Source of the DNA: a virus
Lineage: Duplodnaviria > Caudoviricetes
Length of the DNA stretch: 64,000 nt
Direction: 5' to 3' (one strand)
Virus record (IMG/VR): IMGVR_UViG_3300025575_000011
Location: 1 to 64,000 of that record
Part shown: piece by piece, positions 1 to 64,000 of the stretch
Layout: every line of letters starts with the position of its first letter
Position numbering within the stretch: position 1 is the stretch's first letter
Made by a program: the position numbers and the translations under genes
The notes under the pieces: model-generated
Told to the model about the DNA's origin: nothing
Database searches by the model: none
The model's input: the letters and a program-made list of their open reading frames with translations, nothing else

Positions 1-322
1 ATAGGTGAAATTATCCTAAATAAATACAGAGGTTTTACCTAAATATTTCCTTGTGCATCAGACACTTAACAGATATACTATAGATAGAAAACAAACACAT
101 GTTCCTTATATACCGAACACAAACATAGAAATAACTAAGGGAATAACCCTAGAACAACTACTATGTTAATACCAAGGTTAAAATATATTAAATTAAGGAG
201 TTGATAAATAATGAGGTTACTAAATTATAATCAATAAAGGTTCTTCCCTAATAGAAGCAAGCAACAATATCTGTAGTACGTTAATTAGAAGAGGCGAAGT
301 AGAAGAAGAATAAAAATGAGGA

Positions 323-763
323 GTGGGTTTAAAAATGAATAGCATTAACGCTAATGAGGGGTCTGTGTGGGTCATTAAAGACCAAGAGGGCAACTTTGTA
401 AATAATAGTATCTATAAGTCAGATGAGTTCTCTAAGGAGTCATACATACCGTCATTTAGGACATTTGGAGCGTCATGCAGATGCTATGAAGATAAAAATG
501 AAGCAGAAGTGACACTAATTAAATTAAATAAAAAGAAAGCATCAGCACGGATTGATGCCGCATTCCACTTGGAAAATTGTATTCTAACAGAATTAATTGA
601 TCAATACCTACAATTTCGAAAAACTGGCAAAGATAATATAGTTATAATTGAGAATAAAATACCATGTGAATTGCGACCAAAAGTAAAACATGTGTTGTAT
701 AGTAATAAAATAGCATTGATTATAGTATTTATTTTAGTAAAGGCATTAACTAAAACAATCTAA
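323..763 (+). CDS. hypothetical protein
   Basis: 146-aa ORF after an SD-like gagga, followed by a hairpin; no motif recognised. Confidence 0.6.
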   Translation: MGLKMNSINANEGSVWVIKDQEGNFVNNSIYKSDEFSKESYIPSFRTFGASCRCYEDKNEAEVTLIKLNKKKASARIDAAFHLENCILTELIDQYLQFRKTGKDNIVIIENKIPCELRPKVKHVLYSNKIALIIVFILVKALTKTI

Positions 764-773
764 ATATTCTTAT

Positions 774-807
774 ATAAGCTACTTACATTATTTTGTAAGT
801 AGCTTAT
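774..807. terminator. intrinsic terminator-like hairpin
   Basis: ataagctacttaca-ttattt-tgtaagtagcttat, perfect 14-bp stem just after the 323..763 stop. Confidence 0.7.
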
Positions 808-832
808 TATTTATGAGTTTATGTATATTTAC

Positions 833-861
833 TTGCGTAGTAGAGTATAATAATGTATAAT
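833..861 (+). promoter_or_regulatory. sigmaA-type promoter
   Basis: TTGCGT-17 nt-TATAAT with extended TG, upstream of 903. Confidence 0.65.
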
Positions 862-902
862 GACAATTATATTACTTTAGTATGAAGGAGAGCGATGATT
901 AA

Positions 903-2279
903 ATGTTAAAAGAAAGTTCTGCCCAACTCATTCAATCTCTTAATGAATTGATTAAGAAATATGCGGGGAATGACAAGATAAGAAATATAATAGTCGATGA
1001 GTTTACTGCAAGGAATATGAGAGCAGGAGTTGCTGTCAATATTCTTAATGAAAGGTTATTATTATCTACATTAAACATTGATGACAAAAAAGATTTAATA
1101 TTGTTATTTGTTTTTACAAAAAGTTTGTTTGTTGCCCTGACTCATAAAGAAACAGATGAACAAGAACCATTGGGAGAAATTAATGAAGGGATTAAGATTG
1201 ATCCTAAATATTATTTTATGTCATCTGAAATTGAAGACTATACTAATTACAAACAAGAGAAAAAAGTTGGTAAGAGTGAACAGTATGTTTTTCATAATAT
1301 GATTGAAATTGGTGATAAGCATTGGATTGGGAAAATATCTTCTCAACAACTAGCATCAATTGATATGGAGAATGAGTGGATTTATAATTATGAAACTCAA
1401 AGAGATCCAGTCATAAATGTCTATGGAACTAAGAGCATTAGACTAGACAAAGCGAAGGCATTAGTTATAAAGAATAGATTGCTTGCAGGCTTGCAGTTCC
1501 CAGATCAAATAAGAGTTAATGTCTTACAGGACGGTAGCGAGAGCATAGATTTTAATTCTAAAAGCGGAGATTTGACCATTGTTTCTGGTACTAAAAATAT
1601 ATTTGATGGTTATCACAGGAAAACAGCAAACTCAATGGCTATAGCTGAAGACGCTAATTTGAATTTTAATTGGGGATTTGCAGTTACAAATTTTAGTGAG
1701 AAAAAAGCTCAAGATTTCATGGTCCAAATTAATAAGCAAAAACCTATGAAAATTGAACACACAAAAAATATGGACACATCTATATTGGGGAATACTACAG
1801 TTGATGCTATTTTGAATGGGGATTCTGAGTTTGCTTTGAATATAAAACAGAGTGATTCTGAACTTGACCACGGGGGTTTGGTTCGAAAGTCTGTGCTTTC
1901 AAATTCCATCGAAGAGGTATTCGGTGAGGACTTAACTAATCGTATTGAAGCGAAAAAAATTGCACAGCATATTGCCGATGTTATGGATTTCATTATTGGC
2001 TTAAAAGTAGAAGAATTTATTAATAATCCAAATGAAACAAAGAAAACAAGTTATATCAACCATAGAAATATGTTTGTAGGATATATGGCACTATCATCTA
2101 AATTTTTTGTCGATAAGAAACCAGTTGAAAATTGGAAGGAAAAAGTTGAAGAAGTATTAGAGAACATTGATTTTAGTAAGACAAATGATTTTTGGAAGGA
2201 TAATGGATTACTAGAAACTAACATGAGTAAGAATAGTCGTAACAACATCTATAAATTATTCTGGAGTAAAACTGTTTAG
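903..2279 (+). CDS. DGQHR/DndB-like (ParB-fold) protein, SPbeta YopQ/SroE-like
   Basis: Motif NIFDGYHRK and upstream YNYETQRD segment; about 460 aa; lies directly upstream of a recombinase-fold gene, as I recall for SPbeta yopQ-yopR. Confidence 0.6.
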   Translation: MLKESSAQLIQSLNELIKKYAGNDKIRNIIVDEFTARNMRAGVAVNILNERLLLSTLNIDDKKDLILLFVFTKSLFVALTHKETDEQEPLGEINEGIKIDPKYYFMSSEIEDYTNYKQEKKVGKSEQYVFHNMIEIGDKHWIGKISSQQLASIDMENEWIYNYETQRDPVINVYGTKSIRLDKAKALVIKNRLLAGLQFPDQIRVNVLQDGSESIDFNSKSGDLTIVSGTKNIFDGYHRKTANSMAIAEDANLNFNWGFAVTNFSEKKAQDFMVQINKQKPMKIEHTKNMDTSILGNTTVDAILNGDSEFALNIKQSDSELDHGGLVRKSVLSNSIEEVFGEDLTNRIEAKKIAQHIADVMDFIIGLKVEEFINNPNETKKTSYINHRNMFVGYMALSSKFFVDKKPVENWKEKVEEVLENIDFSKTNDFWKDNGLLETNMSKNSRNNIYKLFWSKTV

Positions 2280-2304
2280 ATTCAAATGAAAGGGTTGGTG
2301 TCGT

Positions 2305-3321
2305 ATGATGTCCGAAAAGATAACCGACAATTTAGAGGAAGATAATTTATTCCAAGTTGATACTGCATTTAAAGAAGAATTTTTAGGAACACTAAAAAAG
2401 ACAACAAGAAAATTCTATCGTTATGTTTTAAAAAGAGCAGATTTTTATGAAAAACAACTCGGTATTAGTATGTTCGATTTTAATATGGAGCAAAGAGACG
2501 ACATGTTAACAGTTCAATTCAAAAACAAGTCTCAATGGGCTTTCCAAACTGTTAGATCACCATTAAAAAACTATGTGGACTACTGCATGTTTAAAAGTTT
2601 TACAGACAGGAATGAGAATATTTTCGAATTAATTCTTCCTAGTTCCTATGATAAGTATGTAAACCCACAGGCCGTTGAAAACTCATATATTCCTAAAGCT
2701 AGGGTTAGAGAATTAGAAGATTTATTGGTTAATGAACAAGACAAACTCTTCCTTGAATTATTAAGTTGGGGCACAAGAGGTCGTACAGAAAAAGGTAATA
2801 CGCTAGAAGAATTTATAAATTTAAAAGTAGAAGATGTAGATTTCCAAAAGAATACAATTAAACTATCTAAAAACAATATAACTGAAAAAAGAGTTTTATA
2901 TGTAGATGATTTTACTACTGATCTAGTAAAAAGAACTATTGAAAAAGGGTTTTATTTGTTCAATAATGGATTAAAAGGGAAAAAGAATAGTAAAGGAATT
3001 TACGAAAAAACAGATAAAGGATTCCAGATCAATGAAACTGAATATGTTTTCAGAATTCCGGGCAAAAACAAGTATGGACAAATTGATCATCAGTTAATTG
3101 CTAATAGAATACAAAGAATCCAAAAATGGACAAATACAAAGTATTTAAATATTTCTAGCCTCTACTTTTCAAGTATGATAGATAAGGCCAAGGAAATAAA
3201 AGCGAAAAAAGGTAAACTCACTAGACAGGATTATGTTGATATTAATGAGGAATTTTCATACGGAGCAGACGGAGAGATTTATCTGAATAAAATTAAGGAA
3301 ATGATGAGTTTCTATATCTAA
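2305..3321 (+). CDS. tyrosine-recombinase-fold protein, probably catalytically dead repressor (SPbeta YopR/MrpR/SroF-like)
   Basis: Box I-like GTRG...LEEFINLKVEDVD present; the expected HxxR box II position reads LNISSLYFS; 338 aa. Confidence 0.65.
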   Translation: MMSEKITDNLEEDNLFQVDTAFKEEFLGTLKKTTRKFYRYVLKRADFYEKQLGISMFDFNMEQRDDMLTVQFKNKSQWAFQTVRSPLKNYVDYCMFKSFTDRNENIFELILPSSYDKYVNPQAVENSYIPKARVRELEDLLVNEQDKLFLELLSWGTRGRTEKGNTLEEFINLKVEDVDFQKNTIKLSKNNITEKRVLYVDDFTTDLVKRTIEKGFYLFNNGLKGKKNSKGIYEKTDKGFQINETEYVFRIPGKNKYGQIDHQLIANRIQRIQKWTNTKYLNISSLYFSSMIDKAKEIKAKKGKLTRQDYVDINEEFSYGADGEIYLNKIKEMMSFYI

Positions 3322-3333
3322 AAGGAGGAAATC

Positions 3334-3735
3334 ATGCAAAATACACTAGAGACTATATGGCGTAAGTATGATGCGTTATTTTTTCTAAAAAATGAGTTAA
3401 ATAAAAAAGGCTATCCATCAAAAGATTTAGGGTTTATTGATCCTCAACTTGATCTTTTGATGGAACTTATTGAAATTGAAAGTCTAAATGTCATAAATTC
3501 TCTATTGAAAAAAACCTACTATCGCTTATTGGAAAAAATTATAAGAGGTATTGAATATATTCCTAGTATTTATTCAGAATCAGATAATTGGATTCTAAAT
3601 AAAATTGACGATGATAAAGAAGCTTGGATAGATAAAAATGTTTTGGTGATTTCAACTAAGAATAACATCTTAGTATTCAGTAAAAAATCTAGAAAAAGCG
3701 ATGGTAATTCTTTTACAGATGGGAAATGGCAATAG
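3334..3735 (+). CDS. hypothetical protein
   Basis: 133-aa ORF with strong RBS aaggagg. Confidence 0.65.
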   Translation: MQNTLETIWRKYDALFFLKNELNKKGYPSKDLGFIDPQLDLLMELIEIESLNVINSLLKKTYYRLLEKIIRGIEYIPSIYSESDNWILNKIDDDKEAWIDKNVLVISTKNNILVFSKKSRKSDGNSFTDGKWQ

Positions 3736-3749
3736 AAAGAAGGAACACT

Positions 3750-4151
3750 ATGAACATCGGGGAAAAGATTACTTCATATAAAGAGAAATTAAACTTTAGA
3801 GATTATAAAGAATTCTCTTCCGCAGCAGGAGTTAGTAATTCTTGGTTATTAGAATTAAGCAAGAAAACAGAAGTTTTGACTATTGATATAAACAATTTGG
3901 TCAAACTATGCGAGTATCTAAATGTAGATGTTCAACAGTTAATCAAAGATGATGTATTTGAAGAAAGTGATTCTATTAGTGTTAATCATATTATAGACTG
4001 CAATGATATAGGTATTCTACTCAAAGAATTAGCAACATTAGCAAATCAAACAGAATTAAAAATGGATGGGGTCGTAATGAATACTCGTGCAAAAGCTATT
4101 TTCAAGGATTCACTTTATGCAGTTACTATGCTAGTTAAACAACATTTATAA
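3750..4151 (+). CDS. XRE/Cro-CI family HTH regulator
   Basis: IGEKITSYKEK...KEFSSAAGVSNSWLLEL...LVKLCEYLNVDVQQL; start moved to ATG 3750 after gaagga. Confidence 0.75.
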   Translation: MNIGEKITSYKEKLNFRDYKEFSSAAGVSNSWLLELSKKTEVLTIDINNLVKLCEYLNVDVQQLIKDDVFEESDSISVNHIIDCNDIGILLKELATLANQTELKMDGVVMNTRAKAIFKDSLYAVTMLVKQHL

Positions 4152-4165
4152 CGGAGGAATAATCA

Positions 4166-4420
4166 ATGAATCCATATTACACAATAGATGATATAACTAC
4201 AACGAGAGTCCTTGGACTTATAGATAAATGCAAAGAATTAAATTTAGGTAATGTATCTTTTGTTTATTTTGCATTACCTAAACACGATGAGATTAGATTT
4301 CGTTTAACTGAGGATAATCATGGATGGGAATTAGTTATCATTACTAGAAGAACCGAAGAAGTAGATGTATATAGAATTACTGAAGATAAATTAGTATATC
4401 AGTACTCAGAAAAAGATTAA
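4166..4420 (+). CDS. hypothetical protein
   Basis: 84-aa ORF, RBS ggagga. Confidence 0.6.
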   Translation: MNPYYTIDDITTTRVLGLIDKCKELNLGNVSFVYFALPKHDEIRFRLTEDNHGWELVIITRRTEEVDVYRITEDKLVYQYSEKD

Positions 4421-4452
4421 TTTATCTTTCCCCATCTTTTTATTATTTATAC

Positions 4453-4481
4453 TTGACTTATAACTCAGGATAAACTATACT
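4453..4481 (+). promoter_or_regulatory. sigmaA-type promoter
   Basis: TTGACT-17 nt-TATACT. Confidence 0.7.
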
Positions 4482-4564
4482 ATGGTTAAGACATGAAAGG
4501 AGTTGAACAACTATGGCATTAATGCAAATGTAATATAATAAATATAGAAAGAGGTTAAAGTAGT

Positions 4565-5170
4565 TTGAGGAAAGTAATACTAAGCAACAGAAGGTTTTGC
4601 ATCTTTGGCTGTATTATATTCCTTATTGTTAGCTTGAATTTTAATCACCAAGTCATAGTCAGGAAAACAGTAATTGTGAATAATAATCTAAGTGTACGTG
4701 CAAATAATATCCTTAAATTGTTCAGAAGAAATTACATAGTAATTAAACAGGATAAAGTGGTAGAAGATGTAATTAATGTTGCACCAGTTATTAAACCTAA
4801 ATCAAACAATAAAATACTTATCATGACTATCACAGGATATGACTTATCATATCGTTCGACTCAAAAATCAAGGGGTTCTGAAGGTTTTGGATTGACTGCC
4901 ACAGGTTATAATCTCAAAGACCAAACAAGAGTTTCAGCAAGGACAATTGCTACAGATAATTCAATAGTACCTCTAGGATCAAAAGTAAAACTAACTTTTT
5001 TAGACCCAAAATATCAAAACTACTCAGGCATTTATACTTCGAGAGATACAGGAAATGGAGTCAAGGGACTACATATTGATTTATTCTTAGGCGATATGGG
5101 AAATCAGTCAAGCAAAGTTGCTTTAACTTTTGGAAGAACTAAGTGTGAATTAGAAATAATAAAGGAGTGA
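4565..5170 (+). CDS. 3D-domain (MltA-like) cell-wall protein with N-terminal membrane anchor
   Basis: TGY...TATG...IATDNSIVPLGSKV...RDTG..VKG.HIDLF pattern with three conserved Asp; hydrophobic N-terminus. Confidence 0.8.
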   Translation: MRKVILSNRRFCIFGCIIFLIVSLNFNHQVIVRKTVIVNNNLSVRANNILKLFRRNYIVIKQDKVVEDVINVAPVIKPKSNNKILIMTITGYDLSYRSTQKSRGSEGFGLTATGYNLKDQTRVSARTIATDNSIVPLGSKVKLTFLDPKYQNYSGIYTSRDTGNGVKGLHIDLFLGDMGNQSSKVALTFGRTKCELEIIKE

Positions 5171-5919
5171 GATATTTGAGAAGAAGGCGTAAACAACGAT
5201 TTAACGGAAAACTATATGGAAAGCCAATTGGTATGTATGGGTTAATCTTTATCTTAGCTATCACAATAGGCATTGCTCGTGATAGAAACGTAAAAGCAGA
5301 CGATCACATAATAAATAGGAATATTGTTGCTACAAGCTCAATATACTCTAGCAAAGACAAGACAACAAATATAATAGAGAATGGAGTTGAGGAAGTAAAG
5401 AAGGATGCAAAAAGTCCACCTAAGACAATGCCAAATTACAAACTTAATCTTAGTCTTGAAAATCAAAAACTCATCTACAGTTTATGCCAGAAAAATAATT
5501 TATCATATGAATTTGTTTTATCAGTCTTTCATTATGAATCGAGTTTTAATCCCAAGGCAATCCATATCAATACGGACTCCAGTCGAGACTGCGGTTTTGT
5601 GCAATTGAATTCGTTTTATACAGATGAATATAGGAATAATGGAATCAAATATTGCAATTTACCAGAATCAGTTGACTTCGACGTTTTTAATCCAGACCAT
5701 AGCATTAGAGCAGGAATTGGGACACTTGCAAGTTTGGTAAACTACTGGACTAGTAGAGGAATTAGAGGAAGTATTTTGATGGAGTATGTAACAGGGTCGT
5801 GGAATATGGGTGTCTCAGGCTTTACAAATTACATAAAACAGACTGGTACAACTAAAAGAGAATACAGTAAGCAAATCCAAATTAGAAAAGATAAACTTAA
5901 AAATAGTAACAGTTTGTAA
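5167..5919 (+). CDS. SLT-family lytic transglycosylase with N-terminal membrane anchor
   Basis: VLSVFHYESSFNPKA (catalytic Glu), GFVQL, SWNMG motifs. Confidence 0.8.
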   Translation: MRYLRRRRKQRFNGKLYGKPIGMYGLIFILAITIGIARDRNVKADDHIINRNIVATSSIYSSKDKTTNIIENGVEEVKKDAKSPPKTMPNYKLNLSLENQKLIYSLCQKNNLSYEFVLSVFHYESSFNPKAIHINTDSSRDCGFVQLNSFYTDEYRNNGIKYCNLPESVDFDVFNPDHSIRAGIGTLASLVNYWTSRGIRGSILMEYVTGSWNMGVSGFTNYIKQTGTTKREYSKQIQIRKDKLKNSNSL

Positions 5920-5969
5920 ACGTATTGCATAAATATAATATATATTAATAAAGAAAGAGGGAAATACAT

Positions 5970-6140
5970 ATGAAGACAGATTTTATTATTCTACCATTTG
6001 AAGGATTCAAGGAGAAGATCAGGAAACAAAAGGAGTTAAACCAAGAAATGATGAAAAAGCATGGTAAAGATAACTATTCACTGTGTGTTTATGAGAACTG
6101 CGTCGTTGCGGAATTTAAGAGTGTAAATCAGTTTTTTTAA
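5970..6140 (+). CDS. small hypothetical protein (56 aa, not in ORF track)
   Basis: RBS aagaggg, then ATG...TAA read manually. Confidence 0.5.
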   Translation: MKTDFIILPFEGFKEKIRKQKELNQEMMKKHGKDNYSLCVYENCVVAEFKSVNQFF

Positions 6141-6223
6141 GAACTACATATAATATATCCCATATTACAAACACATATCCATAAATGTTCTTAAACAAAT
6201 TTAATAAAGAAAGAAGTGTTTTG

Positions 6224-6538
6224 ATGCTATTATATGAGAGTGTGGAGAAAAAGGTTGTTATTCAAGAAAAAGTTGGCGTTCTTTGTAACCAATGTGGAGA
6301 AGTATTAGAAATTGGTCAATCTCATCCTTATCAAAGTTTCGATATTGCTTTCGGATATGGTTCATATGATAATAAAAAAATAAAATTTGAACTATGTAAT
6401 GAATGTATAAATGACATGGTAAAGGGTTTTAAATTAGAACCAGAAGTAACAAGCAATGATGTTTCAGATTGGGAATGGCCTATGGATGACGAGGAATCTG
6501 TTTCCACTCCATTAAGGGGTGATACATATGAGGATTAG
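6224..6538 (+). CDS. small Zn-finger hypothetical protein
   Basis: CNQC...CNEC; start moved to ATG 6224. Confidence 0.55.
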   Translation: MLLYESVEKKVVIQEKVGVLCNQCGEVLEIGQSHPYQSFDIAFGYGSYDNKKIKFELCNECINDMVKGFKLEPEVTSNDVSDWEWPMDDEESVSTPLRGDTYED

Positions 6539-6827
6539 AATCATTAAAAACATTTCAAAATCTGATGGCATTGATAATATTACACCATTCATAGGTAGAA
6601 CATTTTACACAGAACCTCAAGGCAAAGATGGAACAGTTAGTGTTGACTTCGGCTTAATTGGAACATTAACAGTTTATCCAAAGGAATATGAAATTGTTGA
6701 CTTTACAAAGGAATTAGTTAAACTTGTTGATAATTATTACCCATTGTCAGGTATTTACCCTCAGGACACTATAGATTTCATTTTGGCTAATAAAACAGCA
6801 TTATCTAATATTTTGAGAGAATCGTAA
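6528..6827 (+). CDS. hypothetical protein
   Basis: RBS aggggtga before ATG 6528. Confidence 0.55.
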   Translation: MRIRIIKNISKSDGIDNITPFIGRTFYTEPQGKDGTVSVDFGLIGTLTVYPKEYEIVDFTKELVKLVDNYYPLSGIYPQDTIDFILANKTALSNILRES

Positions 6828-6878
6828 AAGCCCATAAATGAAGATTTTCATTCTATTAAGCGAAAGGAAGTAAAAAAT

Positions 6879-7427
6879 GTGACTTTAGATGAGATAATTA
6901 AAGAAAAAGATTGGTGGTACATAAAAGATAAAAATTATATTCTTGACAGATATTGGTTAAATGAGTTTAAAGAACAATCATATCCTGCTTTCATTTGGTG
7001 GAATCAATATACATTTAGGACTCCTAGATTGTATTTTAGAATTGTAATCCGAGAGCATACAGAAGAAGCAATGAGCAAAGTATGTAAGTCTACTCTAGGC
7101 AAATATCTTTACAAACACAAATATACAGTAATTATTATGGGAGCTGAATCAGGAGTACCTTTGCCAATAGAAATCTGGGATGAAACTGGAAACCCTTGGA
7201 AGGGTGGCACAAATCAATACATAGATAGTTTCTATTTTGGTAGGAAGTATAAAGATTTAGAGACAGATTATATTGGAGAACAAGTAGGCACATCTTCAAC
7301 ATTAATAAAGGCATTTGATTCCTTAGATGATGCTAACGAATTTGCTGAATCGTGGAGACATAAAATTATTGAAGATCATAAAGAACAAATTGAAACAGAT
7401 AGAGAAATTATGAAACTTATTCAATAG
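6879..7427 (+). CDS. hypothetical protein
   Basis: 182-aa ORF between two junction sites. Confidence 0.65.
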   Translation: MTLDEIIKEKDWWYIKDKNYILDRYWLNEFKEQSYPAFIWWNQYTFRTPRLYFRIVIREHTEEAMSKVCKSTLGKYLYKHKYTVIIMGAESGVPLPIEIWDETGNPWKGGTNQYIDSFYFGRKYKDLETDYIGEQVGTSSTLIKAFDSLDDANEFAESWRHKIIEDHKEQIETDREIMKLIQ

Positions 7428-7463
7428 AATCAAATGAGGAATTTAAAAGGAAGGAGGGGTATT

Positions 7464-7721
7464 ATGGGTAAAATTATCAAAGCATTAGATATTACATTAA
7501 AACTAATAGGAACCGTTTTAGGTCTAGGGCTATGTATATTTGCAGGAGCAGGAATATCCTTATTAGTATTTTTGTTCTTTACATTATTGTTTATGAACAA
7601 TCAACCCACATTGGTTGTTATCCCATTTGCTATTAAGATTTGTATAACCATATTCTTTGCAGTTATGTGGGTCATAAGTTCCATTCAGTTTTTCAAAGAT
7701 AATAGTAAAAGAGTCCATTAA
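7464..7721 (+). CDS. small two-TM membrane protein
   Basis: Two hydrophobic stretches; RBS ggagggg before ATG 7464. Confidence 0.6.
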   Translation: MGKIIKALDITLKLIGTVLGLGLCIFAGAGISLLVFLFFTLLFMNNQPTLVVIPFAIKICITIFFAVMWVISSIQFFKDNSKRVH

Positions 7722-7755
7722 AATATATGTTTCCTGCCATTAAGAAAGGAGAGCA

Positions 7756-8085
7756 ATGATTAATATATTCCTCGATGATCTTAGACCAAATCCAATAGGT
7801 TTTATATTGGCAAAGAGTGATTTAGTATGCAGGAAATGGTTATTATTAAATAAATCATTTGTAAATATCTTATCACTTGACCATGATTTAGGAGAAGATG
7901 AGACTGGTTATGACTTTGTTAAATGGTTAGTAGAAACAGGGATGAGTGACCCTAGTATTTATCCTAAAGAAATATATCTTCATACTGCGAATCCAGTAGG
8001 TAGACATAATATGTTTCAATTGTTGGAGAGATATAAGCCAGATGAAGTCAAATTACATAATGGGCCAATGCCAAATAATGATTAA
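7756..8085 (+). CDS. cyclic-phosphate-processing receiver-domain protein
   Basis: IFLDDLRP...LSLDHDLG...GYDFVKWL...IYLHTANPVGR signature. Confidence 0.75.
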   Translation: MINIFLDDLRPNPIGFILAKSDLVCRKWLLLNKSFVNILSLDHDLGEDETGYDFVKWLVETGMSDPSIYPKEIYLHTANPVGRHNMFQLLERYKPDEVKLHNGPMPNND

Positions 8086-8108
8086 ATATAATATAGGAGG
8101 ATTACTGA

Positions 8109-8744
8109 ATGAGAAAATTCACCATCCTCTTCGTTGGGGCATTACTCCTAACAACTGCATACTTTAGATTTAATAGTTTATATGTACCAAAGTCTACAGC
8201 AACAGAACAAAATCAACTTAGAGAATTCCAAGAGGCTAAAAATAGGTCAGCAGAACTTCAAGCAAAAAACACCCCAACAATGATTCAAAATCAACTTGAA
8301 AAAGTAGGCAAACTTACAATCCTAGAAGGACAATATAAATACTTCAGTAAAATAACTGATAAAGGGATCTTGGATATTACTCTTAGGGAAATGACATTAG
8401 ATTTTACATATAAATTTGCTCTGTGTGCATCACTAGAAAACATAAAAGTAGTTAAGGTAGAAGGCAATACGGTTATTTTAGATGTTCCTAAAGGAAAAAT
8501 TGGTTTACAATACATAGAATTATCTCAGGAAAGCAAGATTATTGATGGCAAAAAGATGATTTTAGTATCACAATTTAGTCCTTCAGAGATTACAACAGTT
8601 ATTAATCAGAGTCAACAAAATGTTACAAATGCAATCAATACAGATAGTTCCCTATTTGATAAAGCACAAGTTAATTTAGAAAGTGAACTGAAAGGATTAA
8701 TCTTGAAGATGGGATTTGATAATGTAGTGTTTAACCAAATTTAA
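8109..8744 (+). CDS. membrane-anchored DUF4230-like protein
   Basis: N-terminal TM, then VGKLTILEG.YKY...I.VPK...IEL and AQ.NLES.LK.L...MGF..V.F. Confidence 0.55.
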   Translation: MRKFTILFVGALLLTTAYFRFNSLYVPKSTATEQNQLREFQEAKNRSAELQAKNTPTMIQNQLEKVGKLTILEGQYKYFSKITDKGILDITLREMTLDFTYKFALCASLENIKVVKVEGNTVILDVPKGKIGLQYIELSQESKIIDGKKMILVSQFSPSEITTVINQSQQNVTNAINTDSSLFDKAQVNLESELKGLILKMGFDNVVFNQI

Positions 8745-8756
8745 GGAGGGATTCAT

Positions 8757-8912
8757 ATGGCAGAAAAAGTAGAAGAAATTCGAGTCAAGACACTATTCAA
8801 TAAAAAGAAATACAGACACCTAAATAGAGAACAACAATGGGCTAGAGCGACATCAAAAGGATGGATTTTCAGTGTCATTCACGGATATTTCACAAGGACT
8901 ACAGTTATATGA
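8757..8912 (+). CDS. small hypothetical protein (51 aa)
   Basis: Strong RBS aaggagggg; ATGA overlap with the next gene. Confidence 0.5.
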   Translation: MAEKVEEIRVKTLFNKKKYRHLNREQQWARATSKGWIFSVIHGYFTRTTVI

Positions 8913-9100
8913 AAGAAATAGATATGTATGTTTACTATCCTTACATAAATAAAATGGTTGAAAAATATGAAGAAGAATTAATTGAGGGTGAAAAACTACA
9001 ACAATATCTCAACACTTTAGAGCTTTGGGAGAATAGATATAAGAAAATATCATTGACCAAAAAGAATGAACTGAGGTATGCATTACAAATATTGTATTAG
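8909..9100 (+). CDS. small hypothetical protein
   Basis: ATGA translational coupling at 8909-8912. Confidence 0.5.
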   Translation: MKEIDMYVYYPYINKMVEKYEEELIEGEKLQQYLNTLELWENRYKKISLTKKNELRYALQILY

Positions 9101-9112
9101 AAAGGAGAAATA

Positions 9113-9331
9113 ATGAAAGTAAAATGTAATTGTTGCAAGTCAATTGTAGCAATTAAGGATTTGATTTTCATAAGAGAAGAGGAATATGAAGTCCCTGTTG
9201 CAATCTATCAATGTCCTGTTTGTAAGGGAGAATTAAACGATTTACAGTCAGATATTATTGATGAATGTGAAGTTCTAGGTGGAAGAAAAGATTGTAATAA
9301 TTGTACGTGTAATAGTTGTTCGGATAGATAG
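9113..9331 (+). CDS. Cys-rich Zn-binding small protein
   Basis: CNCC...CPVC...CNNCTCNSC. Confidence 0.6.
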   Translation: MKVKCNCCKSIVAIKDLIFIREEEYEVPVAIYQCPVCKGELNDLQSDIIDECEVLGGRKDCNNCTCNSCSDR

Positions 9332-9455
9332 GGAAATGAAAGAGTAATTTCATGGGGTTTGAGTATTTGAAAATCGTAGTAAATGGAAGCATGAGCGAGT
9401 ATTAGAGAGATGTATTTTATAGTACAAACAAATATATAATAAACAGGAGGAATAT

Positions 9456-10292
9456 ATGTTAGAATTAAATAACTTTTACATTGATAACTCAGTAAACTTT
9501 ATGGAAGAAAACATTCCAGATAATTACATAGACTTAACAATTACTTCCCCTCCATATGATGATTTGAGAAATTACAATGGATTCTCATTTGACTATAAAA
9601 CAATGCTAAACGAATTATATAGAATTACTAAAGATGGTGGCACTGTAATTTGGGTAGTAGGAGATAAAACAACAAAAGGTAGTGAAACTGGTACATCATT
9701 TAAACAAGCATTATATGCAAAGGAAATAGGGTTTAACTTACACGATACCATGATTTATGGTAAAAATAATCCATTTGGTACTTGTGGTAATCCTCCTTTA
9801 AGATATTCACAAGGATTTGAATACATATTTGTTTTTACCAAGGGTAGAATAAAAACATTTAATCCTATAAAAATACCTTGCAAATATGCAGGAGATACTA
9901 TTCTATTAACCACAAGGAAAGATAGACAATCAGATGGATTACCATTTGACCATTTAAGAAGTAAAATAGACACAGTAAAAGATACAAAGATTAAATCTAA
10001 CATATGGATGTACGATACAGGTAATAATAAATCAACAAAAGATAATCTTGCGTTTAATCATCCTGCAACATTCCCAGAACAATTAGCATTAGATATGTTG
10101 CTTAGTTATTCAAATGAAGAAGATGTTGTATTAGATCCAATGTGTGGAAGTGGTACTGTTTGTAAACAATCTTATCTAAATAAGAGAGAATTTATAGGAA
10201 TTGACATGAGTGATGAGTACATAAATAATATTTGTAAACCACGATTGAATACATATGGTTGGAAAAGTGAAGATAAAATAACAATATTATAA
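9456..10292 (+). CDS. orphan DNA methyltransferase, beta class (N4-C likely)
   Basis: Catalytic TSPPY near the N-terminus; HPATFP and DPMCGSGT SAM motif near the C-terminus. Confidence 0.9.
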   Translation: MLELNNFYIDNSVNFMEENIPDNYIDLTITSPPYDDLRNYNGFSFDYKTMLNELYRITKDGGTVIWVVGDKTTKGSETGTSFKQALYAKEIGFNLHDTMIYGKNNPFGTCGNPPLRYSQGFEYIFVFTKGRIKTFNPIKIPCKYAGDTILLTTRKDRQSDGLPFDHLRSKIDTVKDTKIKSNIWMYDTGNNKSTKDNLAFNHPATFPEQLALDMLLSYSNEEDVVLDPMCGSGTVCKQSYLNKREFIGIDMSDEYINNICKPRLNTYGWKSEDKITIL

Positions 10293-10319
10293 AATATAAT
10301 TTTGAGAAGGAGTTTAACT

Positions 10320-10547
10320 ATGACTAAAAATTCAATGAAGTCAAAAGTTATTAGTCTTACTGGGAAATTACTACAGGCTAAAAGAAGTGGAAATGTAATG
10401 AAGGAACAAACAGCATATCAAAATCTGTATGAATTTTGTATTGAAAATAATATTGACTTTGACAATGCTTATATTGGTGCTGTGGAATGGATTAAACAAA
10501 ATAAGCCTATAGCAAGTGCTATGAATGGGATATTAGTTAATACATAG
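10320..10547 (+). CDS. hypothetical protein
   Basis: RBS gaagga; start moved to ATG 10320. Confidence 0.55.
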   Translation: MTKNSMKSKVISLTGKLLQAKRSGNVMKEQTAYQNLYEFCIENNIDFDNAYIGAVEWIKQNKPIASAMNGILVNT

Positions 10548-10661
10548 AAGTATAGAAGTAGCACCTTCTTCATGCTTCTATATACTCACTTATGCTACGT
10601 TTTCAAACACTAAAATACCATAAAATCATTCTTTCAATCTATAAGGAAAGGGGATAAAACA

Positions 10662-10847
10662 ATGAAAAACTTTAATATAATTCACTATAAAGAATGTCCA
10701 CAATGTAATTTCCATATTGATTCACTTTCAAAATATGCTTATGACAATAATTTATGTCCTAAATGCGGATATACAACAGGTTATGGTTCGTCAACACCAG
10801 TAATTCCTTCCGACATAAATAATCATACTGGATTATTAACTAAATAA
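10662..10847 (+). CDS. Zn-ribbon small protein
   Basis: CPQC...CPKCG. Confidence 0.6.
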   Translation: MKNFNIIHYKECPQCNFHIDSLSKYAYDNNLCPKCGYTTGYGSSTPVIPSDINNHTGLLTK

Positions 10848-10861
10848 GGAGACAAAATAAA

Positions 10862-11155
10862 ATGGAATACTGCGAATATATCCATGCCGATTGTGAATAT
10901 CTAGAAATCTGCAAAGAGAGAATTGAAGGAATTTGCATTAAGGATATCTTGGGAGAAGAATTAATCCTTAAACCTGAGTATTCGCCAAATGCTATCAAAG
11001 AGAGAATCCTATACTTTGCTAATAAAGATAAAATGAATAAAGAATTGGAGGTGAAAAGTATGTCTAAAGTTGTAGATTGTGGAGTAGGTTGTGATTTTAA
11101 TTGTGAAGGTAATTGCCCATTCAATACTAAAAATGAATCAGTAGTTGCTGAGTAA
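10862..11155 (+). CDS. Cys-rich hypothetical protein
   Basis: RBS aggag; an internal in-frame SD plus ATG at 11060. Confidence 0.55.
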   Translation: MEYCEYIHADCEYLEICKERIEGICIKDILGEELILKPEYSPNAIKERILYFANKDKMNKELEVKSMSKVVDCGVGCDFNCEGNCPFNTKNESVVAE

Positions 11156-11190
11156 ATATAATAAATAATAAATGAAAGAAGGATAAATAT

Positions 11191-12345
11191 ATGAATACTT
11201 TAAGTAATTTAATGCAAGAGGGAATCGAGAAAAATATTAAGGATACAACAGATACATATAAAAGTCTTACTAAATCATTAGGAAATCTTAATAATTGGAT
11301 GCAAAATCCATTAGACATCTTCAATAATTACTTTGATTTTACTCATCAAGAGCGAAAACCTTTAGAATGGTCAACAGATCATGAAGTAATCATTAAAAGT
11401 CAAGCAATGAATTTATTACATTTTCCAAATACAACTCGTGAAGTAACTGCAAAATATCCTATTCTAGTATCTCCTCCAAACGCAGGACATGACAGTAAAC
11501 TTGCTGATTTTAGTCCCACACAAAGTTTAGTAAGGACATTACATGCACAAGGTTTTGATGTTTATGTCGATGAATGGCTTAGTGCTACAGCAGAAGATTC
11601 TGAATTAGGAATTGATAGTTATGTTAATTTTACTCATAGATCAGTAGAAATGATTAAACAATTACATAATGTTGATAAAATCCATTTGTTAGGACAATGT
11701 CAAGGTGGATGGCAAGTATCAATGTATGCTTCATTGCATCCTGAAAATATATCGAGTTTAGTTGTGGCTGCTGCACCAATTAATTTTCATGCTGATTATG
11801 GAGTCATGAATATTCTTGTAGACAATATGAAGATGAAAGACTTTGAAAAACTTACTACAAAAGGTTATTTAGCAGGAGAAGATATGCTAAAGAGCTTTAA
11901 AATGCTTCAACCTAATGAACATCAGCACTTGAAATTCATTAAAGAATACATAATGGTATTAGAGAAAGATAAAAAAGCAATGGACAGAACAGAGCATTTT
12001 TCCCAATGGTATGATAATCCACAGAATTTGCCTAGACGATTCTATTTAGAAATTGTTAAAAATGTGTTTATGGATAATTGTATGAAAGAAAATACGTTTT
12101 CAATTGACGGTAGGGTAATTGATTTAAAGAATATCACATGTCCATTAGTATTAATTGGAGGAACAAAAGACCATATTACTCCTCCAGAACAGTGTTTTGG
12201 TATGTCAGAATTAGTTTCTACGCCACAAGATCAGATACATAAGTTTACAGTCAATGCAGGACATATTGGAGCTTTAATGGGTGGTAGTGTATTGAGGAAT
12301 GAGTATCCTAAGATTTGTGGTATTATGAAAAGTAGTGAAGTTTAA
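11191..12345 (+). CDS. PHA synthase (PhaC) / intracellular PHB depolymerase (PhaZ)-like alpha/beta hydrolase with Cys nucleophile
   Basis: Lipase-box variant LLGQCQGG, Asp in GGTKDHITPP, His in NAGHIG; PP.AGH.S..AD and DVY.D.W segments resemble PhaC/PhaZ-type proteins. Confidence 0.75.
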   Translation: MNTLSNLMQEGIEKNIKDTTDTYKSLTKSLGNLNNWMQNPLDIFNNYFDFTHQERKPLEWSTDHEVIIKSQAMNLLHFPNTTREVTAKYPILVSPPNAGHDSKLADFSPTQSLVRTLHAQGFDVYVDEWLSATAEDSELGIDSYVNFTHRSVEMIKQLHNVDKIHLLGQCQGGWQVSMYASLHPENISSLVVAAAPINFHADYGVMNILVDNMKMKDFEKLTTKGYLAGEDMLKSFKMLQPNEHQHLKFIKEYIMVLEKDKKAMDRTEHFSQWYDNPQNLPRRFYLEIVKNVFMDNCMKENTFSIDGRVIDLKNITCPLVLIGGTKDHITPPEQCFGMSELVSTPQDQIHKFTVNAGHIGALMGGSVLRNEYPKICGIMKSSEV

Positions 12346-12439
12346 TATAATAAAGTAGTTGTATTATTATACATAGTATTGCATAAAAATACAGTATATT
12401 TATGTATAATGTGCATAAAAAGTAGAGGAGAGATTATAT

Positions 12440-12658
12440 ATGGAATATGTAAGCATTACCGCTATTATTAAAGATGGAGGATATAGGAAACTACAAATTA
12501 CCCCAGAAATGCTCAGTGAACTAACAATAGCAATTCAAAAAAATGGGTCTGAAATTGTTCAATTACCGTTTAGTGATATAGTCATTGCTGGAATATTAAT
12601 AGTGGGAAAAGACATTGGAGAAAGAGTAATTTTTATCAGTGATGATAATGTTCAATAA
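12440..12658 (+). CDS. hypothetical protein
   Basis: 72-aa ORF, RBS gaggag. Confidence 0.55.
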   Translation: MEYVSITAIIKDGGYRKLQITPEMLSELTIAIQKNGSEIVQLPFSDIVIAGILIVGKDIGERVIFISDDNVQ

Positions 12659-12675
12659 CACATAAATAATATATG

Positions 12676-12704
12676 TTGACTTTAAACCTTGCAAAGTGTA
12701 TACT
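12676..12704 (+). promoter_or_regulatory. sigmaA-type promoter
   Basis: TTGACT-17 nt-TATACT upstream of the ligase. Confidence 0.7.
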
Positions 12705-12757
12705 TAGTATATCGAGTGAGGTTCAATTTTTAGAAGAAAGAAGGAGAGAAAATACAT

Positions 12758-14044
12758 ATGGAAAAAGTATTGTCAATCGTAGAACAAATCCAAGCAACAT
12801 CTGGAAGGAACGATAAGGAGTTTATTTTATCACAACATAAGGACAATGAGTTATTCAAGACTGTAATGCACTTCATCTATAATCCATTTATCCTTACAGG
12901 AATCAGTAAAAAGAAGATCAGTAAGAAATTAAAACTTCCAGCAGAACCTTCCACATTATCAATTATTGAGGTTATGGATTATCTTAAAACATATAATTCT
13001 GGTAGAGATGAGGATGTTGCTTTAGTACAACACTTTATTCAATCACAGCCCGAAGGATTAAGAGACTTCTATACTAAGATTGTCTCCAAGGATTTAAGCA
13101 TTGGCATGACAGAAGGCACGTTAAACAAGGTATATGGAGCAGGATTCATAAAAACATTCAGCGTCATGTTAGCTAAGAAATATGAAGATCATAAGAAAAA
13201 AATTAAAGGCGATTTTGTTTTAACGGAGAAAATGGATGGGAATCGCTGTGTAGTAATTAAAGATAATGGAGTTGTAAAGTCTTTTACTAGACAAGGTAAA
13301 CAGTATGATGGACTTGAAGAAATTGAATCAGACATTGCTAACTTGCTTGAAGACAATGTTATTTTTGATGGAGAATTAATTGCAGATATGCAAGGTAGCA
13401 CGATTGAAATTTATGCGGAGACAACCAGTAAGGCAAGAAGTAAAGGAAGTAATAAAACAGGATTGGTATATCACATTTTTGATATGTTACCATTAGGGCA
13501 ATTCCAAGATGGAAAATCTAGTGCAAATTGTATTACACGCAAAAAATACTTATCTAGTGTATTTGATAATAATACATTCTCGCACTGCGTAGAAGTAAAA
13601 CCTTTGTACATAGGAAATGATTTATCAGAAGTGGAAAAATGGATGGGTTGGGCTAAAGACAACGAACTCGAAGGAATAATGTTGAACTTAGACAAGCCGT
13701 ATATTTGTAAGAGAAGTGATTTCATTTTGAAAGTTAAAACCTTTAATGATGCAGATGTAAAATGCTTAGGCGTTTTAGAAGGAACTGGCAAAAATGTAGG
13801 TAAACTTGGTGCTATTACAATCCAATTCACTCATGAGAATAAGATATATGAATGTAATTGTGGTTCAGGATTCTCAGATGAGGAACGAGAAGCATACTGG
13901 AAGACACCAGAATTGATTGTAGGTAAGATTGTGACAGTAGGTTATTTTGAAGTCTCTAAGAATGCACAAGGAGATTATGGGTTGAGATTCCCAACTTGGA
14001 AAAGTATTATTAGACATGATAAAACAGAAATTAGTATGAATTAA
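12758..14044 (+). CDS. lig: ATP-dependent DNA ligase
   Basis: Adenylation motif TEKMDGNR, FDGEL, YHIFD, EGIML, ILKVK, C-terminal OB fold GSGFSD...LRFP. Confidence 0.93.
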   Translation: MEKVLSIVEQIQATSGRNDKEFILSQHKDNELFKTVMHFIYNPFILTGISKKKISKKLKLPAEPSTLSIIEVMDYLKTYNSGRDEDVALVQHFIQSQPEGLRDFYTKIVSKDLSIGMTEGTLNKVYGAGFIKTFSVMLAKKYEDHKKKIKGDFVLTEKMDGNRCVVIKDNGVVKSFTRQGKQYDGLEEIESDIANLLEDNVIFDGELIADMQGSTIEIYAETTSKARSKGSNKTGLVYHIFDMLPLGQFQDGKSSANCITRKKYLSSVFDNNTFSHCVEVKPLYIGNDLSEVEKWMGWAKDNELEGIMLNLDKPYICKRSDFILKVKTFNDADVKCLGVLEGTGKNVGKLGAITIQFTHENKIYECNCGSGFSDEEREAYWKTPELIVGKIVTVGYFEVSKNAQGDYGLRFPTWKSIIRHDKTEISMN

Positions 14045-15969
14045 AAGGACTATTTCGAAGGAAAGGAGTTAAATTATAATGACCAAATATGGTATAAAGT
14101 CATATTCTTTATCAATAGGTGGCGAAGAGTTTGGAGGGATAATGTACCCAATTGATACGATAATAAGAGCATTACAAAAGTATGAAAAAGAATATGATGG
14201 TCTTGTTGGCTCTTTAAGCGGTGAAACTACAGTTAAGAAAATTGTAGAAGAAATGATAAGGGATAAGTAAAACATGAAAGATATATTTCATTCCGAAAGG
14301 AGGAATACATAAAATGATTGAAACCATTATTTGTGGATTGTTAGCTGGAATACTTACATCAATAATTCAATTAAATATAGAATTTGCTAAGTACGTATTA
14401 TCTAAAAAATAATATATAAACTATATAAAGAGGAGGATATACCATTGAATATTAGTAAGAGAGATAAATCAATAATGAAAATGTTAGCAAAACTATCAAC
14501 GTACAAAATACCTTTCATAAGTAAAGTATGCAAAGATGTTTTATTAAAGAAAATTGAGGCAGAAGTAGATAAAGCAATACAGATAGAGTATGAAAATACT
14601 CGCTCATTCTTACAGGAATTTGCAGAAGCAAAAACATTCGATGAACCAAGTTTTATTAAGTTCAAATTGAAAAATACAATCAAATAGAAGAAATTTTGAG
14701 TAGGATAAAACATGTCATTTAATTGATTATAAGAAAGGATTATTTGTATGGAAAAGAAAAAGATTAAAGTAAGTGTAAGACATCAAGTCCTCGATGTTAA
14801 TAGAGATAGAGGTTGGATACTAAGGGAGTTAGATAAATATCCAAAATATGATCCTAAAAAAGATCCTGCTATTAAAAGACTAAATGAGAGATTTGCTGAG
14901 ATTGAACACGAATATAGTAATAGAGGGTGTTTGGGTACAGTCATCTTTGCTATTATGGTTGCAGTAGGTCTACCATCGTTATATTTGTTAATGAGTTGAG
15001 ATATATAGAAAGGAGAAACAATGTACGAGTTTTACAAGATTAAGTATCCTTATGATAACCTATTCAGTACGGGATTAAGAAATGGATATATACAAAAATC
15101 TAAGAAGGGTAAAACATTCAACTCCATTGGTGCATTAAAAAGCCATTTAACAATGACGAAAAAATTTGATAATGGCGCATTTGAGTTATTTTATAATGAG
15201 TGGTTGGTTATCAAGATCACAGAGAATGGAATTGAAGAATTAGGTAAGGTAAAAGATTTCACTAGCAAATGAACATTTCCTAGTATTAAGGAAGAAAGGA
15301 GAATATTATGCAATTAACCAAACAAGCTATTGAAAAGAAATATAATTGTGAATTAATAAAAAATAATGACTGTGATGGCAAAGGTTCGTATTGGCTTGCT
15401 TATCGAGACGATGAAGGTTATATAGCAGATGAATTTACTCTTAAAGAAATGGTTAATACCCTTGAAAAATTGGAGGATTAAAAACTAAAATTCATCGTAT
15501 GAAGGGGAAAATAATGCGTGAGTACATAGTGGATAGCTTAGAAAATACATGTGTTAATGAAAAGAATGATCCAATTAAGGAAAGTAAAATTACTGATTTT
15601 GGTCAGAGTGTTAGATTCAAATTGGAGAATAATTAATATAATAAGGAAATCGAATAAAATTATATAATGTATAATCCCTTTATAAATGTGAAATAATAAT
15701 ACTAATCCATAAAATATAAAGGAGGTAGTATTATTATGAAGCGACTTCTAAATGGGTATGTTGAAACTTTTTATGTTCTAGGGAATAGAGCAGGTAATGG
15801 GTTTATAAATCATAGTAGTAGCAAAATTCTTATTACAGACCCTATGAAGTCTAGAAAATTTGACAGCTTAAAGGAAGCATTAGATTTTGTAGAAGGAAAC
15901 AAAAATAGCTATGAACCATTATTCCCACATCAAATTAGGATTACAGTTGAGTTAATTTAGTTTTAGGGA

Positions 15970-16010
15970 TATAGTGCAATATAATATTGTTTTGTTTATA
16001 TTGCACTATA
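15970..16010. terminator. AT-rich hairpin (terminator or operator)
   Basis: tatagtgcaatataa-11 nt-ttatattgcactata, perfect 15-bp inverted repeat after 15736..15960. Confidence 0.5.
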
Positions 16011-17799
16011 AATACATAGGCCGATAAAACATGCATTTCTTGGTATCGGAAAGGAGTTTGGTCATGAGAGTTGAATATTACTTTAGTGCAACTTCTGATT
16101 CAAATAGTTGGAAAGACTTTTTGACAAAAGAACAGAATGGAAGATTAGACTGTTTTTATAAAAAGATAACTGGATATGGATGGAAAGATAAATTTGGTTT
16201 TCACCCAAATGGTGAATCTATACATATCAGTGAAAATGGAGATGTGTATAAAGGAGTTTGGTTTGAAACAGATACTAGAAAGATTGCTATATTTGATGTG
16301 TTTAGCAAAAATTAATTTAGGGGGAGGTGACACTGTGGAATTTACTTCAATTAAAAATAAGAAAGCTAATATTAATTGTTGCCATCAATACTTACATAGG
16401 CCATTAAATATGAGTAAGTCTATCATTGAAGTAGGTAAGCCGTTGAGTATATTATACGAAATTGGTTCGTCTTTTGGTCATGAGATGGTTATTGGTATTG
16501 AATATCTTAATAAAACAGCTATGAGAGTAGAGACACAAAATAAGATATGGATTATATCCTAGCAAAGAGGAGTTTTAAGCTATGTTAAAATTTTTAATGA
16601 AGAAACCTAAAGAAGAAGACCAATATAAAATTAATTATTGGCCTTATCCTGTAGGAAAACTCATACCAAGAAACAAAAATTACGTAGCAAGAGATGTTGT
16701 ATATATAGAATCACACAATTTAATAGATGGAACAATTACAAGGATAGATGTATCACATGTAAAACTAAAGGAGGATATTAAATGAGTGGATATTTTCAAT
16801 ATATAGGATTTTATTATGAACCACATGTCCAGTATTTTATGAGAAGAATTGAAGCAAGTAATCAGATAGAAGCAGAGAACAAATTTATAAAATATATTGA
16901 AGAAGAAAATGGTAGTTGTGTCTATGAAATATTTGTTAGTTTGATATCTGATTTAGATATTATCAATTGATACTAAGAAACTCATGTTTTAAGGGGAAAG
17001 GAGTGATACTAAATGATTCCGTGGGAAGAACCAATACCAGAATGTACTGAGTGTGAATATCATAAACCGCCATATGATATTTGTAGATGTTGTCATTTTG
17101 CATTTAGCGAGAATAAAACAAACTATTTTGAACAGAAAGAGGAATAAATGAAGTATTTACTAGATATAAACATTCCATATTGGCTTGGTAAGCAACTCAA
17201 TATTTTATTGTGGATTAATAGCAATGGGAAAATCAAAATTCTAAATCTTACATTTTGGTTAAATTATAGAGTGAAAGAGATACAAGGATATGAAAAAGAT
17301 TGGTTTCTAGGTAAGAGAAAAAGTTTTGTTTTACGGAAATGGGACATTAAATAATACCCATCGAAAATACAGTTTTATCCTATAAGGAGGTGTCTAAAAC
17401 AATTGAAAAATTGTGTCGTAAGAACTTATGGTAGGGGCTATTCTAGTCCTATGGAGAATTTATCAAATAAGTTAAGTGATGGATGGATTGTAAAGAGTAG
17501 TACACCAATTTTAAACAGAGATGGCAAAACAGAGTATATTGAGTATATTTTAGAAAAAGAATAACATTCCCAAGAAACATAATTTTCATGGGATAAGAAA
17601 GGAGAAATATATGAGTAATTTTGAGAAGGTAATAAATATTGGTATGAAGGCAATGGGCGTGATTTATGCGGTAGATTCTATTGTAATATTACTAGGATAT
17701 CTTACACCATCTGCATTTGGTTCAGGCGTAACCCATTTATGTATAGCTTCGTTCTGCTTAATGAGTACATATTCGAAACCAAGTAAAACCAAATAATAT

Positions 17800-17828
17800 T
17801 TGACTTATATTCACTAATGTAATATAAT
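17800..17828 (+). promoter_or_regulatory. sigmaA-type promoter
   Basis: TTGACT-17 nt-TATAAT. Confidence 0.65.
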
Positions 17829-19291
17829 ATTAATTAAGGAGGTAGGCAATACATATGAGATTGATTTGCACATGTAAGGTTTGTGGTCATGATGATGATT
17901 GGTCTGAGAGTAAAACAGAAGATTATTACTTTTGTCAAAGTTGCCACACAGAATCACACAAAGGATCTATGAAGCTAGAATTTGAGTTTTATGGGGTTAA
18001 GGTTTTTCCTGTGGACTTTGGAGATGAGGACGAGGAAGAGGAAACACAAATAAATAGGTATGTAAGTGAAACAGAGAATTGTGAAAACTGTATGTATAAT
18101 AAAGATTCTTCCCTTTGTTATGAACGTTGGGATAAAATGAGCAATCTTCCTATTAAGAAGTTTGGAGATGGTTTAATTAACTGTTGGGAGCAAGAAGACT
18201 AAACACTTAAAAGATTACTTTTATGGTACGGGAGGTGAAATATTATGATTGAATGTGGGAAGTGCCAAAAAGAAACATTGCCTTTTTACATTACTCAAGA
18301 TGGAAAGTCATTATGTGTTGAATGTGCTACAAAGCATTGTGAACTCGTACATACAAAAATGAATCGAGATATCCAAGAAATGCAAAAGAGCATGAATAAT
18401 AGTAGTAACGATTTATTTAAGTTAAAGAGACAAATGTGTAAACATGAGAATTTAATTGATACTGGATATTGTCGATGGAGTGACCGTCTAAGACTAATTT
18501 TCAAGTGTGCTGAATGTGGTAAGGAAATACTAAAGGACTAATCCCATAAGTAGTCAATTTCATCGGATAGGAGGAATTTAATTTTATGGTTCAGGTCAGA
18601 GAAGTTCTTAAAGACATCTCAGAACTATTACTTATAATTTATGACAATTATAGTCTTGACGATGAGACAGATAGTTATATTGAATCTCAATTATATGATA
18701 TTGTAAGTAACTTATAATCCAAATCAAAAATTAGTTTCATGGGAAAATATAAAAAGAAAGAGGTTCTGGTGATATGGAACAGTTTAATTTTGAAAAACAT
18801 TGGGGTAAGTTTAGGGCAGATGGATTAGCAGTAAATTGTAAAACAGAGGATTTAGCAAACGAATTTTTGAGTTTTTGCGAACAAAGGGGTTTAGAATGGA
18901 GTGGTGGAGATTCATTGTTATCTTCAAATAACAAATGGCAAGAGCACGAGTCAGAAACTTGTTATTGGGGAAGATGGGGAGTATCATATTCCAGTATTAA
19001 TTATTGCAATGAGCAAAAAGTAGGCATTATAGAATTTATAGGTTCAAACAAAGAAGTAAAATCCAATCATCCAACAACCACAACTGAAGAAACAATCAAA
19101 GTAATCTATCATCGAAGGGAAACAATCGTTCTTCTCAAATCAGAAGGCAAACATTATAGAGGTGTTTCAAAATGCAGTTCACTAGATACATATAATAAAG
19201 AAGAGGGTTTTTTATTAGCATTAGAAAGAGCAAGAGATAATCAGAAGGAAGGGAGATATTAAATGATTTGTTGGGAAAAGAGTAAAAATAA

Positions 19292-20167
19292 ATGTCAAAT
19301 CTAAACACTGAGGAAAAGAAGAAGAGAGCAGACAAACGAAGGCAAGATAAATACAATGAGGAACATAAACTAATTAATGGAATGATTTTTAAGTGGTGTA
19401 AGGTTGGACAACATTGGGTAGTAATGGATGAGGAACATTTTTATATGAATCAAAAAAATGGGGTAGACGGGTTTCATCCAGATTGTAAATATCACACAAT
19501 TGAAAAATCAAGAAAATGGGCTAAAGATAACCCAGAAAGAGAAAAAGAAATAAGACACAAAATAAATACTAACCCATCTGATAAAACAAGAGAAACCAAA
19601 CGTATAGACGCTCAAACAAGAAGAGATAATGGCAAGTATTATCAATGGTTAAAAGATAATCCTGATAAACAATCTGCGTATACTTTAAATCATAGACAGC
19701 ATGATATTACAGAAAAGGAATGGCGATTATGTAAAGATTACTTTGATAATAAATGTGCTTATTGTGGACTACCAGCAGAAAAACATTTTGCAAGCAGGAA
19801 TGGTAAAGAAATTATAATGGATTTACATAGAGAACATGTTGAAGATGATGGTTATAATGACCTAAGAAACTGTGTGCCATCTTGTAAGGGCTGCAATAGT
19901 GCTAAACATGATTTTATTATGGTAGATTGGTTTTCTAGACAAACATTCTATGATATAGTAAGATATAATATTATTATATTGTGGACAACCGAAGATTATG
20001 AGCAATACATTGAAGAAAAACCTCCTTATAAAATGACTAAAAAGAAAAATGATGGTTTAAAGACTTTCCATTGGGAACTTTGGACGGTCGACGAGAAGAG
20101 GAATACAGTAGAATTAATAGATATAAAAGACAAAAAGAGACAGTTAGATATTAAATTAATACTATAA
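19292..20167 (+). CDS. HNH endonuclease-domain protein
   Basis: CAYCG...LHREHV...GYNDLRNCVPSCKGCNSAK. Confidence 0.8.
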   Translation: MSNLNTEEKKKRADKRRQDKYNEEHKLINGMIFKWCKVGQHWVVMDEEHFYMNQKNGVDGFHPDCKYHTIEKSRKWAKDNPEREKEIRHKINTNPSDKTRETKRIDAQTRRDNGKYYQWLKDNPDKQSAYTLNHRQHDITEKEWRLCKDYFDNKCAYCGLPAEKHFASRNGKEIIMDLHREHVEDDGYNDLRNCVPSCKGCNSAKHDFIMVDWFSRQTFYDIVRYNIIILWTTEDYEQYIEEKPPYKMTKKKNDGLKTFHWELWTVDEKRNTVELIDIKDKKRQLDIKLIL

Positions 20168-20206
20168 AGCGATTATTTTATTCTACAAATAGAAAGGAAA
20201 TGAATT

Positions 20207-20573
20207 ATGAAATTAAATTTCACAGTAGATATAGACAGAAGTGATGACATATGATTTACAAGAGGAACTATTAAATAAAGCGTCAGAAAAATTTATAGAG
20301 GGTATTTTAGGGAACAAGTGGGATGATGATACCTTGTATGAAAAACTAGAAAAAAGAGTCATATCAAAACTAGAGATAATTATGGACGCAGACTTTAAAA
20401 ATTCAGTATCTACAAAAGTCACTGATAATCTAGTTAAGAAATTTGAAAGGACTAAACAATACAAAATATTACAATCCAATGGAGAAGTGGTTGCAGATGG
20501 TATAATCAAAAGTGGATTAAAGGATTTAATTGCTGAGATTGTCAGAAGTGAAATGAAAAAAGTATTTAAATAG
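20207..20573 (+). pseudogene. hypothetical gene with apparent 1-nt frameshift near 20237
   Basis: SD plus ATG 20207 gives MKLNFTVDID and stops at about 20252; removing one A at 20237 joins it to ORF 20241..20573, whose GTG lacks an SD. Confidence 0.45.
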
Positions 20574-20589
20574 AAAGGAGGAAGATAAT

Positions 20590-21087
20590 ATGATTATTCA
20601 AAAAACACAAGATTACCTAAATTATGTAAAAGAGCATAAACAAAATGTAAAACTTGCATGGAAGGAACTTCAGGAAAAATGTGAGGGCAAAGGATTTTCA
20701 TTTATTTATGATGACTGGAAGTACCATATCTTATGTTCATTAATTGAAAAGCATGATGATAGTAAATTATCTAATGAAGAATTTATTCCATACAGACAGA
20801 AATTTTATCCATGTGAAGGAGAAAACATTGACAAATCTTTGTTTGGTGTAGCGTGGGAGCATCACAAAAATAACAATCCTCATCATTGGGAACATTGGTT
20901 AAATCATGAACCTTCAACCCCTTATGATAAAAGTATGTACGCTGTTGAAATGGTTTGTGATTGGATGGCAATGGGTTATAAGTTTGGTGATACAGCAGAA
21001 TCGTTTTATTTAAATAATAAAAATAAGATTATTTTACCTGTATCTGAAGACTATATTTTTGAAATATTTAATGCGATAAAGCAATAA
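20590..21087 (+). CDS. DUF5662-like HD-type phosphohydrolase-fold phage protein
   Basis: EHK.NV...HDDSK...HHKNNNPHHWEHW...EMVCDW. Confidence 0.65.
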   Translation: MIIQKTQDYLNYVKEHKQNVKLAWKELQEKCEGKGFSFIYDDWKYHILCSLIEKHDDSKLSNEEFIPYRQKFYPCEGENIDKSLFGVAWEHHKNNNPHHWEHWLNHEPSTPYDKSMYAVEMVCDWMAMGYKFGDTAESFYLNNKNKIILPVSEDYIFEIFNAIKQ

Positions 21088-21138
21088 TTCGAAATTAAGA
21101 TTTTAAAGGATTATAATTAATATTGGGAGGGATTAACA

Positions 21139-21918
21139 ATGAATAGCCCTATATCTTGGGTGGGTGGCAAAAGTAGACTTAGAAATAAAATAATTGAACT
21201 TATACCCGAACATATTTGTTACGTTGAGGTTTTTGGTGGAAGTGGTGCTGTATTATTTGGAAAGACTCCAAGTAAAGTTGAGGCGTATAATGATAGGTTA
21301 GATTACTTAGTAAATATGTTCAAAGTATTTAAAACTATGCCAGAAGAATTCTTAAAAGAAATGGACTTAATACCTGTATCAAGAACAATATTCAATGAAT
21401 TTAAAAGTGATTATTACCATTTAGAAGATTTCACAGATGTAGAAAAAGCTGTTAGATTTTATTACTTAATTAAGGCAGGATTTGGATCTAGTTTACCCGG
21501 AGGCGGAGGAGGTTGTGGATTCGGAATAAGAACTGAAAGTCCATCAAGATTGAATTTAGATAAGGTAGAAGTAAATATTCGTCAAACATTTGAAAGACTG
21601 AAAAAAGTATTTATTGAGAATTTAGATTTTGAGGATTTAATAAATAGGTATGACAAAGAACATACTGTATTTTATTGCGATCCTCCATACATAGCCAGTA
21701 GAGAATACATAATTAAATTTACATTAGAAGATCATAAAAGACTTGCTAATAAATTACATAATATAAAAGGCAAATTTATTTTAAGCATAAATAATCACGA
21801 ATTAAGTCATGAATTATACAAGGATATGAACATTAAAGAAATAGAGCATAATTATTCTATGAGGAAAGATAGTCACAATACCGAGTGCAAAGAGTTAATT
21901 ATCACTAATTTTACTTAA
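21139..21918 (+). CDS. orphan Dam-like (D12 class) DNA adenine methyltransferase
   Basis: SPISWVGGKSRL, YVEVFGGSG, FYCDPPY. Confidence 0.9.
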   Translation: MNSPISWVGGKSRLRNKIIELIPEHICYVEVFGGSGAVLFGKTPSKVEAYNDRLDYLVNMFKVFKTMPEEFLKEMDLIPVSRTIFNEFKSDYYHLEDFTDVEKAVRFYYLIKAGFGSSLPGGGGGCGFGIRTESPSRLNLDKVEVNIRQTFERLKKVFIENLDFEDLINRYDKEHTVFYCDPPYIASREYIIKFTLEDHKRLANKLHNIKGKFILSINNHELSHELYKDMNIKEIEHNYSMRKDSHNTECKELIITNFT

Positions 21919-21995
21919 TATCCAACTAATATATAATAACATTATTATCATAAATAGTGATTGTAGTTCATTCACAGTATAAGGAGGATAACGAA

Positions 21996-22157
21996 ATAGA
22001 TAATGATAAACTAATTAGTGTTCTGAACTCAATTGAGTTTACATTGGTAAAACTAGATAATAGAATTACTTCACTAGAGATAAATGCGAATAAAGACTCT
22101 AATCGTCCTAAACCTATGCAGATGATTGATCAAGATGGAAATATTGTATATTATTAA
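21996..22157 (+). CDS. small hypothetical protein, probable ATA start
   Basis: AAGGAGG at 21981-21987, in-frame ATA 8 nt downstream. Confidence 0.4.
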   Translation: MDNDKLISVLNSIEFTLVKLDNRITSLEINANKDSNRPKPMQMIDQDGNIVYY

Positions 22158-22233
22158 ACCACCAAGAAATTTTGGTTTTATGGGAATATGCCTAAAATAC
22201 ATAAATAAGTAGTTTTTCATAAATCTAAGCAAT

Positions 22234-22269
22234 AAACCCCTGTAACCATTGGTATGACTACGTTTGAGA
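22234..22269. repeat. degenerate copy of the intergenic hairpin element
   Basis: aaacccctgtaaccattggtatgactacgtttgaga aligns without gaps to 39361-39396 (25/36 by eye); lies between junction sites 22164 and 22312. Confidence 0.55.
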
Positions 22270-23131
22270 CACTTCAAGGCATATAAATAATTAGTCCATA
22301 AAACTTTCCCCATAAAAAAGAAGTTTTAAAGGATAAAAAAAATTAGGAGAGTGTAAGATGAATAAAGTTAAGTTTGACAGAAAGTTTTTAAGAGATGATT
22401 TAGAATTGCCATACAGTGCAACAGAGAATAATATTATTGACTCAAGTAGATGGAGTATTCAGCACAAAATTGTCTTTGCATACGAGGATAAGTTTTATCA
22501 AGCATATTACTCAAAAGGTGCTACTGAAATGCAAGATGAAAGTCCTTGGGAATATGAAGAAGAAGTTGAATGTATTGAGGTAGAACTAAAAGAAGTTAAA
22601 GTTATGCAGTGGGTGACCGTATAATATGAAGATTAAAGACATTGTGGGTATAAATACAAAATGTGATTGCGGTTGTGATATCCCATATTTTAAAATTGTG
22701 TTTTTTCATAAGATTGGCATTTGTTATTTTAAAGAATGTACTGGTGACTGGTGGTTAAGGTTTATGTGGAGAGGTAAAAAATTTAAAGGGTGGAGACAAT
22801 ATTCAACGGTCAGTGGTTGGAGAAATTATAACATGTCATATGGATATGAGGAGTATTTTTTCTAGAAAATAAGGTAGATTAAAAGTTCATTTTCATGGGA
22901 TTAATAAGAAAGAAGGAAGATTAAAATGAATATCAGTGATTTAACTGTTGGTGACATTGTGGATGCTTACATAAATGGTGAAGAAACACATAGGGTAATG
23001 ATCATAGAAATTGGTGAAACATTGGTTTTTGGTATTGATTCAGATAATGAAGAGTATTCCATTGAGCCAAGAAGTGAGATTGAACGAGTTATTGCTAACA
23101 TTAATGAACTGTAAATTAGATATAATATTAT

Positions 23132-23160
23132 TTGCATTATGCCCATGAATATGTTATACT
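23132..23160 (+). promoter_or_regulatory. sigmaA-type promoter of the replication operon
   Basis: TTGCAT-17 nt-TATACT. Confidence 0.6.
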
Positions 23161-23323
23161 ATACATACGAGGTTAAACAATAAATATTTAAAGAAAGGAT
23201 TGATTGGTTGAAGAACTCAGGTAACTGCTGGAAGCCCATCAAACGTGGGAATTCCCCTCCTATTCAATTTATCGTTTAAATACATAATATAAATAATATA
23301 ATTGAAAGAAGGAATTATTAAAA

Positions 23324-24298
23324 ATGGCAAAGAAAACATTTAAACTAGAGCAAACTAAGGGTAACTTCAAATTTGAGGGAATTGTTGTTGGTATTTCTAA
23401 AGATACGGCTTTTATTGAAAGCGAAACCAAAGACCATAAGCCATACCGTAGCATAAGATTTATGGTTAAAACAAGTGCAACAAACATTGAGAATGTAGAA
23501 CTGTTTGGGGCAGAACAAGATTTTGTGTATGCTTACTCAAGAAATGATCAAAAAACACTAAAAGTACCATTTGCCGAAAGAAACAATGAGTTTCCTGATG
23601 GTTATCACTTAATTGGAGTAAACGTAACTGTTGGAGAAGAAGAACGAGCAACATTCGCAGATTTTGACGCAGCAGAAGCAATTTACCAAGGCTTTAGTGA
23701 TGGAGATAGTGTCCATGTTGCAGGAGAAATTAAACCTAATTCATACATAAGCTCTACAAGTGGCTTACTGGTTAGTAATTTCAAGTATATCATTAAAACA
23801 ATTTATACAAAAAAGAAACCTGTTGACTTTGAAGAAGCATCATTTAAAGAAACAGCATCTTTTGACCACGAATTAGTCATTACTGACGCAAATCTTGATA
23901 AAGATACAGATAAGGTTATTGTGAATGGTTATGCAATTGGGTATGCTGATTCCGTAAAGCAAATTCAATTTGTAATTCATAATGACAAAAATCCAAAGTT
24001 AGGTAAAAACTTCTTGAAACTAAAATTTGGTGATTTCATTAAGGTACTTGGAATTTGTACAAATGCTCCTCAACAACAAGCTGTAGAAGAAGACGAATGG
24101 GGTTCTGAAGTTCCACAAGGATACAATACTGGTGGAAAGTATATTTCAGAATTACGAATTACAGCAGTTGATAAGGACAAAGATGGTGCTTCAGTCTTCA
24201 AAAAAGGTAAGTATAATGAAGAAAGTTTTGCTGAAGATGATGAACAAGAAGAAAAACCAGAGTCAAAAGAATTAGAAGATGATGACTTGCCGTTTTAG
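23324..24298 (+). CDS. single-stranded DNA-binding protein (two OB folds, SPbeta-like)
   Basis: Beta-rich tandem domains, acidic tail ending DDDLPF, first gene of the replication operon. Confidence 0.7.
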   Translation: MAKKTFKLEQTKGNFKFEGIVVGISKDTAFIESETKDHKPYRSIRFMVKTSATNIENVELFGAEQDFVYAYSRNDQKTLKVPFAERNNEFPDGYHLIGVNVTVGEEERATFADFDAAEAIYQGFSDGDSVHVAGEIKPNSYISSTSGLLVSNFKYIIKTIYTKKKPVDFEEASFKETASFDHELVITDANLDKDTDKVIVNGYAIGYADSVKQIQFVIHNDKNPKLGKNFLKLKFGDFIKVLGICTNAPQQQAVEEDEWGSEVPQGYNTGGKYISELRITAVDKDKDGASVFKKGKYNEESFAEDDEQEEKPESKELEDDDLPF

Positions 24299-24379
24299 AA
24301 ATTACTAGGGGCTTAGTAGCGAGCTAAGATTAATCTCTTAGCTCAACAAATAAATAAAATAAATGGAGGAATTTAAATA

Positions 24380-25369
24380 ATGGCAGGATTTAAAAAAGCG
24401 TCAAGAGAAAAATTGTGGGTAAAAGTATTAATGGCAGGTTCGTCAGGTGCAGGAAAATCTTACACAGCATTAAGAGTAGCAAAAGGCATGGCAAAAAAGA
24501 CAGGCGGTAAAGTGGCAGCCATTGATACAGAGAATGGTCGTATTAGATACTATGCAAATGAATTTGACTTTGATGATATGCAATTAGAGTCTCCTTACAG
24601 CCCTGAGAAATACATAGAAGCAATTGAAGAAGCCGTGGATGGTGGATATACAGTATTGATCCTTGATAGTATTTCTCATGAGTGGGAATTCTGCTTAGAC
24701 GTTCACTCTAAAATGCCGGGGAATTCATACACAAACTGGTCAAAAGTTACCCCACGACATGACAAATTCATGGAAAAGATTCTTCAAGCTCCAATTCATG
24801 TAATTGCAACTGCAAGAGGAAAAGATGAGTATGTACTTGAAGAAAAGAATGGCAAGCAAGTTCCTAAGAAAGTAGGTTTGGGATATAAACAAAGGGATGG
24901 TGTTGAGTATAATTACACTGTAACTTTTAATATTGACCAACAATCTCATGTTGCGACTGCTACAAAGGATAACACACATATTTTTGAAGAGCGATATGAC
25001 GTTCTTACTGAAAAAGATGGTGTTGCATTGTATGAGTGGGCAAATAGTGGAGATGCACCTATTGCACCAGTAAAGAATGAAGTAGTAGAAGAAAAACCTG
25101 AAAAGAAGGTAGTAGTTGAGGAAAAGAAAGTAACTAAAGTGAAGGAAGAAGAAGTTCCAGTCGAAGATGACGAACCAGACTTTGACGATGAAGTTTCTGC
25201 TTTAGACGTACAGAAGAAAATCACAACTCTAGCAAAAACATTTGAACCAAGTGTGAAGAAAGAATTTGGTGCAAAGGTTAAGAAATTATTAGTAACAACT
25301 GCTAATTATAATAAATGTGAAGATATTGAGCAATTACAAGCAATCCTGACTATTGCGGAAGGTATGTAA
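24380..25369 (+). CDS. AAA_24 / Sak4-like recombination ATPase
   Basis: Walker A GSSGAGKS, IDTE, Walker B LILDSISHEW, YEF-like YNYTVTF. Confidence 0.85.
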   Translation: MAGFKKASREKLWVKVLMAGSSGAGKSYTALRVAKGMAKKTGGKVAAIDTENGRIRYYANEFDFDDMQLESPYSPEKYIEAIEEAVDGGYTVLILDSISHEWEFCLDVHSKMPGNSYTNWSKVTPRHDKFMEKILQAPIHVIATARGKDEYVLEEKNGKQVPKKVGLGYKQRDGVEYNYTVTFNIDQQSHVATATKDNTHIFEERYDVLTEKDGVALYEWANSGDAPIAPVKNEVVEEKPEKKVVVEEKKVTKVKEEEVPVEDDEPDFDDEVSALDVQKKITTLAKTFEPSVKKEFGAKVKKLLVTTANYNKCEDIEQLQAILTIAEGM

Positions 25370-25421
25370 TTAAAGTAGGAGGGGATTAATTTCCCCTCTA
25401 TCCTAATCTAAGGAGAGTAAA

Positions 25422-25982
25422 ATGCCTAAATGTAATTATTGTAAAAATGATACAGAGAAGAAAGACGTAATTAAATATCTAGATGAGTATATTAAAACAC
25501 CTAAGAGAGTAAACATGTGCTCACAAACTTGTATTGAAAATTATAAAAGGGAACAAGATTCTAAGATAAAAGAAAGAGATGGATACCTTTTACTTTGTGA
25601 TTATGTAATGAAAGTGCATAATTATACATTTTTACCAAATGGCTTTTATACCGTCTTAAAAGATTTAAGAGATGGGACTATAAGGCAAAGAGAAATTCTT
25701 ATTAAAAAAGATAAACAAGGAGTGCCTTGGAAGGATTTATTAGTTTCATATAAATTTTCTGAAGCAAGTATAAAAAGATCAGCTTTAACAAAATCGTTTA
25801 ATACTTTAACAAATGAATTATTATATGGTCTAGCAATAGTAAAAAATAATTTAGTTAAGGCTAAACAATTACAGAAACAAAAAGAAATGAATGAAAAGAT
25901 TGTTAATAAGGTTAATTTAGATGACGAAACTCATTATACTAAAAAAGTGTTTAAAGATGATATTAGCAATATGTTAGATTGA
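25422..25982 (+). CDS. hypothetical replication-associated protein with N-terminal Zn finger
   Basis: CNYC...CSQTC; directly upstream of the helicase. Confidence 0.55.
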   Translation: MPKCNYCKNDTEKKDVIKYLDEYIKTPKRVNMCSQTCIENYKREQDSKIKERDGYLLLCDYVMKVHNYTFLPNGFYTVLKDLRDGTIRQREILIKKDKQGVPWKDLLVSYKFSEASIKRSALTKSFNTLTNELLYGLAIVKNNLVKAKQLQKQKEMNEKIVNKVNLDDETHYTKKVFKDDISNMLD

Positions 25983-25993
25983 GGAGAGTTTAA

Positions 25994-27529
25994 ATGGCAG
26001 AAGTAAAAAAAGAACAAGAGTTATATGACAATATTTACCTAAGTGAAAGTTACTTAGTAGGACTCTTTTGGGTTAACCCTGAACTCTATCTTACATATAC
26101 AGAGGATAAAATTAATCACAAAACTTTTGCAAATAGAATTTGGCAGTTGTATTTTTACTTAGGAAAAGAACTTACCGACACTGGTAAGAGAATTTTTGAT
26201 GATATTACAGTTGAAGAATATGTTTCTAAGACAACTAAAATACAAAAGAGTTATCGCGAGTATGGAGAATACCAAACCATGCAGGAAATCATTAATGAGG
26301 TAAGGGACAAGGAAGAAAACTTTGAAGGCTATTATGACGAAGTAAAGAAATTTAATATGTTAAGATCCTTATTTGAATTATTTGGAGAACAAGTTATCAC
26401 TGTAAAAGGTAAATATAATTATAAAAACATGTCTTCAGAGCAAATCGGAACATACTGGCAGGACAATGTAAACAAAAGGTTAGTGCTTTGTGATAGTAAA
26501 ATTGAGGAACACAACTTACTAGAAGGTCTAGAAAGTTTTATTGAAGAAATTGATGATAAACCTGATATTGGTCTTCCTTTTGACAATAGTAGAGATTTCA
26601 CTAATATTTGTAATGGGTGGGATTTTGGTCACATTTACATATTTTCAAGTTTCTCAGGCAAAGGAAAAACATCTTTTGCTATGGCTAAAGTCATAATGTC
26701 TTGTGTAAAGCATAAGGAAAAATTACTTATCATAGCAAATGAAATGGGAGTAAAGGAGTATAAGAAACTACTACTCATTACAATTATGGGAAATGAAATG
26801 TACGAGTGGTTACAAACAAAAGGATATAAGGGATTCCATCGGCAGAATATTGACAAAGGAAATTTCTCAGAAGAGGACAAGGAAAAATTAAGAGAAGCTA
26901 CTAAAATAATTAAAGCTGTTACTGATGGACAACATGATTACATAAAATTTGTACCTTTGGACATTTATACAATCGCTAATGTAGAAAAAACCATTAGATA
27001 TTATGCCAATAGAGGATACAAAAGATTGATAGTTGATACTGCAAAACCAAGTGATGGTAATAAAGAAAGATGGGTACAGTTTACAGAGGATTTCGAGAAG
27101 ATATATAAATTAGCTAGACCAAATGGTGGTGGACTAAATTTAGCAGTATACACTACAGTTCAATTGGCTGATGCTAATGTAAAACAAAGGTATTTAGATG
27201 AAACTTGTTTGGGCGATGCTAAGAAGATCAAAAATGTTGCAAGTGTCGTGTGGCACATGAGGGGTGTTTGGGATGATGAATTCAAAGACTGTAAAAGAGA
27301 AATTAAAGTTTATCAATATCGTAAACAAGCAGGAACTCCAAAGGGATATGAAACTGTTGAATTTACTCTAGAAAAAAGTAGTGATTATACATATATGCTA
27401 ATGTTTACTTCAAAAAATAGGCGTGGAATGTCAAATGACACGGGGTTAGATGTTCTAGTGTTTAAGGTTTCGTTTAATCGTAATAGTTGGCAAGAAATAG
27501 GGTGGACAAAAATATATAAAGACTATTAG
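25994..27529 (+). CDS. dnaB: DnaB-like replicative helicase
   Basis: Walker A SSFSGKGKTS, ANEM, IVDTAK, TVQL, KNRRG. Confidence 0.85.
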   Translation: MAEVKKEQELYDNIYLSESYLVGLFWVNPELYLTYTEDKINHKTFANRIWQLYFYLGKELTDTGKRIFDDITVEEYVSKTTKIQKSYREYGEYQTMQEIINEVRDKEENFEGYYDEVKKFNMLRSLFELFGEQVITVKGKYNYKNMSSEQIGTYWQDNVNKRLVLCDSKIEEHNLLEGLESFIEEIDDKPDIGLPFDNSRDFTNICNGWDFGHIYIFSSFSGKGKTSFAMAKVIMSCVKHKEKLLIIANEMGVKEYKKLLLITIMGNEMYEWLQTKGYKGFHRQNIDKGNFSEEDKEKLREATKIIKAVTDGQHDYIKFVPLDIYTIANVEKTIRYYANRGYKRLIVDTAKPSDGNKERWVQFTEDFEKIYKLARPNGGGLNLAVYTTVQLADANVKQRYLDETCLGDAKKIKNVASVVWHMRGVWDDEFKDCKREIKVYQYRKQAGTPKGYETVEFTLEKSSDYTYMLMFTSKNRRGMSNDTGLDVLVFKVSFNRNSWQEIGWTKIYKDY

Positions 27530-27546
27530 AAAAGAAGGTATCTCTA

Positions 27547-28569
27547 TTGACTGATTTACAAATTATTAAAAAGAAAATATTTGATGAAGAGAAAATAGAA
27601 TACCTTCTGGAGCAACTTGGTTGTGAAAATATTAAGTCAGAGCAACAAGGGCAACTAATTACAGCAAAACTTCCAGATAGTATTGAGTCTTCTAATAACA
27701 GAAGTGTTCAGGTTAAAGTCAGAGAGAGTTTATCATCATACATAAGAAGTAAAAATGTCCAAGGAGATATATTTAATCTAGTAGAGTTCATTCAAGAGTG
27801 TGATCTTTGTCAAGCTAAGTATTGGGTGTGTAATGTTTTAAATTATGATATAACTTTTAACGATTACAAGCCCAAGAAAGATTGGAATGAAAGATTACAC
27901 AACATACTAAAAAAAAGACAAAAGGAGTATGCACCATCTGTAAACATCCTCTTATCAGAAGATTCATTATTACAATATGCCAAAATACCATCTCATGAAT
28001 GGTGGAAAGAAGGGTTATTATGTAAAACACAAATTGAATTTGAGGTTGGATTAGATGGTAGTGGTGGAGCAGATAAAATAGTGTTCCCAATACGTGATGA
28101 AAACACAGGGTTATTGACTATCAAAGAAAGATTTACTCATGAGTTTGAAGAATTCCATAAGGACATGAAATATTTTTACGCCTATCCTTATAATAGACAA
28201 TTGAATGTTTTCAACTTACATAGAGCAAAGGAACATACTCAAGATATAATTTATGTATTTGAGGGAGAAAAATCGTGCATGTTCGCATGGCAATGGAACG
28301 TGAAAAACACAGTGTCCACACAGGGTAAGGAAATTTCGCCTTTACAAATTCTTAAATTATTAAGGTTAGACTGTAAAATAATATTTGTATTTGATAAAGA
28401 TGTACCACTTGATTTCTTTAGTAAGTACAAAAATCAACTCATGACAAGATTATCTTATTGTATTTTGGATGTAGATAACTTGTTTGAAGGTAAAGAATCT
28501 CCTGTGGATAGGGGGAAAGAGAGTTTTTTAAAATTAATTAATGAACCAAAAAATAGATTTAAAATTTAG
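27547..28569 (+). CDS. dnaG: DNA primase (TOPRIM)
   Basis: GDIFNLV, IVFPIRDE, FEGEKSCM, FVFDKD; follows the helicase. Confidence 0.8.
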   Translation: MTDLQIIKKKIFDEEKIEYLLEQLGCENIKSEQQGQLITAKLPDSIESSNNRSVQVKVRESLSSYIRSKNVQGDIFNLVEFIQECDLCQAKYWVCNVLNYDITFNDYKPKKDWNERLHNILKKRQKEYAPSVNILLSEDSLLQYAKIPSHEWWKEGLLCKTQIEFEVGLDGSGGADKIVFPIRDENTGLLTIKERFTHEFEEFHKDMKYFYAYPYNRQLNVFNLHRAKEHTQDIIYVFEGEKSCMFAWQWNVKNTVSTQGKEISPLQILKLLRLDCKIIFVFDKDVPLDFFSKYKNQLMTRLSYCILDVDNLFEGKESPVDRGKESFLKLINEPKNRFKI

Positions 28570-28572
28570 GAG

Positions 28573-29322
28573 ATGAAATTATTGGTAAATGTAAAGGAAA
28601 TGGTATGGAGCTTTAGTAGACTTAATAGTTTTCACGGGTGTAAACATGCTTGGTATAATTCATATGTTTTAAAAGATAGGGGAGAGAGTAATTCTTTTGC
28701 TATTTATGGGACTTTAGTCCATCAATTATTTGAGGATTATACTAGTGGCAAATTAGAAGTTTATGAACTAGTAGAGGAATTTGAAAAGCAATACGATTCT
28801 AATGTTTGGGACTTCCCTCCTAACAAATATGTTAATCTTAGTGATTCATATAGGAGTCAGGGGGTAGAATATTTTACAAGTTTTGACGGTTTTGACGAAT
28901 ACAAAATATTAGGGACAGAGAAAAAGATTAATTTTGAAATAGATGGTTATAAATTTGTTGGATATATAGATAGTTTGTTGGAAGATGAGTATGGAAAAAT
29001 GATTGTACAAGATTATAAATCAAAGGCAGCATTCAAAAGTAAGAAAGAGAAAAAAGAATATGCTAGGCAACTTTATCTGTACTCCGTCCCATTAATTGAG
29101 GAATACGGAAAATGTCCAGATAAATTAGTTTTTAATATGTTCAGAAAACAAAAGATGGAAGAGATAAAGTTTGATGTAAAAGATTTGGAAGAAGCAAAAA
29201 AATGGGCGTTAGATACAATTGAAGCTGTCAGTAAGGAAGAAGAATTCCCTGCTACAATAAATGATTTCTTTTGCAATCAATTGTGTAATATGAGAGCAAA
29301 ATGTGAAGAAAGGTTGAAGTAA
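28573..29322 (+). CDS. PD-(D/E)XK RecB-like nuclease
   Basis: WSFSRL..F..C, GTLVH, GYIDSL...QDYKS, RQLYLY, C-terminal C..LC...C. Confidence 0.85.
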   Translation: MKLLVNVKEMVWSFSRLNSFHGCKHAWYNSYVLKDRGESNSFAIYGTLVHQLFEDYTSGKLEVYELVEEFEKQYDSNVWDFPPNKYVNLSDSYRSQGVEYFTSFDGFDEYKILGTEKKINFEIDGYKFVGYIDSLLEDEYGKMIVQDYKSKAAFKSKKEKKEYARQLYLYSVPLIEEYGKCPDKLVFNMFRKQKMEEIKFDVKDLEEAKKWALDTIEAVSKEEEFPATINDFFCNQLCNMRAKCEERLK

Positions 29323-32300
29323 ATGGATAAAAACTATGTAATGTACCACTGCCATAGCACCATGAGCAACGGTACTATGATGGATAGTTCTACAAATTTT
29401 CAGAAATATATTGATTTAGCAGTTGCTAACGGGATGAGTAGCATAGCATTCAGTGAGCACGGGAATATTTTCAACTGGATTCAAAAGAAAATGTCTTGCG
29501 ATAAAGCTGGTATCAAGTATATACATGGAGAAGAGTTTTATTCTACAACTACAATTGATGAAAAAATCAGAGAAACATTCCATATAGGTTTATATGCTAA
29601 GAATTGGGATGGAGTAAAGGAAATTAATAAATTATCTTCAAAATCTTTTAATAAAGAAGATAACCATTTTTACTATAGGCCAAGACTCTCATTAGAAGAA
29701 ATAATGAATACTTCTGACTCGATTATCGTTACAACAGCGTGTATGGCTTCAATTTTATGGCAAAGAAAAGGAGAACCAGCAGCGGAAGAATTTTTAGAGT
29801 GGATGAGTGAAAATAAACACAGATGCTTTCTAGAAGTTCAATATCATAACAACTCTGAAGAACAAAAAGAATATAATTTATTGTTGTTAGAACACAGCAA
29901 GAAGTATGGCATTCCATTGATCTCAGGCACAGACACACATGCAGGAGATGATGAAGATGCAGAATTAAGAAAGGTACTTCAATTATCTAAAGGAATAAAG
30001 TTTCCAGAGGAAGAAGAGTTTGACTTAACTTTTAAAACATATGGTGAATTAGTGAAGGAATTTAAAAATCAAAAGTGCTTACCAGAGAAAGTTTACCTAG
30101 AGGCAATTAATAATACTAATGTTTTTGCTGATATGGTAGAAAGTTTTGAACTGGATTTTTCTTATAAGTACCCTAAAATATATGAAACTCCTGAGTCAGA
30201 ATTAAAAAAGAGAGTCAATACTGGTGTTCTTGGCAGAAAATTAAATTCATGGGAAGATAAAGATAAGAAAAAACAATATTATGCTAGAATTAAAGAAGAA
30301 TTTGCTGTTTTTGACCAACTTAAAATGTTGGATTATATTCTATTATTAGACGATATTATTAACTTTTGTAAGGAAAACAATATCAGTGTTTCTCCAAGAG
30401 GGTCATGCAATGGAAGCTTAATCTTATGGGCATTAGGAATTACAGATATTGATAGTATTAGATTTGATCTTCCATTTTTTAGATTCTGCAACCCTGAACG
30501 TGTATCATTGGGCGATGTTGATATAGACATGGCAAGTATTAAGAGGCCACTAGTAAAAGACTTCCTTTATACATATCCAAAGATCCAAGGGAGTGCAATC
30601 ATTACATTCCAAACATACGCACTCAGAGGGGCTATTAAGGGCATAGGAAGAGGATTGAATATTCCACTGTCAGAAGTAGAATCTATCTCAGCAGACATTG
30701 ACGAGATAGATGAGGAAGATGATAAAGGAGAAAGCAAAAAGATTACAACTTTCCACAATAAAGAGAAATGGGAAGCTAAGTACCCTAAATTATTAACTAT
30801 GGCTTACAGATGCCTTGGTGTAATTGAGAATGTATCTACTCATGCTTGTGGCTTTGTTGCTACAGACAGGAATATTGATGAGGAAATTGGCACATTTAAG
30901 TCAGATAAGTGTCCTTGGGTTATTTCGCAAAACAATATGAAATGCATTGACGCTGTAAACTTTGTAAAAATGGACTTACTTGTTGTTGATAATGTTCAAA
31001 TTGTTGAGGACACTTGCAGATTGGCAGAAGTACCAATTCTAGATAATAATGAAATTGATTTTGAGGATATTGATGTTTGGAATGAGATGTTAATATCAGG
31101 TCTTGGAATATTCCAGTTTGAGAAGACAGGATTTAGACATTTAAAACATACATTAGAAAACTTTGGAGAGTTTCAGAAACAAGTCAAAGGCATAACTAGA
31201 TTAGATGTAATGACTGCACTAAATGGTATTATCAGACCAGCCGGGGATTCTATTCGTGATGATTTTATTCTAGGTAAGCCTTTTAGAAGTGGAATGAAAG
31301 AAATTGATGATTCTTTAGGAGAAACCCTATCATATTGTATTTATCAAGAGCAGATCATGATGTGGCTTTATAATTTCTGTGGATATACTATGGCCCAAAG
31401 CGATACGGTTAGGCGTGGTATTGCTAAGAAATATGGTACAGAGAAATTAATACCTGAGATTGAAAAGGGGTTTATGGACTTTTGTACTAAAACATATCCA
31501 CAATATGATGAAGAATATTTAAAAATTGTGCTTGCAAAATTTATTCAGGTTATTCTCGATGCCAGTTTTTATGGATTCTCGAAAAATCACTCAAATCCAT
31601 ATTCAATTTTAGGGTTTAAGTGTGCATATTTAAGGCATTACTATCCATTGGAGTTTTTAACAGTTCAATTTAATATTAATGATGGAAGGATAGAAAAAAC
31701 ATCTAAGATTAATGATTATATGAATAAATTTACTGACATAAAAGTAAAATCAATTAAATTTAGAAAATCTAAATCAGAATATGCTTGCGATAAAAGTACA
31801 AATATTATTTACAAAGGTATTAAGTCAGTAAAATATCTGAGTGAACAGGTAGCTTTAGAATTACACGAACTAGGTAAAAAGGAGTATGATTCGTTTCTTG
31901 ACTTAATAATGGAGATTACAGAAAATAGTTGTGTCAATTCAAGACAAATGGCAATTCTCATTAAACTTAATTTCTTTGAAGAATTTGGTGGCAATAAATA
32001 TTTGATGAATGTTTACGAAGCGTTTTCTTCCAAATACAAAAAGACTTATGTTGATAAAACAAAAGTAAAAAGAATTGAGGAAATAAAAACATTGATATCT
32101 GATATGGAAGATGTGGCTTTTAATATTAAAGAGCAACTTGAGTATGAGAAGGAATTTCTAGGATTTTTACAGTCTACATTTGATATGGACGAAACATTTG
32201 TTTATATATCTGATCTTGACTTAAAATATTCACCAAAAGTAATGTGTTATTATTTAAAAGGTGGGTATGAAGAGTGCCTTAAGATATACAAGAAGGAATA

Positions 32301-32445
32301 TAAACAAGATATTTTCAATGTAGGAGATATTATTAAATTAGGTGGAGTTGCCAACAGACCAAAATCTAAGAAAATTGATGGTGAGTGGACTAAATCTACA
32401 ACTGAAACAGAAAAGTGGATATCAAGATATAATATAGTAAAGTGA
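29323..32445 (+). CDS. dnaE: DNA polymerase III alpha subunit (family C)
   Basis: PHP domain YHCHS...SEHG...GTDTH, RGSCNGS, DVDID, THACG, KMDLL, YQEQ, YGFSKNHS. Confidence 0.95.
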   Translation: MDKNYVMYHCHSTMSNGTMMDSSTNFQKYIDLAVANGMSSIAFSEHGNIFNWIQKKMSCDKAGIKYIHGEEFYSTTTIDEKIRETFHIGLYAKNWDGVKEINKLSSKSFNKEDNHFYYRPRLSLEEIMNTSDSIIVTTACMASILWQRKGEPAAEEFLEWMSENKHRCFLEVQYHNNSEEQKEYNLLLLEHSKKYGIPLISGTDTHAGDDEDAELRKVLQLSKGIKFPEEEEFDLTFKTYGELVKEFKNQKCLPEKVYLEAINNTNVFADMVESFELDFSYKYPKIYETPESELKKRVNTGVLGRKLNSWEDKDKKKQYYARIKEEFAVFDQLKMLDYILLLDDIINFCKENNISVSPRGSCNGSLILWALGITDIDSIRFDLPFFRFCNPERVSLGDVDIDMASIKRPLVKDFLYTYPKIQGSAIITFQTYALRGAIKGIGRGLNIPLSEVESISADIDEIDEEDDKGESKKITTFHNKEKWEAKYPKLLTMAYRCLGVIENVSTHACGFVATDRNIDEEIGTFKSDKCPWVISQNNMKCIDAVNFVKMDLLVVDNVQIVEDTCRLAEVPILDNNEIDFEDIDVWNEMLISGLGIFQFEKTGFRHLKHTLENFGEFQKQVKGITRLDVMTALNGIIRPAGDSIRDDFILGKPFRSGMKEIDDSLGETLSYCIYQEQIMMWLYNFCGYTMAQSDTVRRGIAKKYGTEKLIPEIEKGFMDFCTKTYPQYDEEYLKIVLAKFIQVILDASFYGFSKNHSNPYSILGFKCAYLRHYYPLEFLTVQFNINDGRIEKTSKINDYMNKFTDIKVKSIKFRKSKSEYACDKSTNIIYKGIKSVKYLSEQVALELHELGKKEYDSFLDLIMEITENSCVNSRQMAILIKLNFFEEFGGNKYLMNVYEAFSSKYKKTYVDKTKVKRIEEIKTLISDMEDVAFNIKEQLEYEKEFLGFLQSTFDMDETFVYISDLDLKYSPKVMCYYLKGGYEECLKIYKKEYKQDIFNVGDIIKLGGVANRPKSKKIDGEWTKSTTETEKWISRYNIVK

Positions 32446-32454
32446 GGGTGATTT

Positions 32455-32988
32455 ATAATTTTAAGTTTTTATAAGTACACAGACAAACAAAAGACAGAAT
32501 TATTGAAGTCAATTGTAATATTAGTAGACACTCGTGAGCAGAAAAATGAATGGATTATAAATTACTTTGATGAGAAAAAGATTCCATATAAGATTAAGAA
32601 ACTTGATCATGGAGACTATTCATATTTTATTCCTAAAAATGATGAACTTAATATCCCTCGTGAATTATATATGGATCAAATTGTAGCAGTCGAAAGAAAA
32701 GCTAACTTAGAAGAGTTGTCAGGAAATATGACAACTGATAGGGAGAGGTTAGAAAAGGAGTTTAGTTTATACAAAGGAAAGATGCATTTGCTGATTGAGA
32801 ATGCATCTTATGATGATATTTACAACAATAATTATAAGACCCAATACAATAAAAAATCATACATGGGAAGTTTGCATAGTTTTGCTTTGAGATATGATTT
32901 ATCAATTATGTTTATGCCTAAGAAAGAATGTAGTGGCGTTTTTATCTTCTGTACTTTCTATTATCACATGAAAAGTTTACTCCATTAA
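32455..32988 (+). CDS. ERCC4-domain nuclease (resolvase-like), probable ATA/ATT start
   Basis: VDTREQ, KLDHGDY, VERKANLEEL; frame is open upstream of TTG 32503 to ATA 32455, 6 nt after GAGGG. Confidence 0.85.
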   Translation: MILSFYKYTDKQKTELLKSIVILVDTREQKNEWIINYFDEKKIPYKIKKLDHGDYSYFIPKNDELNIPRELYMDQIVAVERKANLEELSGNMTTDRERLEKEFSLYKGKMHLLIENASYDDIYNNNYKTQYNKKSYMGSLHSFALRYDLSIMFMPKKECSGVFIFCTFYYHMKSLLH

Positions 32989-33017
32989 TAGTTTAACAAA
33001 TAATAAATAATATTTTA

Positions 33018-33046
33018 TTGACTTAATATAACCCATATGCTATACT
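33018..33046 (+). promoter_or_regulatory. sigmaA-type promoter
   Basis: TTGACT-17 nt-TATACT. Confidence 0.7.
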
Positions 33047-33136
33047 AATATACATAGGGAGTGGTTAACCGACAAAACAAAATTCTGAACGAAAAGAGGG
33101 TGCATTATCATGTGAATTACATTATTCCAATATCTC

Positions 33137-33172
33137 CCACCTCTGGAACATAGGCGTAGCAAGGGTTTCAAA
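33137..33172. repeat. partial copy of the intergenic hairpin element
   Basis: acctctggaa-12 nt-aagggtttca has the same arms and spacing as 39361-39400; followed by junction site 33186. Confidence 0.55.
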
Positions 33173-33508
33173 AACCCAAAATAGCTTAAAATCTGGCTTT
33201 TATGGGATTGCATAAAAAGGAGAGCATAATGGATGAAAGTGGGACAACAGGAGTTTGGTTAGTTATGATTTCACTTGGAATAATCGGTATAGTTTTTCAA
33301 TTGGTCAACCTTACATAAATAATAAATATAAATGAAAGAAGGAATTATTAATGGGATTTTCTACACATAAACAACGTTTTACAGCTTTGGAGTCTAAGAA
33401 GTTGAATAGTGGATTGACTGAGGATGAACTTGTTGAATTTAATGTACTAGAAGATTCATTAATCATGGATGAAGTAATTAAATATTGCGGTAAATAAATG
33501 GAGGTGAA

Positions 33509-33766
33509 ATGATGGAACAAAAATATAATGATTGGATTGAGTGCGATAAATTAGACTACGACTATCGAGATCGAATTAATTTCAAATACATCGTTTCGGA
33601 ATCTGACGATACTGTTACATATTATAAACAGAGAGTTATGAAAATCTATGATGCAGAATGGTTTAGAAATAAGCCTGTTATTTGGACAGATAGCCCAGAT
33701 TTAGAAGTTGATCATAGTCTTTATTGGTCAAATTCAAGAAAAGTCAAAGAGGAAGGTGATAAATAG
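33509..33766 (+). CDS. hypothetical protein
   Basis: RBS ggaggtg. Confidence 0.6.
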   Translation: MMEQKYNDWIECDKLDYDYRDRINFKYIVSESDDTVTYYKQRVMKIYDAEWFRNKPVIWTDSPDLEVDHSLYWSNSRKVKEEGDK

Positions 33767-33994
33767 TTGGCTGATTTGTCCATGTGCAAGTGGGAAAGAT
33801 GTATCCAAAAAGAAGTATGCCAAAGATTTATTGCTCCTCCAGAAACAGAGACAGAACAAATTTATATGCATTTTGAGAATAAGTGTAGTAAAAACAATGA
33901 TTGGTTTTGGTTTTATGGAGATAGAAGTAATATGGTTGTAGAAGAAGAAACTGTGCTGATAGAAGAAATAGTTAAGGAAGAGGATGTTACATAA
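33767..33994 (+). CDS. Cys-containing hypothetical protein
   Basis: DLSMC...C..K..C.RF. Confidence 0.55.
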   Translation: MADLSMCKWERCIQKEVCQRFIAPPETETEQIYMHFENKCSKNNDWFWFYGDRSNMVVEEETVLIEEIVKEEDVT

Positions 33995-34170
33995 TTAAGA
34001 TTCAACTCGAATGTATCAAGGAATGCGAAGGTTATATTATAGGAGAAAAATACACAATGGTAAGTTGTTCAGGAAAGTATGTTGAGATGGTAAATTCAAA
34101 TGGGTTTAGAGAGATTATGCTTGATGTTTATTTTAGTGGATTTGCCAAGAGATTAAAGAACAATAAATAA
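33991..34170 (+). CDS. small hypothetical protein (59 aa), probable ATA start
   Basis: AGGA-6 nt-ATA ATT AAG..., open to TAA 34168; fills the gap before nrdD. Confidence 0.4.
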   Translation: MIKIQLECIKECEGYIIGEKYTMVSCSGKYVEMVNSNGFREIMLDVYFSGFAKRLKNNK

Positions 34171-34188
34171 TAATATAGGAGGAAATAA

Positions 34189-36414
34189 ATGAACAAAGTT
34201 ACAAAAAGAGATGGCAGAATTATCACATTTGACAAGGACAAAATCACTAATGCAATTAAATTAGCAATGATTCGTACAGAAAAGGGTATTGATGAGGCAT
34301 TAGCTGTTGATATATCAGATAAAGTAAGTAAAATGGACAAAAAAGACATGAATGTTGAAGAAATTCAAGATTTAGTAGAACTTAAACTAATGGCAAGTGC
34401 AAGAAAAGATGTTGCTAAAGAATTTATTACATATAGAAATAAAAGAAGTGAAGTAAGACAAAAAAATACAGAGTTAAATAAGAAAATTGAGAAAATCCTT
34501 CTATGCAGTAACATCCAAAATTCAAATGCCAATGTAGATGAATATTCTTTTGGTGGAAGAAAGTTTGAAAGTGCAGGATTATTACATAAAGATTTTGCAA
34601 TGAAGAACTTACTTCGTAGTGGGGTAGCAGAAGCGTTCATTGAAAATAGGATTTATATCCATGACTTTGATTCTTATGATATTGGAATGCATAACTGTCT
34701 TTTCTCAGATGTTGGTAAACTCTTAGACGAAGGATTTACAACTAGAAATGGTGATGTTAGAGGAGCAAATTCAATCGGTAGTGCTATGCAATTAGTAGCA
34801 GTAATCTTTCAATGTCAGAGTCAGGTACAATTTGGAGGAGTAGGAAGTATCCATTTAGATGTTGATCTTGCACCTTCAGTTTCTAAATCATTCTTGAAAC
34901 TTTTCTGCAAAGGATTATTCTACTTTGATGATATTAAAACTCCAAAAAAGTTTGTCATTGATGAAGCATTAGATGTAACTTTAGACAATATAAAGTACTT
35001 AGAATACAAATATCCAAAAGCAACAAACTACGCTTTATTAGAATTAGATAAAGAAGGATTGCAAGCAGCACAAGCATTATTCCACAATCTAAACACTCTA
35101 GAATCCCGTCCGGGGTCTCAACTACCATTTACCTCAGTTAACTATGGCAGAGACATTACAACAGAAGGAAGGAAGGTTTCTGAATGGCTGTTACGAGCTA
35201 GTGTTGATGGGATTGGTAAGTATCACACAACAAGTATTTTCCCTATTAGCATCTTCCAATATAAGAAGGGAATTAATGATGTTGAAGGCACTCCAAATTA
35301 TAGTTTAAAGAAATTAGCAATCAAATCAATGTGTAAAAGAATTTATCCTAATTGGGTTAATGGTGATTTTAGTAACAATATTGAAGATGAAAATGATCCA
35401 AATACTTATATGGCTACAATGGGCTGTAGAACAATGATTGGTTCAGATGTACATGGGCTAGGATATTCTAAACTTGGAAGGGGAAACATTTCCCCTGTTA
35501 CAATTAATCTACCAAAACTAGGTATCAAACATGGTATTTGTTTAGGGAAAACCGCACCAGACTTAATGGGATTTTGGAAAGAACTTGATGATGTTCTAGA
35601 ATTAACTACACAAGCACTGGTTGATAGGTTTTATCATATTTGTAATCAATCAGTTAAATCTGCACCATTTATGTATAAGAATGGAACAGTTGTAGACTCA
35701 GAAAGTGCATTGAAAAATGGCGTATATGAAGCAATGAGACATGGCACTAATGCAATTGGATACATTGGAGTTGCAGAAATGTGTCAAGCATTGTTTGGGA
35801 ATAATCATGCTGAATCAGAAATAGTTAAAGCATTTGCATTAGAAGTAATTGTACATATGTCAGATCATGCAAAGAAAGCTAGTTCTGAATATAATCTAAA
35901 CTTTAGTCTTTACGCAACTCCAGCAGAAAACTTATGTAAAACGATGATGTCAGGACTTAAAAAAGAGTTTGGAGTTATTCCAAATGTCACAGAAAAAGAT
36001 TATCTTACTAATTCACATCATGTTCCAGTATGGCAGGAGATTTCAATCTTTGATAAGTTAAAAGTAGAAGCTCCATTCTGTAAATATCCTACTGGTGGTT
36101 GTATTACATATGTTGAATTAGACAGTTCAATTATTCATAATGAAGAAGCAGTTGAGAAGATTATTGATTTTGCAATGACATTAGACATTCCTTACATGGC
36201 ATTTAACTTTCCTATTGATTCTTGCTTGGATTGTGGTTATCAAAGTGAATTTAATGATGCTTGCCCTGTATGCGGAAGTGAAAATATCCAACAACTACGA
36301 AGGGTTACAGGATATTTAAGCACAGACTTTAGAAACTTCAATGAAGGGAAGAAACAAGAAATAAATGATAGGGTAAAGCATTCATTATTTACAGACTTTA
36401 CAAAGGGTGAATAA
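34189..36414 (+). CDS. nrdD: anaerobic ribonucleoside-triphosphate reductase (class III)
   Basis: ATP cone VTKRDG, MGCRT, ATPAENLC, CxxC...CPVC, glycyl-radical loop RRVTGYL. Confidence 0.95.
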   Translation: MNKVTKRDGRIITFDKDKITNAIKLAMIRTEKGIDEALAVDISDKVSKMDKKDMNVEEIQDLVELKLMASARKDVAKEFITYRNKRSEVRQKNTELNKKIEKILLCSNIQNSNANVDEYSFGGRKFESAGLLHKDFAMKNLLRSGVAEAFIENRIYIHDFDSYDIGMHNCLFSDVGKLLDEGFTTRNGDVRGANSIGSAMQLVAVIFQCQSQVQFGGVGSIHLDVDLAPSVSKSFLKLFCKGLFYFDDIKTPKKFVIDEALDVTLDNIKYLEYKYPKATNYALLELDKEGLQAAQALFHNLNTLESRPGSQLPFTSVNYGRDITTEGRKVSEWLLRASVDGIGKYHTTSIFPISIFQYKKGINDVEGTPNYSLKKLAIKSMCKRIYPNWVNGDFSNNIEDENDPNTYMATMGCRTMIGSDVHGLGYSKLGRGNISPVTINLPKLGIKHGICLGKTAPDLMGFWKELDDVLELTTQALVDRFYHICNQSVKSAPFMYKNGTVVDSESALKNGVYEAMRHGTNAIGYIGVAEMCQALFGNNHAESEIVKAFALEVIVHMSDHAKKASSEYNLNFSLYATPAENLCKTMMSGLKKEFGVIPNVTEKDYLTNSHHVPVWQEISIFDKLKVEAPFCKYPTGGCITYVELDSSIIHNEEAVEKIIDFAMTLDIPYMAFNFPIDSCLDCGYQSEFNDACPVCGSENIQQLRRVTGYLSTDFRNFNEGKKQEINDRVKHSLFTDFTKGE

Positions 36415-36927
36415 ATGCATATAAGTGGACTTGTAAATGAAAGTTTAGTAGATGGAATAGGAATCAGGACAACCATTTTTATTAGTGGTTGTCGCCACTT
36501 CTGTAAAGGGTGTCAAAATCCAGAGACACATAATTTTAAGAGAGGAGTTGAATTTGACGAAGAATTACAATGGAAAGTAATTGATGATATAAGAAACAAT
36601 CCTCTTATTCAAGGAATTACATTAAGTGGTGGAGATCCTATGTTCTCTGCAAAAGAATTAGTAGAATTTATTGAGTTTGCTAAGAGTGAACTTAGTGATA
36701 TTAATTTTGATGTATGGTGTTACACTGGATTTACATATGAAATGATTAGAAATAGTAATGATCCTGATACAATTGACTTACTTAAATTATGTGATGTTTT
36801 GGTTGATGGGAAGTTTATATTGGAACAAAAAGATATTACATTATCATTTAGAGGTAGTGCCAATCAGAGGATTATTGATGTTAAGAAAAGTTTAAGACAA
36901 GGTACTGTAATTAAGTTAATGGAATAA
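36415..36927 (+). CDS. nrdG: class III RNR activase (radical SAM)
   Basis: VDGIGIR, GCRHFCKGCQN, LSGGDP, FRGSANQR. Confidence 0.95.
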   Translation: MHISGLVNESLVDGIGIRTTIFISGCRHFCKGCQNPETHNFKRGVEFDEELQWKVIDDIRNNPLIQGITLSGGDPMFSAKELVEFIEFAKSELSDINFDVWCYTGFTYEMIRNSNDPDTIDLLKLCDVLVDGKFILEQKDITLSFRGSANQRIIDVKKSLRQGTVIKLME

Positions 36928-36952
36928 ATATAATATAAAGGAGATTAAATAT

Positions 36953-37420
36953 ATGGCATATGCAGTAGGACTTAGAGGATTTGAATTAGTATCAAAGGAT
37001 AAGAAAAAGAATGTAGTTGATGCAATTAAACCAAAAAGAGGAACAAAAACTTCAGCAGGGTATGATTTTTCAACTCCTGTAAAGTTTTCCATTCCTTCTC
37101 ATGGCAAAGCAACAATCTGGACAGATATTAAATCGTATATGCAACATGAAGAAGTCTTAACTTTACATATTAGAAGTTCAATTGCTAATAAAAAAGGATT
37201 AAGACTTGCAAACTGCACAGGTATTGTGGATTCAGACTATTTTAACAATCAAGACAATGAAGGAAATATTGGTCTTTGTTTTTATAATGATAGTAATGAT
37301 ACTGTAACAATTGAAGCAGGAGAGAGAGTAGCACAAGGTATTTTTCTTCAATTTCTTGAAGCATTTGAGGGGAATACAGAAAATACAAGAGTTAGTGGTT
37401 TTGGAAGTACAGGAGAATAA
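36953..37420 (+). CDS. dut: trimeric dUTPase
   Basis: SAGYDF, IRSS, GIVDSDY, RVAQGIF, RVSGFGSTG. Confidence 0.93.
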   Translation: MAYAVGLRGFELVSKDKKKNVVDAIKPKRGTKTSAGYDFSTPVKFSIPSHGKATIWTDIKSYMQHEEVLTLHIRSSIANKKGLRLANCTGIVDSDYFNNQDNEGNIGLCFYNDSNDTVTIEAGERVAQGIFLQFLEAFEGNTENTRVSGFGSTGE

Positions 37421-37436
37421 AGGAGTTGTAATTATC

Positions 37437-37661
37437 ATGTTACAAGTTGGGAAAGTATACACACATTATAAAAAGGGAGATAGATACACAGTTCTAGACT
37501 TTGCTAAACACTCTGAAACACAAGAGGATATGATCATTTATCAGGCTGAATATGGTAATCGTGCTATTTGGGTAAGACCATTAAATATGTGGAACGATGA
37601 GATTGCAGAAAATAAGGTAACTGATTTTGGTCAAAGTGTTAGATTTAAAGAAGAATCATAA
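37437..37661 (+). CDS. DUF1653-family protein
   Basis: YTHYKKG..Y.V...AKHSET.E..IIYQA.YG...IWVRP..MW; start ATG 37437. Confidence 0.8.
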   Translation: MLQVGKVYTHYKKGDRYTVLDFAKHSETQEDMIIYQAEYGNRAIWVRPLNMWNDEIAENKVTDFGQSVRFKEES

Positions 37662-37779
37662 ACAATATAATAAGTAAAGACACTATATATAGTTACAAAA
37701 TACATAAATAATACTACATATAGTGTCTAAAACTCAATAGAATAAAACGAAAATTTCAAAGGAATAAAGGAGAGATGAT

Positions 37780-38880
37780 ATGAAAAATACAATATTTTTG
37801 CCTAAGACTATCAAAGTAGGATATCAATCACGTACCGATACATATACAGGACAGTTAGCTTATGTCATTTATATTGACCAGAAAGGAGTTCTAAGAAAAG
37901 AAACATCTTGGAATAGTTGGCGAGATAATAAAATTGAACCACAAGATTTTTCAAATGAACCAACTTCGGGATTTGTTCTAAATAAAAAGGTTGGTGATTA
38001 TGTTTCAGATTGGAATCATAGGCAAGCATATGTAAGAGTTTATGATCCTAGAAACTTTGAGTTTGAGATTACCATTGAAAATTTACTCTATATCCTTGAG
38101 AATGCTAGTTCAATTAAAGGTAAAGGACTTGAAGGTAATTTTGTCTATGGTTGGGATGGTAAGGATTTGTTATTGATTCCAACAGAATCTCCAGATTATA
38201 AGGAAATTACCGAATATAGTGAAATAATATTCCAAAAGAAATATGTTAAAGCTAAAGAATTAATATTAGGGGCTACATACAAAACTAAATCAAATGAAGA
38301 ATGGATTTATATGGGTAGGTTTGATTACCATACCACTAAATATGACAAAGTTCTATCTAAGATACAAAGTAATTCTTGGTATTCCCCTTCATATGATAGC
38401 GTCATAGTAAATGTCAATAAGGGAAAGCATCATTTCTTTGCTAGAGAAACTATAGATTATAAGGATAATAAATATTTAAGTATCTTAACTATTAAATCAC
38501 TTGGAGAGAGGTTTATAGATACAGTATCATCTGATTGCGTAGAAAACTATGCAGAGTTATTTGAAAAACTTGAATGCAAAACCGATTATTCACCATACGA
38601 TGAAAACAAAGATGAATATATAAGGTATACATTGGAGGAATTTAATAGTTCTATAAATAAAAGCAGATGGATTCATTATTATGATAATCTAAAGAATAAA
38701 TATGAAGTATATTTTGGACGCGATGACATATTTCATTATCGGAAAATTGATGCAAATAATCATTATGGTGATGAGAAATCAGTTCAAGGAACATTAGAAG
38801 AAATATATAACTTAATTAAACCAATGTACAAAAACGAGTATTTAGAAAATAATAAATTATATAGAGAGGGGAATAAATAA
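37780..38880 (+). CDS. conserved phage hypothetical protein
   Basis: 366-aa ORF coupled to the next ORF. Confidence 0.65.
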   Translation: MKNTIFLPKTIKVGYQSRTDTYTGQLAYVIYIDQKGVLRKETSWNSWRDNKIEPQDFSNEPTSGFVLNKKVGDYVSDWNHRQAYVRVYDPRNFEFEITIENLLYILENASSIKGKGLEGNFVYGWDGKDLLLIPTESPDYKEITEYSEIIFQKKYVKAKELILGATYKTKSNEEWIYMGRFDYHTTKYDKVLSKIQSNSWYSPSYDSVIVNVNKGKHHFFARETIDYKDNKYLSILTIKSLGERFIDTVSSDCVENYAELFEKLECKTDYSPYDENKDEYIRYTLEEFNSSINKSRWIHYYDNLKNKYEVYFGRDDIFHYRKIDANNHYGDEKSVQGTLEEIYNLIKPMYKNEYLENNKLYREGNK

Positions 38881-38881
38881 T

Positions 38882-39289
38882 ATGAAAACTGAAACAAACG
38901 ATCAAAAGATTATGGAACTGAAAAAACAAATCGAGGTAAAGAAAAACAAAGTAGGAAAATCCCAAAAGTTTAGCCCAATTACTAATTGTTCAATTGAGGT
39001 TGATGGAGAGCGTTCTAATATTCAAGTATTGACAAAAGAAAAGTTAATCTCATTAATGGTAAAACTAAATTCATATTCAATTTCTGCCAAAGACTTAGAA
39101 GTAGAATATATTATCAGTGGTTACAATGTAGTGGATTGGATTCAAGATATTAAGTCAAAACTTGATTTTGTCAGTCGAAAGGAAGAAGAAAATAAACTAA
39201 AATTCATGGAATCCAAGTTACATGAATTGCTTTCTAATGAAAAGAAGGTAGAACTTGAAATTGATGAAATTGCATCGTTTTTAAAGTAA
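38882..39289 (+). CDS. coiled-coil hypothetical protein
   Basis: 135-aa ORF ending next to junction site 39296. Confidence 0.6.
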   Translation: MKTETNDQKIMELKKQIEVKKNKVGKSQKFSPITNCSIEVDGERSNIQVLTKEKLISLMVKLNSYSISAKDLEVEYIISGYNVVDWIQDIKSKLDFVSRKEEENKLKFMESKLHELLSNEKKVELEIDEIASFLK

Positions 39290-39360
39290 ATCCCCATGAA
39301 ATTGATGTTTTAACCTAGTGTAAAATTTAAGAAATTGTAAATATCAGAAAATTAGATGTT

Positions 39361-39400
39361 AAACCTCTGAAAGCGTTGGTGTGTAAGGGTTTCAGAGGTT
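39361..39400. repeat. intergenic hairpin element, copy A
   Basis: aacctctgaaa[gcgttggtgtgtaaggg]tttcagaggtt: 11-bp arms, 17-nt asymmetric core. Confidence 0.8.
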
Positions 39401-39516
39401 AGGTTGTTACATTTGCCAAAAGAGAAGGAATACAGTTATTTAGGGTAAATCATCAATAATACCATGAAATCAATCTTTTATCCTATTGGAATAAATAATA
39501 AAAAGGTGGAATATTA

Positions 39517-40482
39517 TTGTTAGAATTAAATAATATATATAATGAAGATTGTATATATGGAATGAAGAGAATTGATGCCGAATCTATTGATTTAATTATT
39601 ACAGATCCTCCATACTTAATTAATTATCAGAGTGCAATGAGGACTGATAGATTTGATAAGATTGAAGGAGATAAAGGTACTAAATCGGATTATAATTTAA
39701 TTACTAATTCGTTAAATGAACTGCATAGAGTATTAAAGGAAGGTTCGCATATTTATATGTTTTGCAGTTGGCATAATATTGATTTCTTCAAGCAAGAATT
39801 TCAAAAACATTTTGAATTAAAGAATATATTAATATGGAAGAAGAAGGGTGGGTTTATAGGCGATTTAGAAACACAATATGGTGTTGATTATGAGTTTATA
39901 TTATTTGGATTTAAAAAATGGGAATATTATGATGTAGATAAAGATTGTAATTCATACCCCTTAGTAAGAGGCTATTTTAAAAAATTACAAAAGCATATAG
40001 GTTTAAAATTAAAAGAAATAAACACACATTTAGGGCATAGAAAAGCGGAACATTGTTTTTACTGGAAAACAACGCAATGGGATATGCCGACTAAAGAAAC
40101 ATATAATGAATTAATAAGAACCTTCAACATTGATAACTGGAATGAATTCAAAGAATTTAATAGCTTGAAGGTCGAATATGATAAATTAAAATATATTTAT
40201 AATAAAAGAAAACCTTTAAATGGGAAAAGAATATCTGGCATAATTGAAACATCTAAAGTGCCCAATAAGGAATATATTCACCCTACTCAAAAACCAGAAG
40301 AGATAATTAACATACTTATAGAAAAATCAAGCATAGAAAACGACATAATTCTTGATCCCTTTATAGGTTCTGGTACGACTGCAATAGCATCAATGAACAC
40401 TAATCGTCAATACATAGGTTTTGAATTAGATAATACATATTATGATTTAGCACAAAAAAGAATAGAAGAACATATCAATTAA
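39517..40482 (+). CDS. orphan DNA methyltransferase, beta class (N6-A likely), with internal insert
   Basis: ITDPPY, HPTQKP, DPFIGSGTT; about 90-aa insertion (RGYFKKLQ...QWDMPTKETY). Confidence 0.9.
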   Translation: MLELNNIYNEDCIYGMKRIDAESIDLIITDPPYLINYQSAMRTDRFDKIEGDKGTKSDYNLITNSLNELHRVLKEGSHIYMFCSWHNIDFFKQEFQKHFELKNILIWKKKGGFIGDLETQYGVDYEFILFGFKKWEYYDVDKDCNSYPLVRGYFKKLQKHIGLKLKEINTHLGHRKAEHCFYWKTTQWDMPTKETYNELIRTFNIDNWNEFKEFNSLKVEYDKLKYIYNKRKPLNGKRISGIIETSKVPNKEYIHPTQKPEEIINILIEKSSIENDIILDPFIGSGTTAIASMNTNRQYIGFELDNTYYDLAQKRIEEHIN

Positions 40483-40576
40483 GGTAATTACATAAAATAT
40501 ATAAAATATTACCATAAAATCGAATTTTCATCGTCCTCAATAATTAAGAATCTAAAATATTAGAAAATCAGGTATT

Positions 40577-40616
40577 AAACATCTGAAACCCTTACACACC
40601 AACGGTTACAGAGGTT
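40577..40616. repeat. intergenic hairpin element, copy B (core inverted relative to copy A)
   Basis: aacatctgaaa[cccttacacaccaacgg]ttacagaggtt; core is the reverse complement of the copy A core at 16/17. Confidence 0.8.
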
Positions 40617-41061
40617 GGTTTCACCATTTATCCAAAAACACAGTAAAACAGCCATTTTTCCCTAAAATACCCTAATAGGATAAAAAACACATTTCGAAGG
40701 GTTATAAAGGAGAACTAAAATGTTTATACTAACATGCTCTAAGTGTAATAATAAAATAGAAATTGATGAAGATAAATATAGAGTTAAACCCACTGACAAT
40801 TTTAGTATTTTTATTAACTATAGCGATTATGGAGATGCAATATTTATTGAGTGTAATAATTGTTGTCAAGAAACTATAATAAAATAAAGGAGTGGAATAA
40901 ATGGATACTAAAATAAACATATGTGATACTTGCATCCACCATCCCTACGATTGTTCAGCAAAAGAAACAGATGTTAGATATGGTGATGGAATTGGTTTAG
41001 ATAATGTTTATGATTGTGCTGTTTATACTAAAGGAACTGTGGGATTTGCTCAATATTAACA

Positions 41062-41090
41062 TTGACTTTATAAGTGTAATATAATATAAT
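41062..41090 (+). promoter_or_regulatory. sigmaA-type promoter
   Basis: TTGACT-17 nt-TATAAT. Confidence 0.65.
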
Positions 41091-41091
41091 T

Positions 41092-41568
41092 ATGGTATAC
41101 ATAAGAAGTAATTTGGGAAGGAGGATGAGTTTTATGGCTAAGAGTTTATTATCTAAGACATCAAAACCTAAAACAAGATCAACAAGTAGAAAAACATCTA
41201 AAGAGGATTATCAATTTTTAGTTGGTGCTAGTGTCGTATATTGTGGTTCTCTAGGAGGATATGAAAAGGCTGAATGTGTTGTTGTATCTAGAAACCGAAA
41301 ATACCTTCAAGAATATTATCATATTAGATTCAGTAATAATGACGAAGTTGAAACTATCGGTGGGATTTTAAAGTCAAAAGAAGATTATGAATTAGAAAAT
41401 CAAGATGATAAGACTAAACAATTTACTGATATTGAAGATTCTTATCAGAACCCACAAAACTGCTTAAATCCAATTACATTTTATGAGATGAGATGTATGG
41501 AGTGTGGTTATGAAACAAAATGCGTTTATCGTAATAAGCATGATTATAAGAAGATTAAGTTTAATTAG
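41092..41568 (+). CDS. hypothetical protein
   Basis: True start probably a downstream ATG after ggaaggagga; C-terminal Cys cluster. Confidence 0.55.
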   Translation: MVYIRSNLGRRMSFMAKSLLSKTSKPKTRSTSRKTSKEDYQFLVGASVVYCGSLGGYEKAECVVVSRNRKYLQEYYHIRFSNNDEVETIGGILKSKEDYELENQDDKTKQFTDIEDSYQNPQNCLNPITFYEMRCMECGYETKCVYRNKHDYKKIKFN

Positions 41569-41585
41569 AAAGGAGAAAATACCAC

Positions 41586-42152
41586 TTGAATATAGAAAAT
41601 GTTAAAGTTTATGATTTAGAAGAGTCCATTAAGGCTTCTAAATATCCAATGGCAACTAATACTTCAGAAGCTAATTCTGATGTCACAGGAACAGTCCTTG
41701 CGTTAGGTAATAGCAAAAAAGGCGAAGGACATGATCAATTTCTCACTGGAATCAGAGTTAATTTTGATTTAACATTTTCAAACAAAGCATGGGTGGAATT
41801 AGAAAGATATAGGTTCATTGAGTTTGTTTCTAGTCAATCTACAATGCATAGGCTATCAAAATTTGATTTAAAACAACAATATAATAAATATGTTGACCCA
41901 AGAATGATTTTTATTATGGAACAATTAAAAGATACATATAATAAGACAAATGATAAAGAAGATTATTTAAAATTGCTATATTCTAATCCATCAGGTTTTG
42001 AATTAACTGCAAGATTAACAACAAATTATAGAGCATTAAAAACAGTTTATAGTCAACGAAAAAATCATCGCCTTCCAGAATGGAGAGCATTTTGTACTTG
42101 GGTTTTGACACTACCACATTTTGTTGAGTTGTGTTTAGGAGGAGAGATTTAA
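41586..42152 (+). CDS. ThyX-like (FAD-dependent thymidylate synthase fold) phage protein
   Basis: GHDQFL, ELERYRF...SSQSTMHR, TNYRALK..Y.QRK.HRLPEW; context of nucleotide-metabolism genes. Confidence 0.55.
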   Translation: MNIENVKVYDLEESIKASKYPMATNTSEANSDVTGTVLALGNSKKGEGHDQFLTGIRVNFDLTFSNKAWVELERYRFIEFVSSQSTMHRLSKFDLKQQYNKYVDPRMIFIMEQLKDTYNKTNDKEDYLKLLYSNPSGFELTARLTTNYRALKTVYSQRKNHRLPEWRAFCTWVLTLPHFVELCLGGEI

Positions 42153-42715
42153 TGCCAATTATTATTCCAATCTCAGGTAAAGCAGAATCAGGTAAGGATT
42201 TTACAGCAAAATTACTTAAAGAAGAATTAGAAAGACAAGATCAAAGAGTCTTAATCATAAATTATGCGGATCAGTTAAAATTTATATGTTCTAAATACTT
42301 CGGTTGGAATGGTGAAAAAGATAATATTGGACGCTCATTATTGCAGCAGATTGGAACTGAAAAAGTAAGATCAAAGAATAATAACTTTTGGGTAGATAAT
42401 GTCATTGAATTTGTCAAAGTATTTCAAGATGATTATGATTATGTTATTATTCCAGATTGTAGATTTGCCAATGAAATAGAGAGATGGAACAATAATTTTG
42501 AGTTTGTATCATTGCGTGTAGAGAGATTTAATTATGAGAACCATCTTACCCCAGAACAGAGATTACATTCTTCTGAAACAGCATTAGACGATTACAACTT
42601 TGATTATTACATAAAGTCCGAAAGTGGAGTAGATATTTTAAAAGAAAAGGTAATTAAATTTATTGAACGGATGAATGAGTGGGATAATCATTTAAAGGAG
42701 TGGAATAATGTTTAA
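42152..42715 (+). CDS. deoxynucleoside monophosphate kinase
   Basis: P-loop ISGKAESGKD, RSLLQQIGTE, IPDCRFANE; start ATG 42152. Confidence 0.8.
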   Translation: MPIIIPISGKAESGKDFTAKLLKEELERQDQRVLIINYADQLKFICSKYFGWNGEKDNIGRSLLQQIGTEKVRSKNNNFWVDNVIEFVKVFQDDYDYVIIPDCRFANEIERWNNNFEFVSLRVERFNYENHLTPEQRLHSSETALDDYNFDYYIKSESGVDILKEKVIKFIERMNEWDNHLKEWNNV

Positions 42716-43283
42716 ACCAAAACTTTTTTGTGATATAGACAACACGCTCACACAAACTACTGAAGCATTCGTAAAGACATACTCCTCAATTTATAAAGAT
42801 CATCCTGATTATGTTAAACCAAATTGGGAATTAGTGAATATGTGGAATTTTGAAGATCAATGTAAATTATTAAAAGGAGTAGAAGAAGTAGAAAAGATAT
42901 TCGGTACAATTGAATTATTCAAAAACCTTGAATTTATTAACCATAATACATATGAAGTCATTGAAAAACTTAGTGAAAAGTATGAAATTGTTCTTGTGTC
43001 GATTGGTTCATATAATAATATTAGTTTCAAAAGTCAGTATGTTAAAAAGAATTTACCATTCATTACAGAAGCAATATTCCTTGTTAATAATGGGTGTGCA
43101 ATGCGAAAAGAACTTGTAAATATGCTAGGCGAAGGCAATGTCTTTTTGGAGGATGTTGAAAGTAATCTGAGAAGTGTTCAAGTAGAGCGTAAGATATGTT
43201 TTGGAATTACTAAGAGTTGGAATGAGATGTGGAAAGGCGAGAGAGCATTAGATTGGACAGAGGTTGCTAGTAAATTATTGTAA
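42708..43283 (+). CDS. HAD-family 5'(3')-deoxyribonucleotidase (NT5C-like)
   Basis: FCDIDNTL motif I; FLED. Confidence 0.75.
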   Translation: MFKPKLFCDIDNTLTQTTEAFVKTYSSIYKDHPDYVKPNWELVNMWNFEDQCKLLKGVEEVEKIFGTIELFKNLEFINHNTYEVIEKLSEKYEIVLVSIGSYNNISFKSQYVKKNLPFITEAIFLVNNGCAMRKELVNMLGEGNVFLEDVESNLRSVQVERKICFGITKSWNEMWKGERALDWTEVASKLL

Positions 43284-43307
43284 ATAATATATATAAAATG
43301 AAGGGAA

Positions 43308-43592
43308 ATGATGTATATTATGAAAGAAGTTATTGATATTGAAGATTTTCTTGAATACTCACCACAAGATATTGAGTGGTTTCAGATTCTAAATGGTAAA
43401 AGACCATTCCACCAATTAATAGACAAAGACGCTTTATTAGAAATGATGCAAATAGAGCATGAGAAATATTGTAATGATAATGGTTTGTGTTCTGAATGTA
43501 TGGGTTATATGGAAAGACAAGATCAGAAAGAAGAGATTTGTGGTTCGATTAGGACTAGCGAAGTGCTTTGGGTTTGTAGTAGAGGATGTTAG
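43308..43592 (+). CDS. hypothetical protein with C-terminal Zn ribbon
   Basis: CSECMG...VCSRGC. Confidence 0.55.
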   Translation: MMYIMKEVIDIEDFLEYSPQDIEWFQILNGKRPFHQLIDKDALLEMMQIEHEKYCNDNGLCSECMGYMERQDQKEEICGSIRTSEVLWVCSRGC

Positions 43593-43683
43593 ATTAAGGT
43601 TTTACTAATGGTATTCACGCTTTCCTATCGAGCGTTTATATAAATATAGGGTAGTGACCGAACCACTAAGGAGGAAATTAATA

Positions 43684-44106
43684 ATGGAAGTTAAAGATTT
43701 TGAAAGATACTTAAAGTTGATTGAACTTAAGAAGACATGTCAAGATATATATTCAAAAAATACCAGTGAAGAAAATCTTAATAATATAATAAAGATTGAT
43801 GATGAATTTAGAGATTTACAAAAGGGACTGGCAAACTTTCTCTTCAGCAATCAAAGTAGTGTTGAAACTGTTTTAGATAAACTTAAAATCAGGCTTAATC
43901 GTTTTAGCGAATATGCTGGATCTAATGAAACCAAAAACTTCAATGAAATCAAAATGGTTAAAGAAATATTGAATTTAATTGATACATATGATTGGAAGAA
44001 TATGAATGCTACTTATCATACTGGAGAGGTTAAACAAATTTCTATTTGGGAGCAAAATGGGAATGGACAAATAAGAAATCATAAAGTTTGGAATGTAGTA
44101 GAATAA
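43684..44106 (+). CDS. hypothetical protein
   Basis: RBS aaggagg before ATG 43684. Confidence 0.6.
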   Translation: MEVKDFERYLKLIELKKTCQDIYSKNTSEENLNNIIKIDDEFRDLQKGLANFLFSNQSSVETVLDKLKIRLNRFSEYAGSNETKNFNEIKMVKEILNLIDTYDWKNMNATYHTGEVKQISIWEQNGNGQIRNHKVWNVVE

Positions 44107-44122
44107 AATAATATAATGTAGT

Positions 44123-44165
44123 AATATTGATAACTTACTGAGATAGGCGGTAGGTTATCAATATT
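44123..44165. terminator. 18-bp hairpin with AGATAGG loop
   Basis: aatattgataacttactg-agatagg-cggtaggttatcaatatt (two G-U pairs). Confidence 0.5.
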
Positions 44166-44393
44166 TAATATGAAAGATAAGGAGAAACTTAAAATGAATG
44201 AAGATTTAAAATATGGCATGGTTCTAATTGATGAAGATGAGGTAGAACATGAATTAATTTTTACTAAAGATGCTTGGAAGAAAATATTTGATGCTGTGAA
44301 GATTGTTATTCCTGATATTAAGGGTTAAAAGCAATTATAGACTTTATGCTCAATATAGAGTGTGAAGTCTATTAAACTATATATAATATTAAC

Positions 44394-44422
44394 TTGACTT
44401 TGCTATGGATTAGTAGTATAAT
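44394..44422 (+). promoter_or_regulatory. sigmaA-type promoter
   Basis: TTGACT-17 nt-TATAAT upstream of the homing-endonuclease-like gene. Confidence 0.65.
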
Positions 44423-44468
44423 ATAGGTAGTGGTAAGTATGATTATTTTGAGAGGAGGGTTAGAATTT

Positions 44469-45926
44469 ATGTTGGTTACTAAAGAAGTTGAAGTGGGATT
44501 ATCCTCAATAAATACTAAATACTATGAAAAATTAGGATATAAGATACCAAGGAGAATAGATAAATATGGAATAAATTGTGTTAAAAGAGGAACAAAAATT
44601 AGAGTAAAAACGCAAGATTTACAAGATAGGTGTAATTCGTTAGTTGATGTTATATGTGATGGATGTGAAAAAACATTAAATATAAAATGGAGTGACTATA
44701 AAAGAAGTGTAAAAGAAAATGGAGAATGTTATTGCTTTAAGTGTGGTAATGCAGGGCATAAGAAATGGGTTAGTTTCTATGAGTGGTGTTACCTTAATTT
44801 ATCTAAAGAAGATGCTGATAGGATATTATCTCGTTGGGACTATGATTTAAATGGAATAAACCCTATTGATGTTACCTATAGTTCTAAAGGGCTAAATGGA
44901 AAAGGATATTGGTTTAAATGTTTGACATATCATGAGCATGGATCAGAGTTAAGAGACATTAGTAATTTTACAAGTGGTGAAGTGGGGAGTATTTGTTGCA
45001 CCAAATGTAACAAAATTGCAGTCACCAATCCTGATTTGGTAGATTTTTTTGTTGATAAGGAAGATGTATTAAAATATTCAAGTGGCTCCGAAAAATCCAC
45101 TTTGATTAGATGCCCTGAATGTGAATTTCAAAATAAAAGAATTATTAAAAATTTTATACGATATGGAATTAATTGTCCTAAATGTTCCGACGGAGTACCA
45201 TATCCTGAAAAATTTATGTTTAGCGTTCTATGTCAACTAGATATAATATTTAAAACTCAGTTATCTAAATCTACTTTTGAATGGTGTGGTAAATACCAGT
45301 ATGATAACTTTATTTCAGAAATAAATTGCATAATCGAGACTCATGGGTTACAGCATTATGAAGAGAATGCTAATTGGAAAATGTCATTAGATAAAACGCA
45401 AGAGAATGATAAATTAAAGGAACAAAATGCTAAAGATAATAACATAGGGAATTATATAGTTTTAGATTGCAGGTATTCTCAACTAGAATGGATTAAAAAT
45501 AGTATAATGCACAGCGAGATTCCACGGTTATTAAACTTCAAAGAAGAAGATATTAATTGGCTACAATGCTCTGAATATGCTTGCAAAAACATGGTCAAGG
45601 AGGCATGTAATTTGTGGAATTCTGGAATCAATAAAACAATAATAATAGCAGATAAATTAAGGATTAGTAGAGCAACTGTATTAAGATACTTAAAACAAGG
45701 TGCAGAACTAAAGTGGTGCAAATATATTAATCACAGTAAAGTAATATGCCTAACTACAAATGAAATTTTCAATACACAAACAGAAGCGTCTAGAAAATAT
45801 AATATGTATAGTAGCAGTGATATTGCTCAATGTTGCAGACACAATAGACCATTTTCAGGTAAACATCCAGACACGGGAGAGAAACTTGTGTGGATGTATT
45901 ATGGAGAGTATCTATCTATAACTTAA
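44469..45926 (+). CDS. free-standing homing-endonuclease-like protein (Zn-ribbon repeats, Vsr/DUF559-like nuclease, NUMOD1-like tail)
   Basis: Repeated CxxC ribbons, CPKCSDGVPYPEK, YDNFI...IIETHGLQHY, VICLTTNEIF...EAS...IAQCC. Confidence 0.75.
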   Translation: MLVTKEVEVGLSSINTKYYEKLGYKIPRRIDKYGINCVKRGTKIRVKTQDLQDRCNSLVDVICDGCEKTLNIKWSDYKRSVKENGECYCFKCGNAGHKKWVSFYEWCYLNLSKEDADRILSRWDYDLNGINPIDVTYSSKGLNGKGYWFKCLTYHEHGSELRDISNFTSGEVGSICCTKCNKIAVTNPDLVDFFVDKEDVLKYSSGSEKSTLIRCPECEFQNKRIIKNFIRYGINCPKCSDGVPYPEKFMFSVLCQLDIIFKTQLSKSTFEWCGKYQYDNFISEINCIIETHGLQHYEENANWKMSLDKTQENDKLKEQNAKDNNIGNYIVLDCRYSQLEWIKNSIMHSEIPRLLNFKEEDINWLQCSEYACKNMVKEACNLWNSGINKTIIIADKLRISRATVLRYLKQGAELKWCKYINHSKVICLTTNEIFNTQTEASRKYNMYSSSDIAQCCRHNRPFSGKHPDTGEKLVWMYYGEYLSIT

Positions 45927-45988
45927 TAATCTAATTTTATTGAGTCTCATAATTAATATTACTAAAAACAGATGATTAAGAATACTCA

Positions 45989-46786
45989 TTAAGCGTAGAA
46001 TTTATCATAAACGTCTCTCCTATTTTGGCATCTCTTTGGTCTCTTTTGATCTTGAGAGATGCTTATGTTTTTTGATGGATACAAGATTACTAAACCACTT
46101 TTCTGTTGTCTAATTGACGATACTACTAATCCAAATTCACTCTTCTTGATTTTATTATGTAATATTTTTTCATTAACCATCTTCAGTGCAAAGTCTAATT
46201 GACTTGGGGTTGCCTGTTCTTGCTTCATAATATTTTGATACTGTTTACCTCTGTTACTATCAATGTCAATCCCATTGCTCCCCAATATAAAAATTGTGGA
46301 TAAAGTTTCATCATCGTCTCTAATATTTTCAGTTTTACATACAGAGTTTAATATTAAAGGGATGGTTTCTTCTTTGTGCGTCACCGTTGGCATGTCTCTT
46401 TTTAAAGAAATACTAAACTTCTTATCCCCTTCTATCTCCCCTGCCCTCTTAATAGGAAGGAGAGAGTATAAATTGCTTGTAGTATACCTCTGTAAAGACA
46501 CTAAACACGATGCCCTTACCAATTCCCCTATAAATCTCTGAATGCTTCTTACAGAGCATCGTAGTGCCTTTGATAAGTACAACTGACTAGGAAAAATTGA
46601 TTTCTTCCTACCATACATCATGCTTTTAACTTTCATATAAAGCACTATGGCCCCATTGGATAAGTCAAACTCCTCTGCAATTTCCCATATCTCATTATTG
46701 AAAATAGTAAAGTTACCTTCATATTGATCTAAACTTGCCACAATATTTTCCTCATCTCTAGCATTTGGGTATATTGAACTAGACAT
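45989..46786 (-). CDS. HTH (HTH_36-like) plasmid/phage replication-initiator-like protein
   Basis: GAIVLYM...SIFPSQLYLSKALRCSVRSIQRFIGELV...YSL; adjacent to Par genes and repeat array; start uncertain (ATG 46786 or TTG 46885). Confidence 0.6.
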   Translation of the reverse strand: MSSSIYPNARDEENIVASLDQYEGNFTIFNNEIWEIAEEFDLSNGAIVLYMKVKSMMYGRKKSIFPSQLYLSKALRCSVRSIQRFIGELVRASCLVSLQRYTTSNLYSLLPIKRAGEIEGDKKFSISLKRDMPTVTHKEETIPLILNSVCKTENIRDDDETLSTIFILGSNGIDIDSNRGKQYQNIMKQEQATPSQLDFALKMVNEKILHNKIKKSEFGLVVSSIRQQKSGLVILYPSKNISISQDQKRPKRCQNRRDVYDKFYA

Positions 46787-47046
46787 TAAGAAAATACATG
46801 TTATACTAAAAGAACAGAGAAACCCCCTTGTATTAGTAAACAAATATTTTTCATGTCCAGCCCATGATTTGTGATCGGCAGCCAAACTGATTCACAATCA
46901 TGGGTTTTGCTATTTCTAAAATGAATTTCTACACAATGTTTCATATCTATCCACCTGTTGATATGTTTCTACAATGTTATTCCTTTGTGGACAAAATACT
47001 TACCATTAGTGTACTATATCCCCCAATATTTGCAATCAAAATAATA

Positions 47047-47480
47047 TAGACTCATATCCTCATATGCGTACAAGAGTATGTGTACATGAATGGATATGGG
47101 TCTATATGTTTATGTTCATATGCGTTTATAATTATATGAGTATAAACATTTATGTACTTGAAGCCATAAGAGTATGAGCGCATATGTACTTGTACATTTA
47201 AAATCATATACACCTAAACATATATACTCATATGAATCTAAACTCATAAGTACATGTGCGTATAAACATCTAAACCCATAGACGGATAAACATATATGTA
47301 CTTATGCAATTATGTTTATATACTCATATGGGTTTATGATTACATACATCTATGGGTTTATGAATATATAATCATATGTGTTTGAATGTATAAGCACATA
47401 GACATATATGCGTATAAATACATATGAGCATAAAAATATAGATGTTCAAGTACATAAATACATAAACATCTATGGGTATA
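47047..47480. repeat. dense bidirectional 9-mer array (ATG[ACG]GT[AT]TA / TA[AT]AC[TC]CAT): candidate centromere (parS) or iterons
   Basis: Copies near 47047, 47096, 47120, 47136, 47223, 47239, 47271, 47319, 47328, 47352, 47408, 47424, 47472, plus many degenerate CATAT/ATATG units; no ORF. Confidence 0.75.
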
Positions 47481-47611
47481 TGTGTGGCATAAATTACTTA
47501 GAAGGCATACAAGAGCGTTTAAGGAGTTTTAGATATTTTAAGCATAAAGAAGACATTAACAAAACTAAATGCCCTTAGATAGCGTTAAATTCTATCTGAG
47601 AGCATTTATCT

Positions 47612-48112
47612 CTAGTCATCATCTACAATATCATACTCTTTACGAAATTCACGAAAAACGAATTCTGATACTTGATCTCCACTGGTTATTGTCTCTGAGA
47701 GTTTATGTTTGTACTTTTCATAGAGATACTGACCAATTCTTAGAAATTCTTCAGCAATAATGCCTTGGTGATAGTTCTGAATTTCTGCATATTTTAATTC
47801 TCTTGAGATATTATCAATGTAATTTACAATCTTTTTATCAATAATATAACTTGTTCTTGTTTTACCTTTTTCTTTAGTTAGAATTGTTCTCTTAATATCA
47901 GGTGTGATTTCAGGTTCTACAGTTAATTCTACAGGAGGAATTATGATTTCTTTAACAGGTGGTTTAATAACCTTGATCTTTTTAGGGATTATTTTCTTTG
48001 GTATTTCATCTACTTTAGTCTTTACAGCCTCATGCATATTACTGTTTTTTGATTGTTTAACCTTACTAGGCATTGAAAGAACCATAGCAGGATTAAATAA
48101 TTGATCAGACAA
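47612..48112 (-). CDS. type Ib ParB-like centromere-binding adaptor (disordered N-terminus, RHH-like C-terminus)
   Basis: Coupled to parA; Pro/Lys-rich N-terminus, then RTSYIIDKKIVNYIDNIS. Confidence 0.55.
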   Translation of the reverse strand: MSDQLFNPAMVLSMPSKVKQSKNSNMHEAVKTKVDEIPKKIIPKKIKVIKPPVKEIIIPPVELTVEPEITPDIKRTILTKEKGKTRTSYIIDKKIVNYIDNISRELKYAEIQNYHQGIIAEEFLRIGQYLYEKYKHKLSETITSGDQVSEFVFREFRKEYDIVDDD

Positions 48113-48980
48113 GGCTTAATACCTCCTCTGCTAAAAGGTCAAAATCTTCTGAGCCACTAGAATGAGGTGCTAATTCTCCAATGAGCAAGTGTTTTTCAGG
48201 ACAATCCATTAAAGAACTACATACACGAATTGGCGTAGTAGATAACTTGGTAGGGTAAACCTCCTTTATTACGTCTAATGCTTTATCGACACGATTTTTC
48301 ATTCTTCTATCTAACATGTTGGGTATGATCATCCCAATATCCATGTAGTTATAAACACCGTCTGTATCATACTCTTTCAAAAGGTCTATGTTCTGGTTTA
48401 CTTCATCAATAGTTTGCTTTATTTGTGCTACTCCATTGACAGAAAAGAAGTCACATATCAAAGGAACAAATGTTGTCTGTGCAGCAAGCAAAGCATTTAA
48501 GTGTAATATCGAATGGGAGGGACTTGAATCGAAAAAAATGTAGTCATATTGGGCAAAGAATGGTTTATTGTCTTCCATGACGTTTTTTAATATAAGACCC
48601 GAACCTGCTTCTAATCCACGCTCAAGAACGAATTTAGCAAGCATTCTGTTGCCTTGAATCAAATCTAAGTTGTCTCTTACTCTAATTATTGCCTTATCTG
48701 GAGTTGCTGATTGATATAAGATGTCCGACATAGTTGGAATTTTTCCTATATAATCTTGTACTCCAAAGAATAAACCAGTATTGTTTTGACTATCAAGATC
48801 CATTACTAAAACCTTTTTGCCCTTTTTAGCAAGTGAGGCCGAGAGGTTTAAGGTAATGGTTGTCTTTCCGACACCTCCCTTATGAGCTACGATTGCGATT
48901 ATACGAGGATTAGCATTATGAAAAATAGATTGCTTCTTAGAAGTAGAAGGTTTCTTTTTTAACTTGTCCAATACTTTCAT
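48105..48980 (-). CDS. parA: ParA/Soj partition ATPase
   Basis: Deviant Walker A KGGVGKTT, DLDSQNN, FFDSSPS, PLICDFFS, IIPNM. Confidence 0.92.
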   Translation of the reverse strand: MKVLDKLKKKPSTSKKQSIFHNANPRIIAIVAHKGGVGKTTITLNLSASLAKKGKKVLVMDLDSQNNTGLFFGVQDYIGKIPTMSDILYQSATPDKAIIRVRDNLDLIQGNRMLAKFVLERGLEAGSGLILKNVMEDNKPFFAQYDYIFFDSSPSHSILHLNALLAAQTTFVPLICDFFSVNGVAQIKQTIDEVNQNIDLLKEYDTDGVYNYMDIGMIIPNMLDRRMKNRVDKALDVIKEVYPTKLSTTPIRVCSSLMDCPEKHLLIGELAPHSSGSEDFDLLAEEVLSLV

Positions 48981-48996
48981 ACAAAATCACTTCCTT

Positions 48997-49191
48997 TTAC
49001 TCATATTTCTCAAAGAACTCTTCTAATGCTTTGTTTGCAAGTCCTGATTCAGATGTTCTATATTTATCTTTAAAGTTTGCTAATTTATGAAGGTTGTCCA
49101 GAGTAATATACAGTCCCTTTAGCTTTTTCAAGACAGATGATGGTTTAGATGGCATATCCAAATATTTTTTACTCATGATATCTGCATCCAT
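48997..49191 (-). CDS. small ribbon-helix-helix regulator
   Basis: KGLYIT...LHKL...SESGLANKALEEFF. Confidence 0.55.
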   Translation of the reverse strand: MDADIMSKKYLDMPSKPSSVLKKLKGLYITLDNLHKLANFKDKYRTSESGLANKALEEFFEKYE

Positions 49192-49203
49192 AATGTCCTC
49201 CTA

Positions 49204-49227
49204 AATGTTAATGTTAATGTTAACATT
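49204..49227. promoter_or_regulatory. AATGTT x3 plus inverted AACATT, candidate operator
   Basis: aatgttaatgttaatgttaacatt upstream of the RHH-parA operon. Confidence 0.45.
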
Positions 49228-49307
49228 CTACATTAGATTCTAAAATCCTTTATTCGACAGAAAAGAAATTTTGTAGTAGGAATATTGCAATGTCCACTCC
49301 CATAAGA

Positions 49308-49329
49308 TTGTAATACAATTGTAATACAA
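49308..49329. promoter_or_regulatory. tandem 11-bp repeat TTGTAATACAA x2, candidate parC/operator
   Basis: Perfect tandem of a near-palindrome directly upstream of the parM RBS. Confidence 0.55.
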
Positions 49330-49341
49330 ATTAAGGAGGGA

Positions 49342-50244
49342 TTGTCCATGTTGTTCTGGGATTGCGGAAACAGCTATGGAAAAGCACGAGACTCTAAAGG
49401 AAGAGAATTAAAAATCCTATCAGTAATAGGCAAAGCACAAGAAACTTTTACAGAAAAACAACTATGGCAAATTGATGGAAATTATATCGGTGAAGATGCA
49501 ATTTTACATGGTTATGCTCAAGATTATTCCCTTGATGAAATCAAAACAGAACAATCTACATTTAAAACATTAACAAAATATGCTTTATGTAATTACAAAG
49601 GTGAGAATAAAATCGTTTTCTTGTTTCCATTTGAATCTTATTTCAGTGAAAAGAAACAAATTGTAGAAATGTTTTCAAGAAATATGGATATTGCTTATAA
49701 AATAGGAAATACTACTTACAATTATAATTTTAAACCTGAACTTATACGCTCACTTCCGCAAGGATACTGTGCAGGAATGGATTATTTTCTTGATGATGAA
49801 GGTAAAATAAAAGAAGAAATCCCAAATACAGTTTTAATAATTGATGTAGGAATGGGAACTGTAAACTATATTTATTTACTCAGAGGAGAAATTGTTAGGG
49901 AAATGTCTCATACAACTAATAATGGAATGCATCAGATTTATAAAAGAGGACTTCAAGGCAAAAAAATATATGAAGTTGATTTATTCAATGGTTTTAATTC
50001 AGTAGCTCATTTATATCCAGATCAAGCAACATTAATTAAGAGTGATATTTCAACTTATTACGAGTTAAAAAAATTAGATCAAATAGTTGTTGTAGGTGGA
50101 GGAGGGGAAGCAATATATCATTTCTTGCCTTGGACAAATAAGGTTTTGCACAAAGGACAATTTTCTAATGTTAGAGGTGCAAGTAAGGTGGTGCAAAATT
50201 TATCATGGGGGAAATCAGAACATTTAGAGATGATGATGTCTTAA
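49342..50244 (+). CDS. parM: ParM/StbA actin-like partition ATPase
   Basis: Phosphate-1 DCGNSYGK, phosphate-2 IDVGMGT, adenosine VVGGGG, PQG linker. Confidence 0.85.
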   Translation: MSMLFWDCGNSYGKARDSKGRELKILSVIGKAQETFTEKQLWQIDGNYIGEDAILHGYAQDYSLDEIKTEQSTFKTLTKYALCNYKGENKIVFLFPFESYFSEKKQIVEMFSRNMDIAYKIGNTTYNYNFKPELIRSLPQGYCAGMDYFLDDEGKIKEEIPNTVLIIDVGMGTVNYIYLLRGEIVREMSHTTNNGMHQIYKRGLQGKKIYEVDLFNGFNSVAHLYPDQATLIKSDISTYYELKKLDQIVVVGGGGEAIYHFLPWTNKVLHKGQFSNVRGASKVVQNLSWGKSEHLEMMMS

Positions 50245-50435
50245 AACCTTTGTTAGATACAATTCCTAGAAGAAAGATGGGTAAGATAATTAGGAGAGCG
50301 TTGTATGATTATTTTTTCAAGGGAAAAGATATAGTAATGGCAGAGGATGAGGATTGTTATATAGAAGTGGTTGAGGTTGAAGAGGTTAAAATTAAACCAG
50401 TAAAAGAAATTAAATTTGATATGTTTGAAGATTAG
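50205..50435 (+). CDS. ParR-like adaptor
   Basis: Overlaps the parM end; short helix pair (KMGKIIRRALYDYF) with acidic tail. Confidence 0.6.
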   Translation: MGEIRTFRDDDVLKPLLDTIPRRKMGKIIRRALYDYFFKGKDIVMAEDEDCYIEVVEVEEVKIKPVKEIKFDMFED

Positions 50436-50461
50436 TCCTGAGAAATCAGGGCTTTTCTTTT
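50433..50461 (+). terminator. intrinsic terminator
   Basis: agtcctgagaaatcagggct plus T-rich tail. Confidence 0.65.
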
Positions 50462-50467
50462 ACCTTT

Positions 50468-50569
50468 TTACATATATCCCATATTGTGAGCCATCACAAT
50501 TGCTGTAAACCCATATGCAATTGCTAGAACTATAATTATTGATAGTTTATTTTTAGTATTTGCTGTCAT
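50468..50569 (-). CDS. 33-aa single-TM peptide
   Basis: RBS aaggaggg; MTANTKNKLSIIIVLAIAYGFTAIVMAHNMGYM. Confidence 0.55.
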   Translation of the reverse strand: MTANTKNKLSIIIVLAIAYGFTAIVMAHNMGYM

Positions 50570-50719
50570 GTATTTTCCCTCCTTTTTGATTTTGTACTAT
50601 TATTATGTCCTTTATTTTAGTGTTTATTGAGCGAAATATATCCATAAAATCCCATGAATATAGACAATCAGCACTAGACTATATATGGGTATAAGGTAAA
50701 GTGAGGTGAGCTAATAAAG

Positions 50720-50962
50720 ATGTTAAGCAAAGTAGAAATTGATATTCTAATGCATCTGAAAAGTGAGGGATTAGTTGATGCTATGAACAGCAGAACCATT
50801 AAAAACGTCAGTATTTCAATTGATCTCAATCTCTTTCGTACACGCAATAATTTGTATCACTTGCAATTGTTAGGAATGGTTGGACTTGGATTTAAGGAGA
50901 TTCGGTCAAACACTTATTATTTGACACAGAAAGGGATTGATGAAATTGAGAAAATTGGGTGA
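50720..50962 (+). CDS. winged-helix DNA-binding protein
   Basis: EIDILMHL...TIKNVS...RNNLYHL..LGMV...YYLTQKG. Confidence 0.65.
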   Translation: MLSKVEIDILMHLKSEGLVDAMNSRTIKNVSISIDLNLFRTRNNLYHLQLLGMVGLGFKEIRSNTYYLTQKGIDEIEKIG

Positions 50963-51510
50963 TGTTTTAAAGATCAGAAGTAAAAGTAGTATTAGAGAAT
51001 CTAAAGAAGTTAAGAAGATCATTCCGAAACGATGCATCAAATGTAACAGTGAAAATATCATCGGTCATGGATTAGTAATTGGAATGGCTAAAATTAATTT
51101 AGATACTTTAGAAGTTGATGAATGCGGTGATGAATTTGAGATTTATGACGAAGAGAATTTAGAGTATCGGTGTGGCGATTGTGATTTTAGTTGGGAGTAA
51201 GGAGGGATTATCAATGACCAATTACACTGTTTTAAAACCTGAAAATGTTATCTTTAGTAGAGTAGAAAAACGTCTTAGAGGTAGAACTTATAATTGTGGA
51301 ATATGCGAAACCACAAGTCTTATTCTCACTGATAAATCCATTATCACAAAGGAAAATGATTCACAAATTATTCACGCTTTAAATTATTGTCCAATATGCG
51401 ATCAGAGATTTTCTATCAGAGTAGATTTAGAGGATAGTAGTGTATTTTTGATTAAGTTTCCTGATTGGGAAGATGACGATAATATTTATCCTAAGAGGAG
51501 AGTTGACTGA
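50937..51510 (+). CDS. two small Zn-ribbon hypothetical proteins (50937..51200 and 51214..51510)
   Basis: CIKC...CGDC and CGIC...CPIC. Confidence 0.5.
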
Positions 51511-51728
51511 TTAAATTTAAGGAGGATGAAATTATGACTACGAAAGAATTAAATGAACTAGATGGTGCTGAACTATTGAATGATTTTTATGCAAGAATTG
51601 ACAGACTTGCGATGATTAATCATTATTATGAGGATAATGGGATTGAAGTTCCTGAATGGATTGTTGATAAGAATATTGAGATGGTTGAAGTTTTTAAGAA
51701 ATTGGGAGTGTAAAGGAGAGGAAAAAAC

Positions 51729-52010
51729 ATGGAAGCAGAGTTTACAGACTTTAGAGAGAATACTAATTGGGTTAATGGAATAGTCGGAGACAACATTAGT
51801 TTCAGTGCTAAATTATACAATGAACCTTCAAAATATTGCTTAAATGGAGGAAGAGTCAGTAATATGTTTATGTACAAAGGTCATGTTTGTATCTTTAATT
51901 ACAATTATGATGATCATAGTGATGGTATTGAGATTAATGAAGAGAATGTGGAGTATTTTGAATGTGTTATGGAATTGTTAGAAAATAGTCCAGAAAGAGA
52001 TTTTGATTAG
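51729..52010 (+). CDS. hypothetical protein, paralog 1
   Basis: WVNG...FSAKLY..PSKY..NGGRVS; homologous to 52022..52291. Confidence 0.65.
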   Translation: MEAEFTDFRENTNWVNGIVGDNISFSAKLYNEPSKYCLNGGRVSNMFMYKGHVCIFNYNYDDHSDGIEINEENVEYFECVMELLENSPERDFD

Positions 52011-52021
52011 GAGGAATTGAT

Positions 52022-52291
52022 ATGGAAGCAATTTTCACAAGATTTGATAACGAAGACAATTGGGTTCAGGGTGAATGTGGCGGATTTAGTTTTGACGCTA
52101 AACTGTTCAATACTGGTTCAAAGTATGGAATTGATGGTGGAAGAATATCAAAATTATGCATTCAAAATCAATATGGAATGATGGCAAATTTTGATCGAGG
52201 ATGGGATATTGAACCTCCAGAGGAGCATATGGATTACTATTTAGCTATTGTTGATTTGTTGGAGAATAGTGATGTTAGGAATTTTGGGTAA
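52022..52291 (+). CDS. hypothetical protein, paralog 2
   Basis: WVQG...FDAKLF..GSKYGIDGGRISKL...NFDRGWD. Confidence 0.65.
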   Translation: MEAIFTRFDNEDNWVQGECGGFSFDAKLFNTGSKYGIDGGRISKLCIQNQYGMMANFDRGWDIEPPEEHMDYYLAIVDLLENSDVRNFG

Positions 52292-53407
52292 GGGTTAAGT
52301 TAGGATTAAAATTTGAGGAGGATGAGATTATGAATGTTTCACTATTGTTTCTTCTTAAAGTAGTTTTATATTCAGGTGCAATTATCATTGTTACCAAAGC
52401 AGTACGATATGTATATAAAGAGGAGGAAAGTTAATGAAAATCATTGGATTTTATCACAATCCTAAATTAATCAATAGTTGTAAGGTTGTAATTCCACAAG
52501 TTCTTAAAGGTTTAATGGTTATGGGATTCACTTTTACCTTTACAGATGACGCTGTATCACTATTAGCCCCTTATATTGATATTAATGGAATTTACCAATG
52601 TACTAATCATGGTGTGATTGATGGAAATTTAGTTAAACATCTATACCAAGCAGTAAATGATTCAATGTCGCATAATTTAATTAAGTAGAAGGGAGAAATT
52701 ATGCAAAATTTATTATTAGTTCTTAATATCACTTCATATGTAGTTTTGATCTTCTGTGGCATTCAAGCAATGAAATTTGTGTATGGGGTTCAAGCAATCA
52801 AAATTGTATATTCAATTTTCAAAAGTCAAAAATTATCTGTTAAATAAGAGGAGGAATTAGCGTGAGAAGGCTAATCAACAAAAAATTAGTAGTAAGTGCA
52901 ACATGTTTAGTTGGTGGATATTTAATAATGCAAATAAACGAGGGTGCTTATGTTGAATCATGGTTGTTTTACAAAATGGTTGCAGAGTTATTAGGGTTTG
53001 CAGTTTTTAGTATTGGACTAATTGGTGTCTTGGGGATTGGAGTTAAATCAGGGATTAAAGGATTGAAAGGTTAATTAAATTAAGAGGAGTGTGTAAATTA
53101 TGTATCAAGAAATTGCTCAGATTCTAGCCATAATTGCCATAACTATTGTAGGTATATATCCTCTATTATCAAAGAGAACTAAGCCTCCAATGTGGTATAT
53201 AAAAGGTACTTTAGGGATATCCGCAGTTTATACAATCGGAATAGTTGCCATTGTAAAACTAGGTTTAAACTAAAGAAAACCAAAAAAATACCCCTCAAAT
53301 GAGGGGATTGGGAAAAGGGTATAATCATTCTTAGATTTTCTTCACATACATGCGTATGCAAATAAATATGCGTGGGGTATCTAAATTATGCCAGTACGTT
53401 TAGTACT

Positions 53408-53503
53408 TTATTTCAAAAGACTTGATGCAATATTTGCCAATTGGATTACGCTATACCCTGTAATTCCTAAACCAGTTAAGATCATTCCAATTCCTAAAAA
53501 CAT
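53408..53503 (-). CDS. 31-aa hydrophobic peptide on the opposite strand
   Basis: RBS aagaagg; MFLGIGMILTGLGITGYSVIQLANIASSLLK. Confidence 0.45.
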   Translation of the reverse strand: MFLGIGMILTGLGITGYSVIQLANIASSLLK

Positions 53504-53767
53504 ATTAAAACCTTCTTTCAATTTTTATTTTATTTCTCTTTAGTCGGTTTTGAATTTCTTGCTTACGACCATAATTGTAGTATCACCCATTTCAAAAATT
53601 ATATACATGAAAGGAGAAAAAATTATGATGAAAACTTTAGAAACAATTTTAAACATTATTTCTTATGGGTTTTTAGTGACAATTGGGATTGTTATTATCA
53701 GAATTGGGATGAAGGTTACTGGATTTAAAATCTTCGGCAAGAGATAAAGTTTAAAGGAGGAATATAC

Positions 53768-53998
53768 ATGTTAGTTGAACCATTTCACACCAGTGTATAT
53801 CCCATATTAGTTCAAATAGCAATGGTGATGGTTTTGTACTCTGTGTGTGTTCTCGGCTACACGCAAATACGAAGACCAGACGTTGCTCAGATGGTAGAAA
53901 AATTAAGAGGGTTATTGTTCGGTTTTCTATTAGTTAAGTGTTCTTACCTTATTGTAATGTTTATTAATAACACTATTGATAAAATTGTAATTAAATGA
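53768..53998 (+). CDS. VirB2/TrbC pilin-like two-TM protein
   Basis: Two hydrophobic helices split by a basic loop (IRRPD...EKLRGLLFGFLLV). Confidence 0.35.
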   Translation: MLVEPFHTSVYPILVQIAMVMVLYSVCVLGYTQIRRPDVAQMVEKLRGLLFGFLLVKCSYLIVMFINNTIDKIVIK

Positions 53999-54509
53999 GG
54001 TGACATTTTATGGCTGGATTCTTTAGTGACATAACTGTAAATCCTTTTATTCCGAATCCCGCTTTTGCTAAACCAGAGGAAGCTAATTTTATAGAGAAAG
54101 GAATTTCTAATGGAATAGAAAAGGGGTTGGGGAACGTTGGTGACAAGGTTCTCCAAGCAGGAAAAGTTAAGACAGAATCAATGATGCACAATCTACCTGA
54201 AATTGCGACTCTAGCATTGGTTATGTATCTCATATATTTAGGGTATATGTCTTTCATTAGGAAGGATGGACGCAAAAGAGAAATTGATTTCTCAAGAATG
54301 TATGTAGTTTTTATGGTCTATATTGTCTTCAAGTTATTCTGGAAGGTAGTATTAAAAATCTAGTTCATTAAATTAAGAGGAGAGTGTTAATTATGATTAA
54401 AAATTTATTAAAAGGTTTAGGTTTATTGGCAATATTTTATGTAGGAATCTTAACCATAAATGGATTCTTAGAAAAGGTAATCACAAATATCAAATAAGGA
54501 GGATTTAAA

Positions 54510-56906
54510 ATGCAACAAAAAGCATTAATCAACTTTAGAAAAAGAGAGATCCTTCCAACAAAACTTAAAAGAGAAACCTTTGGATACAAAGCATACTCTA
54601 TTACGCCCTCTCGTTTTATCGAGAGTGGCGAGGCACTTAAACAAATCTTAGATACTGCAAGTGCAATTCATGAAGGAATGTTTAAATATGATTACCTTAA
54701 TAAATCATTTGTAATAAACCAATCAAGTCCTATTTATTATGAAGTTTTATATGAAGGCAAAAATATTTCATTCAATTATATCATACCCGATAAATATACA
54801 GAGGTATTAGTAAATAAAATTGATCGTGTATTTCGTGTGGCTGCGGTAAAGGAACTAGAAGAAGATTATTTCCATAATTTTGTAAATAAATATTATTGTA
54901 CTTTTGCACAGAAAAAACATTTTATGTTTTCATTAAATACTAATGCAGATGATAGTTTATTAGAAAATTTATTGTCAGTTATAAATTCAGTCCAACCTGA
55001 CGATAAAGTTTTACTTCAAGTTGCATTAAATCCCCTTAATGAAAAATGGAAAGAAGATTGGGCTAAAGCAAACATTAAACGTAAAAATGGGGAAGAACTG
55101 GCAGTTCATCCTAGTAAAGCAATTTCTGTTATTGAAAGCATAATGGGTACTGTTGAAAATGCTCTAGATTTAGTAGACATAATTGTTGGAGTAGATAAGA
55201 AAGAAAAAGAAGCATATTCAAAAAAGGAAAAGCAAATTGATAGTTGGGGAGGGAATATGTATCGCAATGCCAATCTGACAAAACAAAAGATAAATGGAAA
55301 TGGATTTGAATGTCAGATTAGACTTTATTGCACTAGTGAAGAAAGGACAAGATACTATCAAAAGATATTCTCAGGAGTTTTTAAGGTGTTGGATGCAGAG
55401 CAAGAGTTGGAATTTACTACAATAGGAAAACATAAGAGCAAGGATAGAGAATTTGAAGGGCATTTAACTAGTAAGAATGTATTTTCTACGAAAGAGATCA
55501 TGCCATTCTTGAGATTACCCAATCGCAAAATGCAGGGAGACTTCAAGGAGAGTATGAAAGCAATTCAAATTACTGAGGTTCCTATACCAGAGGAATTATT
55601 AAATGGAGAAATTCCTATAGGAGAAGCATCATATAAGGAAAATAAATTTATAGCTTATTGGAACACGAGAAACAAAGATATTGCTGCAATGCACAAAATA
55701 TTAGCTGGTATGCAAAGAGCAGGTAAAACAAACTACCTAATACACTTTGCAATAAAATCTATGAAAGCAGGTCAATCAGTTTTTGTAATTGACAGCATTA
55801 AAAATTGTGAACTAGCCGATGCAATAAGAGATCACCTGCCACCAGAATTCCATCATAAAATTATTGTATTGGATTATAGTAATCTAGACTATCTACTTTC
55901 ATTAGCATGGAGTGAACTCAGAAAACATCAAGGAGAAACAGACAAGAAGCACAGAATGATGTTAGCAAGTCAAATTGCAGGAAATCTTGAATCATTTATT
56001 GAGAGCGTTGGAGCAGGATCAGTTCAAGAGAAATTTAGTGCACGAATGAAACGATTCTTAGCATGTGCAGCAAAGCTAGTTTTATCACAAGAAGGAACGA
56101 ATATTAAAGATGTTTTAGATGTGCTTCAAGAGAGGGATATTAGAGATGAATTTATTGAAAGATCAGGTTTGCCTGAATCAAATATTATTGTTCAAGAATT
56201 AAGAAGATTAGACGACCCTAAAACTGAAGGGACAAGATATGATTTAATAGGAGGAATTATAGACAGAGCATCAATAATGACAAATGATTACCTTATGGAA
56301 TTGTTGCTTAGTGTAAAACCCAATGATGAGATTGACTTTAGATATTGGGCTGATAATGGATACTGTGTGTTAATTAAAGTTTCCGAACTTAAAGTAAGCA
56401 GAACTGCTCTAAGACCTTTGGTTTCATTTATCTATTCAAAATTATGGTTGAGTATGTTTTCTAGAGGAGAACAAAAAAGTCCTAGAATCACAAATGTAAT
56501 ACTTGATGAGATCCACAACTTCCCAGAGGTATGTAATATGATCAAGGGAAATTGTCGTGAATCGGCTAAATACGGATTAAGTTATGTTTTTACTAGCCAT
56601 ATGCTCACAGACCTTAAAGGATTGTTACCAATTATTAAAGGGTCTGGTGCTAGTTTTATGTTATTTAAAACCACTAAAGAGAATTTGAGGTTATTGGAAG
56701 AAGAATTAATGCAAGGTGGAATTACGATAGAAGAAGCTCTGGAACTTAAAAAATTCCACACTATTAACATCGTCAATTATGATAGGGAATATGCAGTATT
56801 TACAACGAAAGCACCTGATTTAATAGACAAGTGTTATAAACTCATTGATAGAAGTCATATAGATTTAGAATGTAGTATGAAATATGGGAGTCCTTTTGAA
56901 GATTAG
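54510..56906 (+). CDS. FtsK/HerA-superfamily P-loop ATPase (VirB4/coupling-protein-like)
   Basis: Walker A AGMQRAGKT, VFVID, Walker B VILDEIHNF, KYGL...TSH; long N-terminal domain; 798 aa. Confidence 0.75.
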   Translation: MQQKALINFRKREILPTKLKRETFGYKAYSITPSRFIESGEALKQILDTASAIHEGMFKYDYLNKSFVINQSSPIYYEVLYEGKNISFNYIIPDKYTEVLVNKIDRVFRVAAVKELEEDYFHNFVNKYYCTFAQKKHFMFSLNTNADDSLLENLLSVINSVQPDDKVLLQVALNPLNEKWKEDWAKANIKRKNGEELAVHPSKAISVIESIMGTVENALDLVDIIVGVDKKEKEAYSKKEKQIDSWGGNMYRNANLTKQKINGNGFECQIRLYCTSEERTRYYQKIFSGVFKVLDAEQELEFTTIGKHKSKDREFEGHLTSKNVFSTKEIMPFLRLPNRKMQGDFKESMKAIQITEVPIPEELLNGEIPIGEASYKENKFIAYWNTRNKDIAAMHKILAGMQRAGKTNYLIHFAIKSMKAGQSVFVIDSIKNCELADAIRDHLPPEFHHKIIVLDYSNLDYLLSLAWSELRKHQGETDKKHRMMLASQIAGNLESFIESVGAGSVQEKFSARMKRFLACAAKLVLSQEGTNIKDVLDVLQERDIRDEFIERSGLPESNIIVQELRRLDDPKTEGTRYDLIGGIIDRASIMTNDYLMELLLSVKPNDEIDFRYWADNGYCVLIKVSELKVSRTALRPLVSFIYSKLWLSMFSRGEQKSPRITNVILDEIHNFPEVCNMIKGNCRESAKYGLSYVFTSHMLTDLKGLLPIIKGSGASFMLFKTTKENLRLLEEELMQGGITIEEALELKKFHTINIVNYDREYAVFTTKAPDLIDKCYKLIDRSHIDLECSMKYGSPFED

Positions 56907-56917
56907 GAGGGAGTTAA

Positions 56918-57457
56918 ATGAAAAGTATTACGGATTTTCGTATTACTACAAATTGGCATGAGGTTGATAACTTTCATGCCTCTCCCCATTCAGGTTTAGA
57001 TTTGGCCTGTGTTACTGGGACAAAAATTTATTCCCAAGATTCAGGGACAATCTCTCTTACAATTGATCAATGGTTGGGTAATACTGTACGTTTAAAGCTC
57101 GATGATGGTAGGATTATAGTATATGGACACTTGAGTAAGATAAACGTCACACAAGGGCAACGTGTGGGTGTCAATGAACTTTTAGCTGAAACAGGAGGTG
57201 CTGTGGGCAGTCCAAACAGCGGAAGAACAACTGCTGAACATTTGCATGTGAGCGAGTACAGTTTTGATGGCACTACTTTAATTGACCCAACTAATTATCT
57301 ATTCCATCATGAGTTGGTTGCCCAAAGTAATTCAAGTCCATTTTTAGTCCCTACCATGCTTATTCTATTATTTATTATCTTTTTTAAGTTCCGAAAGTTT
57401 TTTATATATGGATTTGGAATATGTGCTATTCTAGGAATTATTTTTATCGCTTCATAA
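56918..57457 (+). CDS. M23 metallopeptidase with C-terminal membrane anchor
   Basis: HSGLD (HxxxD), YGHLS, HLH motif; hydrophobic C-terminus. Confidence 0.88.
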   Translation: MKSITDFRITTNWHEVDNFHASPHSGLDLACVTGTKIYSQDSGTISLTIDQWLGNTVRLKLDDGRIIVYGHLSKINVTQGQRVGVNELLAETGGAVGSPNSGRTTAEHLHVSEYSFDGTTLIDPTNYLFHHELVAQSNSSPFLVPTMLILLFIIFFKFRKFFIYGFGICAILGIIFIAS

Positions 57458-57483
57458 AATAAAATAAGGAGAGCGAATTAATT

Positions 57484-57723
57484 ATGTGGAAATTAGGACA
57501 AGATTATGATTGGAAAGGTAAATATGTTATCACAAAGAATGAATTTGGATTTAATGTTTATGATATTGAAAGTGATATGAATGTTTATGAAGATGGATTA
57601 TCTTATGTGGTAGCATTATATAGACAACAGAAATTGAATTGGATTGAAACATTATCTCTAGAAGAATGGCATAAGATATTTCATTTTATGAGTGGTGATT
57701 TATATAGGATTGCGACTGAATAA
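57484..57723 (+). CDS. hypothetical protein
   Basis: RBS aaggag. Confidence 0.55.
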   Translation: MWKLGQDYDWKGKYVITKNEFGFNVYDIESDMNVYEDGLSYVVALYRQQKLNWIETLSLEEWHKIFHFMSGDLYRIATE

Positions 57724-58124
57724 ATATAGAGGAGTAAAGTATTATTTATTAGTTATATGAGCATAATGAAATAAGGAGTGATTAGTTTGCTTCTTATTTC
57801 ATTTTAGGCGACAATTTGAAAGGTAGTGATATGGGTGGGATATATGAGTAATATATTTAAAGGAGTTAGGAGATTGACTGTAAGTAGAAGCCAAATGATT
57901 GATTATATAGGTGAACGGATGGAACATGTTGATGAAGAAATTATTGATCAGGTTTTGAGTGAGGAAAAGAATTTTCTTAGAGAGAAAAACATTATGTATT
58001 GAATTTTAACGTTTTAGGTCTATTTTATTTGATTTATGGATATTATTAATATATACTCAAAAGAAGGGACTTGATTTATATGGAATTAGTGCCAAAAATA
58101 GAATTTTTAATGGAGGGTATGAAC

Positions 58125-59438
58125 ATGAGTAGAAAGAATAAAGCACAAGAAGAAACTGCATCTAGTTCTGAAATGGAGAATGACAGTATTTGGGATAAAG
58201 GTACTAGGGATGGTTCAGAAGAACACGAGAACACTGAAGAAAATGCAATGCCTAAGTTAATGAGTTTGAGCGAAAAGACAAAAATGGAAGAGCAAGAAAC
58301 TGAATCAGATAGTCAAGAGAAAAATGAAAAACAATTAAAAGCAGAAGCAAAGTTAAAACGAGAAGAGAATAAAATGTTTAAGGAATTAACTAAACAAGAC
58401 AATAAAGAATGGGAATTTGAGAATGTTTATCCAGTTTATCGTAATGGAAAAATTCATAAATGGATGACTACTTTAACTTCTGAGAGGATTAATGATCTTT
58501 TCAAATCCGGGGTAATTTACTATGATTACGAGATCCAAAGAGGCTACCGTAAAAATATACAAGGAGAAAAGAGACCCCTTATAACAAACCGTCACGTAGA
58601 CGATATCTTAAAACCTATGCAATCTGGGAAAATTGCAGGAGGTGCTTTGACTTTCTGTTACTTTAAAGAGTATGAAGAAGAGTTGGAGTATAATGAGGAA
58701 GAAAATACTTTAAAAGTAAACAACAGATTAGCTGTGGTAGATGGTGGTCACAGGGTTTTCAGTTGCATCAAGATGGTCAAATTAAATAAAAAGGACAAAT
58801 CTAATCCAAATCCTGCATTATTTGAATATCCCGTGTTTTTAGAATTTTTGTCAAGGGAAGAAGCTATGGCATTGTTCAGTGAATACGCAAACGCAGGAAA
58901 GAAAATTGGGAAAAATAAAGCAGAAGCATTAAATGTTTTCGACCCTTCGCATGATATGGCAAAAGAAATTATTATTAATTCAGAACTACACAATAAGATA
59001 GAAACAATAAGTTCTAATCCTAAAGAAAACAATATCATGCTTTTTAGCACACTTATGAACGGTATTAGAATTTTTAAACCACAGACCCAAAAGGATTCAG
59101 ACCAAATTGTCGAATTCCTATCAAAGTTCTGGTCTGAATTGATTTATCTATTTAAAGATCAAATGGGTAATATGGAATTCAAACAGCGGAGGGAAATTCG
59201 GAAACAGACATTTTTGCTTGAACCGATGTTTCTTAATGGATTCTTCCATGTAGCTAAATATCTAATGGATAATCCTGAAAATTGGGTTGAGAAACTAAGT
59301 AAATTAAAAGATGATAAAATTTTCTTCTCAAGAGACAATAAACTTTGGCTAAATATTCTCAGAGAAGGTGGGAAGACAATCCACACAAGTCTTACGCAAA
59401 CCTTCGTAATTGATGAAATGGTCAATAAAGTAAAGTAA
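58125..59438 (+). CDS. second DGQHR/DndB-like (ParB-fold) protein with acidic N-terminal extension
   Basis: YDYEIQRG, LAVVDGGHRV, EAMALFSEYAN; start moved to ATG 58125. Confidence 0.7.
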   Translation: MSRKNKAQEETASSSEMENDSIWDKGTRDGSEEHENTEENAMPKLMSLSEKTKMEEQETESDSQEKNEKQLKAEAKLKREENKMFKELTKQDNKEWEFENVYPVYRNGKIHKWMTTLTSERINDLFKSGVIYYDYEIQRGYRKNIQGEKRPLITNRHVDDILKPMQSGKIAGGALTFCYFKEYEEELEYNEEENTLKVNNRLAVVDGGHRVFSCIKMVKLNKKDKSNPNPALFEYPVFLEFLSREEAMALFSEYANAGKKIGKNKAEALNVFDPSHDMAKEIIINSELHNKIETISSNPKENNIMLFSTLMNGIRIFKPQTQKDSDQIVEFLSKFWSELIYLFKDQMGNMEFKQRREIRKQTFLLEPMFLNGFFHVAKYLMDNPENWVEKLSKLKDDKIFFSRDNKLWLNILREGGKTIHTSLTQTFVIDEMVNKVK

Positions 59439-59452
59439 AAGGGATAAAAAAA

Positions 59453-59491
59453 AGAGTTATGCAGTCCATTTTAAGGATTGCATAACTCTTT
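59453..59491. terminator. bidirectional terminator between convergent genes
   Basis: aagagttatgcagtcc-atttt-aaggattgcataactctt with A and T tracts. Confidence 0.75.
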
Positions 59492-59529
59492 AGTATTCAC
59501 CTCGTATAGACGTTTAATTTACTATTTTA

Positions 59530-60612
59530 TCAAATTAGACATATCCATCCTTGAGCCCTTTTATATGTTACAATATTTTTAATAATAGCTTGTTTAACGG
59601 AATACATTATTGACAACTCTTCTAATGTGCAATTTTCATTCTCGTATTTATATCTTATTTCTGCAAGTTGTTCAGAAGTATATTTAACCCTTGTATCAAC
59701 AGGTTTTGATTTAATAGGTTTTGGCTTAATTATCTTTGGTTTATGTTTTACGACGACAACAATATCTTCGAACTCTCCATTATTATATCTTACTTTAAAT
59801 TCATCAAATTGATCAGGTGTATTATCATCTCCATAAATCTTGTGATACATACTATGTATGCTCTTTGATAAACAAACCCCTAAAGGATATTTGGCATGTA
59901 TCCTAATACTAACTTGTTTTAATAAATCTAATTCCTCATTTGTATATTCACCAATTATTGTATGGATAGGAAGGTTACATTCTTCAATTATTTCCTTTAA
60001 CATTTTATTAAATGAGTATAGATGGTGTATAGCGTGAAATCCATTGCCTGTAACTACACATTTATAATTACAGTCTGCCATTGAATCTTTCTTCCATTTA
60101 CCAATATATTCCCTTAGATAAGTATTTAAAAAAGATGTTCCTCCCTTCCAAGACGGAGCACCTTCACCAACTCTGTAATCCAAATAGCAATATAAACATC
60201 CTTCACCTTTCTTATTGTTTCCAAATATGAGGTTGTTTACTGATTTATGTTGAATAACATCTGGATGCTTTGGACAAATGTAGTCCATAAGGACTGAACA
60301 ATTAACATATACTTGCGGTAGCAAAGTTAGTCCTCTCTTTGCAAATTCCTCAAATGCTATTTCATATGTATATTTTCTATATTTTCTAAATAATTCACAT
60401 CCTATATATACAAGAAATTCATTATATGTTGTTACATCTAAACTAGAACAATTATTTATGAACCAGTGAACTTGAGGCAATCCAAAATCGTGTCTATTCA
60501 ACTCGGTAGATGTTAAAGTTTTCCCTAATTCCTTACATGCCTTTTTAAAATCTACTACATATTCTTCATATGGTTTTATAGGTTTGAATTGTTGTGATCT
60601 AGACATTAACAA
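59530..60612 (-). CDS. HNH-type homing-endonuclease-like protein
   Basis: YICPKHP, GAPSWKGG (NUMOD3-like), CVVTG...IHHL...GVCL...H..YHKIYG. Confidence 0.7.
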   Translation of the reverse strand: MLMSRSQQFKPIKPYEEYVVDFKKACKELGKTLTSTELNRHDFGLPQVHWFINNCSSLDVTTYNEFLVYIGCELFRKYRKYTYEIAFEEFAKRGLTLLPQVYVNCSVLMDYICPKHPDVIQHKSVNNLIFGNNKKGEGCLYCYLDYRVGEGAPSWKGGTSFLNTYLREYIGKWKKDSMADCNYKCVVTGNGFHAIHHLYSFNKMLKEIIEECNLPIHTIIGEYTNEELDLLKQVSIRIHAKYPLGVCLSKSIHSMYHKIYGDDNTPDQFDEFKVRYNNGEFEDIVVVVKHKPKIIKPKPIKSKPVDTRVKYTSEQLAEIRYKYENENCTLEELSIMYSVKQAIIKNIVTYKRAQGWICLI

Positions 60613-60627
60613 ACATCTCGCTTTCTT

Positions 60628-60714
60628 TTACTCGCCTAAAATATAAAAAATCAACAGAAACGAGACGCGAGTTGTCTCTAATAATGGAGGATCAATCCAT
60701 TACCTTCTGTTGAT
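60628..60714 (-). ncRNA. candidate cis-regulatory three-way-junction RNA in the HNH gene leader
   Basis: P1 atcaacagaa/ttctgttgat (10 bp) encloses a 7-bp and a 5-bp hairpin; loop actcgc matches downstream gcgagt. Confidence 0.4.
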
Positions 60715-60784
60715 AAAAATTACATAATAAAAAGAAGGGTAAAATACCCTCCTTAAAACTAAACTATATGTATAATATTATATA

Positions 60785-61558
60785 TTAGTTGTTACTATCT
60801 TCACTAACTTTACTTAAATGCTCTCTGATTCTTTCATTCGCTAGATTGTAATATGTATTGTCTAGTTCAAATCCTATGTAATTACGATTAGTATTTATGC
60901 AAGCTATAGCTGTAGTCCCTGAACCCATACAATTGTCTAATATTAAATCTTCCTCATTAGTATATGTATTGATTAACCATTCAAATAGATTGACTAATTT
61001 CTGAGTTGGGTGTAAAAGTTTTTTAGTTCTATCTGCCGTAGAAAATGTCACTATACTTTTAGGGTTTTTCAAATTTGAAGTATCATTATGTCTCTTACCG
61101 ACTGCTATATTTTCTCCCTCATGTATTTGTTTTGTTTTTGTATTTCCTCCTCTACTCCACATTTTACCCTCTTCCATTTGTGGATTATAGGTAGGTTGTT
61201 TCTTGTAAAAAATCTCAATATTTTCATGTTTCTGGAGTGGCTGTTTCTTAGCTAACATAGGATTTGAAGCACATACCTTATCCCAAATCAATTCATATCT
61301 AAATAATTTTGGGTTACTCATTATTAGAGAACTAGTAAAGGGCTGTTTACCAAATAAGACTATTGCTCCATTATCCTTAATAACTCTTGTATATTGTTCC
61401 CATAATTTATCGAACGGAATAATTGTATCCCATTTACAAGCAGTTGTGCCATAAGGTAAGTCACAAAGGATCATGTCAATAGATTTATCTGGAATCAAGC
61501 ACATTCCCTTTTCTCCAATGCAGTCTTCATTATATATTTTATTTACATTTAAAATTAT
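60785..61558 (-). CDS. orphan DNA methyltransferase, beta class, probable ATA/ATT start
   Basis: ILCDLPYG, HPTQK, DNCMGSGTT; frame extends upstream through NKIYNEDC to ATA 61558. Confidence 0.88.
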   Translation of the reverse strand: MILNVNKIYNEDCIGEKGMCLIPDKSIDMILCDLPYGTTACKWDTIIPFDKLWEQYTRVIKDNGAIVLFGKQPFTSSLIMSNPKLFRYELIWDKVCASNPMLAKKQPLQKHENIEIFYKKQPTYNPQMEEGKMWSRGGNTKTKQIHEGENIAVGKRHNDTSNLKNPKSIVTFSTADRTKKLLHPTQKLVNLFEWLINTYTNEEDLILDNCMGSGTTAIACINTNRNYIGFELDNTYYNLANERIREHLSKVSEDSNN

Positions 61559-61585
61559 ATATCATCCTTTCATTACCCCAGTTTT

Positions 61586-61900
61586 TTACATGACAACATT
61601 AGTTTTTAATAAATCATTTTCTTGGAGAACGCCTTCTAATTCATTATTTAATTCACATATTTTATATAATAACTCTTGATTATTAATTAATGATTTATAA
61701 TATTTATCTTTTATGTCATCCAGTTCAATATTTTTTAATTCCTTACCACACCAAGGACAAAATTTGATTTCTACTTTAATACGTTCCCCTGCATAATGCT
61801 CTGCTACAAAATAATATTTATCTTTTTTATTGTCGTGCATAATACCCTCATCACCAGAGCACGAACTTGTTTCTTGATATTCAATACAATATTCACACAT
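61586..61900 (-). CDS. Zn-finger / coiled-coil hypothetical protein
   Basis: CEYC...FCPWCG. Confidence 0.6.
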   Translation of the reverse strand: MCEYCIEYQETSSCSGDEGIMHDNKKDKYYFVAEHYAGERIKVEIKFCPWCGKELKNIELDDIKDKYYKSLINNQELLYKICELNNELEGVLQENDLLKTNVVM

Positions 61901-61977
61901 TTTAAATGAAACACTCCTTATTATATATTATTTATTACTAGACGAATAGACAAACCTATCCCTTGTGCATTATGCAT

Positions 61978-62217
61978 TTAGGAATTAATGATAATCTCGG
62001 AGTTTACAATTCTTGATCCTTTATGAGATTTAAGTATGTCTTGGACACTAGTATAAGTATCCCAATGTGATACTCCAGTTGCTAAATTAATTAGATTAAC
62101 ATTATCTGAATTAGATGATTTCCCAACCATATAAAAATCATTACCATATAATTGAACGACTATCGGTAATTGTATTTCTTGTTTACTAATATCTTGGATA
62201 GTAAGTTTAGTTTTCAT
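61978..62217 (-). CDS. hypothetical protein
   Basis: RBS agagg. Confidence 0.55.
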   Translation of the reverse strand: MKTKLTIQDISKQEIQLPIVVQLYGNDFYMVGKSSNSDNVNLINLATGVSHWDTYTSVQDILKSHKGSRIVNSEIIINS

Positions 62218-62484
62218 TTTGTTTAACCTCTTTCATTTATTTTGTTCCACAATATTTAAATATGAATTAAACCCAATTTTTATAGTTCCATATTTCACCC
62301 ATATATAACAACAATATCAGTACTTATCAACCTCAAATAATCCACAGATACAAGGGAATCCAGTTTCTTCATTATATAATTCAGGATTATTTTCTTCTGG
62401 ATGTCCACAATCAATATCCATAATAGTACATAACCCATTGTCATTATTTTTACAACTCATATATTATCACCTCACTTCATGATA

Positions 62485-62513
62485 ATTATACTACATATAT
62501 ATAATATACTCAA
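62485..62513 (-). promoter_or_regulatory. sigmaA-type promoter overlapped by a perfect 17-bp inverted repeat
   Basis: TTGAGT-17 nt-TATAAT on the minus strand; inverted repeat arms 62491-62507 and 62519-62535. Confidence 0.55.
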
Positions 62514-62549
62514 GATGAATATTATATATATGTAGTAGGTGAGTATTCT

Positions 62550-63998
62550 TTAATCTTCTTTTCTAATAATAATCTTAGGATAACTCCTAGCAGGACAATC
62601 AATATTAAATTTATTCTTAATTTCCTTATTAGCAGTCACCTTAACCAATCCATAACTATCCAATATCTCCTGAATACTACGTTTCCATTGACTTTCAGTA
62701 GTATAATTAACTCTTAAATCCTTCTCTAATACATAACCTTGAGCATCAATTCCATCTAAGATATATCGAGCAATTACCAAACTATTATCATTGGATTTTT
62801 CTGTAGTCCCTAAATCATTTTCATAAGCATATTGGGGGAATACTCTATTGGTGAAATCAACTCCAAAGGTTCTTAATAGATACTCTCTAGATAACCCCTT
62901 TAAAGACATATTATTTTCTTTTAATACGATTGCAATCTTATTACTTTCCTCTAATGAATTTACACCATAAGAATCAATACTATAAAAGTTAGTCAATTTC
63001 TTATGTTTATATTTCGCTGCAATATGTTTTGCTTTCTTCAAAGTTTCTTCTGGCAATCTTTCATGTGGGATCTTATTAAGTAAACTCAGTAAAGTAAATA
63101 ATGTAACACTTTGAGAAACCCTAGTTTTATCCTTTGAGCCGAATATGTCCATCAAATTATTCAACGATACAAAGAATAAAGGATTATCATCTAAACTAAA
63201 ACCCTCATCCTTAACATTCATTTTTGCAAAGTTATTCAATGCTATAAGATTAGATTTTCTAGTCCTTATGAGCGAGTGTAGTTGTGGATATATTTCTTTA
63301 AATTCATCAGACAATAGCAATTCAATATTCGTATCAAGTATTTCTAATTGCTCTTTTTGCCATTCAGTTTGTTGTAATTCAATATTGTAAACCTTTTTGA
63401 TAAATTCAATGGCTTTAACCCTTTTACATTTAGCTAATTTTTCTACTAATGATATTATTGTATACTTTGCTTTACATCCAAAACACTTATATATTTGAGT
63501 ACCATTATCAGTTTCATAGATATGAGCAGAAGGAGTGTCATCCTCATGCAAAGGAAGAATACAATTCACAGTTCCATATATATTTGTAAACTCTTTTAAG
63601 TCAATGCTATTCATATAATTATATACTTCTTGTTTATTAATGCATAAAACATTACTATCTTTATCAATATTGAGTAAAGACTTCATTGTATTTACATCAA
63701 GGGATTTAATGGCATCAATATGCGACAAATGCCCCGAAACCGTTGGTACGAGTGGAGTCTGAGCTTTGGCAATACTGATAGAAGAAGAATTTAGTATATT
63801 AGTATTGAGAAAGCTCACAACACCCATAGGAACTGTATTTGAGAGACTTTTAATACCATTTAATATTTCTTCATATTTATTCATAATATCTTTAACATTT
63901 ATTCTATTTTCACAATCACATTCTATTAAACCCTTACCACCAAAGAATAATCTAGTAGCATCAAAAGTAACTCCATCACTATTAGAGAATAATTCAAT
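62550..63998 (-). CDS. 5'-truncated primase-like/replication protein with CHC2-type Zn finger
   Basis: CILPLHEDDTPSA...YKCFGC; frame is open to the window edge, with D..T.DATRLFFGGKG upstream of the ORF-track start. Confidence 0.6.
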   Translation of the reverse strand: MELFSNSDGVTFDATRLFFGGKGLIECDCENRINVKDIMNKYEEILNGIKSLSNTVPMGVVSFLNTNILNSSSISIAKAQTPLVPTVSGHLSHIDAIKSLDVNTMKSLLNIDKDSNVLCINKQEVYNYMNSIDLKEFTNIYGTVNCILPLHEDDTPSAHIYETDNGTQIYKCFGCKAKYTIISLVEKLAKCKRVKAIEFIKKVYNIELQQTEWQKEQLEILDTNIELLLSDEFKEIYPQLHSLIRTRKSNLIALNNFAKMNVKDEGFSLDDNPLFFVSLNNLMDIFGSKDKTRVSQSVTLFTLLSLLNKIPHERLPEETLKKAKHIAAKYKHKKLTNFYSIDSYGVNSLEESNKIAIVLKENNMSLKGLSREYLLRTFGVDFTNRVFPQYAYENDLGTTEKSNDNSLVIARYILDGIDAQGYVLEKDLRVNYTTESQWKRSIQEILDSYGLVKVTANKEIKNKFNIDCPARSYPKIIIRKED

Positions 63999-64000
63999 TA

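Follow-up and report, generated by a model that had tools for sequence, protein, structure and literature searches.

A large Clostridium phage-plasmid, whose record is 51% complete, carries a family of palindromic 28 bp dyads, each formed by an 11 bp arm, a 6 bp spacer and a second 11 bp arm (11-6-11), with the consensus ATCCCATGAAA-N6-TTTCATGGGAT. In the window, that is, the whole stretch of 64,000 nucleotides analysed here, 27 dyads are distributed from 6829 to 40702 and every one of them is located at a gene junction, even though intergenic sequence represents only ~10% of the DNA in this region. Our preferred reading, which we hold tentatively and consider plausible rather than probable, is that the dyads are dispersed operators, roadblocks or insulators for a dimeric DNA-binding protein encoded by the phage. 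In 22 of the 27 cases 15-30 nt separate the end of the dyad from the following start codon, and at 7719, 14042 and 20165 the left arm contains the upstream stop codon, as had been described before. Also in agreement with the preliminary description, a matrix scan detected no dyads in the replisome block, at nrdD-dut or beyond 41 kb within the window; outside the window, the scan of the genome revealed two further dyads, at 69964 and 75046.

About 27 arm-6 bp-arm sites had been reported at these junctions. The strict pattern in which they were first written yields 4 exact matches against 0.5 expected, and when 2 mismatches are permitted there is no enrichment (102 matches vs 92 expected). A position weight matrix iterated starting from the reported sites recovers the longer 11-6-11 dyad and confirms 27 of them in the window; at a threshold of at least 14 bits it gives 32 genome matches vs 1.2 in Markov simulations, and at a threshold of at least 20 bits 15 vs 0, an enrichment that is partly circular because this genome also supplied the training sites. 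Two checks that are independent of this training support the enrichment: among the spacings from x=3 to 10, the sequence TRAAA-Nx-TTTYA exceeds background at x=6 alone (13 vs 5.1 +/- 1.8), and, applied to metagenomic phage loci, the same matrix identifies 8, 4, 16 and 14 sites in the four that are related and 0 in the three that are distant. One consensus is common to both arms, AAA-N6-TTT is the invariant part of the dyad, and the CC and GG at the outer ends of the arms are kept within the clade of the source phage. As previously noted, spacer length is constant at 6 bp and spacer sequence is free; all 27 spacers are different, with 0.19 identical pairs expected by chance.

No strand is assigned to the dyads. 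The first of them (6829..6856, 19.4 bits) is placed 1 nt after a stop codon and 22 nt before a start codon, and the second (7713..7740, 21.8 bits) holds in its left arm the stop codon of 7434..7721 and ends 15 nt before the next start codon, a distance also observed for 16970..16997 (20.8 bits), 18202..18229 (17.9 bits) and 37737..37764 (21.5 bits; the previous gene is 316 nt away). The start codon is found 17 nt downstream of 18541..18568 (19.5 bits), 19 nt downstream of 17356..17383 (18.6 bits) and of 10615..10642 (23.5 bits; stop codon 67 nt before), 20 nt downstream of 14700..14727 (14.2 bits) and of 33181..33208 (24.5 bits), which precedes a hydrophobic 29-codon ORF, 21 nt downstream of the weak dyad 15259..15286 (14.4 bits), 24 nt downstream of 22874..22901 (23.2 bits) and 27 nt downstream of 21084..21111 (15.5 bits). 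The HNH gene 19292..20167 has its stop codon in the left arm of 20159..20186 (14.6 bits). In addition, three long non-coding gaps have a dyad at each end, one following the stop codon and one preceding the next ribosome-binding site. The first pair, 22159..22186 (19.9 bits, intergenic) and 22307..22334 (22.1 bits, start codon 23 nt downstream), flanks 120 nt of non-coding DNA; the second, 39291..39318 (21.0 bits, 1 nt after a stop codon) and 39459..39486 (25.9 bits, an exact match to the strict pattern, ahead of the methyltransferase gene 39517..40482), forms the left and right boundaries of a non-coding module, and the third, 40509..40536 (22.2 bits, also exact) and 40675..40702 (18.7 bits, start codon 17 nt downstream), those of a second module.

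The fixed distance to the start codon would suit control of translation or processing by an mRNA-level element, either a hairpin or a protein-bound operator, just 5' of the ribosome-binding site. No sigma-A-type promoter overlapping any dyad or half-site was found, and junctions of 35-60 bp are too short to contain one, so the dyads are transcribed through, which also speaks for such an element; the SAS/ESAS repeats found at translation starts in Cluster K mycobacteriophages are similar (PMC3203893). Nonetheless, the mirrored arm positions pair in 63.9% vs 66.5% in shuffled columns, the invariant pairs are three A-U only with the remaining positions at chance, and compensatory changes in the arms are fewer than in the shuffles. 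Given that the arms do not covary, they behave as two DNA half-sites and not as a hairpin. Furthermore, the dyads at 9331, 22159, 39291 and 40509 are distant from any start codon, and in SPbeta one dyad has a terminator on one side and the yorE promoter on the other; control at the mRNA level is thus highly improbable.

The motif is kept in the relatives L001-L004, L009 and G001, and its core, TRAAA-N6-TTTYA, is enriched at gene junctions in Bacillus phage SPbeta, Tsamsa, FADO, Geobacillus E3 and c-st (36 vs 3, 23 vs 3, 34 vs 2, 42 vs 10 and 37 vs 11, respectively, against a reversed-pattern control); by the same comparison there is no enrichment in SPO1 (1 vs 0), phage K (5 vs 5) or A511 (2 vs 3). 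In Tsamsa and SPbeta the dyads are again located between a stop codon and a ribosome-binding site. Within a Clostridium metagenome-assembled genome of 4.7 Mb, the best-matching sites are found on a few small contigs, one of them carrying an MrpR-like gene, and the large, presumably chromosomal contigs show no clusters of best matches. The dyads are phage-specific. The core is the same across phages of Bacillus, Geobacillus and Clostridium, a constancy not usually expected of a phage regulator, which evolves fast, and one that could mean that host machinery (RNA polymerase, a nucleoid protein or a Firmicutes-wide factor) recognizes it; alternatively, DNA shape could suffice, with the A-tract and T-tract of the invariant AAA-N6-TTT separated by one helical turn, and in either case a phage protein would not be needed. 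We consider this quite unlikely, given that few copies of the extended motif occur on the large contigs of the host bin, that the clade-conserved outer CC and GG are superfluous for plain A-tract bending, that virulent Firmicutes phages are not enriched, and that neither is the 5-bp spacing characteristic of ComK boxes. To our knowledge, the dyad matches no known Firmicutes regulator box.

The alignments with relatives show that several of the dyads coincide with mosaic boundaries. At 14036..14063 (14.3 bits), whose left arm holds the ligase stop codon, a homology breakpoint with L002, L003 and G001 maps at 14042-14044, and at 14269..14296 (15.3 bits, exact for the strict pattern) the L002 alignment ends at 14275; positions 12304-12536 of L002 are an exact match, site to site, to 14042-14275 of the window. 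The L004 alignment ends at 16561 in 16556..16583 (18.2 bits), and begins at 17569 in the best match, 17567..17594 (26.3 bits), and at 18726 in 18718..18745 (17.6 bits), and a 91.6%-identical patch common with G001 stops at 16018, at the edge of 16019..16046 (20.7 bits). In 9331..9358 (22.1 bits, followed by ~100 nt of non-coding DNA), the spacer and the right arm are kept in L003 and L004 and the left arm is different. A check of whether breakpoints fall in the 6-bp spacer had been proposed; endpoints do accumulate in dyads (13 of 39 intergenic alignment endpoints vs 5 expected, p = 8e-4), and where a dyad is present the breakpoints are located within its arms, with hybrid sites in which the spacer accompanies one flank or the other.

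These boundaries, together with the paired dyads that bracket modules, some without an ORF, bear out the idea that the sites mark module limits, and the arm-6 bp-arm geometry does match that of tyrosine-recombinase core sites. The further proposal of integron-like cassettes would require active site-specific recombination, by a tyrosine recombinase whose gene could lie in the half of the genome that the record lacks. In this respect, a second tyrosine recombinase, P0052, is found in the relative G001 (92% complete); it is nearly canonical, with Arg, His-x-x-Lys, His and Tyr, but its gene has its own, different 10-6-10 inverted repeat ~200 nt 3' of it. As all the spacers differ, no two dyads share an overlap region, and a canonical tyrosine recombinase cannot join sites that differ. 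The inter-dyad units contain 0-5 genes, arm pairing no better than shuffled leaves no attC-like fold, no serine recombinase was found in G000 or G001, and we know of no competent cognate enzyme for the dyads as recombination sites. Shuffling is not specific to the sites either, since junctions without dyads show breakpoints about as often as those with dyads (13/35 vs 11/22, p = 0.41). Tyroviruses carry three recombinase-like genes and an 11-6-11 attP (PMC9703825), which speaks for the proposal, although their attP arms are unlike those of the dyads. We consider recombinase-driven cassettes very unlikely.

If the dyads are bound by a phage protein, a conserved regulatory module (903-4420) holds three candidates, all on the + strand: a DndB/ParB-Srx-like (YopQ-like) protein (903..2279, Pfam DndB 34.8 bits; paralogue at 58071..59438), a catalytically dead recombinase-fold protein of the MrpR/YopR/SroF family (2305..3321, Pfam MrpR_N_CB), and a Cro/CI-type helix-turn-helix protein (3726..4151, Pfam HTH_26 24.5 bits) from the same operon as the MrpR-like gene. 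The pair formed by the DndB/ParB-like and MrpR-like genes recurs in Geobacillus E3 and SPbeta (yopQ-yopR).

The preliminary description had suggested, as an alternative, operators or roadblocks bound by the 2305..3321 protein; the kind of mechanism is retained in our reading, and the binder that it named is weakened. This protein is a true family member: its homologues all carry PF22822 and PF22823, and the family profile matches PDB 9rd5 at 4e-21 and MrpR 8a0a at 3e-13. The catalytic HxxR motif is missing from it and the family does not conserve its beta-hairpin lysine; its subfamily retains the first catalytic arginine and the tyrosine, which places it nearer true recombinases than MrpR. A dimer could occupy the dyad with one protomer per 11-bp arm, like its Xer-like ancestors on core sites, and silence the accessory operons; the 11-6-11 geometry is that of recombinase core sites, the Tyrovirus attP being one example (PMC9703825). 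The family binds long motifs (SPBRE, 15 bp; Phi3T box, 26 bp) at many dispersed genomic sites (PMC10516654; bioRxiv 10.1101/2025.11.27.690993), and MrpR-like genes are present in 5/6 dyad-rich lineages and 0/3 dyad-poor ones. Against this possibility, the ChAP-seq peaks of SPbeta MrpR number just 10 and fall at promoter -10 regions, on SPBRE (PMC10516654), a motif that differs from the dyad, so that at least SPbeta MrpR is not bound to the 36 dyads, a separate set, in lysogens. The Phi3T SroF boxes are asymmetric, monomer-bound and never adjoin dyads, c-st is enriched in dyads with no MrpR_C_cat domain detected, and no dyad was found near the operon of 2305..3321 or any promoter. We judge it unlikely that the dyads are operators of this protein.

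The preferred reading, dispersed sites for a phage-encoded dimer, draws on the independent half-sites, the fixed and sequence-free spacer, the lack of promoter overlap, the tight start distance, the phage-specific motif kept in relatives and enriched in SPbeta, Tsamsa, FADO, E3 and c-st, the breakpoints inside arms with a spacer that follows either flank, and the stoperator precedent (PMC9283540). According to it, two inverted 11-bp half-sites flanking a non-specific 6-bp centre would be bound as double-stranded DNA by a dimer that the phage most likely encodes, with the three proteins of 903-4420 as candidates. Within long polycistronic early/accessory operons, dyads that follow a stop codon and precede the next ribosome-binding site could act as gene-by-gene gates, an occupied dyad barring RNA polymerase from the next accessory module. 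As short repeats dispersed at every module boundary, they may also be preferred crossover points between accessory genes of related phages, through homologous or microhomology recombination rather than site-specific chemistry. Several observations do not fit easily: a simple roadblock needs no fixed start-codon distance and leaves the dyad pairs around non-coding DNA unexplained, dyads are missing from the replisome and late genes although prophage silencing should extend to them, 2.4 kb separate the promoter at 4453 from the first dyad downstream, and the sameness of the core in three host genera and the few SPbeta MrpR peaks also weigh against it.

Among known systems, the stoperators of Cluster A mycobacteriophages (L5 gp71 and relatives) provide the proposed logic, with >20 repressor sites in short intergenic spaces within operons at which elongation is proposed to be halted; they are asymmetric 13-mers, monomer-bound, oriented with transcription and also present at promoters (PMC9283540), whereas the dyads are symmetric 28-mers and never occur at promoters. 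The ESAS of Cluster K mycobacteriophages are likewise imperfect inverted repeats with a variable spacer just 5' of many translation starts, and are conserved together with the downstream gene family; in contrast, they have 17 bp arms and a spacer of 4-13 bp, not fixed at 6 bp, accompany a separate 13-bp start-associated sequence (PMC3203893), and are unrelated in sequence and host phylum. In T4-like phages, PeSL cassettes also place short repeated regulatory elements around variable ORFs of hyperplastic regions and coincide with boundaries of insertion, deletion and replacement, but they consist of an early promoter and a stem-loop terminator (PMC2839356, PMC4122927), and dyads contain neither. 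Integron attC sites similarly bound co-oriented genes mostly without their own promoter, and need a single strand with a conserved fold and a crossover triplet that is likewise conserved, both of which the dyads lack. Tyrosine-recombinase core sites (dif, loxP, the 11-6-11 Tyrovirus attP) share the two inverted 11-bp arms and 6-bp centre (PMC9703825); they are unique or few and their spacer is common to partner sites, unlike that of the 27 dyads. The SPBRE/Phi3TRE sites of MrpR/SroF are long motifs dispersed over large temperate Firmicutes phages that, like the source phage, encode a recombinase-fold repressor of the same family (PMC10516654; bioRxiv 10.1101/2025.11.27.690993), although SPBRE is asymmetric, monomer-bound and limited to ~10 copies at promoter -10 regions (PMC10516654). 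The same core motif in SPbeta and its large relatives means that the dyads recur beyond the source phage.

The dyad sites at the accessory-gene boundaries of this phage are a real and conserved family of DNA sites, which apparently has not been described before. The 18-mer pattern of the preliminary description has only four exact matches and is not enriched at two mismatches, but a genuine, longer element lies behind it: iteration of a matrix from the positions first proposed leads to ATCCCATGAAA-N6-TTTCATGGGAT. The geometry suggested there, inverted arms around 6-8 bp as in a tyrosine-recombinase core site, was confirmed as 11-6-11. In the genome, 32 matches reach at least 14 bits (1.2 expected) and 15 reach at least 20 bits (none expected). 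Since the matrix was trained on this same genome, two independent checks were relied on for the enrichment. The pattern TRAAA-Nx-TTTYA is enriched at x = 6 only (13 copies, 5.1 expected), and four related loci from other metagenomes carry 8, 4, 16 and 14 sites detected by the matrix; three distant loci carry none. A de novo scan for exact 5-mer dyads recovered the motif in the phage Tsamsa but not in this genome, where the degeneracy of the arms hides it.

All 27 sites of the window are located at gene junctions, with only about 10% of the DNA being intergenic, and in 22 of them the site ends 15-30 nt ahead of the next start codon, long intergenic gaps included. As the preliminary description had indicated, the stop codon falls inside the left arm at three sites, and the replisome block, the nrdD-dut region and the window after 41 kb carry none. 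Two more sites occur beyond the window, between late genes, at genome positions 69964-69991 and 75046-75073 (5964 and 11046 in locus L008). Each of these is followed by a conserved non-coding stretch, with the blocks TGAGCTAG and ATGGAAG in common; the stretch after 69964-69991 finishes in a terminator-like hairpin, and resembling blocks also stand after site 9331. In long non-coding gaps, one site follows the stop codon and another precedes the next ribosome-binding site. A methyltransferase gene (39517..40482) has on either side a non-coding module of about 140-170 bp (39289-39517 and 40482-40720). The two modules are related, with a dyad site at both ends and a strong hairpin in each, and the 17-nt core of the hairpin loop in one copy is the reverse complement of that in the other.

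Strong sigma-A-like promoters (TTGACT, 17 nt, TATAAT or TATACT) are placed at about 4453, 12676, 17800, 33018, 41062 and 44394. Neither full sites nor half-sites overlap them, and the 4-24 kb region showed no intrinsic terminators on the plus strand; therefore, the dyads lie inside long operons and are transcribed through. The lack of overlap also rules out that the dyad is a sigma-A promoter or a promoter-overlapping operator. A promoter for a phage RNA polymerase was discarded as well, given that none of the record's long ORFs encodes a YonO-like DxDGD protein. A perfect 12-6-12 palindrome at 780-809, close upstream of the regulator-operon promoter, may terminate the gene before it or be an operator in its own right. 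Site 33181 is directly followed by a strongly hydrophobic 29-codon ORF (33229-33318), ahead of which lie a promoter and a long leader; its product could be holin-like or a small membrane toxin.

The left arms and the reverse-complemented right arms have an identical consensus. Among 36 sites, mirrored positions pair at chance level (63.9% of the cells vs 66.5% in shuffles), double changes at these positions are rarer than in shuffles, and the only invariant pairs are the three A-T pairs bordering the spacer. This lack of covariation between mirrored arm positions rules out an RNA hairpin or a cruciform under selection; the pattern is that expected of a pair of half-sites, each degenerate on its own, for a symmetric protein on duplex DNA. 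Approximately half of the sites combine a CC-type and an ATAG-type arm, a combination that is not statistically distinctive.

The sites had been proposed to form an integron-like cassette system, and this idea was evaluated by comparison with related genomes, which are strongly mosaic in the alignments (L009 and L010 are identical and give no indel information). Where only the upstream gene is in common, identity spans the left arm and the spacer and is lost in the right arm or where that arm ends; where only the downstream gene is in common, identity begins in the left arm. Therefore, it is the conserved arms that host the crossovers, the spacer going along with either side. The anticipated coincidence of breakpoints with sites held in part: 13 of 39 intergenic alignment endpoints fall within sites (5 expected, p = 8e-4), but site-bearing junctions are broken about as frequently as site-free ones (11/22 vs 13/35, p = 0.41); the excess is seen among intergenic positions and disappears when junctions are counted. 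The claim that the sites are module boundaries is similarly divided, since the long gaps are bracketed by sites and one module common to the window and locus L002 runs exactly from site to site, but site-bearing junctions are not broken more often. The units between sites contain 0-5 genes. As to whether the site stays with the downstream or the upstream gene in relatives, the counts (3/8 against 5/67, and 4/17 against 4/58) are too low to show a preference. The spacers of the 27 window sites are all different, with 0.19 identical pairs expected under free drift, and spacers are shared only between orthologous sites of different phages; a canonical recombinase could not use such unlike spacers.

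Tyrosine recombinases carry the catalytic set Arg-Lys-His-Arg-His/Trp-Tyr. The only recombinase-fold gene of the record, 2305..3321, belongs to the MrpR/YopR/SroF family, carries PF22822 and PF22823, and its family profile matches PDB 9rd5 at 4e-21 and MrpR (8a0a) at 3e-13; its AlphaFold model has a pLDDT of 70, and the Phage_integrase model scores 17 bits on it, under the model cut-off. In the family alignment, Arg is kept at the box-I position and Tyr near the C-terminus, the HxxR position is occupied by ISSLYFS, and the beta-hairpin Lys is not conserved; these last two features make catalysis by this protein very unlikely. MrpR itself was shown to lack catalysis (PMC10516654). No serine recombinase was found in this record nor in G001, a relative that is 92% complete. 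G001 codes for a second, nearly canonical tyrosine recombinase, P0052 (L020:14786-15880, minus strand; 114.8-115.9 kb of G001), with Arg, His-x-x-Lys, His and Tyr, in which Lys replaces the second catalytic Arg. Its gene sits in a part of the genome that is missing from this record. About 200 nt downstream of it, a perfect 10-6-10 inverted repeat (L020 14571-14596), with arms quite unlike the dyads, may be the core site of P0052 itself. The integron analogy therefore fails on structure (no pairing), enzyme (an apparently dead one), spacer (27 different ones) and necessity (site-free junctions are shuffled too), and the dyads are not an integron-like system.

The virus record is a single contig of 84,150 bp, with the window covering its first 64 kb, a G+C content of 30% and a completeness of 51% (CheckV); no near relatives at the DNA level were found in the collection of deposited phages. 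It encodes a DNA polymerase, helicase, primase, exonuclease, Sak4-like annealing protein, ATP-dependent ligase, NrdD and several DNA methyltransferases, as well as tail, lysis and tape-measure proteins, the latter truncated at the contig end. A plasmid-maintenance block (45989-50244) includes a DnaD/Rep-like gene (45989..46885, minus strand), parA (48105..48980, minus strand) and a gene for a second partition protein (49342..50244), and the element is probably a phage-plasmid. Homologues of the regulator gene are present on contigs of 76-202 kb and in a Clostridium sp. metagenome-assembled genome; therefore, the record represents about half of a temperate phage-plasmid of Clostridia of around 150 kb. 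The architecture resembles that of the Bacillus Tyroviruses, which also pair plasmid genes with several recombinase-like genes (PMC9703825). No known RNA families or tRNAs were detected in the window. Among the accessory genes there is an alpha/beta hydrolase (11191-12345) matching DUF3141 and the PHB-depolymerase C-terminal domain. Four HNH/homing-endonuclease-like genes are present (19292-20167 and 44430-45926 in the window, 72413-73912 and 80181-81188 in the genome); the first is displaced relative to its neighbours in L004, where one more local rearrangement is seen. In L009, L011, L012 and L013, a conserved block located 5-10 kb upstream of the MrpR-like gene, before the regulator module, encodes two PemK/MazF-like toxins, a DUF5317 protein and an AgrB-like protein; here, its position would be beyond the start of the contig.

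The core motif is also frequent in other large temperate phages. In Tsamsa, a giant siphovirus of Bacillus anthracis with an MrpR-like gene, the dyad TAAAA-N6-TTTTA was recovered de novo (15 copies in 40 kb, 0.5 expected), and 13 of 20 relaxed matches lie 13-20 nt ahead of a start codon, often right behind a stop. Core copies in the whole genome, followed by those of a reversed-pattern control, number 23 and 3 in Tsamsa, and the corresponding counts are 34 and 2 in FADO, 42 and 10 in Geobacillus E3, 36 and 3 in SPbeta, 37 and 11 in c-st, 1 and 0 in SPO1, 5 and 5 in Staphylococcus phage K, and 2 and 3 in Listeria phage A511. In an 18.5-kb segment of SPbeta, 10 of 12 copies have a junction position, and five lie 20-30 nt ahead of starts (yopW, yoqD, yoqE, yoqU, yoqY). 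No description of the element was found in the Tsamsa, Tyrovirus and SPbeta review texts.

The preliminary description had offered, as an alternative, that the sites are operators of the recombinase-fold repressor. An MrpR-family gene is indeed present, and such genes occur in five of six dyad-rich lineages and in none of three dyad-poor ones; against this, the ten ChAP-seq peaks of MrpR in SPbeta are on SPBRE, its promoter operator (PMC10516654), which is direct evidence against MrpR as the dyad binder. SPBRE is not the dyad: what the yopV and yorE promoters have in common is an unrelated motif on the -10 region. The SroF boxes of Phi3T are asymmetric and bound by a monomer; an overlap of such a box with a dyad was checked and ruled out, the boxes not adjoining dyads. 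No clear co-variation was seen between half-site consensus and MrpR-like divergence among relatives. Copies of the extended motif in the Clostridium genome bin are concentrated on a few small contigs, including that of the MrpR-like gene, and not on the large ones; as a distribution pattern, this argues for a phage factor and not a host regulon. A DndB/ParB-like gene adjoins the MrpR-like gene here (903-2279), in E3 (GP147-GP146) and in SPbeta (yopQ-yopR), forming a conserved pair; it is weakly detected in c-st and undetected in Tsamsa and FADO. The window carries two such paralogues (903-2279 and 58071-59438), both assigned to phrog_5732. The proteins encoded by the conserved yopO-R-like module are the candidate binders.

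The most likely role of the dyads is the transcriptional gating or insulation of individual genes through a phage protein, a mechanism that we infer; most likely they double as crossover points, as a side role. A bolder reading, which we regard as improbable, is that TRAAA-N6-TTTYA is a gene-boundary element conserved throughout a group of large temperate phages of Firmicutes (the SPbeta-like and Tsamsa-like phages, E3, FADO, c-st and the Clostridium phage-plasmid clade of this record) and the core site of one of the several recombinase-fold or ParB-like proteins that they encode, which would pair spacer-addressed orthologous junctions, driving or policing the exchange of accessory modules between co-infecting phages. 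If true, this would be a phage-wide cassette system, neither integron nor PeSL (the promoter and stem-loop cassettes of T4-like phages). These phages bear long arrays of tiny accessory genes whose regulation and exchange are poorly understood, and one dyad marking many array junctions gives a concrete handle on both. Since SPbeta, which is amenable to genetics, has the dyad in common with the uncultivated phage-plasmids of Clostridium, the element can be tested directly in Bacillus subtilis.

Our analysis corrects the integron analogy and sets the dyads apart from the known MrpR operator. The integron attC site is an imperfect palindrome in which the pairing of the folded bottom strand is conserved rather than the sequence; in contrast, the dyads show no conserved pairing (63.9% vs 66.5% shuffled). 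Integrons also have an adjacent active IntI-type recombinase, an attI site and a common promoter, a combination that does not occur in this record, where the only recombinase-fold gene lacks HxxR, and one site per single-ORF cassette, whereas 0-5 ORFs lie between the dyads. In tyrosine-recombinase core sites the overlap region is identical in the recombining partners, whereas the dyads have 27 different spacers within one genome; the arms of the 11-6-11 attP of Tyroviruses are unlike the dyads, and the 10-6-10 repeat of P0052 likewise differs from them. PeSL cassettes resemble the dyads in that they flank variable ORFs and coincide with indel boundaries (for the dyads, as an excess within intergenic DNA only), but they include an early promoter and a stem-loop terminator, and the dyads have neither. 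The MrpR/SroF system shares with this phage a protein carrying PF22822 and PF22823; its operator is asymmetric and placed over lytic promoters, whereas the dyads are symmetric and none is at a promoter. Stoperators, the repressor sites of Cluster A mycobacteriophages, are asymmetric, oriented with transcription and also present at promoters, whereas the dyads have arms of the same consensus and no promoter copies; nonetheless, stoperators occur in many copies in short intergenic spaces inside operons, as do the 27 dyads, all of them at gene junctions.

Follow-up and report, generated by a model that had tools for sequence, protein, structure and literature searches.

Polyhydroxyalkanoate (PHA) turnover is physiologically important in strict anaerobes, among them the syntrophic fatty-acid oxidisers. 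The PHA synthases (PhaC) reportedly share eight universally conserved residues, as Rehm's review is said to set out, and members of the DUF3141 family are said to be granule-associated in the R. eutropha granule proteome. For Syntrophomonas wolfei, the published PHA genes are Swol_1241-1244. A protein architecture that combines Abhydrolase_1 with PHB_depo_C was noted in a 2019 preprint as a rare, unexplained 'PhaC type' (10.1101/693432). In mycobacteria, Rv1683 is associated with lipid inclusions, and a hydrolase-dead S150A mutant impairs the breakdown of storage lipid (PMC10699116). Moreover, phaC genes of phages have been reported as transcribed auxiliary genes in PHA-producing mixed cultures (PMC12013262).

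The gene described here is likewise carried by a phage. A sequence-only reading had taken its product for a PHA synthase- or depolymerase-like enzyme, encoded by an auxiliary metabolic gene that mobilises or builds the carbon-storage granules of the host. We place the product in a clade, named famX here, that combines matches to part of DUF3141 and to PHB_depo_C, and whose homologues form a tight family at 40-57% identity. What is new is the combination of a separate lineage, famX, within a known superfamily and a carrier that is uncommon; phage phaC genes themselves have already been reported.

The Phage Genome and the Setting of the Gene

The DNA analysed (the window, 64,000 nucleotides) is the first 64 kb of an 84,150-bp virus record in IMG/VR, whose completeness CheckV estimates at about 51%. 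The record includes genes for an integrase-like protein, DnaB helicase, a 1040-aa DNA polymerase, the anaerobic ribonucleotide reductase NrdD, DNA methylases, DNA ligase and homing endonucleases, and its last 20 kb hold an endolysin and tail proteins; it is a tailed phage. A megablast search of 20 kb against phages returned one 250-bp match, to a 636-kb uncultured phage, and the window holds no tRNA useful for host assignment.

The famX gene is a single ORF of 1155 nt in the ORF listing, with an ATG start and a product of 384 aa. It lies between a DNA methylase and a ligase gene on the same strand (Table 1), its GC content is 31.6% against 30.8% for the phage, and no terminator-like site was found in 9000-14500. 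In the related phage contigs L007 and L151, a NAD-dependent ligase (PF01653) stands at the same place as the ATP-dependent ligase. No conserved upstream partner was found in the phage-proximal clade, the 97-aa Cys-rich ORF having no similarity to DUF6483, DUF3786 or a 191-aa protein.

Table 1. Features of the phage famX gene and its flanks, in window coordinates.
Feature	Position	Strand	Basis or remark
N6/N4 DNA methyltransferase, early/replication block	9456..10292	+	PF01555 8.9e-38
Cys-rich 97-aa ORF directly 5' of the famX gene	10862..11155	+	no Pfam match; kept with the famX gene in related phage
Shine-Dalgarno AAGGA, 7 nt 5' of the ATG	11179..11183	+	read from sequence
famX gene: putative Cys-Asp-His alpha/beta hydrolase, PhaC/PhaZ/DUF3141 superfamily	11191..12345	+	ORF, HMMs, AF2 model, dN/dS
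N-A-G-H-D loop, residues 97-101; P-x-x-A/S-G-H motif common to PhaZ and DUF3141, not PhaC	11479..11493	+	L-INS-i alignment blocks
Putative nucleophile box GQCQGG, residues 168-173; Cys170 codon 11698-11700	11692..11709	+	aligned with C319 of C. necator PhaC
W273 (= PhaC W425) and F-Y-L-E helix common to PhaZ (FYLQ)	12007..12051	+	phmmer and L-INS-i alignments
KDHITP, residues 326-331; putative catalytic Asp327 (12169-12171), then His as in PhaC	12166..12183	+	aligned with D480-H481
AGHIG, residues 356-360; putative catalytic His358 (12262-12264)	12256..12270	+	aligned with H508
ATP-dependent DNA ligase	12758..14044	+	PF01068, PF14743

The setting that is typical of famX in bacteria (an acyl-CoA synthetase upstream, a pha operon) is absent from the phage record. 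Specifically, the 84-kb record, which is about half of the phage genome, gave no match to PhaE (PHA_synth_III_E, PF09712), PhaR (phaR_Bmeg, TIGR02132) or AMP-binding, and no phasin was found in it. Likewise, of the 38 families matched by the 69 other window ORFs, the 25 listed include none related to PHA. The earlier description of a lone copy with no phaE, phaA or phaB nearby therefore holds as far as these searches go.

Catalytic Site and Predicted Structure

The gene encodes, on the reading of its sequence, a soluble cytoplasmic alpha/beta hydrolase with a putative Cys170-His358-Asp327 triad. When the protein is aligned by phmmer to the C. necator PhaC catalytic domain (5hz2; E 6.6e-18), the three motifs fall on GFCVGG (C319), EDHIVP (D480) and SGHIA (H508), which bears out the complete Cys-Asp-His triad originally proposed; the phage protein has the G-x-C-x-G-G box together with the triad, as class III PhaC does. 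Across the 28 family members aligned, the GQCQGG box, D327 and the run G357-H358-I359-G360 are invariant. The N-terminus reads as hydrophilic and without a signal-like segment. An extracellular or virion-borne depolymerase was rejected on this hydrophilic N-terminus and on the position of the gene in the replication block rather than the structural block.

An AlphaFold2 model built from 28 homologues (mean pLDDT 92.8, pTM 0.90) includes a predicted N-terminal helical extension of 60 residues. The best PDB folds are all PHA synthases (9knl, 9knj, 5t6o, 5xav and 5hz2; E 1e-16 to 1e-19), followed by gastric and lysosomal acid lipases, and a search of the ESM Atlas returned the same superfamily only. 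No Cys-type PhaZ is among the fold matches listed, the sole PhaZ there being that of Bacillus thuringiensis (8ynv/8ynw), for which an entry with an S102A mutant suggests Ser as the nucleophile; the fold result consequently does not discriminate between PhaC and PhaZ. With an ORF of 1155 nt in DNA of 31% GC, a TIGR01836 E-value of 3.9e-51, a pLDDT of 92.8 and a dN/dS of 0.157, the famX ORF and its motifs are far beyond chance.

Placement in the PhaC/PhaZ/DUF3141 Superfamily

Matches to TIGR01836, DUF3141 and PHB_depo_C (Table 2) agree with the superfamily to which the sequence-only reading had pointed, and the general classification of the phage protein is near certain. At 384 aa, the protein has neither the curated score nor the roughly 200-aa N-terminal domain of a class I or class II PhaC, and the reference DUF3141 proteins measure 735-768 aa. 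The G-x-C-x-G-G box had been read as the mark of a synthase; this did not hold, given that the phage protein scores below the cut-offs for PhaZ and for every class of PhaC and sits in a clade of its own outside PhaC.

Table 2. Profile scores of the phage protein.
Profile	Score (bits)	Cut-off (bits)	Extent of match	Outcome
Class III PhaC TIGR01836	174.1	365.3	E 3.9e-51; model positions 36-344 of 350	below
Class I PhaC TIGR01838	125	623		below
Class II PhaC TIGR01839	82	855		below
PhaZ TIGR01849	77	300.75		below
DUF3141 PF11339	88.9	29.7	positions 59-371 of 582 only	above gathering score
PHB_depo_C PF06850	54	27	positions 52-200 of 203	above gathering score
PhaC_N (Pfam)	15.2	23.7		below

The famX alignment has 37 invariant columns, all of which are kept by the phage protein, the whole active-site set included. 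In a library of 1.84 billion representatives, 96 cluster representatives reach E 1e-30 and only two exceed 270 bits; since just these two do, we regard core famX as small. An unrooted tree of 49 sequences (IQ-TREE, LG+C20+F+G4 PMSF, with annotated references from plasmid records) recovered a PhaC clade of classes I, III and IV with support 100/99 and famX outside it. Core famX, including the phage copy, likewise received 100/99, with the phage protein nested next to P0006 and P0002-P0005, and PhaZ and DUF3141 emerge from within a set of deeper famX-like proteins of the D-D type (support 89/92). The three lineages join through very short branches (0.05-0.08), and because of these branches and the missing root the tree gives no verdict on whether famX is nearer to PhaZ or to PhaC. 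A phylogeny against PhaC, PhaZ and DUF3141 had been proposed as a check on the first interpretation; in the present tree the famX clade proved separate from the PhaC clade. Profiles and tree together show that famX is neither PhaC nor PhaZ, and they set it apart as a separate lineage of the PhaC/PhaZ/DUF3141 superfamily.

The motifs form a mosaic in the L-INS-i alignment. On the PhaZ/DUF3141 side stand the P-x-x-A/S-G-H loop (one residue longer than the I-N-R/K of PhaC), the F-Y-L-E/Q helix and C-Q-x-G-W; on the PhaC side stand G-x-C-x-G-G, a His that follows the catalytic Asp, and the Trp corresponding to W425, none of which PhaZ has. The two PhaZ references have the signature A-V-C-Q-P, D-D-I-S and F-Y-D-E-Y, where famX has G-Q-C-Q-G-G, D-H-I-T and F-x-x-W-Y. 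The phage protein has seven of the eight residues said to be universal in PhaC (S112, C170, G173, W273, D327, G357 and H358); at the eighth position the phage protein has N198, where most famX have D. The box, the D-H pair and the W425-equivalent Trp are synthase-like, and the best HMM and the top folds are those of synthases, an observation that speaks against a mobilising enzyme.

A first alternative follows these features directly, namely that the phage protein is a working, compact PHA synthase of a new type, which would polymerise (R)-3-hydroxyacyl-CoA alone or with a host partner and so provide a sink of carbon or reducing equivalents for the host or the infected cell. The seven shared residues, the D-H dipeptide with its G-x-C-x-G-G box, a best HMM match to class III PhaC over nearly its full length (36-344 of 350), the PhaC folds at the head of the structural matches and the predicted 60-residue helical extension all agree with it, as does the report of transcribed phage phaC auxiliary genes (PMC12013262). 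Nevertheless, the score is less than half of the class III cut-off, while the true PhaC of bacterial famX genomes reach 330-400 bits; the protein falls outside the PhaC clade; and PhaE and PhaR are absent from the 84-kb phage record. We consider a synthase unlikely, although it deserves to be carried forward.

Related Phages and Selection on the Gene

The same gene, 88.5% identical in nucleotides and 91% in protein, is present in a related phage. One 88.5%-identical block, at window positions 10865-12341, is shared with contig L007 and takes in the Cys-rich ORF and the famX gene together. Contigs of this phage, 16-19 kb long, turned up in several metagenomes and in one 'Clostridiaceae' MAG. 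Overall, the famX gene occurs in three sequence variants, and the roughly 12 contigs that carry it, drawn from several metagenomes, all place it in a phage setting. Compared with the copy in a related phage contig, dN/dS is 0.157 at a dS of 0.44; because of these values we regard the phage gene as functional cargo and not debris. The phage lineage keeps the famX gene under purifying selection, within its early/replication block.

That bacterial DNA was misjoined to a phage contig, or that a functionless passenger gene is decaying in place, would fit a metagenome-derived record that is only about half complete and the presence of one relative in a bacterial MAG bin. However, phage genes flank the gene on both sides, its GC content (31.6%) is close to that of the phage (30.8%), the 'MAG' contigs are themselves fragments of the related phage, about 12 contigs from several samples show the gene arranged in this way, and its frame is uninterrupted, with a dN/dS of 0.157. 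We hold this account to be extremely improbable, and contamination and a pseudogene were both rejected on the dN/dS value and on the recurrence in phage context.

Among 50,697 GenBank phage records, no genuine phage with a relative was found, the three matches being bacterial-looking or unverified. Acinetobacter phage MD-2021a was rejected as a precedent, its gene being flanked by BetI, GlcC and GltS, as was Ralstonia phage YO188_1, labelled UNVERIFIED_ORG and 34 kb long for an inovirus. A motif scan of IMG/VR gave one distant class-I-like gene only. The cargo is accordingly as unusual for a phage as had been supposed, and the famX phage gene is a real but uncommon metabolic cargo gene with the marks of a phage auxiliary metabolic gene: a genuine phage genome, phage genes on both sides, adaptation and selection.

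famX in Bacteria

Scanning one genome per species yielded 136 relatives, the bulk of them from Syntrophomonadaceae, Smithella and other Syntrophaceae, Syntrophobacteraceae and Thermincola, with a few in DPANN archaeal MAGs; among bacteria, famX is chiefly a gene of syntrophic anaerobes. The neighbours of 71 bacterial loci were clustered and the cluster representatives annotated. An acyl-CoA synthetase of about 590 aa, FadD6/PRK08279-like, occupies position -1 in 37 of the 71 loci, and a canonical PhaC paralogue occupies position -2 in 14. A phasin-PhaR-MaoC-PhaC block (partial or full, complete in most) lies upstream of famX in 19 of the 71, and one more lies inverted downstream. Within these pha blocks the order is phasin, PhaR of the B. 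megaterium type, MaoC hydratase and PhaC, then the synthetase or another hydrolase, then famX; in Thermincola it is phasin, PhaC, famX, a reductase and an acetoacetyl-CoA-synthetase-like gene. Eight loci have a hydrolase with a weak PhaZ7-like match between PhaC and famX, and this hydrolase could be the depolymerase, which would count against that role for famX.

The same bacterial genomes also hold a true PhaC of 330-400 bits on TIGR01836, with values of 332-400 bits for Thermincola and Syntrophomonas. No PhaZ over the TIGR01849 cut-off was found in those famX-bearing genomes searched. The genomes used in place of the S. wolfei type genome were S. wolfei subsp. methylbutyratica, S. zehnderi and Thermosyntropha. 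The famX member of S. wolfei is, by gene order, Swol_1145; it is absent from the published S. wolfei proteome tables, a point against a mobilising enzyme, and the literature yielded no published work on it or on an S. wolfei depolymerase, nor experimental work on any famX member. Moreover, famX matches the N-terminal half of NF005898, the model of the fused mycobacterial Rv1683, and its synthetase neighbour the C-terminal half, an argument from fusion that is purely one of HMM half-matches.

In these operons famX follows a complete PhaC+PhaR synthase, for which reason a second synthase appears unneeded in bacteria, and the bacterial context favours a famX role beside, not instead of, that synthase. 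The phage gene may mobilise or build host granules, as first proposed; mobilising is the somewhat likelier of the two.

The closest cellular relatives of the phage protein (P0002, P0123, P0005 and P0006; 48-57% identity) are orphan genes with neither pha nor synthetase neighbours, on ordinary bacterial contigs of 37-45% GC, one of them from the same metagenome as the related phage. Their orphan state, without pha neighbours, is a point against a mobilising enzyme. By contrast, members of the sister branch (Thermincola P0008) and of the large branch in Syntrophomonadaceae lie within pha loci.

It is conceivable that the enzyme of the phage-proximal clade hydrolyses acyl thioesters or esters, or transfers acyl groups, with a substrate other than PHA (acyl-CoA, acyl-carrier or lipid esters), and so would redirect acyl-CoA or lipid metabolism of the host. 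Besides the missing pha neighbours of the phage protein and its four closest cellular relatives, such a role would suit N198 in place of the Asp of most family members, the acid lipases that come next after PhaC among the structural matches, the action of the fused relative Rv1683 on triacylglycerol rather than PHA, and the rarity of PhaC homologues, present in 3 of 195 genomes, in the family of the candidate host. Yet the phage copy keeps all 37 invariant famX columns with the active-site set, the P0008 sister branch and the Syntrophomonadaceae branch lie in pha loci, and Cys as the nucleophile is characteristic of PHA enzymes, not of lipases. We judge a non-PHA substrate improbable, if still a contender.

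The Candidate Host

The sole lead to a host is a Clostridiaceae MAG of 3.8 Mb, among whose contigs at least two belong to the related phage; as an assignment of the phage host, which is based on binning, it is weak. No PhaC homologue was found in this MAG except the phage's own gene, and among 195 genomes of the same GTDB family, three have a PhaC homologue and none has famX. A host lacking PHA metabolism had been named as a finding that would tell against the initial interpretation, and the MAG goes part of the way towards it, to the extent that so weak a host assignment can. The MAG does contain a 3-hydroxybutyryl-CoA dehydrogenase of the Hbd type, hence a possible 3-hydroxybutyryl-CoA pool for a synthase. 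On the other hand, Hbd makes the (S)-isomer, which, as is well established, PhaC does not use, and no MaoC-type (R)-hydratase over the cut-off was found in the MAG, both of which weaken the case for a synthase in this host.

A depolymerase would have no substrate in this candidate host, because the MAG is without PhaC. Should the MAG be the correct host, the substrate would not be a classical granule made by a host PhaC, and both a synthase and an enzyme of other acyl esters stay alive. Since binning is weak evidence, we nonetheless keep a mobilising enzyme in first place, tentatively and at somewhat short of an even chance.

Proposed Role in PHA Mobilisation

The reading that we prefer with this reserve is that the phage protein is an enzyme that mobilises PHA or 3-hydroxyacyl esters; breakdown rather than synthesis as the direction of the reaction is itself uncertain. 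Like all members of the superfamily, famX would form a 3-hydroxyacyl-S-Cys intermediate. In bacteria it would work beside a class-IV-type synthase (PhaC+PhaR) and together with the FadD6-like acyl-CoA synthetase, as the missing intracellular PHA-mobilising enzyme of anaerobes: famX would hydrolyse, or possibly thiolyse, the ester bonds of polymer or oligomer, and the 3-hydroxyacids set free would be activated again by the synthetase encoded next to it. A mobilising partner is, we infer, the most economical role, because the operons already hold a complete PhaC+PhaR synthase and a dedicated synthetase. The phage copy, expressed with the early genes and without these partners, may tap the polyester stored by the host, or 3-hydroxyacyl esters, for carbon and energy during infection.

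A bolder formulation would make famX the intracellular PHA-mobilising enzyme of strict anaerobes (Syntrophomonas, Thermincola, Smithella and Syntrophobacter), acting in tandem with the acyl-CoA synthetase and captured by a phage to drain host polyester early, or else would make the lone phage copy a self-sufficient minimal synthase for a pha-less host; either would be a new functional class with a phage-borne member. We regard this as doubtful, though worth stating. What would follow from the family is nevertheless of some breadth. A conserved Cys hydrolase that ends pha operons together with an acyl-CoA synthetase is a concrete candidate depolymerase for anaerobes without a TIGR01849-type enzyme in the genomes searched. 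A lone phage copy under selection suggests that viruses in anaerobic digesters and sediments target storage-polymer or 3-hydroxyacyl metabolism when they take over a cell. An enzyme so compact, at about 380 aa and with a confident model, could also be of use to bioplastic enzymology, as a form intermediate to synthase and depolymerase.

Comparison with Known Systems

Of the systems compared, class III/IV PhaC (TIGR01836; the PhaC beside PhaE on the Rhizobium plasmid pPR13E04, Bacillus class IV and S. wolfei Swol_1241) resembles famX in its size of about 350-385 aa, its alpha/beta fold, its G-x-C-x-G-G box, its Cys-Asp-His triad with D-H and its conserved Trp, and it provides the best HMM and fold matches. 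It differs in having I-N-R/K where famX has the A-G-H loop and one more residue, and Y-R-Q-W where famX has FYLE; famX, moreover, reaches 174 bits against the 365 required, stays below the PhaC_N cut-off, lies outside the PhaC clade and co-occurs with a true PhaC in operons. The intracellular Cys-type PhaZ (TIGR01849/PF06850; the R. eutropha PhaZa1 type, represented here by phaZ of Rhizobium and Azospirillum plasmids) shares with famX the triad, the P-x-x-S/A-G-H loop, the FYL(Q/E) helix, a PHB_depo_C match above the Pfam cut-off, a cytoplasmic location and a place in or near pha loci. In contrast to famX, PhaZ has A-V-C-Q-P and D-D, has no Trp to match W273, and its branch in the tree is very long (2.7 changes per site). 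The DUF3141 proteins (PF11339, about 740 aa; Azospirillum, Ensifer and Ralstonia) have a C-Q-x-G-W-Q box, the A-G-H loop and a Pfam match above the cut-off in common with famX, whereas they carry D-D on a very long branch, and famX, at half the length, matches positions 59-371 of 582 only.

Two further systems resemble famX in arrangement or carrier. Rv1683/BCG1721, a bifunctional lipase and long-chain acyl-CoA synthetase (NF005898), has halves that match famX and its synthetase neighbour, is associated with storage-lipid inclusions and needs its hydrolase domain for mobilisation; it differs in its Ser nucleophile (GXSXG) and its triacylglycerol substrate, its similarity to famX is weak (59 bits), and the phage is without the synthetase. 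The phage phaC auxiliary genes (PMC12013262) are the nearest parallel in carrier, being genes of the PhaC superfamily on metagenomic phage contigs that were read as auxiliary metabolic genes. Those genes, however, are described as host-like phaC from aerobic, PHA-accumulating communities, whereas the phage famX gene represents another lineage, in a low-GC phage of anaerobes, with no host counterpart found.

Organization of the Phage Locus

Together with the small cysteine-rich ORF that lies upstream of it, the hydrolase gene forms a single conserved block in the related phage. A family search with the product of this ORF returned no match. On the other side of the gene is a spacer of 94 nt in which TGCATAAAAA is present twice, at about 12380 and 12413, the two copies flanking an AT-rich near-palindrome. 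Beyond it, the ATP-dependent DNA ligase of the window is replaced at the equivalent position in two contigs of related phage, L007 and L151, by an NAD-dependent enzyme of the LigA type. The presence of two ligase types at one site is a non-orthologous swap within DNA that the two phages otherwise hold in synteny.

Features of the phage locus and of related loci, with coordinates on the sequence named
Feature	Sequence	Position	Strand	Remarks
Cys-rich ORF, 97 aa	window	10862-11155		patterns C-x-x-C and C-G-V-G-C-D-F-N-C-E-G-N-C-P
Spacer	window	12346-12439		3' of hydrolase gene
ATP-dependent DNA ligase gene	window	12758-14044		directly downstream of hydrolase gene
NAD-dependent LigA-type ligase	L007	3396-5414		with BRCT; related phage
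NAD-dependent LigA-type ligase	L151	6551-8533		with BRCT; related phage
Ser-type alpha/beta hydrolase	L018	6707-7855	-	weak match to extracellular PhaZ7

A Possible Donor Lineage

The closest cellular homologue of the gene, at 56% identity, is carried by a 46.5-kb bacterial contig that shares its source, JGI metagenome 3300025600, with the related phage (the two sequences being L152 and L155). The bacterial lineage in question is probably not the host, because the GC content of L121, a contig overlapping at the same locus, is about 45% and far exceeds the 30% of the phage; it is possibly the donor. Two sets of relatives that carry phage names in GenBank look like bacterial DNA deposited under those names. 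In the Acinetobacter phage MD-2021a records (232-305 kb), phbC sits amid the ordinary chromosomal genes BetI, GlcC and GltS (CAKLQH020000004.1), and the Ralstonia "inovirus" record (ON170320.1; 34 kb) is flagged UNVERIFIED_ORG.

Relatives in Bacteria and Archaea

The gene is the phage copy of famX, an uncharacterised lineage of the PhaC/PhaZ/DUF3141 superfamily. In an operon variant found at L018 and seven similar bacterial loci, a 380-aa Ser-type alpha/beta hydrolase stands between PhaC and famX, replacing the acyl-CoA synthetase. Among the syntrophs, S. zehnderi has the entire phasin-PhaR-MaoC-PhaC-synthetase-famX locus on two contigs from a single genome, C4 and C18, with identical scores, reflecting either duplication or assembly redundancy. 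Genes resembling famX (38-39% identity) also occur on contigs of DPANN metagenome-assembled genomes (Nanoarchaeota, Woesearchaeota; L072, L073, L075 and L077), distant from the range of the bacterial syntrophs.

Elsewhere in the superfamily, a DUF3141 gene is followed by a phosphate acetyltransferase gene in Ensifer and Ralstonia, and in Legionella and Paracoccus the gene after a class-I-like hydrolase encodes a fusion of enoyl-CoA hydratase with phosphate acetyltransferase (L140, L141, L143 and L144 together). This recurrent pairing might tie DUF3141 and class-I-like enzymes to the formation of acyl phosphates.

Follow-up and report, generated by a model that had tools for sequence, protein, structure and literature searches.

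The window analysed here is a stretch of 64,000 nucleotides (positions 1 to 64,000 of the IMG/VR record IMGVR_UViG_3300025575_000011); the phage is a large one of the Clostridium type. At the locus under study an orphan DNA methyltransferase gene (hereafter the methylase), with a match to PF01555 at 2.5e-38, is situated between two non-coding modules, A and B (Table 1). The gene pair p366 and p135, located upstream, is kept across 32 related viral loci, while the DNA downstream of p135 was different in every relative compared. The methylase occupies a hypervariable slot 3' of this conserved pair. Its nearest homologues, 65-67% identical, were found in other phages and in other contexts, without the motif or the modules. 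We therefore rejected a joint movement of the methylase with its modules, and assign the modules to the resident phage rather than to a travelling methylase cassette. For p55, the sole homologue found (80%) was in another context, with neither methylase nor module.

Table 1. Positions of genes, modules, sites and additional element copies in the window.
Feature	Position	Strand	Description
YopQ-like/DndB-like gene	903-2279		precedes the MrpR/YopR-like gene
MrpR/YopR-family protein	2305-3321	+	tyrosine-recombinase fold, 338 aa; candidate binder of the repeated sites
Copy C	22163-22270	-	S site 22163-22182 and box 22233-22270 in minus orientation
Copy D	33139-33204	+	box 33139-33174 and S site 33185-33204
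p366	37780-38880		partner of p135 in the conserved pair
p135	38882-39289	+	phrog_2574, function unknown; conserved gene upstream of module A
Module A	39290-39516	+	non-coding, between p135 and the methylase
S1	39295-39314	.	CATGAAA-TTGATG-TTTTAAC, 1 mismatch
Box A	39362-39400	+	39-bp quasi-palindrome, perfect 11-bp stem
Box A outer arms	39362-39372 and 39390-39400
Box A inner arms	39373-39377 and 39385-39389
Box A asymmetric centre	39378-39384		GGTGTGT; 17-nt core 39373-39389
S2	39463-39482	.	CATGAAA-TCAATC-TTTTATC, 0 mismatches
Methylase ribosome-binding site	39503-39509		AAGGTGG
Methylase	39517-40482	+	orphan beta-class N4/N6 DNA methyltransferase, 321 aa, TTG start, DPPY motif
Module B	40483-40719	+	non-coding, between the methylase and p55
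S3	40513-40532	.	CATAAAA-TCGAAT-TTTCATC, 0 mismatches
Box B	40578-40616	-	architecture as box A; stem 9/11 pairs
Box B core	40589-40605		reverse complement of the A core (16/17); centre 40594-40600, ACACACC
S4-like site	about 40674-40695	.	degenerate, directly upstream of the p55 ribosome-binding site
p55 ribosome-binding site	40706-40712
p55	40720-40887	+	small Cys-rich protein

A sequence-only reading of this DNA had described two homologous non-coding modules bracketing a methyltransferase, with upstream flanks similar in direct orientation and a hairpin core flipped between them. Both parts of this description were borne out. The left flank with its site (39292-39361 compared to 40510-40577) had 47 of 68 positions identical in direct orientation; the direct alignment score was 22, compared to 7.6 +/- 2.3 for shuffled sequences (none of 2,000 reached 22) and to 12 for the inverted alignment. 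For the right flank (39401-39462 compared to 40617-40676) we found 41 of 56 positions identical in direct orientation, a level that no shuffle out of 2,000 reached, while the inverted alignment was not significant (437 of 2,000 shuffles). Between the flanks lie box A, which reads AACCTCTGAAA, GCGTTGGTGTGTAAGGG, TTTCAGAGGTT in order, and box B, which reads AACATCTGAAA, CCCTTACACACCAACGG, TTACAGAGGTT. The two 39-mers were identical at 36 positions (92%) when one was inverted and at 27 positions in direct orientation; for the 17-nt cores these numbers were 16 and 7, respectively. The longest exact inverted run between the boxes was 23 nt. Formally, A and B are inverted repeats of 39 nt, about 1.2 kb apart, bounding the methylase segment. 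A profile of the box family scored box A with 22.1 bits on the plus strand and 9.3 on the minus strand, and box B with 20.7 bits on the minus strand and 14.9 on the plus strand.

The 17-nt segment taken for a loop can in part pair with itself (CCGTT..AAGGG), which leaves a truly asymmetric centre of only 7 nt. Box A matched its own reverse complement at 28 of 39 positions, and in the fold the inner arms are paired as well. What has been inverted is therefore the asymmetric middle of a 39-bp quasi-palindrome with 11+5 bp arms and a 7-nt centre. The 11-bp hairpin arms that had been noted in both modules are complete in A (11/11 paired); in B 9 of 11 positions pair and the hairpin is weak as RNA. 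The predicted energy was -19.9 kcal/mol (z -7.2) for hairpin A as RNA and -8.6 kcal/mol (z -0.8) for hairpin B as plus-strand RNA. With two mismatches, the stem of box B is decayed and is diverging rather than being maintained as a switch arm.

An inversion of the whole module B, or one larger inversion, was rejected, as both flanks are direct and the order of the pieces is colinear. On the other hand, module B had a negative GC skew (-0.20), unlike 18 out of 20 intergenic regions analysed within the plus-strand gene block, and its last site is best matched inverted (82% complementary to 39466-39487). Together these hint at a history beyond one micro-inversion.

The modules were also said to be enclosed by pairs of sites. 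[quoted passage not shown] The S family had 45 matches compared to 18.8 +/- 5.3 expected.

The modules are composites of an S palindrome (CATRAAA-N6-TTTYATG), a spacer of about 45 nt and a box (..TGAAA-N17-TTTCAGRGG) that is made of outer arms ..CTGAAA / TTTCAG.., inner arms and the 7-nt centre. The composite is not private to the methylase. This genome has at least four copies of it, and it is also present in relatives of 227-230 kb and in the Clostridium phage c-st. A profile search found A, B, copy C (E 8e-4, stem decayed), copy D (E 1.6e-5, containing TAGCAAGGGTTTCA) and five copies in the complete relative G003. The 11-mer TAGCAAGGGTT occurred 2-8 times per genome, compared to 0-1 for a control pattern. 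An S site with at most 1 mismatch was present within 120 nt of the box for 4 of 5 boxes in G003 and for all 4 intergenic boxes in the present record (G000), while the background was 0.5-2.2% of random positions. In c-st, an S site was near 2 of 3 boxes. The composite is a so far undescribed bipartite junction element of 130-230 kb Clostridium-type phages and phage-plasmids, c-st included.

Within the box family only the right arm is conserved, and the box alone is also present in Streptococcus and Bacillus phages. The core is under constraint: G005, a phage of the same JGI sample that is unrelated to this one, has an identical 17-nt core, while its stem carries three compensated changes. The orientation with respect to genes varies. 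In G003, three box copies are antisense within a minus-strand gene block and two are sense or in a divergent region; the element is antisense in G005 and L138, and it is sense for A, D and the copies after p135. Such occurrence in either orientation relative to transcription suggests a site that acts at the DNA level. A strict covariance model of the hairpin (R1) found only A, B and the G005 copy, so the strict hairpin form is rare. Searches for the exact core were of little yield: a 15-mer scan gave 50 viral matches, all chance except L068/L072, and a 20-mer scan returned the same phage again and one rpoC coding match, with nothing else. The 15-mer TAGCAAGGGTTTCAG is too short for large collections, where its matches are mostly chance.

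A candidate protein partner is encoded near the start of the window. The protein at 2305-3321 matched PF22822 at 39.7 bits (cut-off 27), and a three-sequence profile matched PDB 8A0A (MrpR) / 8BJ6 over the full length at E 3e-24; a PDB search with the 338-aa protein alone gave no match. Its Phage_integrase (PF00589) score, 16.8 bits, was below the cut-off of 27.1. Each of the four large phages that have the composite (this one, G003, G004 and c-st) encodes a homologue of MrpR/YopR. MrpR/YopR is the inactive-recombinase master repressor of SPbeta; it retains three of seven catalytic residues, has lost the recombinase function, and binds a repeated intergenic element in SPbeta (PMC10516654). We infer the MrpR-like protein to be a candidate binder of the box and S sites. 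The present phage resembles the SPBRE/MrpR system in that it encodes a full-length MrpR-family protein beside a YopQ-like gene, and in that a short repeated element is found at many places in the intergenic DNA of accessory or early genes. Unlike SPBRE, the element here is bipartite (S and box), and its binding is a prediction. The sequences are unrelated as well: the candidate SPBRE that we derived from SPbetaL4 (..AAAAAATATGTATATAA) had only TATGTAT in common with the box centre. The identity of the box with SPBRE was rejected, as SPbeta-like genomes have a single box copy and another repeated motif. The S. thermophilus phage P7574 has the box, yet no MrpR-like domain.

The sequence-only reading had proposed a micro-inversion switch or an oriented recombination site, making methylation phase-variable by inversion or excision of the methylase. 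The core inversion against direct flanks and the arm-spacer-arm geometry are genuine, but an active switch found no support. One arrangement, with the same core orientations, was observed in all 8 contigs that include the neighbour genes, from at least 3 samples (consensus assemblies), and all near-identical contigs found carry the methylase. Over this region, five fetched loci matched the window at 100% identity; since they came from three independent sources (ENA, Logan, JGI), an assembly error is unlikely. No serine invertase domain (PF00239) was detected in the 84-kb record, which is 51% complete so that the invertase and recombinase searches cover that part, or in four other records, two complete relatives among them. 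As for excision, the longest direct exact match between the copies was 8 nt, which would make homologous recombination inefficient. To our knowledge, every recombinase-driven invertible segment is far larger than one of 17 nt with 11-bp arms, and the phase-variable methylases we know of invert specificity domains or promoters, never a hairpin loop.

A related possibility is that the box and the S sites (7-6-7) serve a tyrosine recombinase as its core sites. If A recombined with B, the 1.2-kb methylase segment would be inverted and methylation would become phase-variable; recombination among the sites at junctions would reshuffle cassettes of accessory genes. The locus does resemble invertible switches (fim, hin/gin, shufflon sfx/Rci): inverted repeats bracket the methylase, with 23 nt of exact inverted identity between A and B, the sites have the arm-spacer-arm layout with an asymmetric centre, and they are located at junctions of variable genes. 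Conservation of the right arm alone across the box family recalls the shufflon sfx sites. A gene with the tyrosine-recombinase fold is present in the record, and G003 has a bona fide integrase domain. However, the sole integrase-like gene in the record is the MrpR/YopR-family member, with its sub-threshold integrase score and a founding family member that has lost recombinase activity; no active recombinase was identified here, and the assemblies have a single orientation. Moreover, all five box copies of G003 are on one strand, over 146 kb, and would produce lethal deletions if active. We consider this set of claims, taken together, quite improbable. An inverted micro-segment beside a methylase need not be a phase switch.

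Could the boxes be RNA-level hairpins, that is 3' stabilisers, terminators or RNase processing sites, where only the stem matters and the loop flips neutrally? Hairpin A is very stable, and so are the hairpins of G005 (-18.7 and -23.7 kcal/mol) and L133 (-19.0 kcal/mol). A motif-bearing hairpin directly follows the p135 stop codon in five relatives, other relatives have a plain GC hairpin at that position, and the stem changes between A and G005 are compensated. Nevertheless, the 'loop' is more conserved in primary sequence than the stem, opposite to what a stem-only element would show; many family members have no hairpin or pair in another register, box B, read as sense RNA, does not outdo its shuffles, and copies occur in either orientation relative to genes. 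There is no U-tract, and a terminator scan of the region found none. Rfam 15 gave no relevant match up to E 10 for 38-42 kb or up to E 1 for the whole window, and only one irrelevant sub-threshold match in seven related loci. We regard the RNA reading as unlikely. Even less probable, in our estimate, is a 39-bp box that is a REP- or MITE-like mobile unit, inserted in opposite orientations into two homologous junctions. The same core in an otherwise unrelated phage of the same sample, the spread of the motif over Streptococcus, Bacillus and Clostridium phages and the two orientations in intergenic DNA are what such a unit would produce. However, we observed no target-site duplication and no empty site, the flank-to-arm junctions are kept between A and B (..TTAAAC|..CTGAAA), and the coupling to an S site at a fixed distance better fits a composite regulatory unit.

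Several other candidates were considered and rejected. The count of sigma-70 promoter sites in the region was equal to the shuffle expectation, with no plus-strand site inside A or B. In relatives, GTTACA-17-TAAAAT follows the box, and A and B are without it; a general promoter role is ruled out by the antisense copies. Among known motifs, the CcpA cre, the ECF-sigma -35 element, parS, a mimic of the tRNA-Tyr anticodon arm and a rolling-circle nick site (CTTGATA, which the Streptococcus/Bacillus variant has in its loop) did not fit the variable positions of the family. No tRNA or tmRNA was found.

The explanation towards which we lean is that an acquired methylase is flanked by paralogous regulatory cassettes of the junction type, one of which has fixed a micro-inversion made by template switching. 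Modules A and B would be diverged copies of the composite cis-element that the phage lineage employs at gene junctions. On acquisition of the methylase, one unit may have been duplicated, or recruited via recombination between junction cassettes. Later, the asymmetric centre of one box would have been inverted in a single step, likely by intramolecular template switching or hairpin-mediated repair between the box's own 11-16 bp arms, the known route to a reverse-complemented spacer in a short inverted repeat. Template switching has been documented to invert loops or spacers, among them bacterial loops of 7-8 nt (PMC8794818; PMC8604942). As in those cases, inverted-repeat arms directly flank the changed segment (11/11 in A, 9/11 in B), the length is kept (17 nt in both copies, 16/17 reverse complement) and the sequence outside the arms is colinear. 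The present case differs in that the 17-nt segment includes partly paired inner arms and in that the element is probably a site in DNA rather than a hairpin of an rRNA or miRNA. Also, a template switch across the arms should leave a perfect stem, so the two mismatches in B require later mutation or an inner switch point.

The published cases compare orthologues on a tree, while here two paralogous copies in one genome are compared. The sequence-only reading had suggested a comparison with orthologous loci in relatives; neither the 32 related loci nor the collections scanned contained an orthologous module with homologous flanks that could serve as an outgroup to polarise the flip. The flip would have been tolerated if the element acts in the form of double-stranded DNA and offers a protein a near-symmetric binding site that reads almost alike both ways, with the MrpR/YopR-like inactive-recombinase repressor as its candidate binder. 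The flip would then be a fixed evolutionary scar, an old replication slip in a palindrome and not a programmed switch. On the template-switch explanation, the flipped core is a clean natural inversion of a palindrome centre, visible because one phage genome has kept both paralogues.

For the cassette part of this explanation, a close parallel is PeSL, the composite promoter-terminator cassettes of T4-like phages, proposed as exchange points that bracket acquired genes (PMC2839356; PMC4122927). In both systems repeated non-coding stem-loop motifs border variable, often orphan, genes in plastic regions. Unlike PeSL, modules A and B had no assignable sigma-70-type promoter, the host clade and the sequence are different, and copies here are also antisense to transcription. 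Recombination between the copies would be hypothetical here, since the search gave no close relative, either one that has the methylase or one that lacks it.

Of more use than the flip itself is its context, a junction element common to a clade that includes the botulinum-toxin-converting phage c-st. Tentatively, the S and box composites could be the operator set of a MrpR/YopR-type master repressor in large Clostridium phage-plasmids (c-st and the present clade). Taken jointly with the following points, this idea is possible, though in our view rather doubtful: the sites would retain the arm-spacer-arm architecture of ancestral recombination sites, the B centre being a polarity relic or variant; through the A/B pair the repressor would loop out the methylase and silence it, or adjust its expression between lysogeny and lytic growth; and the Streptococcus/Bacillus box (in an ori-like region) would be a shared undescribed Firmicutes-phage DNA signal. 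If, in these phages, the element were the operator of the MrpR-like repressor, it would delimit their lysogeny regulon and would explain how acquired genes, for example methylases, get plugged into it.

Modules A and B, the non-coding junctions bracketing the methylase, aligned in direct orientation on both sides of their quasi-palindromic boxes, with 47 of 68 positions identical in the left flank and site and 41 of 56 in the right flank (0 of 2,000 shuffles reached the score in either case); aligned in inverted orientation, the flanks gave weak or non-significant similarity. The 17-nt cores, however, matched at 16 of 17 positions when inverted, compared to 7 of 17 directly, and the 39-mers at 36 of 39 inverted, with an exact run of 23 nt. 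The sequence-only reading, which had described direct flanks around a flipped core, was thus correct. Of the 11-bp hairpin arms that it had assigned to both copies, those of box A pair throughout (11/11), while those of box B pair at 9 of 11 positions, and in the sense RNA hairpin B folds only weakly (-8.6 kcal/mol, z -0.8, compared to -19.9 kcal/mol, z -7.2, for hairpin A). The 17-nt "loop" is partly self-complementary (CCGTT..AAGGG), which reduces the asymmetric centre to 7 nt, and box A and its reverse complement agree at 28 of 39 positions.

Features of the window, with positions and orientation
Feature	Position	Orientation	Description
YopQ-like/DndB-like gene	903 onward (pair 903-3321)		458 aa; precedes the MrpR-like gene
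MrpR/YopR-family protein	2305-3321		338 aa; MrpR N-terminal core-binding domain, 39.7 bits
Copy C	22233-22270	minus	decayed box copy
Copy D	33139-33174		box copy
Box A	39362-39400		perfect 11-bp stem around GCGTTGGTGTGTAAGGG
Methylase	39517-40482	plus	PF01555 N6/N4 enzyme
Box B	40578-40616		9/11 stem around CCCTTACACACCAACGG

The window belongs to a viral record of 84 kb in IMG/VR (estimated completeness 51%), from an AT-rich, Clostridium-type phage with relatives of up to 227-230 kb; one neighbouring gene has its sole named homologue in a Clostridium MAG. The whole locus is on the plus strand, in the order nrdD, nrdG, dUTPase, p366, p135, methylase, p55 and then small ORFs, and no restriction partner was found near the methylase.

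The architecture of the box was constant in an ungapped alignment of 18 instances: YTGAAA, N17 ending in TAGCAAGGG (TGTGTAAGGG instead in A, B and phage G005), TTTCA and GRGG. In five relatives, the hairpin immediately 3' of p135 bears TAGCAAGGGTT in its loop. An 11-mer of the box occurred 2-8 times per genome compared to 0-1 for the reversed control. A profile search of the complete 227-kb relative G003 detected five copies (at 79157, 91013, 139076, 142378 and 225042), all on one strand, which may indicate a polar DNA signal. Gene direction in G003 switches at ~108 kb, yet the five boxes, a small sample, stay on the same strand. G005 (loci L068/L072), an otherwise unrelated phage sharing its JGI sample with the window phage, has exactly the same 17-nt core, although three pairs of the surrounding stem have changed with compensation; the core is, therefore, under sequence constraint.

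The site pairs said to enclose ~167-bp modules are instances of the palindrome CATRAAA-N6-TTTYATS (S site), which was enriched in the window (45 matches vs 18.8 +/- 5.3 expected) and physically linked to the box. Four of the five G003 boxes and all four intergenic boxes of the record containing the window had, within 120 nt, an S site with at most one mismatch, compared to only 0.5-2.2% of random positions; in Clostridium phage c-st the coupling was seen at two of three boxes. The ~167-bp modules are, therefore, composites of S, spacer and box, with or without a second S.

Searches with the 43-nt G003 box found matches in non-coding DNA of several phage groups: 81 Streptococcus phage records, mostly S. 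thermophilus (annotated in none), SPbeta-like and other Bacillus phages, and c-st. The wider consensus is AAACCCTTATGTA[T/G]CAAGGGTTT (8-7-8), and a full-text literature search for the box sequence matched no paper. In P7574 (locus L414, 1000-1260) two boxes lie in non-coding DNA on either side of an AT-rich tract, with GGTTAC/GTAACC iterons around them, in what looks like an origin region.

Boxes A and D, the copies after p135 and those at four other loci are in the sense of the flanking genes; conversely, those of C, G005 and L138 are antisense, as are two further G003 copies located within a long minus-strand gene block. Because of this mixed orientation, of the many copies where the hairpin is impossible or pairs in another register, and of the absence of any U-tract, terminator call or Rfam match at the boxes, we favour a nearly symmetric double-stranded DNA site over an RNA element. 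A flip of the centre of such a site would cost little.

The proposed switch making methylation phase-variable was not supported. The locus was retrieved from ENA, Logan and JGI assemblies by exact-protein look-ups; at 36.4-43 kb, all five fetched loci were 100% identical to the window, and the gene order was the same in all eight contigs bearing p135 or p55. At the level of these consensus assemblies we saw no sign of switching, and a resolvase/invertase domain was absent from the five records searched (the window record, two complete relatives and two others). Excision of the methylase between the copies, also proposed, is expected to be inefficient by homologous recombination since, in direct orientation, the modules share no exact match longer than 8 nt; the only conceivable rearrangement is inversion through the 23-nt inverted identity. 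Simple recombination between the A and B arms was rejected by reasoning as the source of the observed pattern, as possible crossovers flip both cores or neither. Intramolecular template switching characteristically leaves an inverted-repeat spacer as its reverse complement with length and flank colinearity kept, and 7-8 nt loop inversions are documented in bacterial sequences (PMC8794818; PMC8604942). The box centre would have been inverted in this way, its flanks remaining colinear and its length unchanged.

The p366-p135 pair is kept in 32 loci, with different downstream content in every relative. The closest methylase homologues (65-67%) follow nrdG or thyX in other phages, where box and S modules are lacking, and p55 has its sole homologue in yet another context. 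The modules are, therefore, taken as junction cassettes of the resident phage, with the methylase placed between two of them. They parallel the PeSL promoter-terminator cassettes of T4-like phages (PMC2839356, PMC4122927), although modules A and B have no assignable promoter and no relative turned up that either carries or lacks the insert. The best reading, to which we lean slightly, is that the modules are paralogous regulatory cassettes at gene junctions, in one of which a micro-inversion by template switching became fixed. A single flip leaves unexplained the two stem mismatches of box B, the GC skew of module B, which is negative (-0.20) where 18 of 20 examined intergenic regions have a positive one, and the last site of module B, which matches best in inverted orientation. 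Across 40200-40800, the skew was negative from the 3' end of the methylase gene through module B and positive in the surrounding plus-strand genes.

Residual interest is in the undescribed family of S and box elements, which may be connected with repressors of the MrpR type. MrpR, the SPbeta master repressor, has a tyrosine-recombinase fold with catalysis lost and binds the repeated intergenic element SPBRE (PMC10516654). The window protein matched integrases below threshold only; a profile built from it and its G003 and c-st homologues matched the MrpR/YopR crystal structures over the full length (E 3e-24), compared to E of only ~0.2-0.4 for true Xer recombinases. A ~460-aa gene precedes the MrpR-like gene in the window, G003 and c-st, as yopQ precedes yopR in SPbeta; the pair makes up a master-repressor module of the SPbeta type in a phage-plasmid of Clostridium type. 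Four large phages (the window record, G003, G004 and c-st) encode the MrpR domain, whereas only one of 14 control genomes does. Identity of the box with SPBRE was rejected: the candidate SPBRE derived from an SPbeta-like genome differs, and SPbeta-like genomes have only one box copy. For these reasons we only infer the link between protein and element, with the MrpR-like protein as candidate binder of the S and box elements.

Several further observations concern individual loci. A near-consensus sigma-A-type promoter (TTGACT-17-TATACT, ~33019-33047) is located ~110 nt upstream of copy D and would give a ~175-nt leader with box and S site, followed by a small membrane-protein gene. Locus L135 (G004:13231-16241) has >1.5 kb without convincing ORFs and with dense short repeats, and its box copy is flanked by direct repeats TAGCAGG(A/T)AATCGGC; this stretch could be an origin or terminal region. 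Three contigs (L410-L412) carry an identical methylase (67% to that of the window) directly after nrdDG, followed by different genes, some of them further methylases; here, too, a methylase occupies a hypervariable slot next to genes of nucleotide metabolism. NrdR-box-like palindromes (ACACTATATATAGT.. / ..ACTACATATAGTGT) at ~37680-37695 and ~37713-37728, spaced by ~33 bp, are upstream of p366 and not of the phage nrdDG genes, and a similar pair precedes a methylase homologue at locus L413 (2369-2500).

Follow-up and report, generated by a model that had tools for sequence, protein, structure and literature searches.

The Walker-type ParA cassette and the actin-like gene pair that lie back to back in this viral DNA appear to differ in standing. 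The ParA cassette would be a swappable module for maintaining a plasmid prophage, the actin-like pair would be a DNA-positioning device belonging to the core of the phage lineage, and the back-to-back layout would be a by-product of swapping one module beside a fixed one, not a purpose-built dual partition locus. This is the account to which we lean, although without great assurance. The window, meaning the whole 64,000-nt stretch of DNA that was analysed, is roughly half of a temperate phage of ~165 kb with an SPbeta-like design, and it encodes an MrpR-like protein, a fold known from the SPbeta master repressor (PMC10516654).

Two divergent operons

A 150-bp spacer (49192-49341) separates the divergent operons, the ParA cassette lying on the minus strand and the actin-like pair on the plus strand. 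Moving away from the spacer, the minus-strand order in the window is a 64-aa regulator, ParA, an adaptor, an octamer array and a Rep-like gene. The features of the locus are the following.

45989-46885, minus strand: Rep-like initiator, 298 aa (Pfam HTH_36 3.5e-6, above cut-off)
47041-47480, no strand: octamer array of 55 units, consensus WRNNYATA, 440 bp in one constant register
47612-48112, minus strand: ParB-like adaptor, 166 aa, sharing an 8-nt overlap with parA
48105-48980, minus strand: Walker-type ParA ATPase, 291 aa (Pfam AAA_31 4e-40, CbiA 4e-19; PHROG "ParA-like partition protein" 2e-46)
48997-49191, minus strand: small protein, 64 aa, first gene of the ParA operon, with AGGAGG 6 nt 5' of its ATG
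49204-49227, no strand: AATGTT repeat in three units with the palindrome AATGTTAACATT at its end, candidate operator of the ParA operon
49308-49329, no strand: two tandem 11-bp near-palindromic repeats TTGTAATACAA, directly 5' of the actin-like ribosome-binding site
49348-50244, plus strand: actin-like ATPase of the ParM/ALP class, 298 aa (Pfam ALP_N 6e-7, MreB-like_C 3e-6, both above cut-off)
50205-50435, plus strand: ParR-like adaptor, 76 aa, overlapping the end of the actin-like gene
50434-50453, plus strand: intrinsic-terminator-like hairpin closing the actin-like operon, an eight-pair stem followed by a T run
54510-57457, plus strand: VirB4-like ATPase (798 aa) and M23 peptidase (179 aa), partners in the downstream gene string

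A previous sequence-only reading had described five genes here, RHH-parA-adaptor on the minus strand and parM-parR on the plus strand, diverging from 150 bp, and all five were recovered at the coordinates it gave. It had also placed them next to Rep. A Rep-like gene is indeed close by, but the 440-bp octamer array intervenes between that gene and the adaptor, so that Rep lies near the cassette without adjoining it.

ParA carries the deviant Walker A motif KGGVGKT, and its best relatives in the structural database are solved ParA/Soj proteins (8e-22 to 3e-19). The ATPase domain begins at residue 26, with neither an N-terminal helix-turn-helix domain nor any further Pfam domain, and it is the missing N-terminal helix-turn-helix that separates type Ib from type Ia. 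By its KGGxxK[ST] motif, its ParA/Soj fold and the lack of that domain, the predicted ParA is of type Ib. The 64-aa protein that opens the operon is 83% identical in the relative G002 and gave no match in Pfam, PHROG or PDB searches; it is probably an autoregulator of the ParA operon. The TTAATGTTAATGTTAACATT core of the candidate operator, comprising two full AATGTT units and the palindrome, is kept in G002 and missing from G001, a relative without the ParA cassette. The ribbon-helix-helix fold proposed for the three small proteins of the locus comes from their sequence pattern and not from any tool.

The ParB-like adaptor consists of a conserved N-terminal peptide, a low-complexity Lys/Pro/Ile linker and a conserved C-terminal domain. 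Its homologues number only four among 5.8 billion proteins, every one of them within this cassette, and its gene and parA are always found together. The protein has no Pfam match and a poor AF2 model (pLDDT 54), while an Atlas search offered, as a lead only, a centromere-binding ParB C-terminal domain (score 0.90). Self-identity of the octamer array peaks at lags of 8, 16, 24 and 32 (0.48-0.52 vs 0.24-0.30 in a coding control), and positions 7 and 8 of the unit are T in 52 and A in 48 of the 55 copies, respectively. A comparable octamer-rich tract, with CATATG-type units, occurs at the equivalent place in G002. The array is a candidate centromere of the ParA system or, alternatively, a candidate iteron-type origin serving Rep. 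The Rep-like protein itself, which is 69% identical in G002, shows weak PHROG matches to replication initiators and to O-like and DnaD-like proteins; a tblastn search of the complete genome G001 gave no match to its gene.

On the other side of the spacer, relatives and the ribosome-binding site place the start of the actin-like gene at ATG 49348 (298 aa) and not at TTG 49342. The protein matches the PHROG "partition protein" family (5e-29), and across 16 homologues there is no variation in its motifs for phosphate-1 (D-x-G-N-S-x-x-K) and phosphate-2 (D-x-G-x-G-T) or in the GGG motif. Foldseek searches with its AF2 model (pLDDT 84.5) returned top matches that were all of ParM type, with ParM proteins at 2e-16 to 1e-12 and a best list made up of pSK41 ParM (2e-16), C. 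botulinum ParM, R1 ParM, Alp7A, AlfA and Alp12. The modelled ParM/ALP actin fold, with its intact nucleotide-binding motifs, assigns the protein to type II. A ParR-like gene follows the actin-like gene in 11 of 11 lineages, and in the window its product combines a conserved N-terminal segment of 40 residues, a variable acidic linker and a conserved C-terminal tail, F-[DN]-M-F-[ED]-D. Atlas leads for this protein, again leads only, were all ribbon-helix-helix families, that of R1 ParR (score 0.83) among them; a PDB profile search gave nothing significant, the best matches being SigF (E 0.66) and a CopG-family ribbon-helix-helix protein (E 1.2).

The two copies of TTGTAATACAA before the actin-like gene are the only exact ones in the window. 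They are kept in G000 (the record from which the window comes), G001, G002, L020, L022, L023 and L027 despite unrelated DNA upstream, and L029 and L033 have four copies, while in L021 the 11-mer is a different one and the N-terminal segment of ParR has changed along with it. These repeats are a candidate ParR site that could act both as mini-centromere and as operator. As a centromere, two repeats would be very small beside classical parC, that of R1 having ten.

The sequence-only reading had itself named two findings that would undo it, a mis-assembled junction and a dead system, and both can be ruled out as far as sequence allows. The junction of the ParA cassette and the actin-like pair is seen in four contigs (G000 and contigs of 43, 133 and 26 kb). 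Protein identity stands at 78% for ParA and 85% for the actin-like protein, vs 48% and 59% at the respective fourfold sites, a pattern indicating that both cassettes are under purifying selection. Shared junction and selection together argue against mis-assembly and decay alike. A vestigial or silent state of either system in the window phage is very improbable. A simple consensus scan found no sigma-70-like promoter 5' of the actin-like gene, and its candidate centromere has just the two repeats, both of which would fit a silent system. Nevertheless, every reading frame is open, the catalytic motifs show no variation, both cassettes are far better conserved in protein sequence than at fourfold sites, and ribosome-binding sites and a terminator are present.

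The gene string headed by the actin-like pair

The actin-like pair heads a string that runs from the actin-like gene through the small gene that overlaps it and several tiny genes to the VirB4-like ATPase. The same string is found in SPO1 (gp27.9-gp27.4) and in Bacillus phage vB_BboS-125 (gp17-gp21), and in both of these the actin-like gene lies just 5' of the ATPase homologue. Similarity extends to the actin-like protein itself (hhalign 93.5%, 2e-7, against SPO1 gp27.9; tblastn 7e-10 for the gene against vB_BboS-125), to the VirB4-like ATPase (9e-47 with SPO1 gp27.4 and 9e-23 with vB_BboS-125 gp21) and to the M23 peptidase (3e-21 with vB_BboS-125 lytM), while SPO1 gp27.3 showed no similarity to the peptidase. 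The small gene in second place of the SPO1 string encodes 141 aa, vs 76 aa for the ParR-like gene that holds this position here. SPO1 is a strictly virulent phage and, unlike the window phage, has neither a ParA nor a Rep cassette.

The vB_BboS-125 homologue matches 207 phage records, mostly Bacillus phages of ~125-165 kb, including SPO1 and other SPO1-type phages. In the Bacillus phages IEBH and B83, nonetheless, plasmid prophages are maintained by ParM-like proteins with small adaptors, and Bp8p-C, a 151-kb Bacillus phage with a ParM-like protein, appears in Table 1 of phages with proven plasmid prophages (PMC8026635). A mostly lytic family is therefore still compatible with an episome-keeping role. 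The constant association of the actin-like pair with the VirB4-like ATPase string, common to SPO1, also supplies a testable hypothesis for model-phage genes to which no function has been assigned.

Occupants of the adjoining slot

The place beside the actin-like pair was surveyed in 13 loci bearing the actin-like gene. The Rep/ParA cassette of the window fills it in G000, G002, L037 and L038. Another cassette, which combines a Rep_O-like gene with a ParA of just 33% identity, is present in L021 and L029. Large serine recombinases occupy the place in G001, L020, L022, L023/L024, L025 and L027, and G003 has a homing endonuclease and a DnaA_N protein there. The serine recombinases are 515-559 aa long with Resolvase, Recombinase and Zn_ribbon_recom domains, and from this domain architecture we regard them as putative integrases; neither an attachment site nor an integrated copy was found. 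G001, with a recombinase in the slot, is a complete genome of 166,652 bp with terminal repeats and contains neither ParA nor Rep, and G003, complete at 230 kb, lacks both ParA and a Resolvase domain. G000 has the Rep-like and ParA genes expected of a phage-plasmid and no serine recombinase in the 84 kb examined, although this record is 51% complete and an integrase could sit elsewhere. The sole tyrosine-recombinase-like gene in that sequence is the one with the MrpR-like repressor fold, scoring below the integrase cut-off.

Whatever fills the slot, the actin-like pair persists, at 70-85% identity in relatives where a serine recombinase replaces Rep/ParA. Between G000 and G001 the actin-like protein is 83% identical and the neighbouring genes 25-50%. 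In a tree of the actin-like protein, L029, which has a ParA cassette, and G003, which has neither cassette nor recombinase, are sisters with support of 100/100, indicating that the slot has switched state among close relatives. These phages differ mainly in what a single slot contains, a serine recombinase or else either of the two Rep/ParA cassettes, and amount to a natural experiment on switching between integrating and plasmid lifestyles.

Could the actin-like pair instead be the primary partition system of the whole lineage? All its phages would then be plasmid prophages, the recombinases multimer resolvases, and the Rep/ParA genes a secondary gain, for example from a co-integrated plasmid, which we consider improbable. 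Resolvase genes do often adjoin plasmid par loci, and G001 and G003 have no segregation-type system other than the actin-like pair, but the window phage has an SPbeta-like repressor protein and the homologous string is retained in strictly virulent SPO1. Similarly, the ParM-like protein of Bp8p-C, one of the phages with proven plasmid prophages (PMC8026635), speaks for this possibility, whereas proteins of the size and domain content of the slot recombinases belong to the integrase/transposase class, as in SPbeta (PMC11722253).

A true double par locus of the pB171 kind is a stronger competitor, yet still an unlikely one. Here both systems would partition a single plasmid prophage, either redundantly or under particular conditions, and would be cross-regulated through the 150-bp spacer. 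Such a locus would account for the divergent type Ib and type II operons, the repeats in the spacer, the second array past the adaptor gene and the selection on two intact systems. However, the actin-like pair is equally conserved where a serine recombinase replaces ParA/Rep and in the complete genome G003, with neither ParA nor recombinase, and it is part of a string common to virulent SPO1. In addition, the same slot holds two unrelated ParA cassettes, which points to repeated acquisition next to a fixed actin module. Plasmids combining type Ib and type II systems are common, with 971 PLSDB accessions, and functional double systems have been reported in pB171, R27 and pINV (PMC13245405). ParM-like proteins and small adaptors also keep Bacillus plasmid prophages (PMC8026635). 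Double loci are thus already well documented, and the headline observation is not new. Of the dual partition originally suggested for one phage-plasmid, the intactness of both systems holds up, while their co-equal status is not supported, the actin-like pair being kept without ParA or Rep. The proposed check of co-occurrence found the two together in four contigs, G000 included, but elsewhere the actin-like pair occurs without this ParA cassette.

Under the reading that we prefer, with a swappable ParA module beside a fixed actin-like one, the Rep-like gene, octamer array, adaptor, ParA and regulator would form a self-contained plasmid-maintenance module, that is, a replicon with type Ib partition. 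This module would occupy the lysogeny slot of the phage and make the window phage a candidate plasmid prophage. The N-terminal peptide of the adaptor would stimulate nucleoid-bound ParA-ATP and its C-terminal domain would coat the octamer array, while the 64-aa protein would repress the operon at the AATGTT repeats. The actin-like ATPase, ParR, the two 11-bp repeats and their own terminator would constitute a core module, independent of the mode of prophage maintenance. ParR would bind the 11-bp repeats, its conserved acidic-aromatic tail could capture the filament end, and the filaments would move the extrachromosomal phage genome in replication, lytic growth or a carrier state, much like AlpA/AlpC of CGP3. 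Positioning of replicating phage DNA had been among the alternatives offered by the sequence-only reading, and for the actin-like system it is the one that the comparative data favour. That the pair holds a fixed place ahead of small membrane proteins, the VirB4-like ATPase and the M23 peptidase points to a membrane site of delivery. Of course, the pair may still add to plasmid stability in the window phage.

A wider proposal can be made only tentatively, and it is more doubtful than the reading just given, namely that temperate SPbeta-like and virulent SPO1-like phages of Bacillota have in common an ancient supermodule, in which the actin-like filament and its DNA adaptor are joined with tiny membrane proteins, a cell-wall peptidase and the VirB4-like ATPase. 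It might carry the genome to a membrane ATPase site for replication or transfer, and the adjoining slot might be a hotspot at which integrative and plasmid lifestyles are swapped.

The actin-like pair was also considered as a system tied to a low-copy extrachromosomal replicon; this assignment is not supported, given its retention in G001 and G003 and the homologous string in SPO1. Annotation commonly treats ParM/ParR genes in a phage as proving a plasmid prophage. In this lineage the pair persists whether a putative integrase, a ParA/Rep cassette or neither accompanies it, and it is therefore unusable as a marker of lifestyle.

Comparison with known systems

The par operons of the E. coli plasmid pB171 are adjacent and divergently transcribed. 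According to later accounts of this double locus, par1 is a type II parMR system and par2 a type Ib parAB system, with parC1 and parC2 flanking par2 (Ebersbach and Gerdes 2001; Ringgaard et al. 2007, via PMC13245405, PMC4270457). Like pB171, the window joins type Ib (Walker) and actin-type operons on a single replicon. In the window the operons stand back to back, repeats occupy the spacer between them, and a second repeat region lies past the adaptor gene. Unlike pB171, the replicon is a large phage, an extra small regulator gene precedes parA, and the distal array consists of 55 octamers. Moreover, the actin-like half is not plasmid-specific, being kept in relatives without ParA/Rep and tied to a phage membrane-ATPase string, and the window proteins share at most ~20% identity with solved ParM proteins.

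The ParA half has counterparts of its own. ParF/ParG of TP228 is a type Ib system with a ribbon-helix-helix adaptor and a short-repeat centromere. The same is true of delta/omega of pSM19035 (PMC3074150), and the solved delta protein matches the ParA of the window (9e-8). As in these systems, ParA has no DNA-binding domain at its N-terminus, the gene of a small adaptor lies downstream, and the arrays are made of very short repeats, not of 16-bp parS palindromes. The window differs in its longer adaptor (166 aa, with a long low-complexity linker), its separate upstream regulator and its 55-unit array.

For the actin-like half, a parallel in organization is AlpC/AlpA/alpS of the C. glutamicum prophage CGP3 (PMC4446434, PMC5539076). 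No sequence relationship was detected, the host phylum and phage type differ, a ParA/Rep cassette stands alongside the window pair, and the function ascribed to that pair is inferred. In the integrated prophage CGP3, AlpC/AlpA bind the upstream region of their own operon and are induced early, and the phage DNA does not replicate efficiently without them (PMC4446434). Both systems nevertheless consist of a phage gene for an actin-like ATPase and, co-transcribed with it, the gene of a small DNA-binding adaptor whose sites lie upstream of the operon, all this being predicted for the window pair. Both occur in phages that integrate, the window pair in relatives with a putative integrase. By its gene order, its upstream repeats and its presence in recombinase-bearing relatives, the predicted pair of the window fits the AlpAC type in organization.

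Organization and intactness of the two partition systems

The sequence-only reading placed two types of partition system back-to-back at this locus, and this was confirmed, with every gene present where it had been called. The ParA cassette and the gene adjoining it are arranged as follows.

48997-49191, minus strand: small 64-aa gene, the first of three minus-strand genes
48105-48980, minus strand: ParA, with KGGVGKT (AAA_31, 4e-40; PHROG ParA-like, 2e-46)
47612-48112, minus strand: 166-aa adaptor gene, with an 8-nt overlap with parA
47041-47480: octamer array of 55 WRNNYATA units in one unbroken register, within an ORF-free stretch
45989-46885: Rep-like gene with an HTH_36 domain, beyond the octamer array
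44430-45926: 498-aa HNH/treble-clef homing-endonuclease-like gene, adjoining the Rep gene

The array of 55 octamers is unusually long and regular. Its self-identity is 0.48-0.52 at lags of 8, 16, 24 and 32, versus ~0.27 in coding DNA, and it shows strong purine-pyrimidine alternation. A comparable octamer-rich repeat tract occupies the same place in the related contig G002. The 166-aa adaptor would bind this array, and the 64-aa protein would act on AATGTT repeats that lie beside its gene within the 150-bp spacer separating the two systems. An AF2 model of the adaptor (four sequences) reached a pLDDT of 54, unusable for assigning a fold; the 64-aa protein gave nothing significant against PDB sequences, and Atlas searches returned sub-threshold leads only. 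Paralogues of the homing-endonuclease-like gene occur elsewhere in the source record (72413-73912 and 80181-81188), and their position varies among relatives; in G003, one sits just ahead of the actin-like gene.

On the plus strand, an actin-like ATPase gene, most likely starting at ATG 49348, is followed by a 76-aa ParR-like gene and then by a terminator-like hairpin. Two tandem 11-bp near-palindromes (TTGTAATACAA) lie in the spacer immediately upstream of the actin-like ribosome-binding site, and a promoter scan found no sigma-70-like promoter upstream of the gene. ParR would bind these repeats, with its tail contacting the actin-like filament. The actin-like protein was modeled at a pLDDT of 84.5, and all of its top structural matches are plasmid ParM/ALP proteins (pSK41, C. 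botulinum, R1, Alp7A, AlfA and Alp12), at a sequence identity of only 13-20%. Nothing significant was found with a ParR profile against PDB sequences. A plasmid tblastn search with the actin-like protein was also empty, and the pair was therefore not recently captured from a sequenced plasmid. One small ORF lies beside parR.

50468-50569, minus strand: hydrophobic ORF of 33 aa, preceded by an AGGAGG of its own and running convergently to parR

This ORF may encode a membrane peptide or one resembling a type I toxin. A near-identical peptide occurs at the same place in the related locus L021, and a different hydrophobic ORF of 28-31 aa takes that place in L022, L023, L036 and L038.

No match to the locus came up in megablast searches of phage and plasmid collections. 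When co-occurrence in relatives was checked, the five-gene arrangement was found again in three further contigs from other samples (43 kb, 133 kb and 26 kb), at a protein identity of 67-85%. In ParA, protein identity is 0.78 versus 0.48 at fourfold-degenerate sites; in the actin-like protein, the corresponding values are 0.85 and 0.59. Because the arrangement recurs and protein identity far exceeds fourfold-site identity, mis-assembly and gene decay are excluded as far as the sequence allows.

The variable slot beside the actin-like gene

The actin-like protein has ~17 close homologues, 51-85% identical, all on metagenomic phage contigs. Among 13 loci examined for the neighborhood of the gene, a ParR-like gene follows in every one, and two or four copies of the 11-bp repeats lie upstream at all loci except L025. 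L021 carries a different 11-mer together with an altered N-terminal segment of ParR, a joint change that would be expected of a cognate protein-site pair. What varies is the gene position just upstream.

Contents of the slot upstream of the actin-like gene in the source record (G000) and related phage contigs
ParA cassette of the window type: G000, G002, L037, L038
Second cassette (ParA sharing only 33% identity, 157-aa partner, Rep_O-like gene): L021, L029
Large serine recombinase of 515-559 aa (Resolvase + Recombinase + zinc ribbon): G001, L020, L022, L023/L024, L025, L027
Homing endonuclease and DnaA_N protein: G003

No periodic array was found between the Rep and adaptor genes of the second cassette (ParA266; L021 and L029). 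G001 is a complete genome of 166,652 bp with terminal repeats, and no ParA or Rep homologue occurs anywhere in it; the complete 230-kb G003 has neither a ParA nor a Resolvase domain. Besides the 519-aa enzyme adjoining its actin-like gene, G001 encodes a second, small serine recombinase (221 aa; G001:C1:16428-16817). NCBI labels its actin-like protein as belonging to a 'Spirochaetes bacterium GWC1_27_15' MAG, which is either a mis-binned phage or a hint of the host. GTDB genomes, searched for integrated copies, yielded a single 22-kb MAG contig, again with a phage backbone.

The actin-like proteins of G000 and G001 share 83% identity, against 25-50% for flanking backbone proteins. Recent transfer of the actin-like cassette could in principle account for such conservation, and was rejected: fourfold-site identity is only 0.5-0.64 (0.64 for this pair, hence well diverged), and the conservation therefore reflects selection. 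A tree of the actin-like proteins joins one locus carrying a ParA cassette to the locus of neither type as sisters (100/100); the content of the slot therefore switches between close relatives.

The ParA cassette thus appears to be an exchangeable lysogeny module that combines a replicon with type Ib partition and occupies the slot in alternation with a recombinase of the integrase class; the recombinases are predicted to be integrases from domain architecture only. Carriage of the cassette would make this phage a candidate plasmid-prophage. The actin-like pair appears to behave as a lineage-core module, independent of how the prophage is kept. Of the proposal that both systems jointly segregate one phage-plasmid, what stands is that both are real and under constraint; their implied equal standing is not supported, with the actin-like pair being kept without ParA. 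Another view is that the actin-like pair may serve whatever extrachromosomal forms the genome takes, a plasmid prophage of this phage among them, since in Bacillus phages ParM-like pairs are known to maintain plasmid prophages. Bp8p-C, a large phage of Bacillus, counts among the phages listed with proven plasmid prophages, and unstable lysogeny has been linked to its actin-like protein (PMC8026635, citing Yuan et al. 2015).

Phage background and linkage to a VirB4-like ATPase

The window covers bases 1-64000 of an 84,150-bp IMG/VR virus record that is 51% complete per CheckV and has no serine recombinase in its 84 kb. Replication genes in the window include a DnaE-type polymerase, a DnaB helicase and a ligase, and the closest polymerases are those of Clostridioides and Bacillus siphophages of 130-170 kb. 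An anaerobic ribonucleotide reductase is also encoded. In the G002-type relatives L036, L037 and L038, an intein containing a LAGLIDADG endonuclease lies within the ribonucleotide reductase large subunit (~17,500-20,500). A possible repressor is encoded near the start of the window.

2305-3321: 338-aa MrpR-like protein (MrpR N-terminal core-binding domain, 8e-10)

The MrpR fold is that of the SPbeta master repressor (PMC10516654), and the 338-aa protein, judged from its domain match, is SPbeta master-repressor-like; its integrase-domain match is sub-threshold only. Dispersed ATRAAA-N6-TTTYAT dyads number 22 against ~9 expected, and none falls within 40.5-61.7 kb; there is therefore no hint of repressor control at the partition locus.

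In these phages, genes for small membrane proteins come after the actin-like pair, along with those for a ~790-aa VirB4-like ATPase and an M23 peptidase. Bacillus phage vB_BboS-125 has the same order (actin-like gene, 7e-10; peptidase, 3e-21; ATPase, 9e-23), and so does the virulent phage SPO1, where the actin-like protein is gp27.9 (hhalign 93.5%, 2e-7) and where gp27.8 and then three tiny genes precede gp27.4, the counterpart of the ATPase (9e-47). SPO1 gp27.3 was considered as the peptidase counterpart and rejected for lack of similarity. The vB_BboS-125 protein matches 207 phage records, mostly Bacillus phages of ~125-165 kb, including SPO1 and SPO1-type phages. A link to the Spbetavirus Goe14 (vB_BsuS-Goe14, L041) is a lead only, with a weak actin-like match (hhalign 48%, tblastn 1e-3) and scant similarity in the large protein (6e-4). 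Annotation of Goe14 includes an SR6 antitoxin RNA that overlaps a small ORF on the complementary strand (4253-4467), ~2.5 kb upstream of its actin-like gene; the two look like a type I toxin-antitoxin pair, a possible parallel, by analogy, to the hydrophobic ORF beside parR.

Comparison with known double partition loci

Double loci of type Ib plus type II are established in pB171, R27 and pINV, and a 2026 survey counted 971 PLSDB plasmids that combine a type I RHH-ParB system with one of type II (PMC13245405). In the Bacillus plasmid pBMB165, likewise, a ParM-like system belongs to a prophage that the plasmid carries, and a ParA-Ib system is located outside that prophage on the same plasmid (PMC8026635). 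The paired systems seen here are therefore not new in kind. It is less expected that the two halves differ in standing, that lifestyle modules are swapped in one slot, and that the actin-like pair is linked to a VirB4-like ATPase string common to SPO1. The closest functional precedent for the actin-like pair is AlpC/AlpA of the integrated prophage CGP3, an actin-like protein with an adaptor bound upstream of its own operon; the two are induced early, and efficient replication of the phage DNA depends on them (PMC4446434).
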